A stretch of 64,000 bases of DNA from contig JANJGN010000150.1 of the NCBI GenBank assembly GCA_026770705.1, positions 310,001 to 374,000 of the forward strand, read 5' to 3'. The DNA is from Isurus oxyrinchus (Eukaryota). Made by a program: the position numbers and the translations under genes. This document shows positions 1 through 64,000 of the stretch, one piece after another; position 1 is the first letter of the stretch, and each line of letters opens with the position of its first letter. The notes beneath the pieces are model-generated. The model saw nothing but the letters and a program-made list of their open reading frames with translations, was not told the DNA's origin and searched no databases.

Positions 1-1
1 T

Positions 2-154
2 GCAGTGGGAGGCGATGCTGGACATGGGAACCCCGACAATCCCGACGAGTTTCTCTACGCCAATCCCCAAGTCTTCAGGGTGTCCAGTGGTGATGGGTCT
101 GTCCACAGGGAAGAGCAGACGGAATACGCACAGATCAGATTCAAGAGAAACTGA
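2..154 (+). CDS. Terminal cytoplasmic exon (5' truncated) of an upstream Siglec-like receptor
   Basis: Reads AVGGDAGHGNPDNPDEFLYANPQVFRVSSGDGSVHREEQTEYAQIRFKRN*, a paralog of exon 56328-56576. TEYAQI ITSM-like motif kept. 3'UTR-like sequence at ~810-1020 is shared with ~29970-30180 and ~56600-56770. Confidence 0.85.
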   Translation, partial: AVGGDAGHGNPDNPDEFLYANPQVFRVSSGDGSVHREEQTEYAQIRFKRN

Positions 155-1029
155 GCGTGAAAAAGGCAGAGGTGGTCAGGAGGTTTGTGGATGGTGGCAG
201 GGATGAAGATTCTTGGGAACATGAGACAACCCACTGGGGGAGAGGGGGAGAGAGGGAGGAAGGGACTGAATGGGTCTGTGGTTGGTGTGGTTTGGAATGA
301 AATGTTTCCCCAGTGACGACTTGATGCTGAGTCATTGGGGACAGAGATTCAGTNNNNNNNNNNNNNNNNNNNNNNNNNNNNNNNNNNNNNNNNNNNNNNN
401 NNNNNNNNNNNNNNNNNNNNNNNNNNNNNNNNNNNNNNNNNNNNNNNNNNNNNNNNNNNNNNNNNNNNNNNNNNNNNNNNNNNNNNNNNNNNNNNNNNNN
501 NNNNNNNNNNNNNNNNNNNNNNNNNNNNNNNNNATTAACTGGCTTTGTGAAATCAGCTTTTTGTCACCTGTCCCTAATACCTCATTATGTGTCTCTGAGA
601 TGGATTTATATGTAGGTAACAATCCCCTGAAGAGATTGGGGACAGTTTGTTACATTAAGTGTGCCATATAAATGCAAGTTGTTGCAGGAAAGTTGATTTG
701 CCTCGATTCAGAATGGTAATTCGGAGGGTCCATCTACAGGGCGTGTGTGCAACAGCCTCGCAATAAATGCATTGCACGGCAACAACTAAGCATGTCCTTT
801 GATGCTGATGCATCCCAGTACTGCTGTGTGGACACATCACAACCGAGGGACTGCCTGACTGCGTGCAGCCAACATGGCCGAATAGTAATTAGCAGAAATG
901 TGATGTCACTGAACTTTGTTGACATTTCAGAAAGTGCTTTCTGAATTCTGCAACTTGTTTATTCTGTGATAGATTACAAGAAGCCTTTGCATTTTCTATA
1001 ATATTACATTTATTGTCACAAGGGATTGA

Positions 1030-1285
1030 AATGCCCAGACACCACCACCTGGAAGTTCGCCTCCAAGACACACATCATCCTGATTTTGAAATATATCGCC
1101 GTCCCTTCACTGCCACTAGGGTCAAAATCTTGGACTTCCTTCTCTAACTGCATTGTGGGTGTACCTACACCACATGGAGTGCAGAGGGTCCGGAAGGCAG
1201 CTCACCACCACCTTCTCAAGGTAATTAGGGATGGGCCATAAATGCTGGCCTAGCCAGTGATGCCCACTTCCCATGGAAGAATGAA
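1030..1285 (+). mobile_element. LINE (CR1/L2 clade) 3'-end fragment
   Basis: Near copy of the 3' end of the element at ~58600-58830 and, reversed, ~20020-20280. Confidence 0.7.
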
Positions 1286-1299
1286 TATATAAAATATAA

Positions 1300-4200
1300 A
1301 GTTGGAACAAAATGAATGAAGTTATAGCACAAATAGAGATTAATGGGTACGATAAGATGGACACTGCAGAGAGTTGGTTGCAAAGTGACCAAGGTTGGAA
1401 ATTGAAAATTGAAGGATATTTGGAATCTTTGAAAGGATAGGAAAAATGAAAAGGAGGTGGGGTAGCTCTGTTAATAAAAGATGAGACCTGTAAAGTAGTG
1501 AGAAATGATTTTGGCTCAGATGTCAAGATGCACAGTCAGTTTGGGTGAACATAAGGAATTGCAAGGGAAAGAAATCACTGGTGGGTTGGTTTATACTCCC
1601 CCCTGAATGTAGTTACACTGCAGGGGTAGATTATAAATCAATACATGAGGAGGTTTATGAGAAAGGCACCACAATAATCATGGGAGTTTTCAATCGTCAT
1701 ACAGATTAGACAACTCAAATTAGCAAATGTAGCTTTCAGCGAGATTATACAGATTGTATTCAGGAAAGTATTTTAGAACAATGCAATGTGGAACCAACCA
1801 GGGAAGAGGCTGTTTTAGTCCTGGCAATGTTTAATGAGACAAGACTAATTAACATCTCATTGTAAAGGACCCTCAAGGGAAGAGTCATCATACGGTGTTG
1901 AAATTTAATATTCAAATTAGAAACTTGGTTCTGAAACTAGTGTCATAAACTTATCTAGAGACAATTACAAGGGTTAAAAGCAGAGTCGGCCCAAGTGGAG
2001 TGGGACAGCAGGTTAAAGGGGGGATGGGGGTAGATGAGGAGTAACAGGCATCTAAAGAGATCTTTCATAAATTCCAATGAAGATATTTTCCAGTAAGAAA
2101 GGAAGAATCTATAAAAAGGATGGAGCATCGGCGGCTAACTCAGGAAGCTAAGGACGGTATCCAATTGTGAGATAAAGACGGCAATGTTGGGATGCTTAGT
2201 GATAGGCTGGAGATTGGGAATATTTGAGAAACCAGAAAAGTGAGGGGAGAAATATAAGGAGGCAGAAATGATGATATGAGAGTAAACTAGCAAGAACCAT
2301 AAACAATGACAGTGAGATGTTGTACATTAAAATAAGAGAGAAGCTACAGTAATAATGGGACACATAGAAAATCAGACTGGGGAATTAATAATGGGAAACA
2401 AGAAAATGACAGAGACTGTCAACAAGAATTTTGTGTCTGTCTTCACAGTAAAAATCTCTAAAACCATCCCAATAGCAGGAGAAAGTCACGGTGCAACAAG
2501 GAGGGAGGAACATAAAACAATCACTATCACCAGAGAAAAAGTATTAAGAAAACTAATGAGACAAATGCTGACAAGTCCCATGGAGCAGACGGCCTGAATG
2601 TGAGGGTCTGAAAGGAAATGGCTGCAGAGACGGTGGATGCATTGGTTGTAATCTTCCAGAATTCCTTAGATTATGGGAAGGTCCCAGTGGATTGGAAAAA
2701 CATAAATAAAACACTTCTGTTCAATAAAGGGAGGAGGCAGAAAGCAAGAAACTACAGGTCAGTTAGTCTAATATCTGTCATTGGGAAAATACCAGAATTC
2801 ATTATGAAGGAGGGAGCAGCAGGACATTTAGAAAACCATAATTCAATCAGACAGAGTCAACATGGGTTTGTGAAAGGGATATCATGTTTGAAAAAATAAT
2901 TAGATTTCCTCGAGGATGTAACAAGTGGATTGGATAAAGGGGAACCTGTAGAAGTGGTGTATTAGGGACTATGACACAGCCAAGGGTAAAGGCTGAGTTG
3001 TTCAAATCCCAGAGGGAAAATTGAAACAACTGTCATAACCCAATTTTGCTGATTGTAATTTCGAGATGAAGACTTTGAATTCAGTAGGAATAAGACCACC
3101 GAGGATTGTGGGTTTTTTATATAAAACTAAATAAACCATTTATTAATTTAACAACAAATTTAACACATACACATTGGCTACAAATAACTACTATAAAAAC
3201 TTTTTAACAAATCCCCCAATTAATCACCCCCACGTAAATCTCTACTAAGGCAACAATGAACCATTGACATAATATAGACACCAGGCAAAGCACATTTGAC
3301 ATTACGAATTCTGAATGAGGTTCCTTTGCAAGTTGGTTGGAGGCTACAGGCTGGTTCGGTCTGAAATGCTCCTGCCTCACACACACAAACTCCTTCCTTT
3401 ATATAGCTAGCTTTCCCTTTGAATGTAAATTTTCCATTGTATCACTCGGACTTCTGAACTCCAGCTCTTCGAACAATAAAACCCCATTTCATAGCACCAA
3501 TTTCATTAGTAAGTTCAAGAAAAAACACATCTTTTGGCTCCTTCTAACTAGGTGCAAGATTTTACCCCCAGTCTGGAATGGTTTATTCAACAATTGCAAA
3601 TGAACACTTTACTGTTCTCCTCACAATTCACCCAATTAACATCTCAAAACTACTAAACATCAAAGCACACAGACCAGCTGGCTTTAATCCAATTAAGACA
3701 CACACAGACACACACCTATACATGGACCACCACTAGAATTCTATTTTAAATAATAATTTCCAAGCACATTTTACACACAAATATCTCTTCATGACATTGG
3801 ATTTCCAAAAGGCATTCGATAAGGAGCCACATCAAAGGATACTGCACAGGGTGAAATTGGTTGGTGTTGGAGGGGATATATTAATATGGATAGAGGACTG
3901 GCTAACTGACAGGAAACAGAGAGCCAGGATAAATGGGTGATTTTCAGCTTGGTAAACTGTAACTAGTGGAGAGCCACAGGGATCAGTGCTGAGGCCTCAA
4001 CTATTCACTATCTACATTAGTGCCTTGGATGAAGAGACTGACTGTACTGTAGGCAGATTTTCTGACTGCATGGTGAAGATAGGTAGGAAATATATAAAAC
4101 AAAAACAGAATTACCTGGAAAAACTCAGCAGGTCTGGCAGCATCAGCGGAGTAGAAAAGAATTGAGGTTTCGAGTCCTCATGACCCTTCAACTGTGAGGA

Positions 4201-4330
4201 GGACACAAAGGGGCTGCAGAGGGAGAATAATAGTTTCAGTGAGGGGACAAAAAAATGAGTGGTTGGAATGTAAGGAATGAAAATGTCAGGGTGTCCAGCT
4301 GATCCTATTTGTTCTGTTCTTATATTCTTA
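1300..4330 (+). mobile_element. Degraded CR1 LINE ORF2 (endonuclease/RT), interrupted by an LTR-like insertion
   Basis: ORF fragments 2355-2899 (IFQNSLDYGKVPVDWK..NYRSVSLISVIGK..QHGFVKG); DFQKAFDK-like motif resumes at ~3800. Confidence 0.85.
2963..3796 (-). mobile_element. Solo-LTR-like insertion in the CR1 element
   Basis: Splits the CR1 motif gtggtgta/ttggatttccaaaaggc; minus strand starts TGTCATG; part resembles 61970-62280. Confidence 0.55.
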
Positions 4331-4388
4331 TACAGACACAGGGTTTACTGACAGTGCACAGCTAAGTGCTGTTCACTCACTTTGTTCC

Positions 4389-4529
4389 AACTTCCTCATT
4401 TTGTCTCACAGAGACACATCAACCCTTTCTAATTAAATACACAGAGGGAGCAGCACAGGAAGAGGTCATTCAGCCCAAGCAGAGCGTGTGGGCAGTTCCT
4501 CCCCAGGCGAGCAGTCGGACAGGTCCTGG
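4389..4529 (+). promoter_or_regulatory. Putative PU.1/ETS promoter and non-coding first exon, copy 1 (others end at 6295, 8058, 9820, 22296, 24413)
   Basis: aacttcctcattt (rc AAATGAGGAAGTT, PU.1-like) followed by a conserved segment ending in a strong CTGG/gtaagt donor in all six copies. Confidence 0.6.
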
Positions 4530-4979
4530 GTAAGTAACGGAACGATTGGAATTCACTTCCACCACCAACACCGTCCTTTGTTGATGTTGTGACTTAATAA
4601 AGACAGATTCCAATGATTGATGCCTTTGAAAGATTTCTACTGATTATTGAGATCTGGGTGTGAGGGTCAAGTCTGTTGTACAGAACATCTTTCTAGCTCA
4701 AGGGATGAGGGAAGTGGAGTGACATGAGATTTTGGATGCTCTGAGGTGGTGAAAGGTGCTATACAAATGCAAATCCTTCATTGTTTTTCTTCCTTAAAGC
4801 CTTGTAACTCTCTGCAGAGCACCTATCATCCCACCGTGAATCAAATTAGTCAGTGAATACATTGTCTAAAAGGAGTTCTGATCTTTCGAGAGCTGTCGGA
4901 CAAGAGGTGAGGTCTCATTAACTCCTTTCTCTTTCAGAGTTTGACAGTGAGAAGTGAATGGAATATCTGGGAGTGGACA

Positions 4980-5019
4980 ATGATCAGGAAATCTTACTTC
5001 CTCCTGTCACTTCTCAAAG
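4980..5019 (+). CDS. Siglec-like leader exon, copy 1 (MIRKSYFLLSLLK)
   Basis: Acceptor ctttcag at 4937, ATG 4980, phase-1 donor G/gtaata. Confidence 0.75.
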
Positions 5020-6745
5020 GTAATATCATCGTCAGCTTGGACAGATTTATGGTAAAGTGTCTTTGTAAAGATCAATCTTATTGATCTCTGATTGGGAACT
5101 GATTCAGCAGTGAGCCAGTGTACAAACTCACACCAAGTCCCATTCACCCATCACCCCTGTGCTCACTGATATACACTGACTCCCTGTCTGACAGCAGAAT
5201 TGGAGGAGAATAGAGATCTCAGAGCGTTGTAGGGGCTGGAGACGGTTACACAATTAGGCAGGATTGTAGCAGCTAGAGCAGAATCTTAAACTTCAGGTGA
5301 TGTCGGCTGTTGGTCAGTGATAGATGGGGAGTGATGGGTTGAGCAGAAAATCAGGGAAAGAACCTGGGGGATGAAATCTATCCAGGTGCTAGGATTCTGA
5401 TAGCAATATCCTGAAATTTGTGTCTTTTGCTGATTTTAACCAGAATTTCCCATGAAGACAACACAGCAGCTCCTAGAATAGACAGGCTGTTCAGTGTCAC
5501 ACTTCCTGTCCATTCTCACCTTGCTAGATACTTCAATAAGGGAGCAAGATAACTGAAAGAGAGAAGGAAGGCAAAGCTGTCTGTGTGTAAAACTGTCAAA
5601 TATTCTGAGTTATCATGATTGTCTCTGACCTGCTGCAGAGTTTAAATTTCACAGAACATTAGCACTTTGCAGCTCAGAGAGAGACCATTGACTCACTGCC
5701 TGAAAGGGCGGTGGAAGCAGATTCAACAGGAACTTTCAGAAGGGGAACTGGATAAATACTTGAAGGGGACATTTTGCAGGGCTTTGAAGGAGAGAGCAGA
5801 GGTTAGAGTGGGACTAATTGGGCAGATCTTTCAAAGCCTCAACTATTCACAATCTACATTAGTGACTTGGATGAAGGGACTGACTGTACTGTCGGCAGAT
5901 TTTCTGACTGTATGGTGAAGATAGGTAGCAAATATATAAGCTGTGCAGGAAAGCTGGTTGTGAGGAGGACACAAAGAGGCTGCAGAGGGAGATAAATAGT
6001 TTCAGTGAGTGGATAAAAAAATGAGTGGTTGGCATAGAAGGAATGAAAATGTCAGGGTGTCCAGCTGATCCTACTTGTTCTGTTCTTATATTCTTATACA
6101 GACACAGGGTTTACTGACAGTGCACAGCAAAGTGCTGTTCTCTCACTTTGTACCAACTTCCTCATTTTGATAAACTGAGACACATCAGCTCTTTCTAATT
6201 AAATACACAGAGGGAGCAGCACAGGAAGAGGTCATTCAGCCCAAGCAGAGCGTGTGGGCAGTTCCTCCCCAGGCGAGCAGTCGGACAGGTCCTGGGTAAG
6301 TAACGGAACGATTGGAATTCACTTCCACCACCAACACTGTCCTTTGTTGATGTTGTGACTTTATAAAGACAGATTCCAATGATTGATGCCTTTGAAAGAT
6401 TTCTACTGATTATTGAGATCTGGGTGTGAGGCTCAAGTCTGTTGTACAGAACATCTTTCTAGCTCAGGGGATGAGGGAAGTGGAGTGACATGAGCTTTTG
6501 GATGCTCTGAGGTGGTGAAAGGTGCTATACAAATGCAAATCCTTCATTGTTTTTCTTCCTTAAAGCCTTGTAACTCTCTGCAGAGCACCTATCATCCCAC
6601 CGTGAATCAAATTAGTCTGTGAAGACATTGTCTAAAAGGAGTTCTGATCTTTGGAGAGCTGTCGGACAAGAGGTAAGGTCTCATTAACTCCTTTCTCATT
6701 CAGAGTTTGAGAGTGAGAAGTGAATGGAATATCTGGCAGTGGACA

Positions 6746-6785
6746 ATGATCGGGAAATCTTACTTCCTCCTGTCACTTCTCCAAG
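6746..6785 (+). CDS. Siglec-like leader exon, copy 2 (MIGKSYFLLSLLQ)
   Basis: Same structure, phase-1 donor. Confidence 0.8.
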
Positions 6786-8503
6786 GTAATATCATCGTCA
6801 GCTTGGACAGATTTATGGTAAAGGGTCTTTGTAAAGATCAATCTTATTGATCTCTGATTGGGAACTAATTCAGCAGTGAGCCAGTGTACAAACTCACACC
6901 AAGTCCCATTCACCCATCACCCCTGTGCTCACTGATATACACTGACTCCCTGTCTGACAGCAGAATTGGAGAAGAATAGTGATCTCAGAGGGTTGTAGGG
7001 GCTGGAGACGGTTACACAATTAGGCAGGATTGTAGCAGCTAGAGCAGAATCTTAAACTTCAGGTGATGTCGAGTGTTGGTCAGTGAGAGATGGGGAGTGA
7101 TGGGTTGAGCAGAAAATCAGGGAAAGAACCTGGGGGATGAAATCTATCCAGGTGCTAGGATTCTGATAGCAAAAACCTGAAATTTGTGTCTTTTGCTGAT
7201 TTTGTCAGAATTTCCCATGAAGACAGCACAGCAGCTCCTAGAATAGACAGGCTGTTCAGTGTCACACTTCCTGTCCATTCTCACCTTGCTAGATACTTCA
7301 ATAAGGGAGCAAGATAACTGAAAGAGAGAAGGAAGGTAAAGCTGTCCGTGTGTAAAGGTGTCAAATATTCTGAGTTATCATGATTGTCTCTGATCTGCTG
7401 CAGAGTTTAAATTTCACAGAACATTAGCACTTTGCAGCTCAGAGAGAGACCATTGACTCACTGCCTGAAAGGGCGGTGGAAGCAGATTCAACAGGAACTT
7501 TCAGAAGGGGAACTGGATAAATACTTGAAGGGGACATTTTGCAGGGCTTTGAAGGAGAGAGTAGAGCTGAGCGTGGGAATAATTAGACAGATATTTCAAA
7601 GCCTCAGCTATTCACAATCTACATTAGTGACTTGGATGAAGGGACTGACTGTACTGTAGACAGATTTTCTGATTGTATGGTGAAGATAGGTAGGAAATAT
7701 ATAAGCTGTGCAGGAAAGCAAGTTGTGAGGAGGACACAAAGAGGCTGCAGAGGAAGATAAATAGTTTCAGTGAGTGGATAAAAAAATGAGTGGTTGGCAT
7801 AGAAGGAATGAAAATATCAGGGTGTCCAGCTGATCCTACTTGTTCTGTTCTCATATTCTTATACAGACACAGGGTTTACTGACAGTGCACAGCAAAGTGC
7901 GGTTCACTCACTTTGTTCCAACTTCCTCTTTTAAACACACAGACACATCAACCCTTTCTGATTAAACACACAGAGGGAGCAGCACAGGAAGAGGTCATTC
8001 AGCCCAAGCAGAGCGTGTGGGCACTTCCTCCCCAGGCGAGCAGTCGGACAGGTCCTGGGTAAGTAACGGAACGATTGGAATTCACTTCCACGACCAACAC
8101 CGTCCTTTGTTGATGTTGACTTTAAAAAGAGAGATTCCAATGATTGATGCCTTTGAAAGATTTCTACTGTTTATTGAGATCTGGTGTGAGGCTCAATTCT
8201 GTTGTACAGAACATCTTTCTAGCTCAAGGGATGAGGGAAGTGGAGTGACGAGATTTTGGATGCCCTGAGGTGGTGAAAGGTGCTATACAAATGCAAATCC
8301 TTCATTGTTTTTCTTCCTTAAAGCCTTGTAACTCTCTGCAGAGCACCTATCATCCCACCGTGAATCAAATTAGTCTGTGAAGACATTGTCTAAAAGGAGT
8401 TCTGATCTTGCAAGAGCTGTCGGACAAGAGGTGAGGTCTCATTAACTCCTTTCTCTTTCAGAGTTTGAGAGTGAGAAGTGAATGGAATATCTGGGAGTAG
8501 ACA

Positions 8504-8543
8504 ATGATCGGGAAATCTTACTTCATCTTGTCACTTCTCCAAG
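8504..8543 (+). CDS. Siglec-like leader exon, copy 3 (MIGKSYFILSLLQ)
   Basis: Same structure, phase-1 donor. Confidence 0.8.
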
Positions 8544-10270
8544 GTAATATCATCGTCAGCCTGGACAGATTTATGGTAAAGGGTCTTTGTAAAGATCATT
8601 CTTATTGAGCTGTGATTGGGAACTAATTCAGCAGTGAGCCAGTGTACAAACTCATACCAAGTCCCATTCACCCATCACCCCTGTGCTCACTGATATACAC
8701 TGACTCCCTGTCTGACAGCAGAATTGGAAAAGAATAGAGATCTCAGAGGGTTGTAGGGGCTGGAGACGGTTACACAATTAGGCAGGATTGTAGCAGCTAG
8801 AGCAGAATCTTAAACTTCAGGTGATGTCGGCTGTTGGTCAGTGATAGATGGGGAGTGATGGGTTGAGCAGAAAAACAGGGAAAAAAACAGGGGGATGACA
8901 GCTATCCTGATGCTAGGACACGGATAACAATGCGCTGTAATTTTGTGTCTATTGCTGATTTTAACCAGAATTTCCCATGAAGACAACACAGCAGCTCCTA
9001 GAATAGACAGGCTGTTCAGTGTCACACTTCCTGTCCATTCTCACCATGCCAGAAACTTTGATAAGGGAGCAAGATAACTGAAAGAGAGACAGGAAGGCAA
9101 AGGTGTCTGTGTGTAAAACTGTCAAATATTCTGAGTTATCATGAGTGTCTCTGACCTGCTGCAGAGTTTAAATTTCACAGAATCTGAGCACTTTGCAGCT
9201 CAGAGAGAGACCATTGACTCACTGCCTGAAAGGGCGGTGGAAGCAGATTCAACAGGAACTTTCAGAAGGGGAACTGGATAAATACTTGAAGGGGACTTTT
9301 TGCAGGGCTTTGGAGGAGAGAGCAGAGCTGAGCGTGGGAATAATTAGACAGATATTTCAAAGCATCAACTATTCACAATCTACATTAGTGACTTGGATGA
9401 AGGGACTGACTGTACTGTAGACAGATTTTCTGACTGTATGGTGAAGATAGGTAGGAAATATATAAGCTGTGCAGGAAAGCAAGTTGTGAGGAGGACACAA
9501 AGAGGCTGCAGAGGCAGATAAGTAGTTTCAGTGAGTGGATAAAAAAATGAGTGGCTGGCATGTAAGGAATGAAAATGTCAGGGTGTCCAGCTGATCCTAT
9601 TTGTTCTGTTCTTATATTCTTATACAGACACAGGGTTTACTGACAAGCACAGCAAAGTGCTGTTCTCTCACTTTGTACCAACTTCCTCATTTTGATAAAC
9701 TGAGACACATCAGCTCTTTCTAATTAAATACACAGAGGGAGCAGCACAGGAAGAGGTCATTCAGCCCAAGCAGAGCATGTGGGCAGTTCCTCCCCAGGCG
9801 AGCAGTTGGACAGGTCCTGGGTAAGTAACGGAACGATTGGAATTCACTTCCACCACCAACACCGTCCTTTGTTGATGTTGTGACTTAATAAAGACAGATT
9901 CCAATGATTGATGCCTTTGAAAGATTTCTACTGATTATTGAGATCTGGGTGTGAGGGTCAAATCTGTTGTACAGAACATCTTTCTAGCTCAAGGGATGAG
10001 GGAAGTGGAGTGACATGAGATTTTGGATGCTCTGAGGTGGTGAAAGGTGCTATACAAATGCAAATCCTTCATTGTTTTTCTTCCTTAAAGCCTTGTAACT
10101 CTCTGCAGAGCACCTATCATCCCACCGTGAATCAAATTAGTCAGTGAATACATTGTCTAAAAGGAGTTCTGATCTTTCGAGAGCTGTCGGACAAGAGGTG
10201 AGGTCTCATTAACTCCTTTCTCTTTCAGAGTTTGACAGTGAGAAGTGAATGGAATATCTGGCAGTGGACA

Positions 10271-10310
10271 ATGATCGGGAAATCTTACTTCCTCCTGTCA
10301 CTTCTCCAAG
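10271..10310 (+). CDS. Siglec-like leader exon, copy 4 (MIGKSYFLLSLLQ), nearest to the unit A V exon
   Basis: Splices in frame to 13430 to give MIGKSYFLLSLLQVGLSQEWK... Confidence 0.85.
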
Positions 10311-11179
10311 GTAATATCATCGTCAGCTTGGACAGATTTATGGTAAAGGGTCTTTGTAAAGATCATTCTTATTGAGTGTGATTGGGAACCGATTCAGCAG
10401 TGAGCCAGTGTACAAACTCATACCAAGTCCCATTCACCCATCACCCCTGTGCTCACTGATATACACTGACTCCCTGTCTGACAGCAGAATTGGAGAAGAA
10501 TAGAGATCTCAGAGGGTTGTAGGGGCTGGAGACGGTTACACAATTAGGCAGGATTGTAGCAGCTAGAGCAGAATCTTAAACTTCAGGTGATGTCGGCTGT
10601 TGGTCAGTGATAGATGGGGAGTGATGGGTTGAGCAGAAAATCAGGGAAAGAACCTGGGGGATGAAATCTATCCAGGTGCTAGGATTCTGATAGCAATATC
10701 CTGAAATTTGTGTCTTTTGCTGATTTTGGTCAGAATTTCCCATGAAGACAACACAGCAGCTCCTAGAATAGACAGGCTGTTCAGTGTCACACTTCCTGTC
10801 CATTCTCACCATGCTAGATACTTCAATAAGGGAGCAAGATAACTGAAAGAGAGAAGGGAGGCAAAGCTGTCTGTGTGTAAAACTGTCAAATATTCTGAGT
10901 TATCCTGATTGATTCTGATCTGCTGCAGAGTTTAAATTTCACAGAATCTGAGCACTTTGCAGCTCAGAGAGAGACCATTGACTCACTGCCTGAAAGGGCG
11001 GTGGAAGCAGATTCAACAGGAACTTTCAGAAGGGGAACTGGATAAATACTTGAAGGGAAATTTGCAGGGATGTGTGAAAGGTGCTGGAGAGGAATTGGGA
11101 AAGAGCCAGCACATGCACGATGGGTCAAATGAACTCCTCCTGTGCTGTATCATTCAACAATCAGAGAATTTTAGATCCT

Positions 11180-11972
11180 TATCAGCAAATCTTCAGAATC
11201 CTGCTGAATCATGGATATTTCAGAAGGACAGTTAACAAGAGGTTTCTGGTATCAGCGTTTCATATGGGACCCAGTTCAGTTTGAACAAATAAACAACGTC
11301 ATCTTTGAAAGTCATGAACCCACCACAGCGGCACCTCCGACACATGCAGAGCTCAGGCTAGAGGCGCTTTGTTAGTGTGTTTCACAGGGTCTGCTGGAGT
11401 AGGGTCAGTGCTGAGCTTGGGGACAAGTCAGTCTACAATGCTGCATCGGAATCAACAATACAACAATATGGGGTTTGGATCAGAAATAATCCCTTAGACA
11501 ATGAGGATCCAAAGAGATTCCTTAGACAATGAAGATCCAAAGAGATTCCTTAGACAATGAAGATCCAAAGAGATTCCTTAGACAATGAGGATCCAAAGAG
11601 ATTCCTTAGACAATGAAGATCCAAAGAGATTCCTTAGACAATGAGGATCCAAAGAGATTCCTTAGACAATGAAGATCCAAAGAGATTCCTTAGACAATGA
11701 GCATCCAAAGAGATTTCTTATTCCATTGGTTGTCTAATTGTGGTCCATGATTTTCCAAGGGGTCCTTGGCAGAATCAAATTATCGAGCAAGAGAGAGAAA
11801 AACACCGGAGAGAACGGGAAAGGTGGGTTGGGTTCATGACTTTCAAAGATGGTGTTGTTTATTTGTTCAAACTGAACTGGGCCCCACACAAAACACTGAT
11901 ACCAGAAACCTCTTGTTCCCTGTCCTTCTGAAATATCCGTGACTTCAGCAGGATTCTGAAGAGTTGCTGATG
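11180..11972. repeat. ~150-bp inverted repeat pair (11180-11325 / 11826-11972)
   Basis: tcttcagaatcctgctgaa...ctttgaaagtcatgaaccc is reverse-complemented by gggttcatgactttcaaag...ttcagcaggattctgaaga. Confidence 0.85.
11491..11719 (+). repeat. 28-bp minisatellite (cttagacaatgaRgatccaaagagattc), ~8 copies; ~4.5 copies at 23565-23690
   Basis: Head-to-tail repeats without spacers. Confidence 0.95.
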
Positions 11973-12309
11973 GAGGAACAGACACCCAATTTTTTTTTTG
12001 GTGAAGTTCAGTCAGGAACCAATAACGTTTTGTTTCAAGTAGACGTTGTTTGAGATTCAAGACACTTGCTAAGAGAATAAGGCGACAAGATTCCATTTTT
12101 GCACAGACACCCTGGGGTCTGCCCTCGGCCCCCCCCAAAAATGACAAATTGTGCTCCGAGCCCCCCGCGCACGTGTGAACCTCCCGAGGTCTGTGAGGAC
12201 TCGGCGTTCCGGCTCTCTGCTCACGATGCACGAGGTCGGTCTGGATCTCAGGCCAAGGTGGGATGGAGGAACACAGGGAGAACGGATACAGATACATCAT
12301 TCACCAAAA

Positions 12310-12900
12310 GTTACACCACACATTAACCAGGTCAGAAAAATAGCAGTCCAAACGCTAGACTTTATTCTGAAAGGGAGTGAATTGAAAAGCAGGGAAGTGA
12401 TGGAAAACCTGTATTGAACCTTGGTCAGTCTACATTGACCGTGCTGCCTGCAGTTCTGGTCACCGTGTTATAAAAAGGATATAGAGACACTGGAGAGGGC
12501 GCAGAGAAGATTGACAATGATGATCCCAGAAATGTGGGGGTAAACATATGAGGACAGGACTGACGGGCTGGGTCTCTCTTCCCTAGAAGAGACAAGGCTG
12601 AGGGGATGACCTAATCCAGGTGTTTAAAACTGAGAAAGGTTTTGATGGAGTGGATACAGAGAGAGTGTTTCCTCTTGTTGGGAGAGGAGAGCAGAACTAG
12701 GGGCCCTCAATATGAGATCATCACTGATAAACCCAATGGGGAATTCCGGAGAAACGTCTTTACCCAGAGAGTGGGGAGAACGTGGAACTCGCTCCCACAG
12801 GGAGTGGCTGGGGTGAATAGTATTGATGTATTTAAGACGGAACCTGGATTAACACATGAGGGAGAAAGGACCATAGGGGTATGATGGTAGGTTTAGAGGA
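12310..12900 (+). mobile_element. CR1 LINE 3' fragment
   Basis: RT C-terminal motifs (FRRNVFTQRVGRTWNSLP). Confidence 0.8.
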
Positions 12901-13429
12901 AAGTTTTTAGTTGACTGGGTAGACAGAGAATATTTCCCCTTGCGGGCAGGAGAATAACTAGAGGCCGAGTGATTGGTGATTCCTTAAACATTGAAGAGAG
13001 AATGAACACCAATCAGATTGAATCAGATTAGCCAATCAGCTGTGTTGAAGAGCAGACAGGAATGTTAGGCTAATTAGTGATTCATGACGGTGATAATGGG
13101 GGGAGTTCTGAGGGCTCCTAATCCATTGTCCTGTCTTGTAAATCAGCACTGAATGGATCTCAATAGGTGTGCCTTGTAGACACTGTGTTGGGAGGAAGAC
13201 TGGCTTCACTAAACAGGTTCCTGAGGACCATGAGCCAATGTAGAATGAACTTGTCCACTCCTGTGTCCAGGATTCACTTCCATCCATTGTGAAACCTTGG
13301 GGAGTTCCTTGTGTGTCCTGTAGATGGTCCACACTGCAGCCACTGTGCCCCAGTGATGGAGGGGGTGGATATCGAGTCTAGTGGATCTACAAACCTTCCA
13401 GAGTTAAATATTGATATTTCTCTCCCCAG

Positions 13430-13798
13430 TTGGACTGTCACAAGAGTGGAAAGGTGACACTCCACGAGAGGTGTCAGCGCAGCAATGCTCGTGTGTACAG
13501 ATTCCATGTCATTACAGTTATCCAGCAAAATTTGAAAACCAACCGCGAGGTGCACTCTGGTTTAATAATGAGAAACAGATTCCCTGGGCTCCCATTGCCT
13601 TTCACTCCAAGGATCACAGTCACGAGTTACCACGGTTCCACCATCGGACCCGGCTGTCTGGAGACCTGAAAGATGGCGACTGTTCCCTGATTATAAACAA
13701 CATCAGACGGGAAGATGCAGGACCTTATTTTTTCAGAATAGAATTTGACAATGGTCCGAGCCATAACTATTACCCTGTAACCCAGCTTCACGTTTCTG
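13430..13798 (+). CDS. Siglec V-set (sialic-acid-binding) domain exon, unit A
   Basis: Phase 1-1, 369 nt. CVQIPCHYSY..W..RTRLSGDLKDGDCSLIINNIRREDAGPYFFRIE has the Siglec B/E-strand Cys pair and the F-strand Arg (AGA 13735-13737). ccccag/ and /gtaagt sites. Confidence 0.93.
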
Positions 13799-14198
13799 GT
13801 AAGTGCTGTGTTATAATTACTCAACAATTCACATTCAACACTCAATGGGAAATAACACAAACTGTGACGTTTACATATTAACACAAAACACAGCTTATTA
13901 TAACACACTGTCTGATTCTCAATAACCTCGTGATAGCTTCCAGATCAGTCCTAAAGCAACCTCTAATACTCACTTTAATATCAATGATTAAATGCATTGA
14001 CTGTGTCCATTAATGTTATCAGGTTATCCACTCCCATCGATCTCTCTAATCCTGTTTAAAAGTCTTTCCTGATCATTGTAACCTCTCAGTTCTGACATCA
14101 TCCTTGTAAAAGTGCTTCCTCTTGTGGGACTGTGGTTTCTATTTGAACTGATGCTTCACGTTATATTTCTCTAAAAGGATCCATTCTCTGTCTGTTAG

Positions 14199-14495
14199 AT
14201 TTCACAGATAAACCCAAGATATTCCCTGCTGAAATTATTGCAGGAAAGCGTGTGGATGTAAGCTGCACCTTCAACACAACGTGCAATGGAACAGCAGCAC
14301 CTGTCTTAACCTGGGACACTCCCACTGACGTACCTGGATCTGTCTCAAACACTGTAACTCAGCATGGTGTCACTCTGACCTATACTTCTGTTCTGACCCT
14401 GACCCCGTCACTCAAACACCACGGACACACTCTCAGCTGCAGAGTGAGATATCCATCTGTTTCATCGGAGCGGACCCTCGTACTAACTGTGCAAG
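14199..14495 (+). CDS. Siglec C2-set domain 2 exon, unit A
   Basis: DFTDKPKIFPAEIIAGKRVDVSCTFNTTCNGTAAPVLTW...HHGHTLSCRV; phase 1-1, 297 nt. Confidence 0.92.
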
Positions 14496-14509
14496 GTAAG
14501 TATGGACAT

Positions 14510-15915
14510 CCAGTGTCTGGTGAGATAGTTGATACATTGGTTTTCATCTTCCAAAACTCCCTAGATTGAAGGAAGGTCCCATTAGATTGGAAGATAGGAA
14601 ATGTAGCTCCATTATTCAAAAAGAGAGGGAGACAGAAATTGGGCAACTATAGGTTTAACATCTGTCATAGGGAAATTGTTAGGAGCTATTATTAAAGACG
14701 TTATAGCAGGGCACTCCAATAAGCTCAATGTCATCAGGCATAGTCAACATTGTTTTGTGACAGGGCAATTGCATTTAGCCAACTTATTGGATTTCTTTGA
14801 GGAAGTAACTTGTGAATAAAGGGGAACTGGTGGATGTACTGTACCTATACATCCAGGAGGCATTGGATAAAGTGCCACATCACAGGTTATTGTGGATAAT
14901 AAAAGCTCATTATGTAGAGGCTAACATTTCGGCATGGTTAGAAGATTGGCTAGCTAGCAGGAAGCAGCGAGTAGGCATAAATGGGTCTTTTTCAGGTTGG
15001 CAGAATGTGAGGATTGATGTGCCACAGGGGTCAGTGCTGGGACCACAACAGTTATCAATTTCTGTAAATCATTTTGATGAAGGGATTGTTGGGATGGTAA
15101 CTAAATTTGCTGATGATACAGGGATATGAAATGGTCCATTTTGACAGGAGAAATGAAAGAGAAGCATGTTATCTAAGTGGTGAGAGATTGCATTGTTCTG
15201 AAGTGCAGAGGGATCTGGGTGTTCCAGTGCATGAATCATAAAAGGCCAATATCCAGGTTCAGCAAATAACTAGGAAAGCTAATAAAACGTTATCATTGAT
15301 TGTGAGGGGGAATTGAATACAAAAGTAGGGAGGCTACACTTCAGTTGTACAGGGAACTGCTGAGACCACATTAGGAGTACTGTGTACAGTATTGGTCTCC
15401 TTATTTAAGGAAGGATGTAAATGCGTCGGAAGCAGTTCAGAGAAGGTTGACCAGACCAATACCTGGAATGGGTGGGTTTGTCTGATGAGGAAAGGCTGGA
15501 CAGACTAGGATTGGATCAGCTGGAGTTGAGAAGAGTAAGAGGCGACTTGATTGAAACATGTAAGATCCTGAGGGGTCTTGACAGGGTGGGTGTGGAGAGG
15601 GAGTTTCCTCTTATGGAAGAATCTAGAACTCGGGGTGACTGATTAAAAGTAACGGGACGTACATTTAAGAGAGAGATGAGATGAATTTTTTTTCTCTCCG
15701 GGTTTGTGAGTCTTTGGAACTCTCTTCCTGAAATGATGGGAGAAACAGGGTCTTGAGATATTTTTAAAGCAGAGCAGCACAGATCCTTGGTAAGCAAGGG
15801 GGTGAGAGGTTATCGGGGGTGGATGGGATGCAGATTTCAGGTTAATATCAGATCAGCCAAGATCTTATTAAATGATGGACCAGCCTCAAGGGGCTGAATG
15901 GCCTACTCCTGCTCG
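14510..15915 (+). mobile_element. CR1 LINE RT fragment with 3' tail
   Basis: ORF 14812-15129 (KQRVGINGSFSGW..VPQGSVLGP..KFADDT). Confidence 0.9.
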
Positions 15916-16019
15916 TTGTTTACCTATTCTACATCAGCTGTGATAGTCCTGACTTTGCACAGCAAGATCCCACAAACTGCTCTCTGTTTAGCAACAGATC
16001 ACCTATCTGATAAAAATTC

Positions 16020-16670
16020 ACCTCTGACAGTGCAGGACTCTCTCAGAACTGACACTCCAACAGTTCAGCACCACCTCTCCACTGACCCTCTGACAATGTA
16101 GCGCTCCCTCAGTACTGACCCTCCAACAGTTCAGCACCATCTCTCTACTGACCCTCTGACAATGCATCACTCCCTCAGTACTGACCACCTGACAGTGCAG
16201 TGCTCCCGCAGCACTGACCCACCGACAATGCTGCAATCCCTAGGTACTGACCCTCCGACAGTGCAGCACTCCCTCAGTACTGAGAGTCAGTACTGCGGGA
16301 GTGCTGCACTGTCGGACGGTCAGTACTGAGGGAGTGCTGCACTGTCAGAGGGCAGTACTGAGAGAGTGCCACACTGTCAGAGTGTCAGTACTGAGGGAGT
16401 GCTGCACTGTCAGAGGGTCAGTACTGAGGGAGTGCTGCACTTTGGAGGGTGAATACTGAGGGAGTGCTGCACTGTCAGAGGGTCATTACTGAGGGATTGC
16501 TGCAATGTCAGAGGGTCAGTACTGATGGAGTGCTGTACTGTCAGAGGGTCAGTACTGAGGGAGTGCTGCACCGTCGGAGGGTGAGTACTGAGGGGGTGCT
16601 GCACCTTTGGGGGGTCAGTATTGAGGGAGTGCTGCACCGTTGGGGGGTCATTGCCGAGTGAGTGCTGCTC
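16020..16670. repeat. 31-bp satellite (ctgaccctccgacagtgcagcactccctcagta) that switches orientation near 16285
   Basis: Forward units 16020-16283, reverse units 16287-16670. Same family at 19480, 23845, 30500, 37500, 39900, 49690, 55530, 63520. Confidence 0.9.
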
Positions 16671-17296
16671 TGTCAGAATTATCACTTGTATCAAAATGTT
16701 TTTAACTTTACTGTTGTTCCCACTTCAGCTGCAACTGCTCCACATCCCCATGTGTTAACTGGAGCATGTCAGCCTGGAGTTACGTGGAATTGCAGAGCAG
16801 AATCTGCTCTCACACATTGAAGCTGGCAATCGCTAAGTGTCCCTCAGTGATGATGTTTTCTGATGGAATGAAACTTGGCAAAGCCGTGGGTAGTGATAAG
16901 GAGAGATTGGGCATGAGAGGGGCAGGATCAGTGTGAGGTGGGCAGACACATGGCTGATGCAGTTCAGCGCAGTGTCGTGTGAAGTGACGCACTTTGTCAG
17001 GATGAATACAGACAGATATTGGACAGTAATGATTTGGACAGGTGTAGGTGAGCAGAGACCTGGGCGTCTCTCTGCACTCATTCTGAAAGATTAAAGGACA
17101 ACTTGTTGAGGTGATGAAGAAAGAAAATGTCTTCCTTGTGTTAACAGACTGAGGAACTGAGTTAAAAGCAAAGAGATCATGCGGGAACTTTATAAATCAC
17201 TGGTTAGAACTCAGCTGGAATGTTGTTCAGAACGCTGGGCCTCCACACTTCAGGAAAGATGTAAGAGCTTCAGACAGGGTGTCCAAGAGGACAAAA

Positions 17297-17585
17297 CAGT
17301 AAAAACTGGGACATAAGAGTCCTGCTCCAAACTGGTCTTGTATAGCTTAACGTATAACACCAGTAAAACTGGGAAATAAGAGTACTGCTCCAAACTGGTC
17401 TTGTATAGCTTAACATATAACACCAGTAAAACTGGGAAATAAGAGTCCTGGTCCAAACTGGTCTTGTATAGCTTAATATAGAACACCAGTAAAACTGGGA
17501 AATAAGAGTCCTGGTCCAAACTGGTCTTGCATAGCTTAATATAGAACACCAGTAAAACTGCGAGATAAGAGTACTGATCTGAACT
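17297..17585 (+). repeat. 63-bp tandem repeat, ~4.5 copies
   Basis: Unit cagtaaaactgggaaataagagtcctggtccaaactggtcttgtatagcttaatatagaacac. Confidence 0.9.
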
Positions 17586-17599
17586 GATTTTTTGCTTCT

Positions 17600-18060
17600 G
17601 GGTGGAGAAGAGATTAAGCAGAAGGGGTCCAGGGATGAAGGATTTTAGCTACAAGGTTGGGTTGGAGAAGCTGGGGTTGTTCTCCTTGGAACAAAGGAGA
17701 TTGAGGGGGGATCTGATCGAGGTGTACAAGATGATGATGGGTTTAGATACGGTAGACAAAGAGAAGCTATTGCCATTAGCTGATGGTACAAGGACTGGGG
17801 GACACAGATTGAAGGTTTTGTGCAGAGGGAGTGATGTGAGGAGGAACTTTTTTATAGAGTGAGTGGTAATGAGCTGGAACTCGCTGCCTACGAGGATGGT
17901 GGAAGTGTAGACGATGAACGATTTCAAAAGGAAATTGGACGGACACTTGGAAATAAACTTGCAGGGATACGAGGACAGAGCGGGGGGAATGGGCCTGAGT
18001 GGATTGCTCTACAGAGAAACAGCATGAACTGAATGGGCCAATGGCCTCCTTCTGTGTTCT
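17600..18060 (+). mobile_element. CR1 LINE 3' fragment (near-identical reverse copy at 29190-29720)
   Basis: LEKLGLFSLEQRRLRGDLIEVYKMM. Confidence 0.9.
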
Positions 18061-18147
18061 GAGTGTCTGTGACCCTATTGAAAAATCAGAGGACAAATCC
18101 AAATTGTTTTCTGCTTGTCAGTTAACTTCTGGAACTTTCTATTACAG

Positions 18148-18435
18148 ATGCTCCAGATAAGCCAGTTATTGTGCTCCTGAAGGATTTACAGGAGGGGACT
18201 CCTGCACATATCATCTGTAAATGCCTCTACACCTGCCCTGATAACCACCTCAATCTAACCTGGAGTGAATTGCTGACTTCCTCGGTCAGCACCATCACAG
18301 AGAACGGTGGTGATGTTTCCGCTCTACTGACCTTTAACCCTTCGTTCAAGCATCATGGACGAACTCTCTGCTGTACGTGTGACTACTCTCAAACCAGCCA
18401 TCGAGTGGTCAACTCAGTTACTCTGAGTGTAAAGT
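18148..18435 (+). CDS. Siglec-like C2-set exon, unit A
   Basis: DAPDKPVIVLLKDLQEGTPAHIICKCLYTCPDNHLNLTW...HHGRTLCCTC; phase 1-1, 288 nt. Confidence 0.88.
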
Positions 18436-18943
18436 GTAAGTATTGGTTAGAACATCCTGCTTGTGATGGAGGGGGAGTCAGTCTCCTACTAAATCAGGCA
18501 TTGGAGAAGGTGCAAGTGGGATTGACAAGGATGATTCCAGAACTGAGAGGTTATAACTATCAGGAAAGACTGAACAAGCTGGGCTTCTTTTCTCTAGAAA
18601 AGAGAAGGCTGAGGGGGTGACCTGATCAAGGTCCTTAAAATAGTGAAAGGGTTTCGATAGGGTAGATGTGGAGAAGATGTCTCCACTTGTCGGAGTGACG
18701 AAGAGTTAGGGGCCATCAATATAAGATCATCACTAATAAAATGGTGCACACTGCAAACAATGTGCGTTCATGGTGGAGGGAGTGAATGTTGAAGATGGTG
18801 GGTGGGATGCCAATCAATCGGGCTGCGTTGTCCTGGATGGTGTCGAGCTTCTTGAGTGTTGTTGGAGCCGCACTCATCCCGGCAACTGGAGAGAATTCCA
18901 TCACACTCAGTGTTTAATGTGTTGATAATTTTGTATTTGAAAG

Positions 18944-19201
18944 ATTCTCCTCGCAACACGTCTGTCAGGCTGACACTGGAAAAAGGAAAGGTGATTTCTC
19001 TAAGTTGTTCCAGTGACGAGAATCCTGCGGTCCACAATTTCACCTGGTTTAAGATCTCCCAAGGAAAGGTGACGAATCTGGCGCTCGCTGGTCAAACTAT
19101 TACAGTTCCTTCTGGATTCGATGAGGAAATCTCCTACTACTGTGAAGCAACAAGTATCCTGGGCAGTTCCCAGTCTCTGCCCATTAGAATTCCCACTGAA
19201 T
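18944..19201 (+). CDS. CD22-like C2 Ig exon, unit A
   Basis: YSPRNTSV..LSCSSDENPAVHNFTWFK..YYCEATSILGSSQS; phase 1-1, 258 nt. Confidence 0.88.
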
Positions 19202-19706
19202 GTGAGTAATTTCAATCCTGACTTTTAAACAATTCCACATCTTGTCCAAACTCCGAGGTGAACCAAATCTCCCCTTGGGTGTTGCTGAAAACATGCTGTC
19301 GAAGGTTTCAGTCTCGTCAGGACAGAGTCACGAGAAAACCCAATCTCAAAGGGAACAGCCATTTCTGATGCGGGGGAAGAGGGCGTGCTGATTGGCTGGC
19401 AAGTCGACATTTCTCCACAGTTTGTTCACAATTCTCAGTGATGGTCACCATGAAACTACCAGATTGTTGTAAAAACCCTTCAGTACTGTCCCTCCAACAG
19501 TGCAGATCTCCCTCGCTACTGACTCTCTAATAGTGTAGCACCCTCTCAGTACTGACCTTCTGACATTGCAGGACTCCCTCAGGACTGAACTGAAGTGTCT
19601 GCCTGAATTAAGTTCTTTGTGGTGAAGGAACCTACATTGATATCACACCTTTCACATTCTCAGGGTCTCTCAAAGTGTTTCACAGTCAATGTAAGTAACT
19701 GATCAG

Positions 19707-19988
19707 ACACACCACAGAATCTCTCAATTAATTCTCTTGATATAATTAACGCTTCATCGATCAATATAATTGAGGGGAATTCTGCAGTGATAATCTGCTC
19801 TGTCGAGAGCTTCCCAGCTTCTAACCTGACGTGGTGACATCTTAATGTCCCAATGAACAGAACAAGTTCCAACAATGAGCTGTGGTTGGTGATTCCTCAC
19901 GTTACATCCAGGGACACGGGACACTATCAGTGTGCGGCAGAGAAGGAACATGGAGCAGTGGAGGGATTTATAACCATCTCTGTGGAAC
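19707..19988 (+). pseudogene. Disabled membrane-proximal C2 exon, unit A
   Basis: Paralog of 50839-51120 with CGA>TGA stop at 19835-19837; the acceptor lacks a pyrimidine tract. Confidence 0.85.
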
Positions 19989-20019
19989 GTGAGTTACACA
20001 GAATTGAACGTTCTTGTGT

Positions 20020-21060
20020 TATTAGCTCATGGGATGTGGGCATTGTTGACAAGACCAGAAATTATTGCCCATCTGTAACTGCCCCTTGAGAAGGTGGTGG
20101 TGAGCTGCCTTCTTTAACCACTGCAATCCATGTGGTGGAGGCACACCCACAGTGCTGTTTGGGAGGGAGTTCCAGGATTTTGTCCCAGTGATGGTGAAGG
20201 AACGGCCGATATAGTTCCAAGTCACAGGGCAGACCACCACCTCAAGTTCACCTCCAAATCACACACCTCACTGACTTGGAACTGTCTTGGTGGAAGAGGT
20301 TAAGAGTTTGGAAGGTGCTGTCGAAGGAGCCTTGGTGAGTTGCTGCAGTGCATCTTGTAGATGGTGCACACTGCTGCCATTGTGTGCCAGTGGTGGAGGA
20401 TATGAATGTTTATGCTGGTGGATGGGCTGTCGATCAAACAAGCTGCTCCTGGATGGTGTTGAGGTTCTTGAGTGTTGTTGGAGCTGCACTCATCCAGCCA
20501 AGTGGAGATTATTCCATCACACTCCTGACTTGTGCCTTGTCGATGGTGGACAGGCTTTGGGTGGTCAGGAGTTGAATTACTCACCACAGAGTTCCCAGCC
20601 TCTGACCCGCTCTTGTAGCCACATTATTTCCTGTTGCTGGGTTGTTGCCAGGGCCAATAGCCTTTGCTGTATCCAGTATCATCAGCTGATTCCTGATGTC
20701 ACGTGGAGTCAATCGAATTGTCTGAAAGCTGACATCTGTGATGCTGGGACCCTCTGGAGGAGGCCGAGATGGAGCATCCACTCAGCACTTCTGGCTGAAC
20801 ATGGTTGCCAATGCTTCAGCCTTGTCGTTTGCACTGATGTGCTGAGCTCCCCCATCATTAAGGATGGGGATATTTGTGGAGCATCCTCCTCCTGTTAGAT
20901 CTTTAATTGTCCATCACCATTCATGACTGGATGTGGCAGGACTGCAGAGCTTAGATCTGACCCGTTGGTTGTGGGATCGCTTTGCTCTGTCTATAGCATG
21001 TTGTTTCCGCTGTTTGGCGTGTATGTAGTCCTGTGTGTCACCTCAGCAGCTTGGCACCTC
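20020..21060 (-). mobile_element. CR1/L2-clade LINE fragments
   Basis: Reverse copy of the element at 57780-58830 (AVCTIYKMHCSNSPRLLRQHLPN). Confidence 0.8.
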
Positions 21061-21252
21061 TGTTATATGCGAATCCTCCTTATAGAAACCTGCATGTACA
21101 TGGATATTATCAATAAATATTACATAGATAAATGTTATTTGTATAAATCTTTCATGCATAGACAATATCACTTCACAAGTTCAGAATTACTACATGTACA
21201 TAGGGAACCATTCTCAAACTGTACCGGAGTCATTCATTGGCTGATTTTACAG

Positions 21253-21349
21253 GGCGAGATTCCAATGAATGGAAAGCAGGATTGCTTGGAGCTGGAATCT
21301 GTTTGAGTGTTGGACTGAGTGGATTCTTCATTTTCAAGTGTGTGAGAAA
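21253..21349 (+). CDS. Transmembrane exon, unit A
   Basis: RDSNEWKAGLLGAGICLSVGLSGFFIFKCVRK; ttttacag/ and AA/gtaagt; paralog of 54075-54171. Confidence 0.85.
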
Positions 21350-21958
21350 GTAAGTGTGAAGGTTTAATTGGTTGTTTTCGAAAATGTTTTCTTCAAACTT
21401 CTCTCCTTATAGAAAGAACTTTCATTTCTATAGCACCTTTTACAACCCAAAACGCTTCACAGCCCCTGAAGAATTTTGATGTTCACCTACTGTTTAACAT
21501 CTCATCCAACACTCAATGTTTCACAACTCAGACCTGTAACAGGCAGTGTTGACCCGGACCATAAGATACCTTGTGACCTACTGAGGATGTGAAAGGTGCT
21601 ATATAAATGAAAACCTTTCTTTTGTTAGTGAATGCAATCTCTTTCCTTTTTCCATGTTTCATTCACTCTCTCTTATCTCCACTAATGTTGGCCTTCTCAT
21701 TCTCTCTCTCATTCACTCTCTCTCCAATCTCCACTAATGCTCTCCTTCTCATTCTCTCTCTCATTCACTCTCTCTCTCCAGTCTCCACTAATGCTTTCCT
21801 TCTCATTCTCTCTCTCATTCACTCTCTCTCTTATCTTCAGTCATGCCCTCCTTCTCATTCTCGCTCTCATTCACTCTCTCTCCTATCTCCACTAATGCTC
21901 TCCTTCTCATTCTCTCTCTCGTCCTCTTACACAATGTTCAGTATCTCACATTTTTAAG

Positions 21959-22019
21959 GAGCGCTGAGCAACATCTGCTCCTTCAGAAGATCCACCTCAA
22001 CACCTGGAGTGAGCAGTGA
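21959..22019 (+). CDS. Possible short terminal cytoplasmic exon, unit A (KSAEQHLLLQKIHLNTWSEQ*)
   Basis: tttttaag acceptor after a pyrimidine-rich stretch, phase-2 compatible; no homology support. Confidence 0.3.
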
Positions 22020-22739
22020 ATTGAAACTCGCTCACCAACTGCTCAGCTTTACACAGGAATCACGTCACAGAGTCAGGACACAAAGGGTTAACAGTTTGTT
22101 TACAACACAACACTAAGGCCCTACGTTTCAGTGAAAGGGTTTTCACAATTGTTCCCCAATTCCTGATTTTACTCACAGAGACACATCAACCCTTTCTCAT
22201 TAAATACACAGAGGGAGCAGCACAGGAAGAGGTCATTCAGCCCAAGCAGAGCGTGTGGGCAGTTCCTCCCCAGGCGAGCAGTCGGACAGGTCCTGGGTAA
22301 GTAACGGAACGATTGGAATTCACTTCCACGACCAACACCATCCTTTGTTGATGTTGTGACTTTATAAAGACAGATTCCAATAACTGATGCCTTTGAAAGA
22401 TTTCTACTGATTATTGAGATCTGGGTGTGAGGCTCAAGTCTGTTGTACAGAACATTTTTCTAGCTCAAGGGATGAGGGAAGAGCAGGGACATGAGCTTTG
22501 GGGTGTCCTGAGCAGGTGAAAGGCGATATAGAAATGCAAGTCCTTCATTGTTTTACTTTCTTAAAGCCTTGTAACTCTCTGCAGAGCACATATCATCCCA
22601 CAGAGAATGAAATTAGTCTGTGAAGACATTGTCTAAAAGCAGTTCTGATCTCTCGAGAGGTGTCGGACAAGAGGTGAGGTCTCATTAACTCCTTTCTCTT
22701 TCACAGCTTGAGAACCAATGAAATACCTGGGAGTGGACA

Positions 22740-22779
22740 ATGATCAGGAAATCTTACTTCCTCCTGTCACTTCTCCAAG
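22740..22779 (+). CDS. Leader exon, copy 5 (MIRKSYFLLSLLQ)
   Basis: Paralog of copies 1-4, with exon 1 upstream (donor after 22296). Confidence 0.75.
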
Positions 22780-24863
22780 GTAATATCATTGTCAGCTCGG
22801 ACAGATTTATGGCTAATCATCTTTGTAAAACATAATTCTTATTGAGCTGTGATTGGGAACAGATTCAGCAGTGAGCCAGTGTACAAACTCACACCAAGTC
22901 CCATTCACCCATCACCCCTGTGCTCACTGATATACACTGACTCCCTGTCTGACAGCAGAATTGGAGGATAGCAGAGGACTTTGAGGTTTGCATGGTTGGA
23001 GGAGAAAGTGATTGGAGAAGAGGAATGGAGGGAATGGAAATTGAGGATGAGAATCTTAAACTCGAGGCTCTGCTGGACTGGGAGCCAGTGCAGGTCAGCG
23101 AGTGGCGGAAGGCGTGAGGTGTTGAATTGAGAAACAGTGATAAATACTGGGGGATGAAGTCTATCCTGATGCTTGGACTCCGATAGCAAAGGAATGAAAT
23201 TTGTGTCTTTTGCTGATTTTAATCAGAATTTCCCATGAAGACAACACAGCAGCTCCTAGAATAGACAGGCTGTTCAGTGTCACACTTCCTGTCCATTCTC
23301 ACCTTGCTAGAAACTTCAATAAGGGAGCAAGATAACTGAAAGAGAGAAGGAAGGTAAAGCTGTCCGTGTGTAAAGGTGTCAATATTCAGTTTGTATATTT
23401 GTCTTTCTCTCGACACATGCAGAGCTCAGGCTAGAGGCGCTTTGTTAGTGTGTTTCACAGTGTCTGCTGGAGTAGGGTCAGTGCTGAGCTTGGGGACAAG
23501 TCAGTCTACAATGCTGCATCGGAATCAACAATACAACAATATGGGGTTTGGATCAGAAATAATCCCTCAGACAATGAGGATCCAAAGAGATTCCTTAGAC
23601 AATGAGGATCCAAAAAGATTCCTTAGACATGAGGATCCAAAGAGATTCCTTAGACAATGAGGATCCAAAGAGATTCCTTAGACAATGAACATACAAAGTG
23701 CACCAATCAGATTGAATCAGATTAGCTAATCAGCTGTGTTGAAGAGCAGACAGGAATGTTAGGCTAATTAGTGATTCATGACGGTGACAATGGGGGGAGT
23801 TCTGACGGCTCCTAATCCATTGTCCTGTCTTGTAAATCAGCACCTTAATACTGACCCTCCAACAGTGCAGCACTCCCTCAGTACTGATCCTCCAACATTG
23901 CAGCACTCCCTGATTAATGTCCCTCTGACAGTGCAGCACTCGTCAGTACTGACCCTCAAACAGTGGAGATCTCCCTCAGTACTGACCTTACAATAGTGCA
24001 ACACTCGCTCAGTAATGACCATCCGACAGTGCAGCACTTGCTCAGTACTGACACTGGGGAGTTTCAGTCTACTCTGTGGGGCAGACGTCCCCTGAATCGG
24101 GTCTTGAATCCCACAACATTCTGACCCCCTGAATTTGGCTGTGAAACCCACTGACCCACAGGAGAAACTCCTGGTCAATGACTGTCCACCTGTGAGCAGA
24201 AATATCACCACAGGGTCAGGACACAAAGTTCACCAACATCTCAAAACATGAGCTGCTCTGTCACTTTGATCCAACTTCCTCATTTTGTCTCACAGAGACA
24301 CATCAACCCTTTCTCACTAAATACACAGAGGGGGCAGCACAGGAAGAGGTCATTCAGCCCAAGCAGAGCGTGTGGGCAGTTCCTCCCCAGGCGAGCAGTC
24401 GGACAGGTCCTGGGTAAGTAACGGAACGATTGGAATTCACTTCCACGACCAACACCGTCCTTTGTTGATGTTGTGACTTTATAAAGACAGATTCCAATGA
24501 TTGATGCCTTTGAAAGATTTCTACTGATTATTGAGATCTGGGTGTGAGGCTCAAGTCTGTTGTACAGAACATCTTTCTAGCTCAAGGGATGAGGGAAGTG
24601 CAGAGACATGAGCTTTGGGACATCCTGAGGTGGTGAAAGGTGCGATAGAAATGCAAATCCTTCATTGATTTTCTTTCTTAAAGCCTTGTAACTCTCTGCA
24701 GAGCACCTATCATCCCACAGAGAATCAAACTATTCTGTGAAGACATTGTCTAAAAGCAGTTCTGATCTCTCGAGAGCTGTCGGACAAGAGGTGAGGTCTC
24801 ATTAACTCCTTTCTCTTTCACAGCTTGAGAGTGAGAAGTGGATGGAATATCTGGGAGTGGACG

Positions 24864-24903
24864 ATGATCGGGAAATCTTACTTCCTCCTGTCACTTCTCC
24901 AAG
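24864..24903 (+). CDS. Leader exon, copy 6 (MIGKSYFLLSLLQ), unit B
   Basis: Paralog of copies 1-4, with exon 1 upstream (donor after 24413). Confidence 0.78.
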
Positions 24904-25594
24904 GTAATATCATCGTCAGTATGGACAGATTTATGTTTAACAGTTTTTGTAAAAGATCATTCTTATCTCTTTATCTCTGTAACGTCCTGCAACTCAACCA
25001 AACAACTTCCCAGATCTCTGTGTTACTCCAATTCCGGCCTCTTGACCATCCCCCGATTCCCATCACTCCAATAGTGGCGGCCGTGCCTTCAGCTGCCTGG
25101 GGCCTGAGCTCTGGAATTCACTCCCTAAACCTCGGCGATGGAGGAGATCAGAGGGTTTCATTTTACTGAGAATCACCACGACCACATCACAGCTGCAGTC
25201 AGAATAGACAGAGAGTCCAGCCCTCACACTTCCTGCACAGTTTCACCATAGCAACCACAATAAGGAAGTAAAATAACTGAAAGTTAAACCGAAGCCAAAC
25301 CAGTCGGTGTAGAGAGATGAGATGTTTACACAGTTTCCCTGTGTATCTTGTAGACACTGTGTTGGGTGGAAGACTGGCTTCAGTAAACAGAGTCCTGAGG
25401 ACCATGAGCCAATGTAGAATGAACTTGTCCACTCCTGTGTCCAGGATTCTCTTCCATCCATTGTGAAACCTTGGGGTGTTCCTTGTGTGTCCTGTAGTTA
25501 GTCCACACTGCAGCCACTGTGCCCCAGTGATGGAGGGAGTGGATATCAAGTCTAGTGGATTGACAAACCATCCAGAGTTAAATATTGACATTTA

Positions 25595-25625
25595 TATTAC
25601 CCTGTAACCCGGCTTCACGTTTCTG
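25595..25625 (+). pseudogene. Remnant of the unit B V exon after a ~350-bp deletion
   Basis: Flanks match 13160-13419 and 13768-14060; the acceptor and nearly all of the V domain are gone. Confidence 0.9.
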
Positions 25626-26484
25626 GTAAGTGCTGTGTTATAATTACTCAACAATTCACATTCAACACTCAATGGGAAATAACACTAACTGTGACGTTTA
25701 CATATTAACACAAAACACAGCTTATTATAACACACTGTCTGATTCTCAATAACCTGGTGATAGCTTCCAGTTCAGTCCTAAAGCAACCTCTAATACTCAC
25801 TTTAATATCAATGATGAAAAGCATTAACTGTATTATCAGGTTATCCATTCCCATCAATCTCTCCTGTCCTGTTTAAAAGTCTGACGTATCGATAAAAGAA
25901 AGATGTGCATTTCTGCAGCGCAATTTACCACCTCAGGAGGATCCAAATCCCTTCACAGCCAATGAAATTATTCCTGAATTGTAGTCACAGATGTAAAACA
26001 CAGCAGGCAGTTTGTGCACAGCAAGATCCAACAAACCACAAGGTGATAAATCACCCAGATCACTGAGGAAATGAGAAGCCAGTGAACTCAAACCTCTGGT
26101 CTGATGAAGAGTCATACGGACTCGAAACGTTAACCCTGTCTTCCTCTCCACTGATACTGTCAGACCTGCTGAGTCTTTCCAGCAATTTTTGTTTTTGTTT
26201 CAGATTTCCAGCATCCGCAGTATTCTGCTTTTAACTCCAATCTCTGGTCTGAGCCTCTTCTCTCATCCAGTGTTCTCAATTCACATGTCTCGGAGTGAAC
26301 GTGTATTAAGCTGAGAGACAGAAACACTACTGCCAAAGAGCAAGAAAATCTTTCCTGATCATTGTAACCTCTCAGTTCTGATATCATCCTTGTAAAAGTG
26401 CTTTCTCTTGTGGGACTGTGGTTTCTATTTGAACTGATGCTTCATGTTATATTTCTCTAAAAGGATCCATTTTCTGTCTGTTAG

Positions 26485-26781
26485 ATTTCACAGATAAACC
26501 CACGATATTCCCTGCTGAAATTATTGCAGGAAAGCGTATGGATGTAAGCTGCACCTTCAACACAACGTGCAATGGAACAGCAGCACCTGTCTTAACCTGG
26601 GACACTCCCACTGACGTACCTGGATCAGTCTCAAACACTGTAACTCAGCATGGTGTCACTCTGACCTATACTTCTGTTCTGACCCTGATCCCATCACTCA
26701 AACACCACGGACACACTCTCAGCTGCAGAGTGAGATATCCATCTGTTTCATCGGAGCGGACCCTCGTACTAACTGTGCAAG
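26485..26781 (+). CDS. Siglec C2-set domain 2 exon, unit B
   Basis: Near-identical to 14199-14495, open, phase 1-1. Confidence 0.88.
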
Positions 26782-27103
26782 GTAATTACATACACTTTCA
26801 TTCTACATCAGCACTCCCTCAGCGCTGACCCTCTGACAGTGCAGCCCGTTCTCAGTATCCACATTCTAAGGCCTCTCTAAGTGCTTCAAAGTCGATAGAA
26901 GTTAATTGATCTTTATTTGATTATTGCTGAATGAAGAGACAAGCTGTCTAAACTTTACATCTCACACACACCATTCTCCATGGCAACACCTCCACCTATC
27001 AGAGACCACTTGTCAACCAATCAGCACTCTCTTCCCATTAAGTATAAATTGTTGTTCACTTTCTGTTGGTAATCCTGTGAACGGGCTTCTTGATTCCTGC
27101 CCT

Positions 27104-27256
27104 GACATCTTAATGTCCCAATGAACAGAACAACTTCCAACAATGAGCTGTGGTTGGTGATTCCTCACATTACATCCAGGGACACTGGAGACTATCAGTG
27201 TGTGGCAGAGAATGAACATGGAGCAGTGGAGGGATTCATAACCATCACTGTGGAAC
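27104..27256 (+). pseudogene. 3' half of a membrane-proximal C2 exon, unit B
   Basis: HLNVPMNRTTSNNELWLVIPHITSRDTGDYQCVAENEHG; 5' half and acceptor replaced. Confidence 0.85.
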
Positions 27257-28934
27257 GTGAGTGTACACAGACTTCAACATCTCTCGCAGATTCGAACACG
27301 ACACAAACACCCTCAAACATACACATCTAAGTAGACACATGCAGACACACATATATGACCACACAGAAAGACACACTCACACACAAACACACTAACACAC
27401 ACTCCCCTGTGGGCGACCTGACCTCCCTCAGTACTGCCCTGGAGAGTTGGCCTGAATTCTGGGATTTGTGTTCCCATTCATATTTATGCAAGAATATGGA
27501 AATTACAAAGTCTATTACAGACAGTCAGATGCATAGAGACACTCACAGATACTCTCTGCCTCTCCAACTCTCTCTCTCCCTTTAAGAAGCTTCCTGAAAG
27601 CTCACCCTTCGAACAATCACCGGTCCCAAATCCTCCTTATCTGATTTGTGTGATTTTCTTTGTGTATTTGAGAGTAAGAGAGAGGTGGAGAGGTTTAGGA
27701 GGAGAATTCCTGTTGGTGAAAAGCTTACATCATGTTCTCACCTTTCCAGTGCCCATATTTTACATGATGTCCAATGTCCTTGTTCATAATGGGAATTGCC
27801 TATGTAAACATCACGCTGTAGTTACAGTCTCCTACCAGTGGTGGCATTGTAGCACTTAATCCTTGTGTTTTCCAGCTTTTCAAGCAACTCCACTTCCCAG
27901 TTTGCTCCACAAGCTGTGAGTTCATTGGAATTCAATTATTTCTCAAACGGTAGATTTGATGTCATTTTATTGAAAACTTCCTCAGTGCCTCCCTGAAGGG
28001 TTTACACTCTCTGGGAAGCAGGAATAGGCTGGATGTTGGGGAGTTCATCTTTTCCCAAAGAGTAGTGATCCTCGGGAATGTGCTGTCAGTGGGTGTGGTA
28101 GTTCCTGTTTCTCTGTCGCCTTCAAGAGGGATCTGGAGTCGTTACTGACTGGGGGAGAGATCATGGAAACGGAGAATGATACAGCACAGGAGGAGGCCAT
28201 TCAGTCCATTGTGCCTGTGCCAGGTCTTTCAATGTTCTATCCAATCAGATCCAATAACCACCATTCCAATTTGCCACCATCTTCCTCCTTTAAGTATTTA
28301 TCCAATTTCCCTTTTGAAAGTTCCTATTGAATCTGCTTCCACCGCCCTTTCAGGCAGCACCTTCCAGATCACAACAACTCGCTCTGTCAAAACAAATTCT
28401 CCTCATCTCCCCCTCTGGTTCGTCAATCTGTGTCCCTCTGGTTACCGAGCCTCCTGCCCCTTAAGTACATTGATACTGTTCACCTCAACCACTCCCTGTG
28501 GGAGCGAGTTCCACATTCTCCCCTCTCTCTGGGTAAAGATTGGAACTGTTTATTAAGTGAGGCCTGTAAGTCCGTGGGGGAGTCCATCTCGATCCTGCCC
28601 GATTCGTACACGCGTCCGAGATGGATTTCCACCCTGCACTAAACGTTTCCAGAATTTTCTACAGCACAATCCTGTACACAACAATTGGGAGAAACATTGG
28701 ACAGGGAGTCCAACAGCACAATGATCCATTCTCACCAATGTTCCACGCTAAGGGGAAAGTTCCGATTGTCCACTCTTAGAGTGTTTACAATGAAAACATT
28801 CATTCCACATTGAATCCCAGTGGATGGGTCAATATTACAACAAATGTTGCAGTGATATGAAGCTTGATTGTTCAGCCAGAGTGAGAGATTGAAAGCGGAG
28901 AGTCAGTGATGATTTCTTTCTGTGTGTTCTCTAG

Positions 28935-29074
28935 ACAGTGGAGGAGAGATTCTGCACGTGATCCTGATCCTGGGAATACGAGCTGTGATATTCCTTGTGG
29001 CTGTGGTTATCACTATCGCTGGAGTCTGTGTCTGGGAGAGACAAACAGTGAAAGCAAGTCGACAGACTGTTTGA
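28935..29074 (+). CDS. Activating-type TM exon with intramembrane Arg and short tail
   Basis: ttctctag/ phase 1: SGGEILHVILILGIRAVIFLVAVVITIAGVCVWERQTVKASRQTV*; Arg codon 28979-28981; possible GC donor AAA/gcaagt after 29053. Confidence 0.82.
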
Positions 29075-29812
29075 AGCTTTGTACAGCAACAATCTGGTCA
29101 GTCAGTGCGGACAAATAACGTGTGATGTTGGGTTAAGTTGTAATGAAACTGGTCAGTGTCCTGGTTAGAATCACCTTCGTATCAGAGAGGCATTCCAGCA
29201 CAGTGGGAGCCCATTCAGCCCATTGAGTCCATGCTGTCTCTCTGTAGAGCAATACAGTCAGTCCCATTTCCCCCGCTCTATCCCCGTATCCCTGCAAGTT
29301 TATTTCCCCTCAAGTGTCCAACCAATTTCCTTTTGAAATCGTTCGTCTCCGCTTCCACCATCCTCGTAGGCAGCGAGTTCCAGCTCATTACCACTCGCTG
29401 TGTAAAAAAGTTACTCCTCACATCCCCCCTCTGCCCAAAACCTTCAATCTGTGTCCCCCAGTCCTTGTCCCATCAGCTAATGGCAACAGCTTCTCTTTGT
29501 CTGCCTTATCTAAACCCATCATCATCTTGTACACCTCGATCAGATCCCCCCTCAATCTCCTTTGCTCCAAGGAGAACAACCCCAGCTTCTCCAACCCAAC
29601 CTTGTAGCTAAAATCCCTCATCCCTGGACCCATTCTGTTCAATCTCCTCCCCACCCTCTCAAGGACCCTCACTTCCTTCCCAAACTGAGGAGACCAGAAC
29701 TGGACACAATACTCTAGTTGTCACCTAAACAGAGCTTTATAAATGTTCAGCATAACCTCCCTGTGTTTGTACTCAATCCCTCGATTTATGAAAAGCTTAT
29801 TCTTTCCATCAG

Positions 29813-29863
29813 CACAAACAGCAATTTCCAAGCGGACTCCCATCAGCAGACAGAGTGCAATGA
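29813..29863 (+). CDS. Possible terminal exon of unit B (HKQQFPSGLPSADRVQ*), followed by the family 3'UTR
   Basis: ttctttccatcag acceptor; downstream sequence homologous to the 3'UTRs at ~810 and ~56600; AATAAA near 30150. Confidence 0.45.
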   Translation, partial: HKQQFPSGLPSADRVQ

Positions 29864-30499
29864 AACATCGGCATGCCTGCTTCTTAATGTACGGAGAGAA
29901 ACCTGGAACGAGAGATTCTCCTTCTTCTCCTCAGCAAGCTGAAACTTTTCCTTATACCTGGTGCTCCCCAGTCCTGCTGTGTGGACACATCATAACCACG
30001 GCATTGTCTGGCTGTGTGCAGCCAACATGGTCGAATAGGAATGAACAGAAATGTGACATTGCTAAACTCTGTTCTCTGATTGGAATGTGCTTTCTGAATG
30101 CTGCACCTTTTTCATGCTGCGATAGATTGTAAGAAGCATTTGTGTTATGAATAAAATTACATTGATTAACACAAGTGATTAAAATGCTCAGGCTGTTCTG
30201 TAGATATTTAAAGATTAAAATTCTTGTTTTGCTGCAAAATACTTGGCTCAAAGACATTACTTCATATTGTCATGTTTTCCAATCAGATGAATTCCTCTGT
30301 CCATCTTTATAATAGAAATTTCCAATGTAAACATGTCACATTGTAGCTGCACACACTTGCCAGTGGCTGGTGTGATATCAAAGCTGTCTTGCTGTCGAGA
30401 AACAGCGAGAAATATTCCTGTTGTGTGCATGAACTTCATGTTAGCATGAGACACAGGCATCAGATACAATTTTGTGCAATTTGTACAATGTTCTTTAGA

Positions 30500-31050
30500 C
30501 AGCGGAGCACTCCCTCAGTACTGACCCTCCAACAGTGCTGCACTCCCTCAGTTCAGACCCTCCTACAGTGCAGCACTCCCTCAGATCAGACCCTCCGACA
30601 ATGCAGCACTCCCTCAGTTCAAACCCTCCGACAGTGCAGCACTCCCTCAGTTCAGACCCTCCGACTTTGCAGCACTCCCTCAGTTCAAACCCTCAGACAG
30701 TGCAGCACTCCCTCAGTTCAGAACCTCCGACAGTGCAGCACTCTCTCAGTTCAGACCCTCCGACAGTGCAGCCCTCCCTCATTTCAGACCCTCCGACAGT
30801 GCAGCACTCCCTCAGTTCAGGCCTCCGACAGTGCAGCACTCCTTCAGTTCAGACCCTCCGACAGTGCAGCACTCCCTCAGTTCAAACCATCCGACAGTGC
30901 AGCACTCCCTCAGTTCAAACCCTCCGACAGTGCAGCTCTCCCTCAGTTCAGAGCCTCCGACAGTGCAGCACTCCCTCAGTTCAGACCCTCCGACAGTGCA
31001 GCACTCCCTCAGTACTGAACCTCCGACAGTGCCGCACTACCTCAGTACTT
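30500..31050 (+). repeat. 31-bp satellite array
   Basis: cagcactccctcagttcagaccctccgacagtg units. Confidence 0.95.
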
Positions 31051-32544
31051 CTCTGCCGATGCTGCCAGACCTGCTGAGTTTTTCCAGGTATTTCTGTTTC
31101 TGTTTCTGTTTTGGATTTCCAGCATCTGCAGTTTTTTTGCTTTTAGTGCTGGGCAGTTCCTCAGCAAGGATTCGGGCCACAAAACATTGCGAGTGCTGTG
31201 GATCTGCGCCACGATTTAGAGAGCTGTGCTTGGCATGCCTATTCTAGTCCCAGTCCAGTGTGGTGGGGACAGCCTGGCAGTCCTGGGTTGGTGGTGCCCA
31301 GCATGGTGTGAGTGACGTGGTCAGTCCCTCACACACGTCCATCCTGGGGGTGGGTGGCTTGATACTAGGCCGCAGGTGGCACAATCCCAGTCAGGGGAGG
31401 CATCTGCAGCCTGTCAGTGGGGAGCAGGTAATATAGAGAGTAGGGGTGGGGGTGGGAATCGAGGGGGGCCGGTGGTCTCTGTAAGTCACAGTACAATGGG
31501 CCTCTAGTTGGAGAGAGGTCAGGTCTACATGGGGCATTGGGATGTCAACATCAGACAGTCTAGGGAGGAGGACTGGGATGTCAACCCCGAACACAATAAG
31601 ATCAAGGATTAGAGAGGAAGGGAGGAGACTGATTGGAAGGAGGGGAATGTGCACATTATGCTCCTCCAGCACGATGGGAGGGACTGTGATGGTTACGGGG
31701 GTGGGGGGGGTGAAGTGGGAGGGGATAGACGCTTACCTGGTGGTATTGCCTCAGCCTCACCCTTTTTCAAGCTGATCCAATGTCGCAGTTGAAGAATAAG
31801 CTACAAAACAAATTGGCAGGGGAGGTCTCCCAGGGCCTGTGGGAGACATCACCCACTGCATCTTTGGCCTGTTTGAAGGGGCACCCGAACAATTCCGGCT
31901 TTTCCAAATGATGAGGAAGACACAGCTGCACCCCGAGTCCCCTACTGGGGATCCAGAAGGTTGCAATAGCGCTGCGAGGGACTCATGGGCTCCACAGTGA
32001 CTCCCTAATTAGCGACTGGAAGGTTTATGTTCATTTATCTTTATTATCCGTTCATATTGAGCAATGGAGCTCCTGATCTGACACCTTTCTGTACCTCGTC
32101 CAATGCTTCTGTTATCAGGACTTCCACATCGATGTGAAAGAGCCATGATGATAGCAGACAGTCGCACAATGGGAATGGCACTAGGCCAGTGATCCAGAGG
32201 CCCAGGTGAATGCTTTGGAGGTACGGGTTCAAATCCCACCACGGCAGCTGGAGGAATTTAGATTCGATTAATCAATAAATTTAATTGATTGATACATTTT
32301 TTTCTTATTCATTTCAGGGATGTTGGTGTCGCTGACTAGGCCAGTATTTGTTGCCCATCCCCATTTGCCTTTGAGAACATATGGATATCTGAGTTAGGAT
32401 CAGGAGTAGGTCACTCAGTCCCTCGAACCTGCTCCGCCATTCAGTAAGATCATGGCTGATCTGATTGTCACCTCAACCTCACATTCCTGCCTACCCCCAA
32501 TGACCTTTCACCCCATTGTTAATCAAGAATCTATCTAGCTCTGT

Positions 32545-34500
32545 GGAAGGGGAGCCAATCAATCGGGCTGCTTTGTCCTGGATGGTGTCAAGCTTCTTGA
32601 GTGTTGTTGGAGCTGCACTCATCCAGGCATGTGGAGAGTATTCCATCACACTCCTGACTTGTGCGTTGTAGATGGTGGACAGGATTTGGGGAGTCAGGAG
32701 GTGAGTTACTGTCTGCAGGGTTCCCAGCCTCTGACCTGCTCTTGCAGCCACAGTGTTTACATGGCTGGTCCAGTTCAGTTTCTGCTCAATGGTAACTCCC
32801 AGGATGTTGATATTGGGGGATTCAGTGATGGTAATGCCATTGAATGCCAAGGGGCGATGGTTATGAATGGTCTGTGGGATATTCTGGTACAAAATGTCAA
32901 CACTCGGACTCCAGATGCAATATTCAAGTGGTTCCTTTATTAGGCATGTGGGGAGCAAACGCTGAGCAGTCCAGGCGCTTCTCCACCGAAGTTCAAATGA
33001 GCACAGTTTATATATTTTTTACTCTCAGTTACAAGGTAATGGTATTAGTTAGACAAAGGCCACAGCACAATGACCCTCCGGTGGGCTGATAATTGTGTTC
33101 TTGTACAGTAATTACAGGGCAGAGACTGGCTATTGTCCTTTTGAGACAGCAAAGAATCTATGTTTGTTCGATACAAAAGGTTTCCGGAGGCTGACTGGAT
33201 GTGGTTCAAGGCCATCGGACGGTGTGAAATAACCTTCCCCAATTCTTGATTGAGTCACCCTGTGTCCTTGTGTGTGTGTCTCCCATTTCCTCATTGCAAA
33301 TTTCCAGCTGAGCCCTCTGTACAGGTTTTTAGCTTTCACGTAAGGATGTGATTGTCTGTGTACGCTTTGTCACCCTAGCTGCTGGTCCTGGCTGGCTCTT
33401 TAAAATAAATCCAAATTTTCTGCGCCTTCAGTTAGATTCTCTCTTGTTGGAGTGGGCATTGCCTGGCACTTGTGTGGCATGAATGTTACTTGTCACCTGT
33501 CAGCCCAAGCCTGGATGTTGTCCAGGTCTTGCTGCATTTGGACATAACTTGCTTCAGTATCTGAGGAGCCATGAATGATGCTGAACATTGTGCAAACATC
33601 AGCAAACATCCCCACTTCTGACCTTATGATGGAAGGAAGGTCATTGATGAAGCAGTTGAAGATGTTTGAGCCTAGGACACTACCCTGAGTAACTCCTGCA
33701 GTGATGTCCTGGAACTGAGATGATTGACCCCCAATAATCACAACCATCGTCCTTTGTGCTGGGTATGACTCCAAGCAGCGGAGAGTTTTCCCCCGATTCC
33801 CATTGACTCCAGTTTTGCTCGGGCTCCTTGTTTTGCCACACTCAGTCAAATGCTGCCTTGATGTCAAGGGCAGTCACTCTCACCTCACCTCTGGAGTTCA
33901 GCTCATTTGTGCATGTTTGAACCAAGGCTGTAATGAGGCCAGGAGCTGAATGATCCTGGTGGAACACAAACTGAGCGTCAGTGAGCAGGTTCTTGGTAAG
34001 CACGTGCTGCTTGCAAGCGCTGTTGATGACCCCTTCCATCACTTTAGTAATGATCAAGAATAGACTGCTGGGGAATTGGCTGGGTTGGATTTGTCCTGCT
34101 TTTTGTGTACAGGACGTACCCCATAGCCGGGTAGTTGCCAGTGTTGCAGCTGTACTAGAAAATTCCAGAAAAGCTTGGCTAGGGGCGCAGCAAGTTCTGG
34201 AGCACAAGTCTTCAGTACTATTGCCGGAATAATGTCAGGGTCTGGAGCATTTGCAATATCCAGTGCCTTCAGCCCTTTCTTGATGTCACGTGGAATTAAT
34301 CGAATTGGCTAAAGATTGGCATCTCTGATGCTGGGGACCTCAGGAGGAGGCCGAGATGGATCAGCCACTCAGCACTTCTGGCTGAAGATTGTTGCGCATG
34401 CTTCAGTCTTGTCTTTTGCACCGATGTGCTGGGCTCCTCCATCATTGAGGATGGGGATATTTGTGGAGACTCCTCCTCCAGTGAGTTGTTTAATTGTCCA
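32545..34500 (-). mobile_element. CR1/L2-clade LINE RT fragments (32545-32850 and 33450-34500)
   Basis: GVTQGSVLG..FINDLP..MFADVCT and LGVTIEQKLNWTSHVN motifs. Confidence 0.85.
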
Positions 34501-36916
34501 CGACTGGATGTGACATCTGGAATGCGAAGCTAGTCTCAGTAATGGTGACCATGAAACTAACGCCAATTGTTGCAAAAACCCATCTGGGTCACTAATGCCC
34601 TTTGGGGAAGGAAACCTGCCGTCCTTACCCATTCTGGCCTACGTGTGACTCCTGACCCACAGCAATGTGGTTGACTCTTAACTGGCCCCTGAAATGGCCG
34701 AGCAAGCCACTGAGTTATATCAAAACCCGCCACAGACCAGTCAAACCAGATGAACTGCAGCACTTCGAAAAGGCAGCTCAGCAGCCCCTTCTCCAGGGCT
34801 CAGTCAGGAACAGGTAACAAACGTTGTCCACATCCCGTGAAAGAATTTTGGTAAAAAGGTAGCCGTGTATCACCACCCACGGCCAGCGCCAACCCCCCCA
34901 CCCCTACCTGATTGCACCAGTTTCAGATTACACCAGGTCAATGAACGGATAGAAACTCAAACCAATGAGATGAGCACAGAGAAGGATCAAGCCAGAGAGA
35001 GTTGGTGGGAAGAATTGGGAAAGCAACAAAAAAGGCAGAGCGGACACTAACACTATAACAAAGTAAAGACCAGAGGAGGAAGGAAGCAAGTGCGAAGAGG
35101 AATTGAGAGTAGAGCTGGTAGGCTGCTTGTCAAAGCCAAGGAACATCCATAGGTCACACCCACAGTGCTTTTGGGGAGGGTGATACATGATTTTGACCCA
35201 GGATCATCAAGTTTTGCACTGGCAGAGCCGTTAAAGAAAAGGGACCTTCACTACCCGTGTCCCCCGCCCAACAAAACTGTTGACATGCTGAGTCCACCTG
35301 TACAGGTAACCTCCAGACAGTTGACTACAAAGGCCATTGCAGCTGCTGAATATGACTTCCAGTTTCAAAACCTTCATGAATACAAGGATGGGGGATTCAG
35401 CAGGAATATTCCTGCACATCCTGTGGCAGATCCTGTAAATAAAAGGGACCTTCACTCACTCCTCAAAGCTGCTGACCTGCTGATTCACATCTACAGGCAA
35501 CCTCCAAATAGTCAACTAAAGAAGACAACGCAGCTGCTGAATGTGACTCCTAGTTTTAAACCCTTCACTCTGGAAAGAAGGAATCCAGTGCAATGGCCTC
35601 AGTATGATTCTTCACAGAAACTGATTTTAAATCTCATGTCTAAGTATTATTTTTCCTTTGCTTACATTTTAATCCTTGCACCTGATGGCTTTATCGCTTC
35701 AACTTAAATAACTTTCAGCAGGAGCCAGGTTCAAATGGAATGGACAAGCAGGCTTGGGAGGCCAAAAGGCCTACTCCTGCTTCTGTTTATTTATGTTGGT
35801 GTTGTTATGTAGTGGAACTAGAGAGGTTATAGCAGTTATGAGAACATTAAGCAAACAGCAGCAAGAATTGAACACCTACGTTGTGGTTTATGAAAAGGTT
35901 TTCAACCTGGTCAATTGGTAAAATCTGTTGAAAGTGGGCTATCATGGCGTGTGCCCTTTGTGAGATATTTGTAACAACGTTCTCGATGTCGGAACAGCTT
36001 GCATTGAACAAAGCTGATCTTTACCCAGAACTTCAGAGGAAGGGGGGACAATTGTTCCCTGGTGTGGGGGGCATGGTGGGGGGGGGAGGGTGAGGGAGAG
36101 ACAAGTAGCCTGAAATATCAAGCCAGACACTTTGTGAAGACAAAAGTTGTTTATTCATTTTTTTTCACAAATCATAATCTTTACAATTAAAGTCCCGACA
36201 AGATAATGGTGAATCATGAACACATTGTCGGGGTGAATCTGTGCCCGGGAGCATAAAGCAGCAAAATCAGGAACCCGCTTTACATCTCTCTGAATTTTAA
36301 CTATCATTAACCCCAGTAACATCCATTCAAATGACTTAGTCATAAGATTCCTCACACATTCACTTGCACACTCACACACCCACACCCACACAGACACACT
36401 GACACACTCACTCATTCACATTGACACACACTGACACAGTCACACACACACACACACACACACACGCTGACACAATCACACACATTCACATTGACACGCA
36501 CTGACAGTCACACATACACACACACACGCTGACACAATCACACACATTCACATTGACACACACATATTGACAGTCACACACACACGCTCATAAAGACAGA
36601 CACAAACACAGTCACGTGAGGTGAATAGTGTCGATGTATTTAAGGGGAAGCTGGATAAACACACGAGGGAGAAATGAATAGAAGGATATGGTGATGGGGT
36701 GAGATGGAGAAGGGGTGGGCGGAGACTCGTGTGGAGCAGAAACTCCAGCATGGAACAGATGGGCCGAATGGCTTCTTTCCCTGCTGTAAAACGCAGGTAA
36801 AGTTTCAGTTGGAATTAATGAACAGGGCCTGTGTTAAATAGATTGCTAAGCAGTAGATAAGGAGGGGAGAGGCTGTGGCATGGTGCAGGATGACCTTGCG
36901 TGAATGAGGCCAGGGT

Positions 36917-37033
36917 CTAATATCTACAGCAGAGACCACAAGTCTCATTTGGTTCTCTCCAATTACAGCAGTTACAGCAGAATCTGCAGAGCTGCTGTCT
37001 GCCCATTCTCTTCTGGCGCTGCAGCAAGGAGCC
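36917..37033 (-). CDS. HAMP: Hepcidin exon 3 (RQKR site and mature peptide)
   Basis: cctcctgcttttccag/GGC TCC TTG CTG CAG CGC CAG AAG AGA ... TGC TGT AGA TAT TAG. Confidence 0.95.
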   Translation of the reverse strand, partial: GSLLQRQKRMGRQQLCRFCCNCCNWREPNETCGLCCRY

Positions 37034-40000
37034 CTGGAAAAGCAGGAGGACAATAGGTGAGAACATTCCGGAAAGAAAGAAGGCATCATTTCAATCAGGC
37101 GCGTCATTGGAAGGAGGATGGCGCATTTCTATAGCGCCTTTCCCCTCCTCAGGATGGGCCAAAGTGTTCCACAGCTGAAGGAAGGACTTTTTCTGAAGTG
37201 AGCTCACCGCTGTAATGTAGGAAACGCAGCAGGCAATTCACGCACAGCAAGATCCCACAAACAGAAATGTGATAATGGCCCCGATTTTCAGTTTTTTACC
37301 AATGTCAGTTGAGGGATAAATGTTTGCCCCAGGAAAGCGGACATAACTCCACCCCATCCAGCCCCCACCACCCCCTCCACACATACCCCCAACTCCTGAA
37401 ACACTTCATTTAAATTGTGGCCATGGAATCCTCTACATCCATCTGAGAGGGCAGATGTTGTCTCAGTTTAACATCTCATCTGAAGGACAGCGCCTTCAAC
37501 AGTGCAGCACCCCCTCAGTACTGACCCTCCGACTGTGCAGCACTCCCTCAGTACTGACCGTCTGACAATGCAGCACCCCCTCAGTACTGACCCTCCGACT
37601 GTGCAGTCCCCCGCTGGTACTGACCCTCTGACAGTGCAGCACTCCAAGACTGACCGTCTGACAATGCAGCACCCCCTCAGTACTGACCCTCCGACTGTCC
37701 TGCCCCCCCGCCGGTACTGACCCTCCGACAGCTCGGTAATTTCTCAATTACGCCTGGTGGTCCTTTTAACTCCGAGCTGAGAGTTGCAGAGAATCGAGCA
37801 GACACCCTGAACTGACACTTGCAGTGCAAGTACTGGGAGCGCGCTGGTCATTATCATGCTGCTGTCTGTGGGATCTTACTGTGCGCCAATGGCTGATTCT
37901 TTTCCCACAGTACATCAGTGACCTCACATGAAAGAAAAAAAGCACTTGATTGTCTGCGAAACAGTTTGGGACGTCCTGATGTGTTGGAAGGCGCTAGAGA
38001 AATGCAAGAGTTGACGTTTCGAGTCCTCATGACCCTTCTGAGGACTCGAAACGTCAACTCTTTTCTTCTCCGCCGATGCTGCCAGACCTGCTGAGTTTTT
38101 TCAGGTAATTCTGTTTTTGTTTTGGATTTCCAGCATCTGCAGTTTTCTTTGTTTTTATAGAGAAATGCAAGTCCTCTTTGTCTTTCACTCGATCCTCTAA
38201 GGTGTCTGTTGATTAACCAGCCTCTCGGTGTTTGATGTAGGCCTGGTTATAAACAGTTAGAAGGATCAAATATCAAAAGTGCTTTGGCTGACAGTCAAAC
38301 CGATTGTGCATTCGGAGAGATTAGATACGGTCTGCGCACAATGACTCCAGTCTCTGGCACTGACTGCCGCCTGGGGTCTCCCTTCCACATAACACTCACA
38401 ACTTGCATTTACACAGCGCCTCTGACATTGCAAAATCTCCCAGCCCACATTACCGGAGCGTAAATCAGAGAGAAGTCTAACACTGAGTCACATATGGAGA
38501 TATTAGGGATAGGTGACCAAAAGCTTGGTCAAAGATGTCAGTTTTTAAGGAGCGTCTTAAAGGAGAGAGAGAGAGAGAGGCAGAGAGGTTAAGGGAGGGT
38601 ATTCCGGAGCTCAGGGCCCCAGGCAGCTGAAGGCACGGCCACCAATGGTGGAGCGATGGGAATCAGGGGGACCCAGGAGATGCAGTAATGTCAGAGATTT
38701 TGGAGGAACATCGGGACCGGAGGAGGTGTTCTCCTGCTCCATATCTCTCTCTCTCTTCCTCTCATCCACTCCTCCTCTCCCTGTCTCTCTCACCTACTCT
38801 TCCTCTCAATTGCCCTCTCTCCCAATCTTTCTCTCCTCTCTCCCTTTTCCTGTCTCTCTCCCTCTCTCTCTCCCTGTCTCCTTCTCCCACTCTGTATCTC
38901 TCCCTCTCTCTCACACTATTTTTGTACCTTTCGCTCACTCTGTAACTCTCCCTTTCCTGTTAATTTCTCTCTCTTGGACAATCTCTCTTCCCTTTTCACT
39001 TTCCCTCACTCTGCATCTCTTCTTTAATTTCTCCCTCTGTCACTCTCTCCCACCTATGTTCTTTCCCTTTCACCCCTCCCCGTCCCACTCTCTGTCTCTC
39101 TCTTCCAATCCCTCCCTCCCCCATTCCATCCCTCTCTCCGACTCTCGACTCCCAGCCTCTCTTTAACCCACTCCCAGGCTGGATCAGTCTCCCTCTCACT
39201 ATTCCCGGCGTGGGTTACATTTAAAATTCCTGTGGGGATATGTTCACTTCCTTGGAATTGCCTCTTCCCAGCTTTGCAAAAAAAGGGGGGGGGGGGGGCT
39301 CGATTTCAAACCTGCCTCCTGAGTATAACCGAGACAGACTGCCACTGAAATCAGCTTGAAATCAGAAAACTTTCTGTGGAAGAAACGAGCAGGGAGAAAC
39401 CTTAAAATAAGGAATGAATTTCCACCTACCGTGTCCGGGGAATCCACAGATTTCTCAATCGTCGAAGAACCTAAAGCAGTGTCAACCTGCAAAAAGAAAG
39501 AATTTATCAGGGAGAAAGTGAGAGGAGGATTGAGGGAGAGGGAGAGAGAGAGAGAGAGGTACAGGAGAGAGAGGGGGAGGAGGACAGACTTGCATTTCTC
39601 TAACGCCTTTCACCACATCCCAAAGCATTTCACAGCCACTGAAGGATGTTTTTGAAGTGCACTCACACTGTAGGAAATGTGGCAGCTGATTTGTGCACAG
39701 CAAGATCCCACAAATAGCAATGTGATCATGGCCAAGATCATCTGTTTTTGGTGATGTTGGGTGAGGGATAAATATTGGTCCCAGGACACCGGGGAGAACT
39801 CCCCCTGCTCTTCCTCCAAATAGTGGCTGTGGGATCTTTCACACCCGACCGAGAGGGCAGACGGGGGACTCAGTTTAATGTCTCATTCAACATTGTTGTG
39901 CTCCCTCAGTACTAACCCTTTGACACTGCAGCACTCCCTCAGTACTAACCCTTCGATAGTGCTGCACTCCCACCCTATTGTCCCTCCGTCAGTGCAGCGC

Positions 40001-42664
40001 TCCCTCAGTACTGACCCTCCGACAGTGCAACACTTCCACAGTACTGACCCTGTAACAATGCAGCACTTCCTCAATACTGACCTCCGACAGTATAGCACTC
40101 ACTCAGTACTGTCCCTCCAATAGTGCAACACTTCCACACTACTGACCCTCTGACAGTGCAGCACTCCCTCAGCACGGAGTGTTGACCGACGTTATGGGAC
40201 TGAATTCCCTGGAGTGAGACTCAGACCAGAGATTTAGGTAGGGTTGTTCCGGCTGGAGGAGGTTACAGAGATAGGGAGGGTTGTAGAGGCTGTAGGAGGT
40301 AACAGAGATAGGGAGGATTCTAGAGGCTGTAGGAAGTTACAGAGATAGGGAGGGTTGTAGGGGCTGTAGGAGGTTACAGAGATAGGGAGGTGAGTAGGGG
40401 CTGTAGGAGGTTAAAGAGATGGGGGGGTTGTGGGGGCTGGAGGTGGTTACAGAGGTAGGGAGGGTTGTAGAGGCTGGAGGAGGTTACCAAAATAGATACT
40501 GTTGTAGGGGCCACAGTAGGTTACAGAGATAGGGAGAGTTATAGTGTGGAGAGGACGTTATAGAGTTCATGAGCATTGTAGGGGCTGGAGGAGGTTACAG
40601 TGATTCTGAGGGTCGTGGGGCCTGGAGGAGGTTACAGAGATAGGGAGGGTTGTAGGGTCTGGAGGAGGTTACAGAGATAGGGAGGGTTGTAGGGTCTGGA
40701 GCAGGTTACAGAGATAGGGAGGGTTGTAGGGTCTAGAGGAGGTTACAGTGATCATGAGGGTTGTGGGGTCTGGGGGAGGTTACAGAGATAGGTAGGGTTG
40801 TAGGGGCTGGAGGAGGTTACAGAGATAGGGAGGTTTATAGGGGCTGGAGGAGTTTACAGAGATAGGGAGGGTTGTAGGGGCTGGAGGAGGTTACGGAGAT
40901 AGGGAGTGTTGTAGGGGCTGGAGGAGGTAACAGAGATAGGGACAGTTGTAGGGGCTGGAGGAAGTTACAGAGATAGGGAGGGTTGTAGGGGCTGGAGGAG
41001 GTTACAGATATAGGGAGGGTTGTAGCGGCTGGAGAAGGTTACAGAGATAGGGAGGGGTGTAGGAGCTGGAGGAGGTTACAGAGATAGGGAGGGTTGTAAG
41101 GCCTGGTGGAGGTTACAGAGATAGGGAGGGGTGTAGGGGCTGGAGGAGGTTACAGAGATAGGGAGGGTTGTAGGGGCTGGAGGAGGTTACAGATATAGGG
41201 AGGGTTGTAGGGTCTGGAGCAGGTTACAGAGATAGGGAGGGTTGTAGGGTCTAGAGGAGGTTACAGTGATCATGAGGGTTGTGGGGTCTGGGGGAGGTTA
41301 CAGAGATAGGTAGGGTTGTAGGGGCTGGAGGAGGTTACAGAGATAGGGAGGTTTATAGAGGCTGTAGGAGGTAACAGAGATAGGGAGGATTCTAGAGGCT
41401 GTAGGAGGTTACAGAGATAGGGAGGGTTGTAGGGGCTGTAGGAGGTTACAGAGATAGGGAGGTGAGTAGGGGCTGTAGGAGGTTAAAGAGATGGGGGGGT
41501 TGTGGGGGCTGGAGGTGCTTTCAGAGGTAGGGAGGGTTGTAGAGGCTGGAGGAGGTTACCAAAATAGATACTGTTGTAGGGGCCACAGTAGGTTACAGAG
41601 ATAGGGAGAGTTATAGTGTGGAGAGGACGTTATAGAGTTCATGAGCATTGTAGGGGCTGGAGGAGGTTACAGTGATTCTGAGGGTCGTGGGGCCTGGAGG
41701 AGGTTACAGAGATAGGGAGGGTTGTAGGGTCTGGAGGAGGTTACAGAGATAGGGAGGGTTGTAGGGTCTGGAGCAGGTTACAGAGATAGGGAGGGTTGTA
41801 GGGTCTAGAGGAGGTTACAGTGATCATGAGGGTTGTGGGGTCTGGGGGAGGTTACAGAGATAGGTAGGGTTGTAGGGGCTGGAGGAGGTTACAGAGATAG
41901 GGAGGTTTATAGGGGCTGGAGGAGTTTACAGAGATAGGGAGGGTTGTAGGGGCTGGAGGAGGTTACGGAGATAGGGAGTGTTGTAGGGGCTGGAGGAGGT
42001 AACAGAGATAGGGACAGTTGTAGGGGCTGGAGGAAGTTACAGAGATAGGGAGGGTTGTAGGGGCTGGAGGAGGTTACAGATATAGGGAGGGTTGTAGCGG
42101 CTGGAGAAGGTTACAGAGATAGGGAGGGGTGTAGGAGCTGGAGGAGGTTACAGAGATAGGGAGGGTTGTAAGGCCTGGTGGAGGTTACAGAGATAGGGAG
42201 GGGTGTAGGGGCTGGAGGAGGTTACAGAGATAGGGAGGGTTGTAGGGGCTGGAGGAGGTTACAGATATAGGGAGGGTTGTAGCGGCTGGAGGAGGTTACA
42301 GAGATAGGGAGGGGTGTAGGGGCTGGAGGAGGTTACAGAGATAGGGAGGGTTGTAAGGCCTGGTGGAGGTTACAGAGATAGGGAGTGGCTGAGGAGGGAT
42401 TAAAAACAAGAATGAGAATTTCAGGGGAAACGACAGAAGGAAATGATGTTAAATTCATAGAGGGCGACAATATTAAAGGCACGAACATAATAATATCAAA
42501 CTGCGGAAGTGACCAGTCTATCTGGGTGGTAGACGTAGAGTCATGTGCAAGAAACACCTCACCCAGAGGGACATCTCTTAGCTTACCCTCGACAAGGAGA
42601 AGAAGTGACTCAGCTGCAGGGAGAGCAGCAAAGTCAGAGTGAACAAGACAAGTCGCCATTTCAT
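36917..42664 (-). CDS. HAMP: Hepcidin-like prepropeptide gene, 3 exons: join(42664..42587, 39486..39430, 37033..36917), 83 aa
   Basis: MKWRLVLFTLTLLLSLQLSHFFSLSR/VDTALGSSTIEKSVDSPDT/GSLLQRQKR-MGRQQLCRFCCNCCNWREPNETCGLCCRY*. Signal peptide, prodomain, furin site, 8-Cys hepcidin pattern, canonical GT-AG phase-0 introns. Confidence 0.92.
39430..39486 (-). CDS. HAMP: Hepcidin exon 2 (prodomain)
   Basis: ttctttctttttgcag/ 57 nt /gtaggt, phase 0-0. Confidence 0.8.
40240..42390. repeat. G-rich 37-bp minisatellite (ggttacagagatagggagggttgtaggggctggagga) in hepcidin intron 1, with a ~1.07-kb higher-order duplication
   Basis: Variant block at 40291 recurs at 41363; inverted copies at 43128-43240. Confidence 0.95.
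42587..42664 (-). CDS. HAMP: Hepcidin exon 1 (signal peptide)
   Basis: ATG AAA TGG CGA CTT GTC TTG TTC...TCG AGG/gtaagc; hydrophobic leader. Confidence 0.88.
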
Positions 42665-42750
42665 CTGGGAGCTTCCCATCTCTGCCTGTCTCTTCTGATC
42701 TTCTGGCTCTGCTTTGATGCTTTGGTTTGTAACTAGAGGAGCTTCCTGCT

Positions 42751-42965
42751 CTTATACCTGAAACACTTGAAGGGGACAGCTGCGGGTGGGTAGCTGTGTG
42801 GTATCACACCCATTTCTGGATATTGCAGTGTCGATGTTCCCTGTCCCACTGGCCTGGGACCAGCAGTAAGGTCACTGGGACATTGACTGTCTGGCGCCGA
42901 GAACTATCAGTCCCTCCGCAACGCCCTTCACCTTGTGCAAATATGTGTTCATATTGACGCAACAC
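42751..42965 (-). promoter_or_regulatory. Putative hepcidin promoter
   Basis: TATAAG (42756-42751); GGCGCC BMP-RE-like at 42893-42898 next to a GTCT/AGAC Smad element; TTGTGCAA (42933-42940) and TGACGCAA (42955-42962) C/EBP-type sites. Confidence 0.6.
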
Positions 42966-43624
42966 AACATAGCAAAAACATAGGGGCTGGTTCTTATGTC
43001 GGCAAATCAGGTGAACCACACGCCCCCTAACCCCTTACTCCTCTCATTGCTACACTTACTATTTTACAAATTGTGTGCGTTGCTTTTATTTTAGACAAGG
43101 GGCCTCGAGGGGGAACTGATTTACATTTTGTAACCTCCTCCAGCCCCTACAACACTCCTTATCTCTGTAACCTCCTCCAGCCCCTACAACCCTCCCTATC
43201 TCTGTAACCTCCTCCAGCCCCTGTAACCCTCCCCATCTCTTGAAGGGTTCTCAAAATTTCCAACTGTCAAGGAACCCTGGGTTGGTGAGCGTGACCCCTG
43301 ACCTCTCCTAGTGCAATTAAGTTAGGGTTTGGGGGTGGGACAAGGGTAAGGGCATTAGTAGCGTGATTCTCCCTCGTTATGCCGTGTGTTCCCCATTCTT
43401 AACTCAGTGTACTTTGTAAGTCTGTATAATCTCAGTGTCATCCTAATGTTAGAAGTTCATTTGTGACTTCAGTAAACTCAGTTTTTGTCTTGCACCAAAA
43501 CCAGTTGTCTGCTGCACTTTGTGACAAGCCCCGAATAAGTCCAAGGTCTAGAACCCAGGGAGTGGGAGTGATTCAGACGGCTCAGAAGTCGCAGGTGAAG
43601 CTGACACACACCACCACACCCTAC

Positions 43625-43990
43625 AAGGGGCTGAATGGCCTCCTCCTGTTCCTGTGTAATGGGCTTCAGTGGCTGAATGGCCTCCTCCTGTTCCTGTATA
43701 ACGGACATAAGTGGCAGAATGGCCTCCTCTTGTTCCTGTGTAACGGACATAAGTGGCAGAATGGCCTCCTCCTGTTTCTGTGTAACAGTCTTGAGGGGGC
43801 TGAATGGCCTCCTCCTGTTTCTGTGTAACAGTCTCGAGGGGGCTGAATGGGCCTCTTCCAGTTCCTGTGTAACAGGCTCGAGGGGACTGAATGGCCTCCT
43901 CCTGTTCCTGTGTAACAGGCTTGAGGGGGCTGAATGGCCTCCTCCTGTTCCTGTGTAACAGGCTCAAGGGGCTGAATGGCCTCCTTCTGC
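43625..43990 (+). repeat. ~39-bp tandem repeat derived from a CR1 3' tail
   Basis: ggctgaatggcctcctcctgttcctgtgtaac units. Confidence 0.9.
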
Positions 43991-44290
43991 ACTGTAAACT
44001 TGTTGTGATACTGTAACTGCCTCTTTGGTTTCATTCAGCTGAATCTTCAGCTCTTCAGTCTCTTCCTTGTATCTCTTGCCTTCCTCCTGGAACATTGGAC
44101 ATGGTTGGGTCTTCCCTGCCAACTGTTTCTTCAGTTTGCTCAGAGCGGCACAGAATTCGCTTTCTTTCTCTTCAGGATTTTCCAGTGGAACCAACTCTGA
44201 CCTGAGGGACACTTGCAGCCTGTGAGGATGCTTCAATTCTTCAAACTCATTCCGAGATACACTCTCATATTCCCCCAGCAACTCAGCAAC
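43990..44290 (-). pseudogene. Coiled-coil host-gene fragment, UACA/RAI14-like
   Basis: AELLGEY..VPLENPEEKESEFCAALSKLKKQLAGKTQ..EEGKRYKEETEELK resembles the UACA coiled coil (recalled, not searched). Confidence 0.45.
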
Positions 44291-45327
44291 TCCTCCAGTG
44301 AAACATTTCAGAGCAGCTGAGCTTGGTTTTCTGGAACCAGTCTCGGCCCAGAAGACTAGGGCCCTCACCTGTCGCTATGATCACTGGAAGCTGGGCTGTC
44401 TGCTGCCTGTAGGACACAGGTACTGGGATGAGGTCCTTTCCCTGTATGGATTCTCCAGTGTGTGTCTTCAGCTGATCCACTGTTGGCTCTAAATTCAGCG
44501 TCTGGGTTCCTTCATTTAGCTGCTTAAATGTGGGCTCTTCCACCACTGTGTCTGAGGCTCCCGTATCTGCCCCATTACTAGTGGCTGCCCATTCACTTGG
44601 GTTGTGATGGTTATAGGTTCAGTTTTTACCACTGTGACATTGGACAGGGAATAGACATCGGTATCAGCAGCTTCAGGCACTGCCTGATGGGCTGTCTCGA
44701 TTACACCCTGCATTGCTTTATTACCCGCCCCTTTCTTGTGGCAGTGATGGCATTCTGCCCCCTTGAACCTGCAGGTGTCCGGTACGTGCTCACTCCCCCC
44801 CACATCGAGAACAGGCCAACTTCGGAGTTGCTGCTGAAATACTCCCACGAAGCCTTTTAGTTTCTGGAGCGGCAGAGACTGTCTCTTGCTTGGCGGCTGT
44901 CTCTCTCTCTCTCTCTCTCTCTCCAGTTTGAACCTCACGCCCGGTGATTGGTTCCTGTCCCAGCTGAGGACTGGTGCCATGTTGTACATCCCTTAAATCC
45001 CGCCAGTCTCTCCCAGCACTTTCCATGCCTGGCGCTATTTCCATGGTGCGCTTCAAATCGATGTCGGCTTCTGCGAGTAAATGGCTCTGAATGGCGTTGG
45101 GGTGAACGACACAAACCAATCGGCCCCGCAACATGTCATTGAGTGTGTCTCCGAGGTCCCAGTGCTCAGTCACCTGCTTCCACTTCACTGTATAGGTTGC
45201 GATGGACTCTCCCGGGGCCCTTACTCTGGAGTTAAACTTAAACCTTTTCATTATTACCCACGGCTTCAGCTGAAAACACATCTTCATGAGGTCGACTAAT
45301 TGGTGAAAAGATTTAGAATTGGGTGCA
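44290..45327 (-). mobile_element. Gypsy/Ty3 LTR retrotransposon gag-protease fragment, degraded
   Basis: RFKFNSRVRAPGESIATY..LNDMLRGRLVC (gag), CSRCGG/CHHCHKKG knuckles, GEGPSLLGRDW protease end. Confidence 0.88.
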
Positions 45328-45614
45328 ATACACGTCACTGTCTTCAGCTCTGAGACTGTCAATCCTCACCAAACAATTCTTCCCTTCCAAGTCGGCGATT
45401 ATTTTAGCACGTCCCACGAATGTGGCCACCCCATAATTGGGATCTTTGGTGTATGTGATGATATATTTCCATCTATACCAATATTTGTACCAAGCTCCGT
45501 GCAGTGCTGTGTAAGAGTGGGAAGGAAAGTCAAAGCTACACGGAATAACCACACAAGAGCTGCTGATGGCCCTCCGAGGTAGCGCCTTCATAGACCATCC
45601 CTCTGACGTCACTC
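45328..45614 (-). pseudogene. Siglec V-set exon (unit C), truncated by the Gypsy element just before the essential Arg
   Basis: ctttcag/ GVTSEGWSMKALPRRAISSSCVVIPCSFDFP..W..GRAKIIADLEGKNCLVRIDSLRAEDSDVY, then gag sequence. Confidence 0.88.
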
Positions 45615-45669
45615 CTGAAAGGCAACAAGGGAGGGGACTGAACATCAAAAAGCAGAATATTACTTCAAT

Positions 45670-46120
45670 GGAGAGAGGCAGCAGAATGCGGTACAGAGGG
45701 ATCTGGGTGTCCTTGTACATGAATCACAGAAAGTCAGCATTCAGGAACAGCACGGAATGAGGAAGGCAAGTGGAATGTTGGCCTTTATTGCAAAGGGATG
45801 GAGTATAAAAGGAGGGAAGTCTTGCTACAACTGTACAGGGCGTTGGTGAGATTGTATCAGGAGCAGTGTGTACAGTTCTGGTCTCCTTACTTAGGGAGGG
45901 ATAGACTCTGCATTGGAGGCAGTTCAGAGGAGGTTCACTGGGCTGATTCCTGGGATGAAGGGGGTTTGTCTTATGAGGAAATGTTGAGCAGGTTGGGCCC
46001 TGTATCCATTGGAGTTTAGAAGAATGAGAGGTGATCTTATTGAAACATATAAGATTCTGAGGTGGTGGGGGGTTTGACAGGGTCGATGCTGAGGGGATGT
46101 TACCCCTTGTGGGGGAATCC
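45670..46120 (+). mobile_element. CR1 LINE fragment
   Basis: EYKRREVLLQLYRALVR..CVQFWSPY. Confidence 0.85.
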
Positions 46121-46434
46121 TGTGAAGCAATAAGGACGTTTTACTGCATTAAAGGTGCTATATAAATGCACTGTCATTCCTATTGAAACAAGCTCTCTGA
46201 TGCACAAACAGAAAATGCTGGAAAAACTCAGCAGGTCTGACAGCATCTGTGGAGAGAGAAACAGAGTTGGTGTTTCGAGTCCATATGAGGCTTTTTCTTT
46301 TGCTAAATTCTCTGACTCGCTATTCACTCACTCTCTGTGTGATCACTAACCCTGTTCTCTAAAATTAAATGTTCACTTCCTCGCTCCAGGAAAGAATCCA
46401 ATTCCCTGAGTTCCGATCAGTAATGAATTTGTAC

Positions 46435-46480
46435 CTTGCAGCAAGCTGATGAAGATCAATATCAGACCGACCTCTCCCAT
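46435..46480 (-). CDS. Leader exon, unit C (MGEVGLILIFISLLQ)
   Basis: ttccatttag acceptor (exon starts 46494), phase-1 G/gtacaa donor, in frame with 45614. Confidence 0.8.
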
Positions 46481-46749
46481 CTTCAGTTCCTCATCTAAAT
46501 GGAAATGATAAAGACAGAGACTTTTTCAGAAATTGTCCCCAGCGTTTCTTCCTCAAACAACAACTTGTGTTTAAATGGCACCTTTCAGAAAATTAAACAG
46601 CCCCAGGGAATTATCTAATGTCAAGACAAGGAAGGAGAGATTGAGAAGGGACATCGCAAACCGATTCACCAAACACGGCAAAAATTCATTGTTCCCTCAC
46701 TCCCTGTGCTGGGTGTCCAGCTTTTTCTCTCAGTGAGTTTAGTCCTCAC

Positions 46750-49620
46750 AATCTCTCTCTATCGCACTCTTCTGCTCTCTCTCTCTCTCACACACACACA
46801 TTCTCTCTCTAACACTCACAATCTCTCTCTATCACACTCTTCTGCTCTATCTCTCTCTCTCACACACACACATTCTCTGTCTAACACTCACAATCTCTCT
46901 CTATCGCACTCCTCTGCACGATCTCTCTCTCACACACACACATTCTCTCTCTAACACTCACAATCTCTCTCTATCAACTCTTCTGCTCTATCTCTCTCTC
47001 TCTCTCTCTCACACACATTCTCTCTCTAACACTCACAATCTCTCTCTATCACACTCTTCTGCTCTATCTCTCTCTCTCTCACACACACACATTCTCTCTC
47101 TAACAAACACAATCTCTCTCTATCGCACTCTTCTGCTCTCTCTCTCTCTCACACACACACACATTCTCTCTCTAACACTCACAATCTCTCTCTATCACAC
47201 TCTTCTGCTCTCTCTCTCTCTCTCACACATACATTCTCTCTCTTATACTCACAAAATTTTTCTCTGTCACACTCTTCTGCTCTATCTCTCTGTCACACAC
47301 ACACATTCTCTCTCTAACACTCACAATCTCTCTCTATCACACTCCTCTGCTCTATCTCTCTCTCACACACACATTCTCTCTCTAACACTCACAATCTCTC
47401 TCTATCGCACTCTTCTGCTCTATCTCTCTCTCTCAAACACACTCATTCTCTCTCTAACACTCACAATCTCTCTCTATCGCACTCTTCTGCTCTATCTCTC
47501 TCTCTCACACACACACACATTCTCTCTCTAACAAACACAATCTCTCTCTATCACACTCTTCTGCTCTATCTCTCTCTCTCTCACACACACATTCTCTCTC
47601 TAACAATCACAATCTCTCTATCACACTCTTCTGCTCTATCTCTCTCTCACACACACACATTCTCTCTCTAACACTCACAATCTCTCTCTATCGCACTCTT
47701 CTGCTCTATCTCTCTCTCTCACACACACACATTCTCTGTCTAACACTCACAATCTCTCTCTATCGCACTCCTCTGCTCGATCTCTCTCTCACACACACAC
47801 ATTCTCTCTCTAACACTCACAATCTCTCTCTATCAACTCTTCTGCTCTATCTCTCTCTCTCTCTCTCTCTCACACACATTCTCTCTCTAACACTCACAAT
47901 CTCTCTCTATCACACTCTTCTGCTCTATCTCTCTCTCTCTCACACACACATTCTCTCTCTAACACTCACAATCTCTCTCTATCACACTCTTCTGCTCTAT
48001 CTCTCTCTCGCACACACACACATTCTCTCTCTAACAAACACAATCTCTCTCTATCGCACTCTTCTGCTCTCTCTCTCTCTCACACACACACACATTCTCT
48101 CTCTAACACTCACAATCTCTCTCTATCGCACTCTTCTGCTCTATCTCTCTCTCTCACACACACACATTCTCTGTCTAACACTCACAATCTCTCTCTATCG
48201 CACTCCTCTGCTCGATCTCTCTCTCACACACACACATTCTCTCTCTAACACTCACAATCTCTCTCTATCACACTCTTCTGCTCTATCTCTCTCTCTCACA
48301 CACATATTCTCTGTCTAACACTCACAATCTCTCTCTATCACACTCTTCTGCTCTATCTCTCTCTCACACACACACCCACATTCTCTCTCTAACACTCACA
48401 ATCTCTCTCTATCACACTCTTCTGCTCTATCTCTCTCTCACGCACACACATTCTCTCTCAGACACTCACATTCTCTCTCTCTCACACACACACATTCTCT
48501 CTCTCTCAGACACTCACATTCTCTCTCTCTCAAACATTTACCATCTCTCTCTATCTTTCTCTTCTGCTGTCTCCCTCTTTCTCACTCTCATGCACTCTCT
48601 CCCNNNNNNNNNNNNNNNNNNNNNNNNNNNNNNNNNNNNNNNNNNNNNNNNNNNNNNNNNNNNNNNNNNNNNNNNNNNNNNNNNNNNNNNNNNNNNNNNN
48701 NNNNNNNNNNNNNNNNNNNNNNNNNNNNNNNNNNNNNNNNNNNNNNNNNNNNNNNNNNNNNNNNNNNNNNNNNNNNNNNNNNNNNNNNNNNNNNNNNNNN
48801 NNNNNNNNNNNNNNNNNNNNNNCTCCCTCACACCACACCCTCCCTCACACACACACGCACTCTCNNNNNNNNNNNNNNNNNNNNNNNNNNNNNNNNNNNN
48901 NNNNNNNNNNNNNNNNNNNNNNNNNNNNNNNNNNNNNNNNNNNNNNNNNNNNNNNNNNNNNNNNNNNNNNNNNNNNNNNNNNNNNNNNNNNNNNNNNNNN
49001 NNNNNNNNNNNNNNNNNNNNNNNNNNNNNNNNNNNNNNNNNCTCCCTCACACACACACACTCTCCCTCACACACACACACTCTCTCCCTCACACACAGAA
49101 TCTCTCTCACACACACACACTCTCCCTCACACACACATCCTCCCTCACACACACACACACTCTCTCTGATACGCACAATCTCTCCCTCACACACACACAC
49201 TCTCCCTCACAGACACACACACTCTCTCTGATACGCACAATCTCTCCCTCACACACACAGAATCTCTCTCACACACACACACTCTCCCTCACACACACAT
49301 CCTCCCTCACACACACACACACTCTCTCTGATACGCACAATCTCTCCCTCACACACACACACAATCTCCCTCACACACACAGAATCTCTCTCACACACAC
49401 ACTCTCTCCCNNNNNNNNNNNNNNNNNNNNNNNNNNNNNNNNNNNNNNNNNNNNNNNNNNNNNNNNNNNNNNNNNNNNNNNNNNNNNNNNNNNNNNNNNN
49501 NNNNNNNNNNNNNNNNNNNNNNNNNNNNNNNNNNNNNNGTACACACTCTTTCTAACTCTTTTTCTCTCTCACAGACTCTCTCTGTCTCTCTCTGTCTCTC
49601 TCTCTCTCAGACACACTCTC
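46750..49620. repeat. Compound (CT)n/(CA)n ~60-bp satellite with N gaps
   Basis: cattctctctctaacactcacaatctctctctatcacactcttctgctc units. Confidence 0.95.
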
Positions 49621-50097
49621 TCTAATACGGAAGATTGTGGTTTTAAGACGTGCTCATGATTTCTGCTCAAAACCCAGGCAGATTCTCCCCAGTGAGGGAG
49701 TACTGAGGGTGTGCTGCACTGTCAGAGGGTCAGTACTGAGGGAGTGCTGCACTGTTGGAGGGTTAGCACTGAGGGAGTGCTGCACTTCCAGAGGGTCAAT
49801 ACTGAAGGAGTGCTGCACTCTCAAAGCGTCAATGCTGAGGGAGTGCTGCACTGTCAGAGGGTGGACACTGAGGGAATGCTGCTCTGTCAGACCTGCCATA
49901 TTTCAGATGATGTTTGAAATTAGCAACATGCCTCATGTATAATTATATATCATCAACTCAAAATAAATAGATTATTCCTGTACATTTCACTTTACTGTAA
50001 ATTGTTTGCAGTTTCATTTCCTTAGAAACCAGGCTTGTGTGATCACTATTTTTAAATAACGTTAATAATAAAGATGCGACAATCCACATGCACAGAT

Positions 50098-50135
<38 letters not shown>

Positions 50136-50838
50136 ATGTGTAGGCACATACATGCACATTTACACACAGTCATACACGTGCAAAAACCTACACAGAAACA
50201 TACACACACTCAACTCACACACACACACTCACACGTGCACACACATACACATACACATGTACACACATTCACTTATGCACAGAAATATACACAAAGACAC
50301 ACGCACATTTGCGCAAACACATACACACATGCACACACAGACACATGCATGCATACTCACACAAACATACTCACATATGTAGAAACACAAACACATACAC
50401 ATAAACACGCGTGAGGTCCCTCTTCTCTCTCAGGGCTACACTGGAGTCTCGGTGTCAGCTCCGATTCTGTGTTGAAGGAAGGTAAACTCCAGATCAACAA
50501 GACCCTGAACTGGATGAGCAACCTCCTGAACAGAGAATTGTAGATTTACCCCTCAGTGCTCCATCGATCAAATACAATTCATTCCCGTAAATCCCTTGGC
50601 AAAATCCTGAGGATGTGAAAGTTTCTTTCATTCTAGGTGAACAGCACCTCTACTGGTGGGAGAATGTAACTGTAGTTTGACTGTTTACATAGGCAGTGTC
50701 CATTATAAATTTGACAGTGGAAGTTATATGGAGGGAAGGTATCTGGAAATGCATACAGACATCAGATACAGAGAGATGATGCATGGAGTCTTGCTGTGCA
50801 CGCTGCTTGCTCACATTAAACACTTGATTTGTTCTTAG

Positions 50839-51120
50839 ATGCTCCACAGAATCTCACATTTACTTCTCTTGAAATGATTAATGCTTCATTGATCAATATA
50901 ATTGAGGGGAATTCTGCAGTGATAATCTGCTCTGTCGAGAGCTTCCCAGCTTCTAACCTGACGTGGCGACATCTTAATGTCCCAATGAACAGAACAAGTT
51001 GCAACAATGAGCTGTGGTTGGTGATTCCTCACGTTACATCCAGGGACACTGGAGACTATCAGTGTGTGGCAGAGAATGAACATGGAGCAGTGGAGGGATT
51101 CATCACCATCACTGTGGAAT
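50839..51120 (+). CDS. C2 Ig exon D1
   Basis: APQNLTFTSLEM..EGNSAVIICSVESFPASNLTWRH..DTGDYQCVAENEHG; 282 nt, phase 1-1. Confidence 0.88.
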
Positions 51121-51876
51121 GTGAGTGTACACAGACTTCAACATCTCTCACACACACACTCACACATGCAAAAACACTCATGTGTAGACACAAACATGCA
51201 CGCTTACACACAAACATACGTTCAAACACATACACAGAAACACACACAAACTCAACTCACACATACAAACATTCATGCGCACACAAAGACACACACATGC
51301 ACACACACTCCCTCAAGCACAGACATACAGACATACACACACAGACACACACACACACACACACACACACACGCGTCCACACATGTGCTGACAGACACGC
51401 GCATACACACAAATACAAACTCACGTGCAGAAGTACACACACAAGTGTGAGCTCCCTCTCCTCTCTCAGTTCTGTACTGGAGTCTTGGTATCAGCTCCCA
51501 TTCTGTGCTGAAGGAAGGTAAACTCCAGATCAGCAAGACCCTGAATTGGATGAGCAACCTCCTGAACAGAGAAATGTAGATTTAGCTCTCAGTGCTCCAT
51601 CGATCAAATACAATTCATTGCCTATCAAGCCCTTGGGGACATCTTGAGAGTGTTAAAGGATGTTTCTTTCATTCTAGAGGGTTAGCAACTCTACTGGTGG
51701 GAGGAAGCAACTGCAGTGTGACAGTTTACATAGGAAGTGTCCATTATAAATATGACAGTAATTTTTCATGAGGGAAGGTACCTGGAAAAGCATTCCAACA
51801 TCAGATACAGAGAGATGATGCATGGAGTCTTGCTGTGCACTATGCTTGCTCACATTAAAATCTTTATTTCTTTTAG

Positions 51877-52157
51877 ACGCCCCCAGAATCTCTCAATTAA
51901 TTCTCTTGATATGATTAACGCTTCATCGATCAATATAATTGAGGGGAATTCTGCAGTGATAATCTGCTCTGTCGAGAGCTTCCCAGCTTCTAACCTGACG
52001 TGGCGACATCTTAATGTCCCAATGAACAGAACAAGTTGCAACAATGAGCTGTGGTTGGTGTTTCCTCACGTTACATCCAGGGACACTGGAGACTATCAGT
52101 GTGTGGCAGAGAATGAACATGGAGCAGTGGAGGTGTCCATAACCATCACTGCGGAAC
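51877..52157 (+). pseudogene. C2 Ig exon D2 with a 1-nt deletion
   Basis: 281 nt versus 282; ACGCCCCCAGAAT is one base shorter than ATGCTCCACAGAAT in D1. Confidence 0.75.
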
Positions 52158-52982
52158 GTGAGTTGNNNNNNNNNNNNNNNNNNNNNNNNNNNNNNNNNNN
52201 NNNNNNNNNNNNNNNNNNNNNNNNNNNNNNNNNNNNNNNNNNNNNNNNNNNNNNNNNNNNNNNNNNNNNNNNNNNNNNNNNNNNNNNNNNNNNNNNNNNN
52301 NNNNNNACACATGCATAATTATCCACACACAGTCATACACATACAAGCATATACACAGGAAAATACACACCCTTCTCAAACACACACACACATTCATGCC
52401 CACACATAGACACACACATGCACATACTCTCACTCATGGACAGACCTAGACACACAGACACATGCGCATGCGCACACACAGACACATGTGTGCATACACA
52501 CACAAACACACTCACATGTGCAGAAACACAAACACACAGATACACACACGTGAGTTCCCTCTCCTCTCTCAGTGCCGCACTGGAGTCTTGGTATCAGCTC
52601 CGATTCTGTGTTGAAAGAAGGTAAACTCCAGATCAACAAGACCCTGAATTGGATGAGCAACCTCCTGAACAGAGAATTGTAGATTTACCCCTCAGTGCTC
52701 CATCAATCAAATACAATTCATTGCCTGTCCAGCCCTTTGCGAAATCCTGAGGATGTGAAAGCAAGCTTCTTTCATTCTAGATGGACAACACCTCTACTGG
52801 TGGGAGAATGCAACTGCAGTGTGACAGTTTACATAGGCAGTGTCCATTAAAAATGTGGCATAAGACGTTATTCTGAGGGAAGTTACCTGGAAATGCATTT
52901 AGACATCAGATACAGAGAGATGATGCATGGAGTCTTGCTGTGCAATAGGTTTGCTCACATTAAACACTTGATTTGTTTTTAG

Positions 52983-53264
52983 ATGCACCACAGGATCTCT
53001 CATTTACTTCGCTTAATATGATTTACGCTTCATCAATCAATATAATTGAGGGGAATTCTGCAGTGATAATCTGCTCTGTCGAGAGCTTCCCAGCTTCTAA
53101 CCTGACGTGGCGACATCTTAATGTCCCAATGAACAGAACAAGTTCCAACAATGAGCTGTGGTTGGTGATTCCTCACGTTACATCCAGGGACACTGGAGAC
53201 TATCAGTGTGTGGCAGAGAATGAACATGGAGCAGTGGAGGGGTTCATAACCATCACTGTGGAAT
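52983..53264 (+). CDS. C2 Ig exon D3
   Basis: 282 nt, phase 1-1, open. Confidence 0.88.
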
Positions 53265-54074
53265 GTGAGTGTGGAGATACATTTGTTTGTTTGTTGTCTC
53301 CGTGGTCTCCGTGGAGCCATTGGGATCGTGTTGTTTTTAATCCAGTTTTCTTCAATCCTCGCTCAGTCCACGTTATCCACACATCCAATTTTTCCTCTCC
53401 CTTTCTGTTTTTGCTCTCAGTTTCTCCTTCAATGGTTGTGAGGACAAGGCTGTCAGGTCTTCGTTTCCAATCTCCATACTTGACGACCTTTCGCTCTCTA
53501 ACTGTCCTGAACAACCCTTTTAATTGCTGAACTTCTCATTCTTTAATTGATAAATATTATATATAAATGTTACATGTTGAAATGCAACTATTGTATTCAT
53601 AAATTGCTTAGAAATTACTAAACATTCAACAGCCAGTGAAGCATTATCGAAGTGAGCTCACTGTTGTAATGTAGGAAACACAGGTACTGATTTGTGCACA
53701 GCAAGATCCCGCAAACCACCGTGTGATAATGACCTGATAGTCGATTATTTCAGTGAGGTTGGTTGCTACATGTGTAGAGACTACATACCCTTTAGGGAGG
53801 GAAGCATGTCTCGATGTGGATGTGACTCCAGTCTCAGACACCAACATGGTTAACTCACACCTGCCCTCTGAACTGGTCTCCCAGTTTGGGACAAACCAGT
53901 GGTTCAGGAGGAAGACCCCCCACCACCTTCTCAAGGGGAAACTAGGGATGGACAATAAATGTCAGCATTGCCCGAGAATGAGTATTTAAACACTGAGTGA
54001 GTGTATCGCTTCTCGAGATACATCGGAGCATCATTGTAAACCTGTAGTGCAGTAATTAATGGCTGTTTTTACAG

Positions 54075-54171
54075 GTAGAGACTCCAGTAAATGGACAGTA
54101 GGATTGTTCACGACTGGGATCATGTTGAGTGTTTTCCTGGCTGGAATCTTCATCTTCATCTGTGTGAGAAA
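54075..54171 (+). CDS. Neutral TM exon, unit D
   Basis: RDSSKWTVGLFTTGIMLSVFLAGIFIFICVRK; tttttacag/ and /gtaagt. Confidence 0.88.
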
Positions 54172-54206
54172 GTAAGTGTGAAGATTTAACTTGATTTTAA
54201 TATAAA

Positions 54207-54705
54207 CATTTGCTTCAATGTTCTTTCCTTAAGTCGGTGATTGTTTCCCTTGGGATCAGCACCAGGTCCCTCTCTGTAAGTGATCCCTGTGTCCACTCTG
54301 ATCCGGAGAGAACCTTTCATTGTCCTGTATCCAGGTAAACAATCACGAGACCCAGAGATTCCTCACTCTGCACGATTACTCCGGGATAAATATTTGCTTC
54401 AATGTTCTTTCCTTAAGTCGGTGATTGTTTCCCTTGGGATCAGCACCAGGTCCCTCTCCGTAACTGGTCCCTGTGTCCACTATGATCCGGAGAGAACCTT
54501 TCATTGTCCTGTATCCAGTAAACAATCACGAGTCCCAGAGATTCCTCACTCTGCACGATTACTCCTGGATAAATATTTGCTTCAATGTTCTTTCCTGAAG
54601 TCGGTGATTGTTTCCCTTGTGTTAAGCGCTACATGCCTCTCCGTAACTGGTCTCTTTTGTCCCTTACGATCCAGACAGTGTTTTTCATTGCCCGTTATCC
54701 AGATG
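54207..54705 (+). repeat. ~185-bp tandem duplication, ~2.6 copies
   Basis: atttgcttcaatgttctttcct..aagtcggtgattg recurs at ~54207, 54392, 54576. Confidence 0.85.
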
Positions 54706-55231
54706 AATAATAATCAGTTGCTGTGATCTGGAAGGTGCTGCCTGAAAGGGTGCTGGAAGCAGATTTAATAGGATCTTTCAAAAGGGGAATTGGTTAATAC
54801 TTGAAGGGGGAACATTTGAAGGGCTATGGGGGGAAGAGCAGGGGTGGAGGGAGGGTCAAAGATATGGCGTGTCATTATAATGATATTATACCTTAGGCTT
54901 ATTTATTGTACAAGAAACAAAGCACCAATCGCTCACAGGGATTGGGTGAGAATGTTAATGATTTGTTTATCAAGACTCGGCACGAGTACAGTTATACATA
55001 TGGAGAAAGATTGAAGGCATCAGAGCTGTGAGTGTGTGTTCTGCTCAAAGCAAAAGTCAAACTGAGATTGGATCACATGACACACTTCCATTATAGTGAT
55101 GTCACGCTGATACCCCTTATTGGAACTAGAGACAGTCCAGTCGTTGGTGTAAGGTTACACTGGGCTCTGTGTCTGTGCTGCACTGACTCTCTGCTATATG
55201 ATAACCACAGTTTGATATTGTGTTATTGCAG

Positions 55232-55313
55232 GAGAAAGACAGCGATGGAGGAGAGAGTTTCAGGGACCAGTGACATTGCATTGACCCCCAGTCCACTCTC
55301 TGTGAAGCACCAG
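55232..55313 (+). CDS. Cytoplasmic exon 1, unit D
   Basis: ttgcag/ phase 2-0: RKTAMEERVSGTSDIALTPSPLSVKHQ /gtacag. Confidence 0.78.
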
Positions 55314-56327
55314 GTACAGGAGCTGTTTACACTCACTCCAAAGCTTCTATCTCAGTGTGTAGACAACACATGTCCCAGATTCCCAGCCAGGTTACCCACA
55401 GATATCTACCTGTGGAGTCAGATATGGCTCAGTAGGTAGCATTGTCTCTCGCTCCCTCCCCCTCTTCCCTCCATCACTCGCTCTTTGACCAGAAACCTGA
55501 ACGCAATAATGACAAGGCACCTGATGTCAGTAGTGAGGGAGTGCTGCACTGTCCTAGGGTCTGTGCTGAGGGAGTGCTGGAGTGTCAGAAGGTCAGTACT
55601 GAGGGAGTGTTGCACTGTCAGAGGGTCTGTACTGAGGGAGAGCTAGACTGTCAGAGGGTCAGTACTGAGGGAGTGCTGCGCTGTCATAGGGTCAGTACTG
55701 AGGGAGTGCTGGACTGTCGGACGGTCAGTACTGAGGGAGTGCTGCACTGTCGGAGGGTCAGTACTGAGGGAGTGCTGCACTGTCGGATGGTCAGTACTGA
55801 GGACAGTACTGAGTGAGTGCTGCACTGTCAAAGAGTCCATTTTCAAGGGGTGCTGCCTCTTGAAGGGGCAGTTCCGAGGGAGTGCTGCACTGTCAGCAGA
55901 GAGCACTGAGAGAATATTGCAGTGTTCGAGGTGCCTCTTTCAGAATAGCTGTATAATGCTGACCATGTTTACCATCTTATCTGGTCCCATGGCCACATTT
56001 CCAACACTGTAGCAGTGTCGCCCTTCAATAAAATTCCTTCATTGGCGTGAGGTTCTTTGTGTGTCTGTGTTTGTGAATAATGGGGCACAAATCTCATGAT
56101 TGGGATGGTAACATCGGACTTCAAGACTCAGGTCTGCGATAGCGAGAGAGATTACATGATAAATAGAGAGAGAAAGCAAGAGAGAGAGAGAGAGACAGAG
56201 AAAGAGAGTGAAAAAGAGGGTTAAACCCATTGAGACATGACTGACAGTAACGAGGCTGCAGAATAACTTAACCCTATCAGTGCCAGTAAATGATGTGAGG
56301 ATGTCTTCTGTTTCTATTTCTCTGTAG

Positions 56328-56576
56328 GGTAAACAGAACGTGCTGATTACTGAGCCCCGGAACACAACCAGAGACACAACAAGTGAGGGGGAGACCCCAG
56401 CTCCCCGGGATCTCTCTGAAGGTCCAGTGGGAGGCGATGTTGGACATGGGAACCCCGACAAACCCGACGAGCTTTTCTACGCCAACATCAACTTTTCAAA
56501 GCTGCCCGGCGGTGACAGGACTGTGCACAGGAGCGAGGACACGGAATACGCACAGATCAGGTTCCAGAAAAACTGA
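56328..56576 (+). CDS. Terminal cytoplasmic exon with ITIM (LFYANI) and ITSM-like (TEYAQI) motifs, unit D
   Basis: ctctgtag/GKQNVLITEPR...DELFYANINFSK...DTEYAQIRFQKN*. Confidence 0.9.
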   Translation, partial: GKQNVLITEPRNTTRDTTSEGETPAPRDLSEGPVGGDVGHGNPDKPDELFYANINFSKLPGGDRTVHRSEDTEYAQIRFQKN

Positions 56577-56769
56577 GTGTGAAACAGGGAGCGGGGCTGT
56601 GGGGTGTGTGCAGCCAACATGGCAAAATAGTAATGAACAGAAATATGATGTTGCTCAACTTTTTTTTATTGGTTTTAACTGAGCTTTCTGAATGCTGCAC
56701 CTTTTTCCATGCTGTAAAAGATTGTGAGAAGCTTATGAATTATGTGTAATTTTACATCTGTTAATACAA

Positions 56770-58835
56770 GGTGAGGTGAGAGTGACTGCCTTTGACATCA
56801 AGGCTGCATTTGACCGAGTGTGGCATCTAGGATCCCGAGCAAAACTGGAGTCAATGGGAATCAGGGGTGGTGCGAAAGTATAATAATTTGCTTAATATTT
56901 TCCTGGTTTGTTGTAAACTAGGTTTATGGGTGTGAGTGTAGATGGGTCTGTCTGTGTAGTTTAATTACATCTGGAGACAGGTAGACTGCAAGTTTGAGAT
57001 TATCAAAAGAAGCTAGATGTAGAAATGTACTTGAAATGCTAATGAGAACACATGGAGGCTGCCTTAGCATGTAAGGTGTGAAGGGGTTGTTTAGATTTCA
57101 AAGGGATGTTGGTCTGTTTAGGACAAGCCCAATAAGCAAAGCTAAGGAGTTTTTTTTTAATTTTACCCAAACTTCATTGACAATATTGGCAACATGAAAG
57201 TTTATATTATGGGAAAGGTACAGTTCCAAAGAATTTACACATCAAAGAGAGAGAAACATGTATAAAGGAGAATGAAAGGCTATGTTGGGGGCCATGTAAG
57301 ATCTAACAGGAGTGTGTGAAATAGACTTGAAGAAGCCTCCAGGCATTTGTGCGTAAGTCTGTTATGTTCAGTAAATAAAGTTGGAGAAACCCATTTAGAA
57401 TTCCAGTGTCAAGTGTGTGCTGTGTTAACTCGCTGGATTTGTTTTTAATCTAAAATCTTATTTTGGACTGTTGCCTTAAAAGGGGTATGTAACTGGGAGT
57501 CAGGTTAATTAGGAATTTGAGAATATATTTTAGCTGTAACTAACCGTGGTATTATGTCTGTGCTTGAAATCTTTTATTTTGTTAATAAATATCTTAATTG
57601 AATTTTTAAAATCTCTAAAGGTTGTGGTCAACTCATTACTCCTGAATTCAGTGCACGCTTCTTGTAATAAATACAAATTGCAAAACTATTGTGATAGCGT
57701 GACCAATTTTCCCTTGTGGATTTGGAGCACCAAGCACACATCATCTGCCATGTCATGTCACAGGGAAAACTCTCCACTCGTTGGATTCATACCAAGTACA
57801 AAGGAAGGTGGTTGTGGTTGTTGGAGGTCAGTCATCTCAGTTCCAGGACATCACTGCAGGAGTTGCTCAGCGTAGTGTCCTAGGCCCAACCATCTTCAGC
57901 TGCTTCATCAATGACATTCATTCTATCAGATGGTCAGGATTATGGAAGGTCGCTGATGATTGCACAACGTTCAACATCATTCATGACTCATCAGATGCTG
58001 AAGCAGTCCATGTCCAAATGCAGCAAGACCTGGACAATATCCAGGCTTGGCCTGACAAGTGGCAAGTAACATTCATGCCACACAAGTGCCAGGCAATGAC
58101 CATTTCCAACCAGAGAGAATATATCCATCTCCCCTTAATGTCCAATAGCATCACCATTGCTGAATCCCACACTATCAACACTCTGGGGGTTACCAATGAC
58201 TAGAAACTGAACTGTACTAGCCATATAAACACTGTGACTATAAGAGCAGGCCAGAGCCTGGGAATCCTGTGGTGAGTAACTCACCTCCTGACTCCCCAAA
58301 GCCTGTCCACCAACCTCAAGGCACAGGTCAGAAGTGATGGAATACTCTCCACTTTCTTAGATGAGTGCAGCTCCAACAACACTCAAGAAGCTCGACACCG
58401 TCCAGGACAAAGCAGCCCCGCTTGATTTGCGCCCCGTCCACAAACATTCTCTCCCTCTACAACTGACGCACAGTGGCAGCAGTGTGTGTACCATCTACAA
58501 GATGCAATGCAGGGAGTCACCAAGCCTCCTTAGACAGCACCTTCCAAACACATGATCACTACCATCTAGAAGGACAAGGGCAGCAGACACATGGGAACAC
58601 CACCACCTGGAAGTTCCCCTCCAAGTCACTCACCATCCTGACTTGGAAATATATCACCGTTCCTTCACTGTCGCTGGGTCAGAATCCTGCAACACCCTCC
58701 CAAACAGTTCTGTGGGTGTACATACACCACAGGGACTGCAGCAGCTCAGGAAGGCAGCTCACCCCCATATTCTCAAGGACAATTAGGGATGGGCAATAAA
58801 TTCTGGCCTAGCCAGTGTCAGTGAATGAATACAAA
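56770..58835 (+). mobile_element. CR1/L2-clade LINE RT fragment inserted in the unit D 3'UTR
   Basis: GVAQRSVLGPTIFSCFIND..ADDCT; the family 3'UTR resumes at ~58840. Confidence 0.85.
56868..57762 (+). mobile_element. Solo-LTR-like element (TG...CA, 895 bp) nested in the LINE
   Basis: Splits gggaatcagggg/gaaaactctcc; contains AATAAA signals. Confidence 0.65.
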
Positions 58836-59279
58836 AAAGAAGCAATTAAAATGCCCTGACATTTCTGTACATTTTTATCAAATTAAATACGTACTGTAGT
58901 GAATAATTCCATTCTCCAAGGCACCACTTCCTGTTGTCACATGTCCTTCTGATTATTTAAATTCCTGTGTCATTGGTAATGGAACATTCCCATGTAAACA
59001 TGTCACACTGTAATTACAGCCTCCTACCAGTGGTGGTGCTTTAGTGTCCTAGTTTTGCTTCTCAGAGACTGGAGGAGCTGGAAACGTTGTGTTTACAATA
59101 TAAGTAACACTCAGGAGTGACCAGGGGGATTCTTTTGGCCAAGTTTACGATGTTGCTAAGATACAATGGCCCCGTGGGATTTTTCCTACTGCGTTTACAA
59201 GGTTGAATTGAAGAGATATTTGAAGTGTCTGGCACAGTTTTATTAAGATCCCCTCACAACCAATCTGGTGTCACTGATT

Positions 59280-59790
59280 TCAGTTCTGGGTCCAGCAGCT
59301 TAGGAAGGATATATTGTCCTTGGAGGGGGTGCTGTGCAGAGTCACCAGAACGATCCCGGGGCTGAAAGGGTTAAATCCCGAGGACAGGTTGCACAGACCA
59401 GGCTTGTGTTCCCTCGAGTCTCGAAGATTAAGGGGTGATCTAATCGAGGGGTTTTAGATGATTAAAGGCTTTGTTACGGGCAATAGAGAGAAACTATTTC
59501 CTCTGATGGGGTTGAGGTGAGGGGTGGGTCCAGAACAAGGGGGCAGAACATTAACATTGGAGCCAGGCCGTTCAGGGGGTGATGTCAGGAAGCACTTCTT
59601 CACACAAAGCGGGTGTGGAAATCTGGAACTCTCTCCCCCAGAAATAGCTGTCGAGACTGGGAGGGGTCAATTGTAAATTTCAAAACTGAGATTGGGAGAT
59701 GTTTGTTGGGTCGGGGGGTTAAGGGTTACAGAACCGAGGCGGGTGGATGGGGTTAAGATACAGATCGGACGTGATCCAATCAAATGTTAG
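59280..59790 (+). mobile_element. CR1 LINE 3' fragment
   Basis: cagttctgg..aggggtgatctaatcgagg..tggaactctctccccca. Confidence 0.8.
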
Positions 59791-60859
59791 GACGGTGAGT
59801 CTCAGGGAGGCTGGCCCAACCCCAGACGCAGCCGTCTCTGTGACCTGCTTCAACCCTGTGAGTCAGCAATGACAACATGAGTTGATGTTAGCCTGATATG
59901 TAGTGCATGGAGGGATATTACTCTCCAGGGTGTGTGTGCATCACAGTGCTCATTCACATGTGTTCCATGTGCACCTACATCAGCTGTGTAGACATACAAG
60001 CCTCAATGCTGCATCCGGGGAACGTACCATGTCTCACACCTTAGCTGCAGCACGACCCTTCCCTTGGAGCTCTGTGTGCTCGAGACATATTTTGTTATTT
60101 TTTCCTGCCGTCTCTGTGTCCCCCGACCTGGGAGTGAAAATCCGGCCTTAACTTCCACTTTCTAGTGTCTGAGACAAGAGGCAATGAGTGAGTGGGCTGA
60201 CGGTCAGGATTAATGCTGTTAATCTGTGTTTGAGGGGCTGTGAATTCTCGGGGGACTAGTTACTCTCTGAGCAGCAGCTTCCAATTCCTTATTTGATGCC
60301 GTGCATGTGGGGTTGGAAGATTTTTTTTAAAACCACAGGCAGTTCACAGAAACCCACAGGAAACCCACAGAGAGACAGTCACTGAGAAAGTCACTCACTC
60401 CTTGTGGTTTCACCTTTTAACCACATCCTGTCTGTGTGGCTTAAATGTTAAACACAGTGGCCAGACTCAAGGAGGTTTCACTCTGTNNNNNNNNNNNNNN
60501 NNNNNNNNNNNNNNNNNNNNNNNNNNNNNNNNNNNNNNNNNNNNNNNNNNNNNNNNNNNNNNNNNNNNNNNNNNNNNNNNNNNNNNNNNNNNNNNNNNNN
60601 NNNNNNNNNNNNNNNNNNNNNNNNNNNNNNNNNNNNNNNNNNNNNNNNNNNNNNNNNNNNNNNNNNNNNNNNNNNNNNNNNNNNNNNNNNNNNNNNNNNN
60701 NNNNNNNNNNNNNNNNNNNNNNNNNNNNNNNNCAGACAGACACAAACACACACATTCACACACACACACACACATTCACTCACACACACACATTCACTCA
60801 CACACTCACTCACACACACAAACACACACACAAAGACAATATCCCAATGACAACAAACT

Positions 60860-61903
60860 GCGATTAAGAGCTTCCTACAACTTAACTAAGAGACCAAAGA
60901 CATATTGAACTGTCTAAAAGCGACCTGTTTTTCAAAGAAATACAAGATTGTACACAGATCAAAAATGGCTGACACAAGTCACCTGATTGCTGATACTGTG
61001 AAGTTGATCACTTCTCTGGAAAGGTTCAAATGAATTGCACTGCAGACCTGTTGCATGGAAGTTCACGCCTGGGGTGTGTCAGGGTCCACTTCAAACAGAG
61101 ACACTCTTAAAAGGAAGGCATTAAAATGCAAAGTGCTGGACTTTGATCAGCTGTAGTTCAATCAAAACATTGGGAACTGCTCACCAAGCAGATAATCATC
61201 AACCATTCAAAACCCCCTGTGGAAGATACAATACCCCCGTCTCCTGTTGATTTATATCTTGAAATGCATCAAAGGTTTCAGAGATGCAAAGATAAAAAAA
61301 TGGGAATACTAGGTCTATAACAATGAATGCAAAACATGCTGATCGAATTGACTTCAGGGATATACAGACAGGAGTTTAACAAATGGTTCTGCCAAGCAGA
61401 TATAAGAGAAAGGAGGGGAAAAAGAAATATGGCAGTCTTCCACAAACACTGCTGGAAAAGAGCAGAAATGATTTCTCCCTCTCTATCTCTCTGTCTGAAG
61501 CTAACAGAATGTCTTCAACAATGTGCAAGTCTGAGCCAGATAAAATACAGGAATCTACAGAAAACCAACTAATTTAAAACAGCTTCAAACTTCACAGCCT
61601 ACGTTGTAGTACAAGCAAACAACTCTTTTAATTTTTTATTGGACTCTATAATTATNNNNNNNNNNNNNNNNNNNNNNNNNNNNNNNNNNNNNNNNNNNNN
61701 NNNNNNNNNNNNNNNNNNNNNNNNNNNNNNNNNNNNNNNNNNNNNNNNNNNNNNNNNNNNNNNNNNNNNNNNNNNNNNNNNNNNNNNNNNNNNNNNNNNN
61801 NNNNNNNNNNCTGTGTGTGTGCATTTGTCTGTCTGTGCATGTGAGCCTGTCTGTGTGTATCTATCTGTGTGTGTATGTCTGTGCACCTATCTGTGTGTAT
61901 GTG

Positions 61904-61945
<42 letters not shown>

Positions 61946-63058
61946 CATTTGTGTGTGTGTTTTGTCCCATTTTAATTATTTTTCCTCCAGTTAGGTAACT
62001 AATAAACTTACTCTTTCTTTGACTCCTCCAAACGTGGTTTAATTGGTTCATTCTTAACAATCAAAGAGACTTGCTTTGGAAATTGCATTTGGGGGAAAAT
62101 ATATTTTAAACCCTTTTTTTCAACCAACCATAATTACCTCTTAAACATCTTAATCTCATTACTACTGAATTCAAAGCCCACATCTCAAAACATACAAGTT
62201 GGAAATTAGTTGTGACAGTTGTTTCAAGTTTCCCTCCAGGATTTGAACAGCTCAGCATTTACCATCTGTTATGTCATAACAGAGCTTCCTTCAACTTAAC
62301 CAACGAGCCAAAAACGTATTGAACTGTTTAAAGGAGACCTGTTTTTCAAAAGTACAAGATTAGGCATTGATCAAAAATGGCTGTCACGAGTCACCTGATT
62401 GCTGATACTGCAAACTTGATCACTTCTCTGGAAAGCTTCAAATGAATTGCACTAAAGACATGTTGCATGAAAGTTCTCACTGAGGTGTGTCAGGGTCCAC
62501 CTGAAACAGGGGCTCCATTAAAAATGCAAAGCGCTGGACTCTGATCACTGTAGGTCTATCAAGCTAATGGGAACTGCTCACCATGCAGATATTCATCAGT
62601 CATTCAAAACCTCTTGTGGAGGATGAAATGCCTCCATCTCCTGTTGATTTATATCTTGAAATGCATCAAATGTTTCAGAGATGCAAAGATCAAAAAAGGG
62701 ATTACTTGGTCTGTGACAATGAATGCAAGACATGCTGATCGAATTCCCTTTGGGAATATACAGACAGGAGTTTAGCAACAGGTTCTGTCAAGCAGATATA
62801 AGAGAAAGTAGGAGGAAAAAGAAAGATGGCAGTCACCCAAAAACACTGCTGGAAAAGAGCAGAAATTCTCTCTCTCTCTCTCTCTCATTCTGAAGCTAAC
62901 AGCGCATCTTCAACAAAGTGCAAATCTGAATCAAATCACCACCAGGATGCCACAGGAAACCAATTAACCTTGAACAGCTGCAAATGTCAACAATCTACAC
63001 CTCAAAGTCAAGCAATTGTATTAATCATATATTCTTTTAAATTTTTATTGGACTCTAA
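60860..63058. repeat. ~790-bp diverged direct repeats (60860-61655 / 62280-63058), LTR-like
   Basis: agagcttcct..caacttaac through ttttattggactcta is duplicated. Confidence 0.7.
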
Positions 63059-63299
63059 CNNNNNNNNNNNNNNNNNNNNNNNNNNNNNNNNNNNNNNNNN
63101 NNNNNNNNNNNNNNNNNNNNNNNNNNNNNNNNNNNNNNNNNNNNNNNNNNNNNNNNNNNNNNNNNNNNNNNNNNNNNNNNNNNNNNNNNNNNNNNNNNNN
63201 NNNNNNNNNNNNNNNNNNNNNNNNNNNNNNNNNNNNNNNNNNNNNGTGAGTGTGTGTCTGTCTATGTACCCTTGTGAGTGAGTGTGTGTGTGTGTGTAC

Positions 63300-63870
63300 A
63301 TGTGTGCGTGTGGATTGTTGCATCTTTATTATTAACGTTATTTAAAAATAGTGATCACACAAGCCTGGTTTCTAAGGAAATGAAACTGCAAACAATTTAC
63401 AGTAAAATGAAACATACAGGAATAATCTATTTATTTTGAGCTGATGATATATAATTATACATGAGGCATGTTGCTAATTTCAAATGTCATCTGAAATATG
63501 GCAGGTCTGACAGAGCAGCATTCCCTCAGTGCCCATCCTCTGACAGTGCAGCACTCCCTCAGCATTGACCCTTTGAGAGTGCAGCACTCCTTCAGTATTG
63601 ACCCTCTGGAAGTGCAGCACTCCCTCAGCACTGACCCTCTGGGAGTGCAGCTCTCCCTCAGTACCGACCCTCTGGAAGTGCAGCACTCCCTCAGTGCTAA
63701 CCCTCCAACAGTGCAGCACTCTCTCAGTACTGACCCTCTGACAGTGCAGCACTCCCTCAGTACTGACCCTCCAACAGTGCAGCACTCCCTCACTGGGAAG
63801 AGTCCGTCCGCATTTTAAGCTGAAACCTTGAGACGGTCTCAAAATCCCAACCTTCCATCTCAGAGAGAGA
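63300..63870 (-). repeat. Inverted paralogous copy of 49620-50100
   Basis: The non-satellite part 49880-50095 is reverse-complemented at 63305-63520. Confidence 0.9.
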
Positions 63871-64000
63871 GAGTGCGTTTATGTGAGAGAGAGAGACAAT
63901 GTATGTGTGAGAGACTGAGAGTGTGTATGTGTGAGAGAGCAAAAGAGAGGTAGAGTGTGTGTGCATGAGAGAGGGAGGTAGCTTGTGTGTGTGAGAGAGA

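What the first reader, a model, noticed from the sequence alone, without database searches (positions are those of the whole stretch)
28935..56576. Paired activating and inhibitory Siglec-like receptors
Seen: one TM exon has an Arg within the hydrophobic span (ILILGIRAVIFL) and a short tail with no Tyr motif. Another is neutral and leads to ITIM+ITSM. The C2 exons preceding each are nearly identical (27104-27256 versus 50839/52983). Known: a charged TM recruits DAP12/FcRgamma, as in Siglec-14/-16 and LILRA, and such pairs are homogenised by gene conversion. Inference: an independent paired-Siglec system in a cartilaginous fish.
Basis: partly seen in the sequence, partly recalled or inferred. 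Interest (0 to 1): 0.8.

Follow-up and report, generated by a model that had tools for sequence, protein, structure and literature searches.

The report
Shark Siglec activating exon, damaged local copy
The arginine-bearing membrane exon is a real, conserved shark receptor exon seen spliced to an Ig exon in RNA data, but its local gene has lost the sugar-binding exon as assembled, and this is not a tidy pair.

Summary
Partly right. The exon at 28935-29074 is real. It has an AG acceptor in phase 1, encodes DSGGEILHVILILGIRAVIFLVAVVITIAGVCVWERQTVKASRQTV* and has no Tyr. It is conserved in 9 shark proteins (best E 5e-13). In contigs of three probable RNA runs it is joined GT..AG to the C2-set exon at 26485-26781.

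The piece at 27104-27256 is only the 3' half of a C2 exon. It has no acceptor and those joints skip it.

As assembled, this activating-type unit has lost 348 bp of its V-set exon, acceptor included. Locally it can give only a V-less product, unless it borrows the V exon at 13430 or the assembly is wrong.

The inhibitory end is also real: neutral TM 54075-54171, exon 55232-55313, tail 56328-56576 with LFYANI and TEYAQI. Three tandem C2 exons precede it, and the middle one is frame-broken. Its leader, V and first C2 exons are not found between 42.7 and 50.8 kb, where three N gaps lie in satellites.

Great white shark annotation joins similar V+C2 ectodomains (88-91% identical) to either ending, so the on/off design exists in sharks. 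I found no paper on it.

This scan had already noted such shark Siglec pairs on several other pieces of this genome. Interest is low to moderate. The adaptor is unknown.

The parts
24329..24413 (+). Upstream exon 'X' of the leader cassette. The cassette is repeated 6 times in the window: 4 copies at 4.4-10.3 kb and 2 at 22.2-24.9 kb.
   Evidence: AG..GT borders. Joint 24413>24825 in contigs of X5 and X7. The same peptide appears as a cytoplasmic stretch in P0025 and P0023.
24824..24903 (+). Leader exon encoding MIGKSYFLLSLLQ, with phase 1 out.
   Evidence: The same leader begins great white shark P0013, P0025, P0056 and P0057.
25595..25625 (+). Remnant of the V-set exon: its last ~30 nt plus an intact GT donor. 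The other 348 bp, including the acceptor AG, are deleted relative to the copy at 13430-13798.
   Evidence: Alignment and coordinates. Joint 25624>26484 (GT..AG) in X1, X5 and X7; this joint may come from paralogs.
26485..26781 (+). C2-set exon (C2-1') that is spliced to the Arg-TM exon. It is intact, in phase 1-1 and 99 codons long.
   Evidence: Pfam C2-set_2, E 1.4e-8. It differs at 5 of 297 nt from 14199-14495. It is 99% identical to P0056 and 98% to P0012. Joint 26779>28933, GT..AG (cut +2), in X1, X5 and X7 and in 0 contigs of X17.
27104..27256 (+). Dead 3' half of a C2 (Ig_3/I-set) exon. It has no acceptor and the joints skip it.
   Evidence: Pfam matches only profile positions 51-90 of I-set. 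The joint bypasses it.
28935..29074 (+). Terminal exon: a TM helix with one Arg, then a 13-residue Tyr-free tail and a stop.
   Evidence: phmmer found 10 hits at E<=1e-3, of which 9 hold ILGIRA and 8 of those 9 have it at the C-terminus. It is 93.5% identical to P0012 and 89% to P0015. Contig depth on the exon is 170-180 in X5 and X7, against 0-7 in the intron bin before it.
50839..51120 (+). C2 (Ig_3/I-set) exon, tandem copy 1. Intact, 282 nt, phase 1-1.
   Evidence: Pfam Ig_3, E 2.9e-11.
51877..52157 (+). C2 exon, tandem copy 2. It is 281 nt, one base short in a C-run near its 5' end, so it is out of frame as assembled. Its donor is read and the N gap starts 8 nt later.
52983..53264 (+). C2 exon, tandem copy 3. 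Intact.
   Evidence: Pfam Ig_3, E 1.2e-12.
54075..54171 (+). Neutral TM exon, phase 1>2.
   Evidence: It is 82% identical to P0024.
55232..55313 (+). Cytoplasmic exon, phase 2>0.
   Evidence: It matches RKTATQERVSGTSDIALTPSPLSV of P0024.
56328..56576 (+). Tail exon with LFYANI (ITIM pattern) and TEYAQI (ITSM pattern), then a stop.
   Evidence: It is 82% identical to the tail of P0024.
13430..13798 (+). Intact Siglec-type V-set exon of the upstream gene A. It is the only intact V exon found on the + strand.
   Evidence: Pfam V-set 1.8e-9 and Ig_CD22 5.3e-8. The best 18 of 28 PDB matches are all Siglec-family chains, and YFFRIE aligns with yffrve of Siglec-5.
19707..19988 (+). Gene A copy of the C2 exon, with an in-frame TGA at 19835-19837 where the other copies have CGA.
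21253..21349 (+). Gene A neutral TM exon of a second type.
   Evidence: It is 96.7% identical to P0025.
48604..49538 (.). Three N gaps inside satellite arrays, upstream of the inhibitory unit's first exon.

Best explanation
The window is part of a lamniform-shark cluster of CD33-like Siglec genes built from interchangeable exons: leader, V-set, C2-1, further C2 exons, and one of several membrane/tail modules.

The exon at 28935 is the 'arginine TM, no tail' module. Its transcript form is C2-1 exon > TM-Arg exon, and in complete relatives it is leader > V > C2-1 > TM-Arg. By inference, the buried Arg pairs with the Asp of a dimeric ITAM adaptor, so ligand binding activates the cell. The sequence does not say which adaptor.

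The local copy is a mosaic remnant. It has leader exons, a V exon cut down to 30 nt, an intact C2-1 exon, a half C2 exon and an intact TM-Arg exon. As assembled, it can make only a V-less, one-Ig-domain, Arg-TM protein that lacks the canonical sialic-acid site.

The second unit is the 3' part of an inhibitory gene: C2 exons, a neutral TM and an ITIM plus ITSM tail. By inference it recruits SHP-type phosphatases. Its 5' exons are not in the assembled sequence.

Shown: exon borders, phases, conservation, the splice joints in contigs, and the deletions. Inferred: adaptor pairing, signalling direction, and that the contigs come from this copy rather than a paralog.
For: Exon anatomy and phases.

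Conservation of the TM-Arg exon: 10 hits at E<=1e-3 among 1.84 billion representatives, and 9 of them are shark Ig receptors with ILGIRA. Flanking residues are invariant in 15 of 15 sequences, though those sequences were chosen by that motif.

Architecture V + C2-1 + TM-Arg is annotated in Carcharodon (P0015, P0011, P0012) and in Scyliorhinus (P0001, P0014, P0016).

Joints 26779>28933 and 25624>26484, both GT..AG, are seen in X1, X5 and X7 and in 0 contigs of the large run X17. The exon is covered at 170-180 against 0-7 in the intron before it in X5 and X7.

The X5 contig on 26484-26752 has 1 other letter in 269. An X1 contig on 25834-26127 (2 other letters in 294) covers DNA that is present in this copy and absent from gene A.

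Inhibitory relatives P0021 and P0024 have V + C2-1 ectodomains 88-91% identical to those of the Arg-TM proteins.

V-less models exist in the great white shark: P0056 and P0057.
Against: I laid contigs at 90% likeness. The runs are only guessed to be RNA, and the sides of the joints are 21-30 letters long. The last 26 nt of the C2-1 exon are identical in both local copies. So the joints may come from gene A's C2-1 exon or from paralogs elsewhere.

The X5 contig on the TM-Arg exon carries an extra T after 29077 that the X17 contig lacks, so more than one such locus or allele is expressed.

No contig listed joins the leader directly to 26485. No annotated V-less Arg-TM protein was found among proteins of 54-171 aa; the only hit was P0057.

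Contigs of X17 that match up to 25593 run on into a V-exon start of the P0015 type. So an intact V behind the same flank exists in at least one copy in organism B, and the deletion could be individual-specific or an assembly fault.
Confidence: 0.7

Rival explanations
1. One reading: two complete neighbouring genes, one activating and one inhibitory, whose ectodomain exons are kept nearly identical by gene conversion.
For: Both signalling ends are real. The piece at 27104 is 97% identical to the exons at 50.8 and 53.0 kb, but only 93.75% to the nearer copy at 19.8 kb. That could be a short conversion patch.
Against: The piece is half an exon without an acceptor and is skipped. The activating unit has no V exon. 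The inhibitory unit has no leader, V or C2-1 exon in 42.7-50.8 kb. The Ig exons actually used next to each TM are different domains: C2-set_2 versus Ig_3/I-set.
Confidence: 0.08
2. The local activating unit is a dead remnant. The spliced contigs come from intact paralogs elsewhere in the genome that are at least 90% alike, and nothing functional is made here.
For: There are two deletions that cut through exons. Neighbouring gene A carries a nonsense codon and the middle C2 copy a frameshift, so this part of the cluster is decaying. Likeness was set at 90 and many paralogs are laid. The scan notes similar exons on other pieces of the genome.
Against: The leader, C2-1' and TM-Arg exons keep open frames and AG/GT borders. 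Contigs on the TM-Arg exon differ from the window at 4 of 148 and 4 of 164 letters. That is much like the X17 contig at the same place, which differs at 8 of 364. An X1 contig covers a stretch specific to this copy.
Confidence: 0.3
3. Assembly artefact: the V deletion, the half exon and the missing 5' exons of the inhibitory unit arise from collapsed or mis-joined tandem duplicates.
For: The region is full of near-identical duplicates and satellites, and 4 N gaps lie within the finding's range (8 in the whole window). X17 contigs continue from the same flank into an intact V start.
Against: The deletion junctions lie in read sequence with no N. V-less gene models exist in the great white shark annotation.
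Confidence: 0.15
4. One long transcription unit: the upstream V and C2-1 exons (13.4-14.5 kb, or 24.8-26.8 kb) are joined either to the Arg-TM exon or, across the antisense hepcidin-like gene, to the C2 exons, neutral TM and ITIM tail.
For: All Ig exons and both TM exons start in phase 1, so either junction keeps the frame. No other 5' exons for the inhibitory end were found. P0057 joins leader > C2-1 > this kind of C2 exon.
Against: There is no joint or read for it. It needs an intron of more than 21 kb that holds another gene. The N gaps may simply hide the missing exons.
Confidence: 0.08

Closest known systems
Primate paired Siglecs (Siglec-5/Siglec-14 and Siglec-11/Siglec-16)
   Same: A Siglec-type ectodomain is wired either to ITIM-type motifs or to a short-tailed TM with a basic residue. 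The genes are linked in a cluster. The abstracts of PMC4042635 and PMC5701461 were seen in the listing.
   Different: Here the ectodomains of annotated shark partners are 88-91% identical, whereas the primate pairs are described in those abstracts as extremely similar. The local activating copy lacks V. The Arg-TM exon is a cassette shared with other shark Ig families. The adaptor is untested.
Annotated shark proteins: 'myeloid cell surface antigen CD33-like' P0015 and 'sialic acid-binding Ig-like lectin 12' P0011/P0012 (Carcharodon carcharias); 'sialic acid-binding Ig-like lectin 14 isoform X2' P0014 (Scyliorhinus canicula)
   Same: They have the same C2-1 exon (95-98%) and the same TM-Arg ending (89-93.5% in P0015 and P0012; the P0014 ending is truncated and was not scored against the window).
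   Different: They have one or two V domains, and the local unit has none as assembled.
V-less great white shark models P0056 and P0057
   Same: The leader is joined directly to the C2-1 exon. P0056 is 99% identical to 26487-26780.
   Different: P0056 ends in a neutral TM plus ITIM-type tail, and P0057 runs on into a C2 exon. Neither has the Arg TM.
Arg-TM Ig receptors that use FcR-gamma (macaque activating KIR)
   Same: An Arg in the TM and a short tail. Only the start of the abstract of PMC8102735 was seen.
   Different: The Ig family is unrelated, and no shark experiment exists. Akula et al. 2014 (PMC4016189, passages read) found no FcR-gamma in the shark data of that time.

Membership tests
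Siglec (I-type lectin, CD33-like) | An N-terminal V-set domain with the conserved Arg of the sialic-acid site | tested here: not met
   For the activating unit, the V exon is reduced to 30 nt. For neighbouring gene A the feature is met: Pfam V-set/Ig_CD22, and YFFRIE aligns with Siglec-5 and Siglec-7.
Siglec (I-type lectin, CD33-like) | A C2-set domain after V, of the type found in annotated Siglec relatives | tested here: met
   Pfam C2-set_2, E 1.4e-8. It is 95-99% identical to great white shark proteins that their source names Siglec or CD33-like.
Siglec (I-type lectin, CD33-like) | Binds sialic acid | not testable with these tools
   This needs a binding assay.
Inhibitory CD33-like Siglec | A membrane-proximal ITIM and a distal ITIM-like or ITSM motif in the tail | tested here: met
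   LFYANI and TEYAQI lie in 56328-56576. The ITIM signature is quoted in PMC7226832.
Paired activating/inhibitory receptors | Two linked genes with near-identical ligand-binding domains | tested here: not met
   In this window neither unit has its own V exon in the assembled sequence. In the great white shark annotation the partners are 88-91% identical.
Paired activating/inhibitory receptors | Opposite signalling ends: a basic TM residue with a short tail versus ITIM | tested here: met
Paired activating/inhibitory receptors | The activating partner associates with an ITAM adaptor | not testable with these tools
   This needs co-expression and co-IP.
Paired activating/inhibitory receptors | Homogenisation by gene conversion | tested here: inconclusive
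   The C2-1 exons differ at 5 of 297 nt (2 silent) against about 7% in the flanks. The half exon is 97% identical to distant copies and 93.75% to the near copy. The ectodomain tree is unresolved, with 11 of 15 inner branches open.
Shark Arg-TM terminal-exon cassette | ILGIRAxIF...CV core, C-terminal position, short Tyr-free tail, phase-1 acceptor | tested here: met

The most novel reading that the evidence does not exclude
A single transcription unit makes both an activating (Arg-TM) and an inhibitory (ITIM/ITSM) receptor from shared 5' exons by choice of terminal exons. The inhibitory form would be spliced across an antisense hepcidin-like gene. If the V deletion is real, both forms would be V-less and blind to sialic acid.
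Probability: 0.08. Interest if true: 0.7.

Novelty: new member of a known kind. Interest (0 to 1): 0.3.

Why it matters
Paired on/off Siglecs are described in mammals, and teleosts are reported to lack CD33-related Siglecs (PMC7226832, passages read). A conserved Arg-TM module on Siglec-type ectodomains in sharks would mean this regulatory design arose independently near the base of jawed vertebrates.

This window adds little to that point. Automatic annotation already holds the complete forms, and the scan has noted better examples on other pieces of this genome. What it does add is a view of how the cluster turns over. Deletions cut through exons. A half exon is left behind and skipped. A copy may survive without its lectin domain.

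Tried and rejected
The 5' exons of the inhibitory unit. ORF listing and tblastn with shark proteins found no leader, V or C2-1 exon on the + strand in 42.7-50.8 kb. The only match there is a minus-strand V-like piece.

A tyrosine tail for gene A. tblastn with the tails of P0025 and P0023 found only exon X and nothing further.

Pfam. It found no family for the TM-Arg exon or for the minus-strand V-like ORF.

Ectodomain tree. I used 18 rows. P0013 and P0028 were dropped for lack of the C2-1 start motif, and P0001 was kept with a short V. The tree is unresolved: the Arg-TM label needs 6 changes, and 394 of 500 shuffles do as well. It says nothing either way about homogenisation.

A V-less Arg-TM protein in public annotation. 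None was found among proteins of 54-171 aa, where 1 hit (P0057) came from 3 candidates.

The search of earlier findings by sequence was blank, which means nothing.

Literature. Searches, and passages, gave no paper on shark paired Siglecs. I did not ask for any supplement, as the task says they are closed. Supplementary file 9 of PMC8455134 and Table S2 of PMC13262535 may list shark Siglec families.

I rejected the idea that the half exon is used through the AG at about 27127. Only phase 2 would keep the frame, and the preceding exon ends in phase 1.


Full report
**Layout.** The window has eight N runs and many tandem and dispersed duplications. ORF listing, hydrophobicity scanning and tblastn show the following on the + strand.
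- 2-151: the tail exon of an upstream gene.
- 4.4-10.3 kb: four copies of a cassette made of an exon 'X' and a leader exon.
- Gene A: V-set exon 13430-13798, C2-1 exon 14199-14495, two more C2 exons at about 18.1 and 18.9 kb, a C2 exon at 19707-19988 with an in-frame TGA, and a neutral TM exon at 21253-21349.
- 22.2-24.9 kb: two more cassettes.
- 25.3-29.1 kb: a partial copy of gene A that ends in the Arg-TM exon.
- 50.8-56.6 kb, after the region other notes call a minus-strand hepcidin-like gene: three tandem C2 exons, a neutral TM exon, a cytoplasmic exon and a tail exon.

**The Arg-TM exon.** 28935-29074 follows a strong pyrimidine tract and AG and starts in phase 1, like every Ig exon here. 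It encodes (D)SGGEILHVILILGIRAVIFLVAVVITIAGVCVWERQTVKASRQTV and a stop. It holds the most hydrophobic 21-residue span on the + strand and no Tyr.

A phmmer search of 1.84 billion representatives gave 10 proteins at E<=1e-3.
- One, P0008, is a repetitive chance match.
- The other 9 are shark Ig receptors that hold ILGIRA. In 8 of these 9 it lies at the very C-terminus.
- Their sources name them CD33-like or Siglec in Scyliorhinus torazame, Chiloscyllium punctatum, C. plagiosum and Rhincodon typus.

Pfam shows the same ending on several kinds of protein: Siglec-type V plus C2-set_2 proteins, an eight-Ig protein, a single-V protein and a two-domain V/I-set protein. So it is a shared cassette. A ray protein, P0037, has a similar Arg-TM short tail.

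**Closest relatives.** A word search with P0001 gave 55 proteins. The closest to the window are from Carcharodon carcharias.
- P0015 (V, C2-1, TM-Arg) and P0011/P0012 (two V, C2-1, TM-Arg) match the local C2-1' exon at 95-98%. P0012 and P0015 match the TM-Arg exon at 93.5% and 89%.
- P0021 and P0024 join V and C2-1 to a neutral TM and a tail with TEYAQI.
- P0056 and P0057 go from the leader straight to C2-1, without V.

Activating-type and inhibitory-type ectodomains in that species are 88-91% identical over 167-193 aligned residues. I infer that the window comes from a lamniform shark, the great white or a close relative.

**RNA evidence.** Of the 22 runs listed, 15 are small contig sets guessed to be RNA, 1 is on record as RNA and 6 are large sets of unknown kind. 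I laid X1 (organism A), X5 and X7 (organism B, different studies) and the large run X17 on 24100-29700 at 90% likeness.

Two GT..AG joints are present in X1, X5 and X7 and in no contig of X17.
- 26779>28933 (cut +2) is the C2-1' exon end joined to the first base of the Arg-TM exon.
- 25624>26484 (cut +1) is the V donor joined to the C2-1' acceptor.

In X5 and X7 the bin with the Arg-TM exon has depth 170-180, and the intron bin before it has 0-7.

Limits of this evidence:
- The contigs are short, with 21-30 letters on the shorter side of each joint.
- The last 26 nt of the two local C2-1 exons are identical.
- Paralogs at 90% or more are laid too. For example, an X1 loose end at 27104 shows a complete C2 exon from elsewhere, and the X5 contig has an extra T after 29077 that the X17 contig lacks.

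In favour of the local copy:
- The X5 contig on 26484-26752 has 1 other letter in 269.
- An X1 contig (2 other letters in 294) lies on 25834-26127, a stretch absent from gene A.
- The RNA contigs on the exon differ from the window about as much as the X17 contig does (4 of 148 and 4 of 164, against 8 of 364).

**Damage in the local activating unit.** Aligned with gene A, the copy lacks 13420-13767. That is the acceptor AG and all but the last 30 nt of the V exon. The one upstream AG that could serve gives a stop.

The piece at 27104-27256 starts in the middle of the C2 exon, has no acceptor, and matches only profile positions 51-90 of I-set. It is 97.3% and 97.5% identical to the copies at 50.8 and 53.0 kb and 93.75% to gene A's copy. 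It is a 182-nt patch with unrelated flanks.

Leader (phase 1 out), C2-1' (1-1) and TM-Arg (1 in) remain compatible. So a V-less product of the kind modelled in P0056 and P0057 is possible. No such Arg-TM protein is annotated among proteins of 54-171 aa, and no leader>C2-1' joint was among those listed.

X17 contigs that match up to 25593 continue into a V-exon start of the P0015 type. So an intact V behind this flank exists in at least one copy in organism B.

**The inhibitory unit.** TM 54075-54171, exon 55232-55313 and tail 56328-56576 are in consistent phase. They match P0024 at 82% in TM and tail. LFYANI fits the ITIM signature quoted in PMC7226832. TEYAQI fits TxYxx(V/I), an ITSM pattern that I recall and took from no call.

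Of the three tandem C2 exons, the first and third are intact at 282 nt. The second is 281 nt and out of frame as assembled.

I found no leader, V or C2-1 exon for this unit. The three gaps at 48.6-49.5 kb lie in satellites and may hide them. The fourth gap is intronic.

**Is it a Siglec?** Gene A's V exon matches Pfam V-set and Ig_CD22. The best 18 of its 28 PDB matches are all Siglec-family chains (Siglec-5, -7, -8 and -10, CD33, sialoadhesin, MAG, Siglec-15). YFFRIE aligns with the corresponding Arg motif of Siglec-5 and Siglec-7. That this Arg is the sialic-acid contact is recalled knowledge. The activating unit itself fails this feature as assembled.

**Mechanism.** A basic TM residue plus a short tail is the standard mark of receptors that need an ITAM adaptor. 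PMC7226832 states this for Siglec-14, -15 and -16 with DAP proteins. The abstract start of PMC8102735 states it for Arg-TM KIR with FcR-gamma.

Which shark chain is used is unknown. Akula et al. 2014 found no FcR-gamma in shark data. A note of this scan reports an FcR-gamma gene in this genome, which I did not test.

**Novelty.** I found no paper on shark paired Siglecs. Two sources that I read only in passages do not mention sharks.

Public automatic annotation already holds the complete forms. This scan has reported such clusters on at least eight other stretches of this genome: one search listed 8 of the 422 notes that fit the word Siglec. This window is a degraded instance.

Noticed in passing
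window 19835-19837: Gene A's fourth C2 exon has an in-frame TGA where the three downstream copies read CGA. After its TM exon only exon X follows, and the next exon gives a stop after four codons. Gene A may therefore be decaying, or may skip this exon.
   Followed up: partly
window 51877-52157: The middle tandem C2 exon is one base short in a run of C near its 5' end, so it is out of frame as assembled. An N gap starts 8 nt after its end.
   Followed up: partly
window 45316-45614, minus strand: A V-set-like ORF follows an AG and is about 30% identical to the V of P0015. It ends in a stop right after ...DSDVYCTQF, where relatives carry the Arg motif. It gave no Pfam hit at E<=1e-3. It is probably a dead V exon, on the strand of the hepcidin-like gene.
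   Followed up: partly
window 4.4-10.3 kb and 22.2-24.9 kb: There are six copies of a cassette: exon X (...GSSTGRGHSAQAERVGSSSPGEQSDRSW) plus the leader exon. Contigs of X5 and X7 splice X to the leader exon, which suggests a 5' exon. Yet gene models P0025 and P0023 use the X peptide as a cytoplasmic stretch. The leader exon also has an upstream out-of-frame ATG (MKYLGVDND...) that some great white shark models use.
   Followed up: partly
window 2-151: The tail exon of an upstream gene, with FLYANP and TEYAQI. It is 86% identical to the tail of P0056.
   Followed up: no
window 16.0-16.7, 23.8-24.05, 30.5-31.05, 37.5-37.7, 39.9-40.2, 49.7-49.9, 55.5-55.8 and 63.5-63.8 kb: Arrays of one 33-bp satellite occur in both orientations throughout the cluster. 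They are possible substrates for the rearrangements seen.
   Followed up: no
protein P0037 (Hypanus sabinus): A ray Siglec-like protein ends in a TM with Arg (LISLAVRGVLFLL...) and a short tail. The design may therefore predate the split of sharks and rays.
   Followed up: no
window 36.9-42.7 kb: Other notes place a hepcidin-like gene inside this Siglec cluster. From memory, human HAMP lies next to MAG and CD22. If so, this cluster would sit at the old MAG/CD22 neighbourhood rather than at a CD33-type one.
   Followed up: no

What the first reader, a model, noticed from the sequence alone, without database searches (positions are those of the whole stretch)
36917..42664. Hidden, intact three-exon hepcidin-like gene on the minus strand inside the Siglec cluster
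Seen: three small phase-0 exons with canonical splice sites join into an 83-aa prepropeptide (signal peptide, prodomain, RQKR, 8-Cys peptide). The ORF track lists exons 1 and 3 only in other frames. Known: hepcidins have three exons, ~84 aa and a furin site, and human HAMP lies next to MAG and CD22. Inference: a syntenic cartilaginous-fish hepcidin that annotation could easily miss.
Basis: partly seen in the sequence, partly recalled or inferred. Interest (0 to 1): 0.95.

Follow-up and report, generated by a model that had tools for sequence, protein, structure and literature searches.

The report
Expressed shark hepcidin gene among Siglecs
This is a real, spliced and very abundantly transcribed gene for hepcidin, the small cysteine-rich peptide that controls iron and fights microbes in vertebrates. 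In this shark it sits among Siglec immune-receptor genes, as it does in mammals, but its mature peptide is unusual.

Summary
Three minus-strand exons (42679 or 42664 to 42587; 39486-39430; 37033-36917) have good GT/AG borders and both introns are phase 0.

- **Family:** exon 3 alone passes Pfam's curated Hepcidin threshold (31.6 bits against 27).
- **Splicing:** assembled contigs of public run X1 join the exons at exactly the predicted junctions. Exon depth there is about 100-900 times intron depth.
- **Neighbours:** CD22/Siglec-type Ig exons lie on both sides, which echoes the mouse order Cd22-Mag-Hamp2-Hamp-Usf2 (PMC12847941).

**Corrections**
- An in-frame ATG 15 nt upstream (42679) has the better Kozak context, so 88 aa is likelier than 83.
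- The dominant transcript in X1 differs from the window by one base, so an allele or paralogue supplies most of the RNA.
- The 3' end is unresolved.

**Mature peptide:** 29 aa. The first five Cys sit at positions 7, 10, 11, 13 and 14, which I recall as the human positions. The loop has 8 residues, four more than in bass hepcidin, and carries an N-E-T sequon. The N-terminus is MGRQQL, with no His3.

The scan's unchecked notes report many similar copies on other DNA of this genome. Verdict: a new member of a known family, of moderate interest.

The parts
42893..42898 (.). GGCGCC, the motif of the two BMP-responsive elements of the human hepcidin promoter. It is followed by AGAC and lies about 140 bp upstream of the TATA-like box.
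   Evidence: It is the only GGCGCC in the 64-kb window, where 1.6 are expected. The motif and its human positions are given in PMC3879105. Function here is inferred, not shown.
42751..42756 (-). TATAAG, a TATA-like box about 70 nt upstream of the first ATG.
   Evidence: Read directly from the sequence. The transcription start was not mapped.
42587..42679 (-). Exon 1 coding part. ATG at 42679 is preferred and ATG at 42664 is the alternative. It encodes the signal peptide and the start of the propeptide, and ends at donor AGG|GTAAGC.
   Evidence: Translation; hydropathy and Kozak context; exon 1-exon 2 junction in 11 contigs of run X1.
39487..42586 (-). Intron 1, 3100 nt, phase 0. Most of it is a 37-bp minisatellite of 58 copies (40235-42385) plus a 33-bp repeat array.
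   Evidence: Joint that skips exactly 39487-42586 with GT..AG ends; tandem repeats.
39430..39486 (-). Exon 2, 19 codons, propeptide.
   Evidence: Translation; junctions on both sides in X1 contigs.
37034..39429 (-). Intron 2, 2396 nt, phase 0.
   Evidence: Joint that skips exactly 37034-39429 with GT..AG ends, in 7 contigs. One further contig, the deepest, shows the same junction with G>A at 39431, and it is also seen in run X5.
38088..38241 (-). Minor cassette exon of 154 nt made from a repeat. Its inclusion shifts the reading frame.
   Evidence: Joints 39430>38241 and 38088>37033 at low depth in X1; the sequence shows ag|G and cag|gt borders.
36917..37033 (-). Exon 3 coding part: end of the propeptide, RQKR convertase site, mature peptide, TAG stop.
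   Evidence: Translation; Pfam Hepcidin 31.6 bits; alignment to bass hepcidin 1S6W.
36920..37006 (-). Predicted 29-aa mature peptide. It has eight Cys, an 8-residue loop with an N-E-T sequon, and the N-terminus MGRQQL.
   Evidence: Cleavage and disulfides are inferred from the family.
36798..36916 (-). 3' untranslated region, at least this far. The end of the transcript is unresolved.
   Evidence: This bin has the highest depth in X1. One contig leaves the window sequence at 36798. There is no AATAAA or ATTAAA within 760 nt of the stop.

Best explanation
This is a functional hepcidin-family gene of a shark. It has three exons, is transcribed from the minus strand, is spliced as predicted, and is very abundant in at least one public RNA sample.

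Shown here:
- the exon structure;
- the exact junctions in RNA-derived contigs;
- family membership of exon 3;
- the setting among Siglec-type Ig exons.

Inferred from the family:
- The 88-aa (or 83-aa) precursor enters the secretory pathway through its hydrophobic leader.
- A furin-type convertase cuts after RQKR.
- The 29-aa product folds into the four-disulfide hairpin of hepcidins and is secreted.

Its role is open. The N-terminus (MGRQQL) lacks the His3 and hydrophobic position 4 of the ferroportin-binding hepcidins. The loop is longer by four residues and carries a glycosylation sequon. The scan notes many similar copies in this genome. For these reasons I lean (about 0.5) to a host-defence or acute-phase hepcidin, comparable in role to the extra hepcidins of bony fish. 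I put a classical ferroportin-closing iron hormone at about 0.35. A lone GGCGCC motif in the promoter suggests that BMP/SMAD control, the iron-sensing input of mammalian hepcidin, may be retained.
For: - Exons, frames and splice sites.
- Pfam Hepcidin PF06446 on exon 3 alone: 31.6 bits, E 2e-7, cut-off 27.
- Bass hepcidin 1S6W aligns as CRFCCNCC....PN..CG.CCR, with a 4-residue insertion in the loop.
- The Cys pattern is unique in the window.
- In run X1, joints skip exactly 39487-42586 (11 contigs) and 37034-39429 (7 contigs plus one very deep contig), both with GT..AG ends.
- In X1 the exon bins have word depth 1.4e5-6.6e5, against about 6e2-1.5e3 for non-repeat intron bins.
- Intron contigs are 98.6-100% identical to the window at an even depth of about 500-1200, as expected of pre-mRNA from this locus or its allele.
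- CD22/Siglec-type Ig exons lie on both sides.
- Mouse gene order is Cd22-Mag-Hamp2-Hamp-Usf2 (PMC12847941).
- The only GGCGCC of the window lies in the promoter. It is the motif of both human BMP-responsive elements (PMC3879105).
- Hepcidin was reported among nurse shark plasma proteins (PMC9207270).
Against: - The runs are Logan contigs with kind 'RNA?' (a guess), and the tissue is not given. Contigs carry no strand and no reliable abundance.
- I laid contigs from 90% likeness, so paralogues are mixed in.
- The deepest exon 2-exon 3 junction contig differs from the window (G>A at 39431, Thr to Met). Most of the RNA may therefore come from an allele or another copy.
- The 3' UTR contig leaves the window sequence at 36798, and this copy has no canonical poly(A) signal for 760 nt.
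- No full-length homologue was retrieved.
- The single-sequence AlphaFold model was helical at pLDDT 71 and does not support a hairpin.
- Signal-peptide cleavage, furin cleavage, disulfides and glycosylation are all untested.
Confidence: 0.85

Rival explanations
1. It is the shark's true iron hormone. The 29-aa peptide binds the Cys326-type ferroportin and blocks iron export, and the gene is driven by the BMP/SMAD iron-sensing pathway, as in mammals.
For: - Six residues precede the first Cys, and the first five Cys sit at 7, 10, 11, 13 and 14, which I recall as the human positions.
- L6-C7-R8-F9 resembles fish L-C-R-W. Bass has CRFCCNCC.
- The only GGCGCC in 64 kb lies in the promoter.
- The ferroportin cysteine that binds hepcidin first appears in cartilaginous fish (PMC8235187), so a ligand is expected there.
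- The transcript is very abundant, as liver hepcidin is.
Against: - Positions 3-4 are Arg-Gln instead of His-Phe (mammals) or His-Leu (fish).
- The loop is four residues longer than in bass hepcidin, twice the 4-residue human loop as I recall it, and carries a glycosylation sequon.
- The scan's unchecked notes report many copies with mature peptides that differ, which fits an immune family better than a single hormone.
Confidence: 0.35
2. This particular copy is silent or decaying. The RNA laid on it comes from near-identical paralogues elsewhere in the cluster.
For: - The dominant junction contig differs from the window at 39431.
- The 3' UTR contig diverges at 36798, where the window carries repeat-like sequence.
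- There is no nearby poly(A) signal.
- A neighbouring copy is noted as frame-damaged in exon 1 (unchecked).
Against: - The reading frame, both ATGs, all four splice sites, the RQKR site and all eight Cys are intact.
- Seven junction contigs and five loose ends carry the window's own letters at the exon 2-exon 3 junction.
- Intron contigs match the window at 98.6-100%. Introns of older paralogues would be expected to differ more.
Confidence: 0.1
3. It is a chance arrangement of small ORFs, or another cysteine-rich peptide family such as LEAP-2 or a defensin, and not a hepcidin.
For: - The exhaustive single-exon search of 1.8 billion proteins gave only one low-complexity repeat protein.
- The language-model atlas gave nothing.
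Against: - The Pfam Hepcidin hit is above its curated threshold.
- The only PDB match is a hepcidin.
- The Cys spacing is exact, and the spliced RNA has the predicted junctions.
- A 38-aa query cannot reach significance in a library of that size, so those blanks carry no weight.
Confidence: 0.01

Closest known systems
Hepcidin / HAMP (LEAP-1), Pfam PF06446: mammalian HAMP and the HAMP1 type of bony fish
   Same: - Three-exon gene for a prepropeptide of about 85 aa.
- Signal peptide, propeptide, and an RX(K/R)R convertase site directly before the mature peptide.
- Eight Cys in the order C-x2-CC-x-CC-loop-C-x2-CC, with six residues before Cys1.
- Location beside CD22/MAG-type Siglec genes.
- A GGCGCC motif in the proximal promoter.
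   Different: - The N-terminus is MGRQQL instead of DTHFPI or QSHLSL, so there is no His3 (ATCUN) and no hydrophobic residue at position 4.
- The loop between the fifth and sixth Cys has 8 residues, against 4 in the bass hepcidin alignment. From memory the usual range is about 4-6.
- The loop holds an N-E-T sequon.
- By the scan's notes the gene is multi-copy rather than single.
HAMP2-type hepcidins of teleosts (expanded, mainly antimicrobial paralogues), for example hybrid striped bass hepcidin, PDB 1S6W
   Same: - The core is almost the same (CRFCCNCC ... CG.CCR[FY]).
- It lacks the canonical iron-regulatory N-terminus.
- It belongs to an apparently expanded set of copies.
   Different: - The teleost HAMP2 lineage arose within bony fish, so any likeness in role would be convergent.
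- The bass peptide in 1S6W has one residue before Cys1, where this peptide has six.
- HAMP2 peptides have no long glycosylatable loop.
Nurse shark plasma hepcidin (PMC9207270)
   Same: It is a cartilaginous-fish hepcidin detected as a circulating protein. It had no counterpart in the whale shark annotated protein set, which shows that annotation does miss such genes.
   Different: That paper names the protein only. No sequence, gene structure or locus could be compared here.

Membership tests
Hepcidin family (Pfam PF06446) | Match to the family profile above the curated gathering score | tested here: met
   Exon 3 alone scores 31.6 bits against a cut-off of 27, E 2e-7. Residues 5-37 match profile positions 24-52 of 53.
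Hepcidin family (Pfam PF06446) | Eight cysteines spaced C-x2-CC-x-CC-loop-C-x2-CC in the C-terminal mature peptide | tested here: met
   Cys at 7, 10, 11, 13, 14, 23, 26 and 27 of the 29-aa peptide. The pattern is unique in the six frames of the window. The loop is four residues longer than in bass hepcidin.
Hepcidin family (Pfam PF06446) | Prepropeptide with an N-terminal signal peptide | tested here: met
   A basic start (K, R) followed by LVLFTLTLLLSL; the 9-residue hydropathy peak is 2.7. No dedicated signal-peptide predictor was available, and the cleavage site is not placed.
Hepcidin family (Pfam PF06446) | RX(K/R)R proprotein-convertase site immediately before the mature peptide | tested here: met
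   R-Q-K-R precedes M-G-R-Q-Q-L-C. Cleavage itself is not testable here.
Hepcidin family (Pfam PF06446) | Three-exon gene with the mature peptide wholly in exon 3 | tested here: met
   Canonical splice sites and both junctions in RNA-derived contigs.
Hepcidin family (Pfam PF06446) | Four-disulfide beta-hairpin fold | tested here: inconclusive
   The single-sequence AlphaFold2 model of exon 3 has mean pLDDT 71 and is predicted helical. This is unreliable for a small disulfide-rich peptide without an alignment.
HAMP orthologue (conserved locus) | Neighbourhood USF2 - HAMP - MAG - CD22 | tested here: inconclusive
   CD22-like V-set (Pfam Ig_CD22, 33.7 bits), C2-set and I-set exons lie on both sides. 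The mouse order comes from PMC12847941. Neither USF2 nor an identifiable MAG was found in the window, and the scaffold beyond it cannot be read.
HAMP orthologue (conserved locus) | Liver-dominant expression, induced by iron or BMP and by inflammation | not testable with these tools
   Depth is very high in one run, but its tissue is coded and not given. The only lead is the promoter GGCGCC.
Iron-regulatory hepcidin (mammalian HAMP / fish HAMP1 type) | Ferroportin-binding N-terminus: DTHFPI or QSHLSL, with His3 and a hydrophobic or aromatic residue at position 4 | tested here: not met
   The N-terminus is M-G-R-Q-Q-L. Only L6, C7 and F9 match. The requirement itself is stated from my knowledge of hepcidin structure-function work, not from a paper read here.

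The most novel reading that the evidence does not exclude
The gene is one unit of a large, shark-specific amplification in which atypical hepcidins were copied together with paired Siglec receptor genes. These hepcidins have a long loop, may be N-glycosylated, and lack the ferroportin-binding N-terminus. On this reading they have left iron control and serve as very highly expressed host-defence or signalling peptides. Either another copy does the iron job, or shark ferroportin reads a different hepcidin N-terminus.
Probability: 0.3. Interest if true: 0.6.

Novelty: new member of a known kind. Interest (0 to 1): 0.4.

Why it matters
Hepcidin and its binding cysteine on ferroportin are thought to have appeared together in early jawed vertebrates (PMC8235187). 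Even so, I found no paper in the searchable library that describes a cartilaginous-fish hepcidin gene; there is only a one-word mention in a nurse shark plasma proteome.

This locus gives a verified gene model, shows that the link between hepcidin and CD22/MAG-type Siglec genes is also present in a shark, and offers a concrete peptide to test. If the 29-aa peptide binds shark ferroportin despite its odd N-terminus, that tells how the hormone-receptor pair began. If it does not, sharks have turned hepcidin into an expanded immune peptide family independently of bony fish.

On the practical side, it marks a class of small spliced genes that genome annotation of sharks may miss or fuse with neighbours.

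Tried and rejected
**Left out on instruction**
- The three exons were not joined. The full prepropeptide was therefore never scanned, searched, looked up by exact sequence or folded.
- Exon 2 (19 aa) is below the 20-residue minimum of the family scan and was not searched.

**Searches that came back blank**
- An exhaustive phmmer of exon 3 against 1.84 billion representatives gave one hit, a 577-aa low-complexity repeat protein. I rejected it as composition-driven.
- I ran the search for homologous proteins with a contiguous 57-codon reference, exon 3 plus 19 stop-free intron codons, used only to bring the length window to 31-100 aa and scored on the last 40 residues. No candidate shared three words. 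The blank is weak evidence at most, because even teleost hepcidins that share CRFCCNCC did not appear.
- The ESM Atlas gave a best score of 0.76 to an unrelated plant cluster, which is no lead.
- The supplement of the nurse shark paper does not mention hepcidin.

**Uninformative model**
- AlphaFold2 without an alignment gave a helical model at pLDDT 71. I did not send it to a fold search.

**Repeats and extra copies**
- I looked for a second hepcidin exon 3 in the window and found none.
- I looked for the continuation of the X1 3' UTR contig in the window and found no match.
- A self-comparison of the window found no duplicate of the hepcidin exons, only intronic minisatellites.

**Reads**
- Runs X7 and X8 had next to no depth on the three exons and showed none of the hepcidin junctions. 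Their depth here comes from repeats.
Full report
**1. What is in the sequence**

On the minus strand there are three small coding exons.
It can also start at an in-frame ATG 15 nt upstream, at 42679. It ends at 42587 before the donor AGG|GTAAGC.
- Exon 2 is 39486-39430, with acceptor tttctttttgcag|G and donor ACG|GTAGGT.
- Exon 3 is 37033-36917, with acceptor cctgcttttccag|G, and ends in TAG.
- Both introns are phase 0 and are 3100 and 2396 nt long.

The upstream ATG has a purine at -3 and G at +4, and the second ATG has neither. By the scanning rule the product is therefore more likely 31+19+38 = 88 aa than 83 aa. This is an inference, because the transcription start was not mapped.

Exon 1 gives a basic start and a 12-residue hydrophobic core. 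Exon 2 gives a polar propeptide. Exon 3 gives ...RQKR followed by 29 residues with eight Cys at positions 7, 10, 11, 13, 14, 23, 26 and 27. From my memory of human hepcidin-25, its first five Cys hold the same positions.

**2. Is it more than chance?**

- The hepcidin Cys pattern occurs once in all six frames of the window, here.
- Exon 3 alone scores 31.6 bits (E 2e-7) on Pfam Hepcidin PF06446, above the curated cut-off of 27.
- The only solved structure it matches is the hepcidin of hybrid striped bass (1S6W). The alignment reads CRFCCNCC----PN..CG.CCR, which shows a four-residue insertion in the loop.

The joined peptide was never built or searched. Exon 2 is too short for the family scan.

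**3. Is it spliced and expressed?**

I laid the contigs of four public runs on 36760-42750. All runs are coded Logan contigs whose kind is a guess.

In run X1 (organism A):
- Joints skip exactly 39487-42586 (11 contigs, word depth about 10,800) and exactly 37034-39429 (7 contigs, about 2,500). Both have GT..AG ends on the minus strand.
- One more contig, the deepest (about 13,900), has the same exon 2-exon 3 junction with G>A at 39431. This turns the last codon of exon 2 from ACG into ATG. The same form is present at low depth in X5 (organism B).
- The three exon bins have depths of 1.4e5 to 6.6e5. Non-repeat intron bins have about 6e2-1.5e3.
- The intron contigs are 98.6-100% identical to the window at an even depth of about 500-1200.

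Spliced joints together with a 100-900-fold excess of exon over intron depth mean that the run holds RNA. They also mean that this gene type is among its very abundant messages. The intron contigs look like pre-mRNA of this locus or its allele.

Limits:
- Contigs give neither strand nor true abundance.
- I accepted 90% likeness, so paralogues are mixed in.
- The window's own junction form is the minor one.
- The tissue is unknown.

A low-depth pair of joints defines a 154-nt cassette (38241-38088) built from a common repeat. Its inclusion breaks the frame. I read it as splicing noise.

The 3' end is unresolved. One X1 contig leaves the window sequence at 36798, and its continuation is nowhere in the window. 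The first AATAAA lies 764 nt after the stop.

**4. Surroundings**

Pfam and a phmmer sweep of all stop-to-stop fragments give this map of Ig exons:
- Plus strand: a V-set exon that also hits Ig_CD22 (13408-13878).
- Plus strand: C2-set exons at 14147-14566 and 26433-26825, and a C2-like one at 18126-18617.
- Plus strand: Ig exons at 19703-20086 and 27106-27327.
- Plus strand: three I-set exons at 50820-53527.
- Minus strand: a lone V-like exon at 45316-45723.

The hepcidin gene therefore lies on the opposite strand between Siglec/CD22-type exons, or inside a long intron of such a gene. I could not tell which.

In mouse the order is Cd22-Mag-Hamp2-Hamp-Usf2 (PMC12847941). I saw no USF2 in the window.

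The introns are mostly tandem repeats: a 37-bp unit of 58 copies, and 33-bp arrays.

**5. Promoter lead**

A TATAAG lies at 42756-42751. The only GGCGCC of the whole 64-kb window lies at 42898-42893, followed by AGAC, about 140 bp upstream of that box. Shuffles expect 1.6 such sites per window. The chance of one falling in a given 300 bp is therefore roughly 0.008, judged after the fact.

GGCGCC is the motif of both BMP-responsive elements of the human hepcidin promoter (PMC3879105). This suggests, but does not show, BMP/SMAD control.

**6. How it most likely works**

Shown here: gene structure, splicing, family membership and high transcript level.

Inferred from the family:
- co-translational entry into the ER;
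- cleavage after RQKR by a furin-type convertase;
- a 29-aa secreted peptide with four disulfides.

The role is open.
- *For an iron hormone:* the six-residue N-terminal arm, L6-C7-R8-F9, the promoter motif, and the fact that the hepcidin-binding cysteine of ferroportin first appears in cartilaginous fish (PMC8235187).
- *Against:* Arg3-Gln4 in place of His-Phe or His-Leu; a loop four residues longer than in bass hepcidin, twice the 4-residue human loop as I recall it; and an N-E-T sequon in that loop.
- *Also against:* the scan's own unchecked notes report many similar copies on this and other pieces of the genome. One is about 10 kb past the window's end, one is 392 kb further on, and one note says that duplicated copies differ mainly in the mature peptide.

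I did not verify those notes. The 7-11 different contigs over each junction in one sample fit several expressed variants, but at this depth they could also be sequencing-error branches.

My odds are about 0.5 for a host-defence or acute-phase paralogue and 0.35 for a ferroportin ligand. The rest goes to something else or to a decaying copy.

**7. Comparison with what is known**

It is a member of the hepcidin family. The profile, the Cys framework, the convertase site, the leader and the three-exon structure are all met. It does not meet the N-terminal motif of the iron-regulatory type, so I do not file it there.

It works like the extra hepcidins of teleosts at most by convergence.

The literature I could search holds no description of a cartilaginous-fish hepcidin gene. 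There is only the naming of hepcidin among nurse shark plasma proteins, with the remark that the whale shark protein set had no counterpart (PMC9207270; searches). Public automatic annotations could not be checked.

**8. Verdict**

Expectation from the field makes a shark hepcidin unsurprising, so the kind is known. The atypical mature peptide and the apparent co-amplification with Siglec genes are the parts worth following. The scan has flagged the same type of gene before on other DNA of this genome.

Noticed in passing
window 40235-42385 and 43129-43240: Intron 1 of the hepcidin gene holds a 37-bp minisatellite of 58 copies. Three copies of the same unit, in the opposite orientation, lie upstream of the promoter, so the promoter and exon 1 are bracketed by inverted copies of one repeat.
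   Followed up: partly
window 37499-37731 and 39901-40172; also about 16.0-16.7k, 30.5-31.0k, 55.5-55.8k and 63.5-63.8k: Arrays of a 33-bp repeat sit in both hepcidin introns and recur at several places in the Siglec cluster, in both orientations.
   Followed up: partly
window 38088-38241 (minus strand): A 154-nt cassette exon derived from a repeat is spliced between exons 2 and 3 in a small share of X1 contigs. It is not a multiple of three, so it would break the frame.
   Followed up: partly
window 19703-20086 (plus strand): An Ig-domain exon of the Siglec-like gene is split by a single in-frame stop codon at 19835-19837. This is either a damaged exon or an assembly or polymorphic nonsense change.
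   Followed up: no
window 45316-45723 (minus strand): A lone V-set-like exon lies 2.6 kb upstream of the hepcidin start on the same strand. It scores phmmer 1.7e-9 to the V exon at 13408-13878 but only E 0.0024 on Pfam V-set. No other minus-strand Ig exons were found downstream, so it may be a relic of a head-to-head Siglec partner.
   Followed up: partly
window 39431: The most abundant exon 2-exon 3 junction contig in run X1, also present in X5 of another organism label, carries G>A on the plus strand. This is a CpG transition that changes Thr to Met in the last codon of exon 2, and it comes from an allele or a paralogue.
   Followed up: partly
window 36353-36798: The 3' flank of the gene turns into repeat-like sequence at 36798, where an RNA contig stops matching. 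It is followed by a TG-rich 62-bp repeat at 36353-36585, and there is no canonical poly(A) signal until 36155.
   Followed up: partly
window 4193-11069: There are four tandem units of about 1766 bp, 95-97% identical to each other, with a related fifth piece at 22149-23387 at about 86%. This is the leader-cassette array that another note of the scan describes.
   Followed up: no
window 14812-15126, 33496-33867 and 57781-58200: Reverse-transcriptase fragments (Pfam RVT_1, below the gathering score) are scattered through the cluster. These are decayed retroelements.
   Followed up: no

What the first reader, a model, noticed from the sequence alone, without database searches (positions are those of the whole stretch)
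36920..37006. Atypical mature hepcidin: doubled loop, N-glycan sequon, no ATCUN/ferroportin N-terminus
Seen: MGRQQLCRFCCNCCNWREPNETCGLCCRY (29 aa). Cys spacing is C-x2-CC-x-CC-x8-C-x2-CC versus x4 in human hepcidin-25, and the loop contains N-E-T. The positions of His3/Phe4 (DTHFP, needed for ferroportin activity) are Arg/Gln; Phe9 is kept. Inference: a divergent, perhaps antimicrobial (HAMP2-like) or neofunctionalised paralog, implying a conventional copy may exist elsewhere.
Basis: partly seen in the sequence, partly recalled or inferred. Interest (0 to 1): 0.85.

Follow-up and report, generated by a model that had tools for sequence, protein, structure and literature searches.

The report
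Diverged shark hepcidin gene copy
This is a real, spliced and heavily transcribed shark gene of the hepcidin family (small cysteine-rich iron and defence peptides); its long loop is normal for sharks, but its tip that normally grips the iron exporter has been rewritten, so it is probably a side copy and not the iron hormone.

Summary
The minus strand 37006..36920 encodes MGRQQLCRFCCNCCNWREPNETCGLCCRY, then TAG, directly after a furin site RQKR. It is the last exon of an intact three-exon gene (31 + 19 + 38 codons). Transcript contigs show both GT..AG introns at very high depth, and Pfam Hepcidin scores above its cut-off.

The reading is partly right.
- **Loop:** the "doubled loop" is not a peculiarity of this copy. 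A public basking-shark protein (XP_078389754.1, unnamed by NCBI) has the same 29-residue layout and the same 8-residue loop, with a conventional His3 start (MSHLSVC).
- **What is special here:** the N-terminus (R3/Q4), a loop that went from +4 to -1 charge, and the N-E-T sequon. A sequon sits at nearly the same place in sea-bass Hamp2.
- **A conventional copy exists:** the signal and pro regions are about 88% identical to the basking-shark protein, but only 4 of 21 non-Cys mature residues match. The same animal also transcribes a form reading x-SHLSICMYCC.

The most likely reading is a shark-specific, hamp2-like diversified paralogue. Its function is untested. This scan had already reported near-identical copies on several other pieces of this genome. 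I found no paper on elasmobranch hepcidins. Interest is moderate.

The parts
42751..42756 (-). TATA-like box (TATAAG), about 30 bp upstream of the furthest 5' end seen in a transcript contig
   Evidence: Motif scan; sequence read; X4 contig reaches 42723 with 0 differences (table 8, record 16)
42680..42723 (-). 5' untranslated part of exon 1 (minimum extent)
   Evidence: X4 contig record 16 lies on 42585-42723 with no differences
42587..42679 (-). Exon 1 coding part, 31 codons: MGSSQMKWRLVLFTLTLLLSLQLSHFFSLSR (signal peptide), followed by GTAAGC donor
   Evidence: joint 39486|42587 in 11 contigs of X1 and 1 of X4 (table 5); 29/31 identical to Cetorhinus P0003
39487..42586 (-). Intron 1 (GT..AG), holds tandem ~1.07-kb repeats and other repeats
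   Evidence: Joint 'skips 3100, CT..AC (cut +2)'; repeated ORFs 1072 bases apart
39430..39486 (-). Exon 2, 19 codons: VDTALGSSTIEKSVDSPDT (pro-region), phase 0 on both sides
   Evidence: both joints; 16/19 identical to P0003
37034..39429 (-). Intron 2 (GT..AG)
   Evidence: Joint 'skips 2396, CT..AC (cut +1)', 8 contigs in X1 and 1 in X4
38088..38242 (-). Minor alternative cassette exon inside intron 2: 155 nt, so it breaks the frame; made of a highly transcribed repeat
   Evidence: Joints 37033|38088 and 38242|39430, one contig each in X1; AG and GT flanks read
36917..37033 (-). Exon 3 coding part: GSLLQRQKR plus the mature peptide plus TAG
   Evidence: Pfam Hepcidin
37007..37018 (-). Furin-type cleavage site RQKR
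   Evidence: REKR at the same place in P0003
36920..37006 (-). Predicted 29-residue mature peptide with 8 Cys
36941..36964 (-). 8-residue hairpin loop NWREPNET, with sequon N-E-T at 36949-36941
   Evidence: P0003 has NKKGTKKT at the same columns

Best explanation
Shown: an intact three-exon hepcidin-family gene lies on the minus strand (exon 1 42679-42587, exon 2 39486-39430, exon 3 37033-36917). It is correctly spliced and very abundantly transcribed. It sits among Siglec-like receptor exons. It encodes an 88-codon prepropeptide: a signal peptide, a short pro-region, the furin site RQKR and a 29-residue 8-Cys peptide.

Shown: its prepro-region is about 88% identical to a basking-shark hepcidin that has a conventional His3 N-terminus and the same 8-residue loop. 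The non-Cys residues of the mature peptide have been almost wholly replaced. The same animal also transcribes a conventional x-SHLSIC form.

Inferred: after a duplication within sharks, the mature peptide of this copy type diversified quickly, as in teleost hamp2 and other defence-peptide families with a conserved prepro-region. Having lost His3 and the hydrophobic residue 4 within the nine N-terminal residues that carry ferroportin activity, it is probably not the iron hormone. It is secreted, cut by furin, and folds into a disulfide-locked hairpin. It then serves host defence or another function not mediated by ferroportin, while the conventional paralogue controls ferroportin.
For: - **Gene model and expression:** searches give GT..AG joints in runs X1 and X4 of the same organism and one joint in X5 of a related organism. 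Summed contig depth over exon 3 in X1 is above 600,000.
- **Family:** Pfam Hepcidin above its cut-off; core CRFCCNCC...CGLCCRY aligns with bass hepcidin 1S6W.
- **Conserved prepro, rewritten mature part:** exon 1 is 29/31 identical to Cetorhinus XP_078389754.1, exon 2 16/19, the pro part of exon 3 7/9. The mature peptide matches at only M1, N15, T22 and G24 besides the 8 Cys.
- **Conventional paralogue in the same animal:** one X1 contig fits the window down to 37004, then differs at 12 of 30 bases. All 7 non-Cys codons are changed and the 3 Cys codons are identical. It reads SHLSICMYCC (table 7; compared by eye).
- **Role of the N-terminus:** hepcidin's effect on ferroportin is recapitulated by its first nine residues, which insert into the transporter cavity (bioRxiv 10.1101/2020.03.16.993006). 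The loop is 'highly variable' and extracellular (PMC8235187).
- **Precedent:** sea-bass Hamp1 (QSHLSLC...) but not Hamp2 (HSSPGGC...) regulates ferroportin (PMC5665920).
Against: - No function was tested.
- Leu6, Cys7 and Phe9 of the ferroportin-binding stretch are kept, and the length of the N-terminus is kept. Shark ferroportin could have co-evolved.
- The promoter carries a GGCGCC plus CAGAC motif like the BMP-responsive element of HAMP. That would fit iron regulation.
- Net charge is only about +1.4 at pH 7 (+2 by residue count), lower than the conventional shark peptide (+5 by residue count). This does not favour a classical cationic antimicrobial action.
- The conventional paralogue in this animal rests on one contig with 30 readable bases.
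- Several near-identical copies or alleles are transcribed: 36835 T>G in 83% of the depth, and junction variants at 39431 and 39485. Expression therefore cannot be assigned to this copy alone.
Confidence: 0.6

Rival explanations
1. It is still a working ferroportin ligand: a second iron hormone or the main one. Shark ferroportin tolerates Arg3/Gln4, and the many copies simply raise the dose.
For: Leu6-Cys7-x-Phe9, the 6-residue N-terminal length and the aromatic C-terminus are kept. Transcript abundance is very high, as expected of liver hepcidin. A BMP-RE-like GGCGCC+CAGAC lies at -219 from the ATG and no STAT-type TTCNNNGAA was found in 620 bp. The loop is extracellular and variable in the ferroportin complex (PMC8235187).
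Against: His3 and a hydrophobic residue 4 are kept from human (DTHFPIC; from my own knowledge) through sea-bass Hamp1 (QSHLSLC) to basking shark (MSHLSVC), and are lost here. All seven non-Cys codons at the N-terminus differ from the conventional paralogue of the same animal. That pattern is not purifying selection on a receptor-binding tip.
Confidence: 0.23
2. This copy is a redundant or decaying member of a recently amplified block. The transcripts come mostly from sister copies and the peptide has no function of its own.
For: Most 3'UTR depth in X1 (83%), and all of it in X4, carries G at 36835 where the window has T. The deepest junction contig carries a base change at 39431 (Thr to Met in the last codon of exon 2). 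Earlier notes of this scan describe damaged sister copies on other pieces (unchecked). A frame-breaking repeat-derived exon is sometimes included.
Against: All three exons, both splice-site pairs, the furin site, all 8 Cys and the stop are intact. About 17% of a very large depth carries the window's own T at 36835. No variant inside the coding exons was among the listed differences.
Confidence: 0.1
3. It is a neofunctionalised ligand for another target, for example the second cartilaginous-fish ferroportin that lacks the Cys326 thiol, possibly carrying an N-glycan on the loop.
For: Some cartilaginous fish have a second ferroportin gene with another residue at position 326 (PMC8235187). This peptide type is highly expressed and has a rewritten N-terminus and loop with an N-E-T sequon.
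Against: This is pure inference: no ferroportin sequence of this animal was at hand. The sequon lies 9 residues from the C-terminus in a tightly disulfide-bonded peptide. A similar N-M-S is present in bass hepcidin, which from memory was purified without a glycan.
Confidence: 0.05

Closest known systems
Cetorhinus maximus (basking shark) XP_078389754.1, 'uncharacterized protein LOC144671611 isoform X2' (P0003), a hepcidin by Pfam
   Same: 88 residues, with pieces of 31/19/38 residues matching the three exons here. Signal and pro regions about 88% identical. R-x-K-R then Met. 29-residue mature peptide with C-x2-CC-x-CC-x8-C-x2-CC, so the same 8-residue loop that begins with N and ends with T.
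   Different: P0003 starts MSHLSVCVY (His3, Leu4) and has a strongly basic loop NKKGTKKT with no sequon, net +5 by residue count. The window has MGRQQLCRF, loop NWREPNET with N-E-T, net +2 by residue count. Only 4 of 21 non-Cys mature residues are shared.
Teleost hamp2-type hepcidin (sea bass Hamp2 HSSPGGCRFCCNCCPNMSGCGVCCRF; hybrid striped bass hepcidin, PDB 1S6W)
   Same: No His3/hydrophobic-4 N-terminus. Identical core CRFCCNCC and a similar tail CG[VL]CCR[FY]. P-N-x-S/T sequon at almost the same place in the loop. Coexists with a conventional type-1 hepcidin, and multi-copy families occur (PMC5665920; PMC6240063 by title).
   Different: Not an orthologue. The prepro-region is about 88% identical to a conventional shark hepcidin, which points to a duplication within sharks. 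The loop has 8 residues against 5. The antimicrobial and non-ferroportin role is shown for sea bass and not tested here.
Human hepcidin-25 (HAMP) and teleost hamp1 (QSHLSLCRWCCNCCRGNKGCGFCCKF)
   Same: Three-exon prepropeptide, furin cut, 8-Cys hairpin framework, six residues before the first Cys, Phe9 or another aromatic at 9, and a gene beside Siglec-family genes (HAMP lies next to MAG and CD22 in human, from my own knowledge; Siglec-like exons shown here).
   Different: His3 to Arg, Phe/Leu4 to Gln. The loop has 8 residues instead of 4-5. No x-x-His (ATCUN) metal site.

Membership tests
Hepcidin family (Pfam PF06446) | Profile match above the curated cut-off | tested here: met
   32 bits against a cut-off of 27, E 1.5e-7, profile positions 23-52 of 53
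Hepcidin family (Pfam PF06446) | Eight-Cys framework C-x2-CC-x-CC-xn-C-x2-CC at the C-terminus of the precursor | tested here: met
   Cys at 7, 10, 11, 13, 14, 23, 26, 27 of the 29-mer; stop two codons after the last Cys
Hepcidin family (Pfam PF06446) | Three-exon gene: signal peptide, pro-region, and R-x-K/R-R cut directly before the mature peptide | tested here: met
   Spliced contigs define exons of 31, 19 and 38 codons, phase 0; RQKR
Hepcidin family (Pfam PF06446) | Disulfide-locked beta-hairpin fold | tested here: inconclusive
   AlphaFold2 on a two-row alignment gave mean pLDDT 57.5 with helices, which is not usable; no fold search was made
Hepcidin family (Pfam PF06446) | Abundant, mainly hepatic transcript | tested here: inconclusive
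   Very high contig depth in run X1, far lower in X4 of the same sample record. Tissues are not on record, and depth of contigs is a poor measure.
Iron-hormone hepcidin (HAMP / hamp1 type) | N-terminus x-[ST]-H-[FL]-[PS]-[ILV]-C within the nine residues that carry ferroportin activity | tested here: not met
   M-G-R-Q-Q-L-C-R-F: His3 and hydrophobic 4 are lost; Leu6, Cys7 and Phe9 are kept. Compare MSHLSVC and QSHLSLC. Role of the first nine residues.
Iron-hormone hepcidin (HAMP / hamp1 type) | Binds ferroportin and causes its occlusion or degradation | not testable with these tools
Iron-hormone hepcidin (HAMP / hamp1 type) | BMP/SMAD-responsive promoter | tested here: inconclusive
   GGCGCC at 42898-42893 joined to CAGAC, 219 bp before the ATG. 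A six-base motif alone proves nothing.
Teleost hamp2-type (antimicrobial) hepcidin | Descent from the teleost hamp2 duplication | tested here: not met
   The prepro-region is about 88% identical to a conventional shark hepcidin, which points to a duplication inside the shark lineage. No tree was built.
Teleost hamp2-type (antimicrobial) hepcidin | Type-2 sequence traits: no His3 start, CRFCCNCC core, P-N-x-S/T in the loop | tested here: met
   Alignment with 1S6W and with the Hamp2 peptide printed in PMC5665920
Teleost hamp2-type (antimicrobial) hepcidin | Antimicrobial activity, induced by infection and not by iron | not testable with these tools
   Needs MIC assays and challenge experiments

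The most novel reading that the evidence does not exclude
Lamniform sharks carry an amplified, massively expressed class of His-less, near-neutral hepcidins. These may be N-glycosylated on the loop. They may have a receptor of their own, for instance the second cartilaginous-fish ferroportin that lacks the Cys326 thiol, or they may act as a competitor of the conventional hormone. That would make two hepcidin-ferroportin pairs at the base of jawed vertebrates.
Probability: 0.07. Interest if true: 0.8.

Novelty: new member of a known kind. Interest (0 to 1): 0.38.

Why it matters
Hepcidin and the hepcidin-binding cysteine of ferroportin are thought to appear together in early jawed vertebrates (PMC8235187). 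Yet I found no paper that describes an elasmobranch hepcidin, and NCBI labels the basking-shark gene 'uncharacterized'.

Three things follow from this window:
- Shark hepcidins have a 29-residue design with an 8-residue loop.
- Sharks, like perch-like teleosts, hold both a conventional form and a rewritten form behind one conserved prepro-region.
- The split into hormone and side copies is therefore recurrent in vertebrates.

This gives a pair of natural peptides with which to test which residues shark ferroportin reads. The finding is not a new kind of molecule, and this scan had already met sister copies elsewhere in this genome.

Tried and rejected
- **The search for homologous proteins with exon 3:** once as the 49-codon ORF and once as a 57-codon open frame with region 18-57. 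No candidate shared three words. Only the open frame holding exon 1 reached the two Cetorhinus proteins.
- **The search of protein representatives with exon 3:** one hit, P0001, a 577-residue repeat protein that is not a hepcidin. I treat it as spurious.
- **ESM Atlas:** best score 0.76 to a plant hypothetical protein, no lead.
- **PDB by sequence:** only bass hepcidin 1S6W, at E 0.26. Useful as an alignment, not as statistics.
- **AlphaFold2 of the exon-3 peptide:** pLDDT 57.5, helical, unusable. No fold search followed.
- **The look-up of encoding contigs for the Cetorhinus locus:** I could not read the neighbours or the DNA of P0003, so I made no dN/dS and no copy count in that genome.
- **Nurse-shark plasma proteome paper:** it names hepcidin among detected proteins, but the held supplement has no such entry. 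PMC3225996 is not held.
- **Poly(A) signal:** no AATAAA, ATTAAA or AGTAAA in 617 bases after the stop. The 3' end is left undefined.
- **Rejected, sequon as a novelty:** a sequon lies at nearly the same place in bass Hamp2.
- **Rejected, loop length as a novelty:** the conventional basking-shark peptide has the same length.
- **Operators' rules:** the joined 88-residue model was never assembled for, or sent to, any search. Exons were searched apart, by reference.

Full report
**Observation.**
- The minus strand of 36920-37006 translates to MGRQQLCRFCCNCCNWREPNETCGLCCRY.
- A TAG stop follows at 36919-36917. The frame upstream reads ...GSLLQRQKR, so a furin-type site RQKR (37018-37007) ends directly before the Met.
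- Cysteines lie at residues 7, 10, 11, 13, 14, 23, 26 and 27. The loop between the fifth and sixth is NWREPNET, with N-E-T at 36949-36941.
- It is the only CC-x-CC motif in the six frames of the window.
- Pfam Hepcidin (PF06446) scores 32 bits against a gathering score of 27.

**Gene model.**
- I laid the contigs of four public runs on window:36800-42790 (5,991 letters). They gave two joints with GT..AG ends on the minus strand:
  - 37033|39430: 8 contigs in X1 and 1 in X4.
  - 39486|42587: 11 contigs in X1 and 1 in X4.
- Exon 1 codes MGSSQMKWRLVLFTLTLLLSLQLSHFFSLSR (42679-42587), followed by GTAAGC.
- Exon 2 codes VDTALGSSTIEKSVDSPDT (39486-39430).
- Exon 3 starts at 37033 behind ...ttttccag.
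- All introns are phase 0, and the precursor has 31 + 19 + 38 codons.
- A TATAAG lies at 42756-42751. One contig reaches 42723 without a difference, so the start of transcription is about 30 bp behind the TATA box.
- I never joined them for a search.

**Expression.**
- In X1 the summed contig depth over exon 3 exceeds 600,000, and even intron pieces were assembled. In X4, filed under the same sample, depth is in the hundreds.
- The records do not state that these runs are RNA. The spliced joints show that they hold transcripts.
- Expression cannot be pinned on this copy alone:
  - At 36835 in the 3'UTR, 83% of the X1 depth and all of X4 read G where the window has T.
  - The deepest junction contig has a change at 39431 (ACG to ATG, Thr to Met, last codon of exon 2).
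  - A minor contig has a change at 39485 (GTT to GGT, Val to Gly).
  - So several near-identical copies or alleles are transcribed.
- X5, from a related organism, shows the intron-2 joint, and an exon-1 piece with 5 differences in 94 letters.
- A minor form includes a 155-nt repeat-derived exon (38242-38088) that breaks the frame.

**Relatives.**
- Searches with exon 3 found nothing usable.
- The open frame that holds exon 1 found two NCBI proteins of the basking shark Cetorhinus maximus, LOC144671611.
- XP_078389754.1 (P0003, 88 aa, Pfam Hepcidin, called 'uncharacterized') matches piece by piece:

| Part | Identity to P0003 |
|---|---|
| Exon 1 | 29/31 |
| Exon 2 | 16/19 |
| Pro part of exon 3 | GSLLQRQKR vs GSLLLREKR (7/9) |

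- Its mature peptide is MSHLSVCVYCCGCCNKKGTKKTCGYCCKL. It also has 29 residues and an 8-residue loop, but with His3/Leu4, a very basic loop and no sequon.
- Outside the eight Cys, only M1, N15, T22 and G24 are shared with the window, i.e. 4 of 21.
- Hence the long loop is the normal shark design, not a mark of this copy. Earlier notes of this scan had said so; I tested it here.
- The other isoform (P0002) splices exons 1-2 onto a reverse-transcriptase fragment. A close match to that fragment lies downstream of the gene in this window, at 34234-33845 on the minus strand.

**A conventional form in the same animal.**
- In X1 one contig fits the window from 37004 upward, i.e. the pro-region side. 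Below 37004 it carries 38 unlike letters, of which 30 are printed (table 7).
- Read on the minus strand in the gene's frame, they give S-H-L-S-I-C-M-Y-C-C directly after the codon at 37006-37004. That is x-S-H-L-S-I-C, the conventional N-terminus.
- Compared by eye with the window, 12 of the 30 bases differ. All seven non-Cys codons are changed, each to another amino acid. The three Cys codons are identical.
- So identity ends abruptly at the start of the mature peptide. This is the pattern of defence-peptide families with a conserved prepro-region and a fast-changing mature part. It could also come from gene conversion of the prepro-region.
- This rests on one contig.

**What the differences mean.**
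- Hepcidin binds ferroportin with its disulfide-rich part facing outward and the N-terminus deep in the cavity, and the first nine residues suffice for its activity (bioRxiv 10.1101/2020.03.16.993006).
- The loop is described as highly variable and largely extracellular (PMC8235187). The 8-residue loop should therefore matter little.
- Loss of His3 and of the hydrophobic residue 4 is the relevant change. Leu6, Cys7 and Phe9 remain.
- In sea bass, Hamp1 (QSHLSLC...) lowers ferroportin and Hamp2 (HSSPGGC...) does not (PMC5665920).
- The window's core CRFCCNCC and tail CGLCCRY are closest to Hamp2 and PDB 1S6W, which also carry N-M-S where the window has N-E-T. So the sequon is not unprecedented.
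- From memory, bass hepcidin was purified unglycosylated. The site lies 9 residues from the C-terminus. Glycosylation is possible but doubtful.
- By residue count the net charge is +2 (about +1.4 at pH 7, pI 8.2), against +5 for the basking-shark peptide. A classical cationic antimicrobial action is therefore not favoured by charge.

**Surroundings.**
- The flanking exons are Siglec-like:
  - a V-set exon with the YFFRIE arginine motif at 13408-13878 (Pfam V-set and Ig_CD22; best PDB matches Siglec-5, -7, -8, MAG, CD33);
  - C2-set exons at 14147 and 26433;
  - a V-set exon on the minus strand at 45316-45723 (sialoadhesin, MAG);
  - Ig exons at 50820 and 52964.
- In human, HAMP lies beside MAG and CD22 (my own knowledge), so the linkage looks old.
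- The promoter holds GGCGCC joined to CAGAC at 42898-42889, like a BMP-responsive element. No TTCNNNGAA was found in 620 bp. This is only a motif match.

**Verdict.**
- The sequence feature is real and belongs to a real, expressed gene.
- It is a member of the hepcidin family on every feature I could test.
- It fails the N-terminal signature of the iron-hormone type.
- It resembles teleost hamp2 in traits but not in descent.
- Best reading (0.6): a shark-lineage paralogue whose mature peptide diversified, and which probably no longer acts as the ferroportin hormone.
- Rivals: still a ferroportin ligand (0.23), a redundant copy (0.1), a ligand of a new target (0.05).
- No paper on elasmobranch hepcidin sequences turned up.
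- The scan had already reported sister copies on several other pieces of this genome, and one about 10 kb beyond this window.

Noticed in passing
window 13408-19206 (+), 26433-26825 (+), 45316-45723 (-), 50820-51200 (+), 52964-53344 (+): Siglec-like receptor exons on both sides of the hepcidin gene. They include a V-set exon with the sialic-acid arginine motif (YFFRIE), C2-set exons duplicated at 14147 and 26433, and two near-identical Ig exons at 50820 and 52964. Best PDB matches are Siglec-5/7/8, MAG, CD33 and sialoadhesin.
   Followed up: partly
window 42889-42898 (-), 219 bp before the ATG: GGCGCC directly joined to CAGAC in the promoter, like the BMP/SMAD-responsive element of mammalian HAMP. 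No STAT-type TTCNNNGAA in 620 bp upstream. Only a motif match.
   Followed up: partly
window 38088-38242 (-): A 155-nt repeat-derived cassette exon inside intron 2 is included in a minority of contigs and breaks the reading frame. The same repeat is very deeply covered in all four runs.
   Followed up: partly
window 33845-34234 (-); P0002 (Cetorhinus XP_078389755.1): The basking-shark isoform X3 joins hepcidin exons 1-2 to a reverse-transcriptase fragment (DHSAPDLITALVQSCTNELNSRGEVRV...). A near-identical RT fragment lies about 2.7 kb downstream of the hepcidin stop in this window. The same read-on splicing may occur here, but it was outside the stretch laid.
   Followed up: no
window 36835, 39431, 39485: Transcript variants in run X1: 3'UTR T>G in 83% of depth; ACG>ATG (Thr>Met) in the last codon of exon 2 in the deepest junction contig, also seen in X5; GTT>GGT (Val>Gly) in the first codon of exon 2. 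Several near-identical copies or alleles are expressed.
   Followed up: partly
window about 40390-42270 (intron 1): ORF fragments recur at a spacing of exactly 1072 bases (for example 40390/41462, 40569/41641, 40761/41833), so intron 1 holds a tandem duplication of about 1.07 kb made of repeat-like sequence.
   Followed up: no
window 46619-48315 (+) and 50043-52621: Long low-complexity runs that translate as (SLSHTHT)n-like and (THTH)n-like strings, interrupted by several runs of N. Probably microsatellite or minisatellite DNA between the Siglec-like exons.
   Followed up: no
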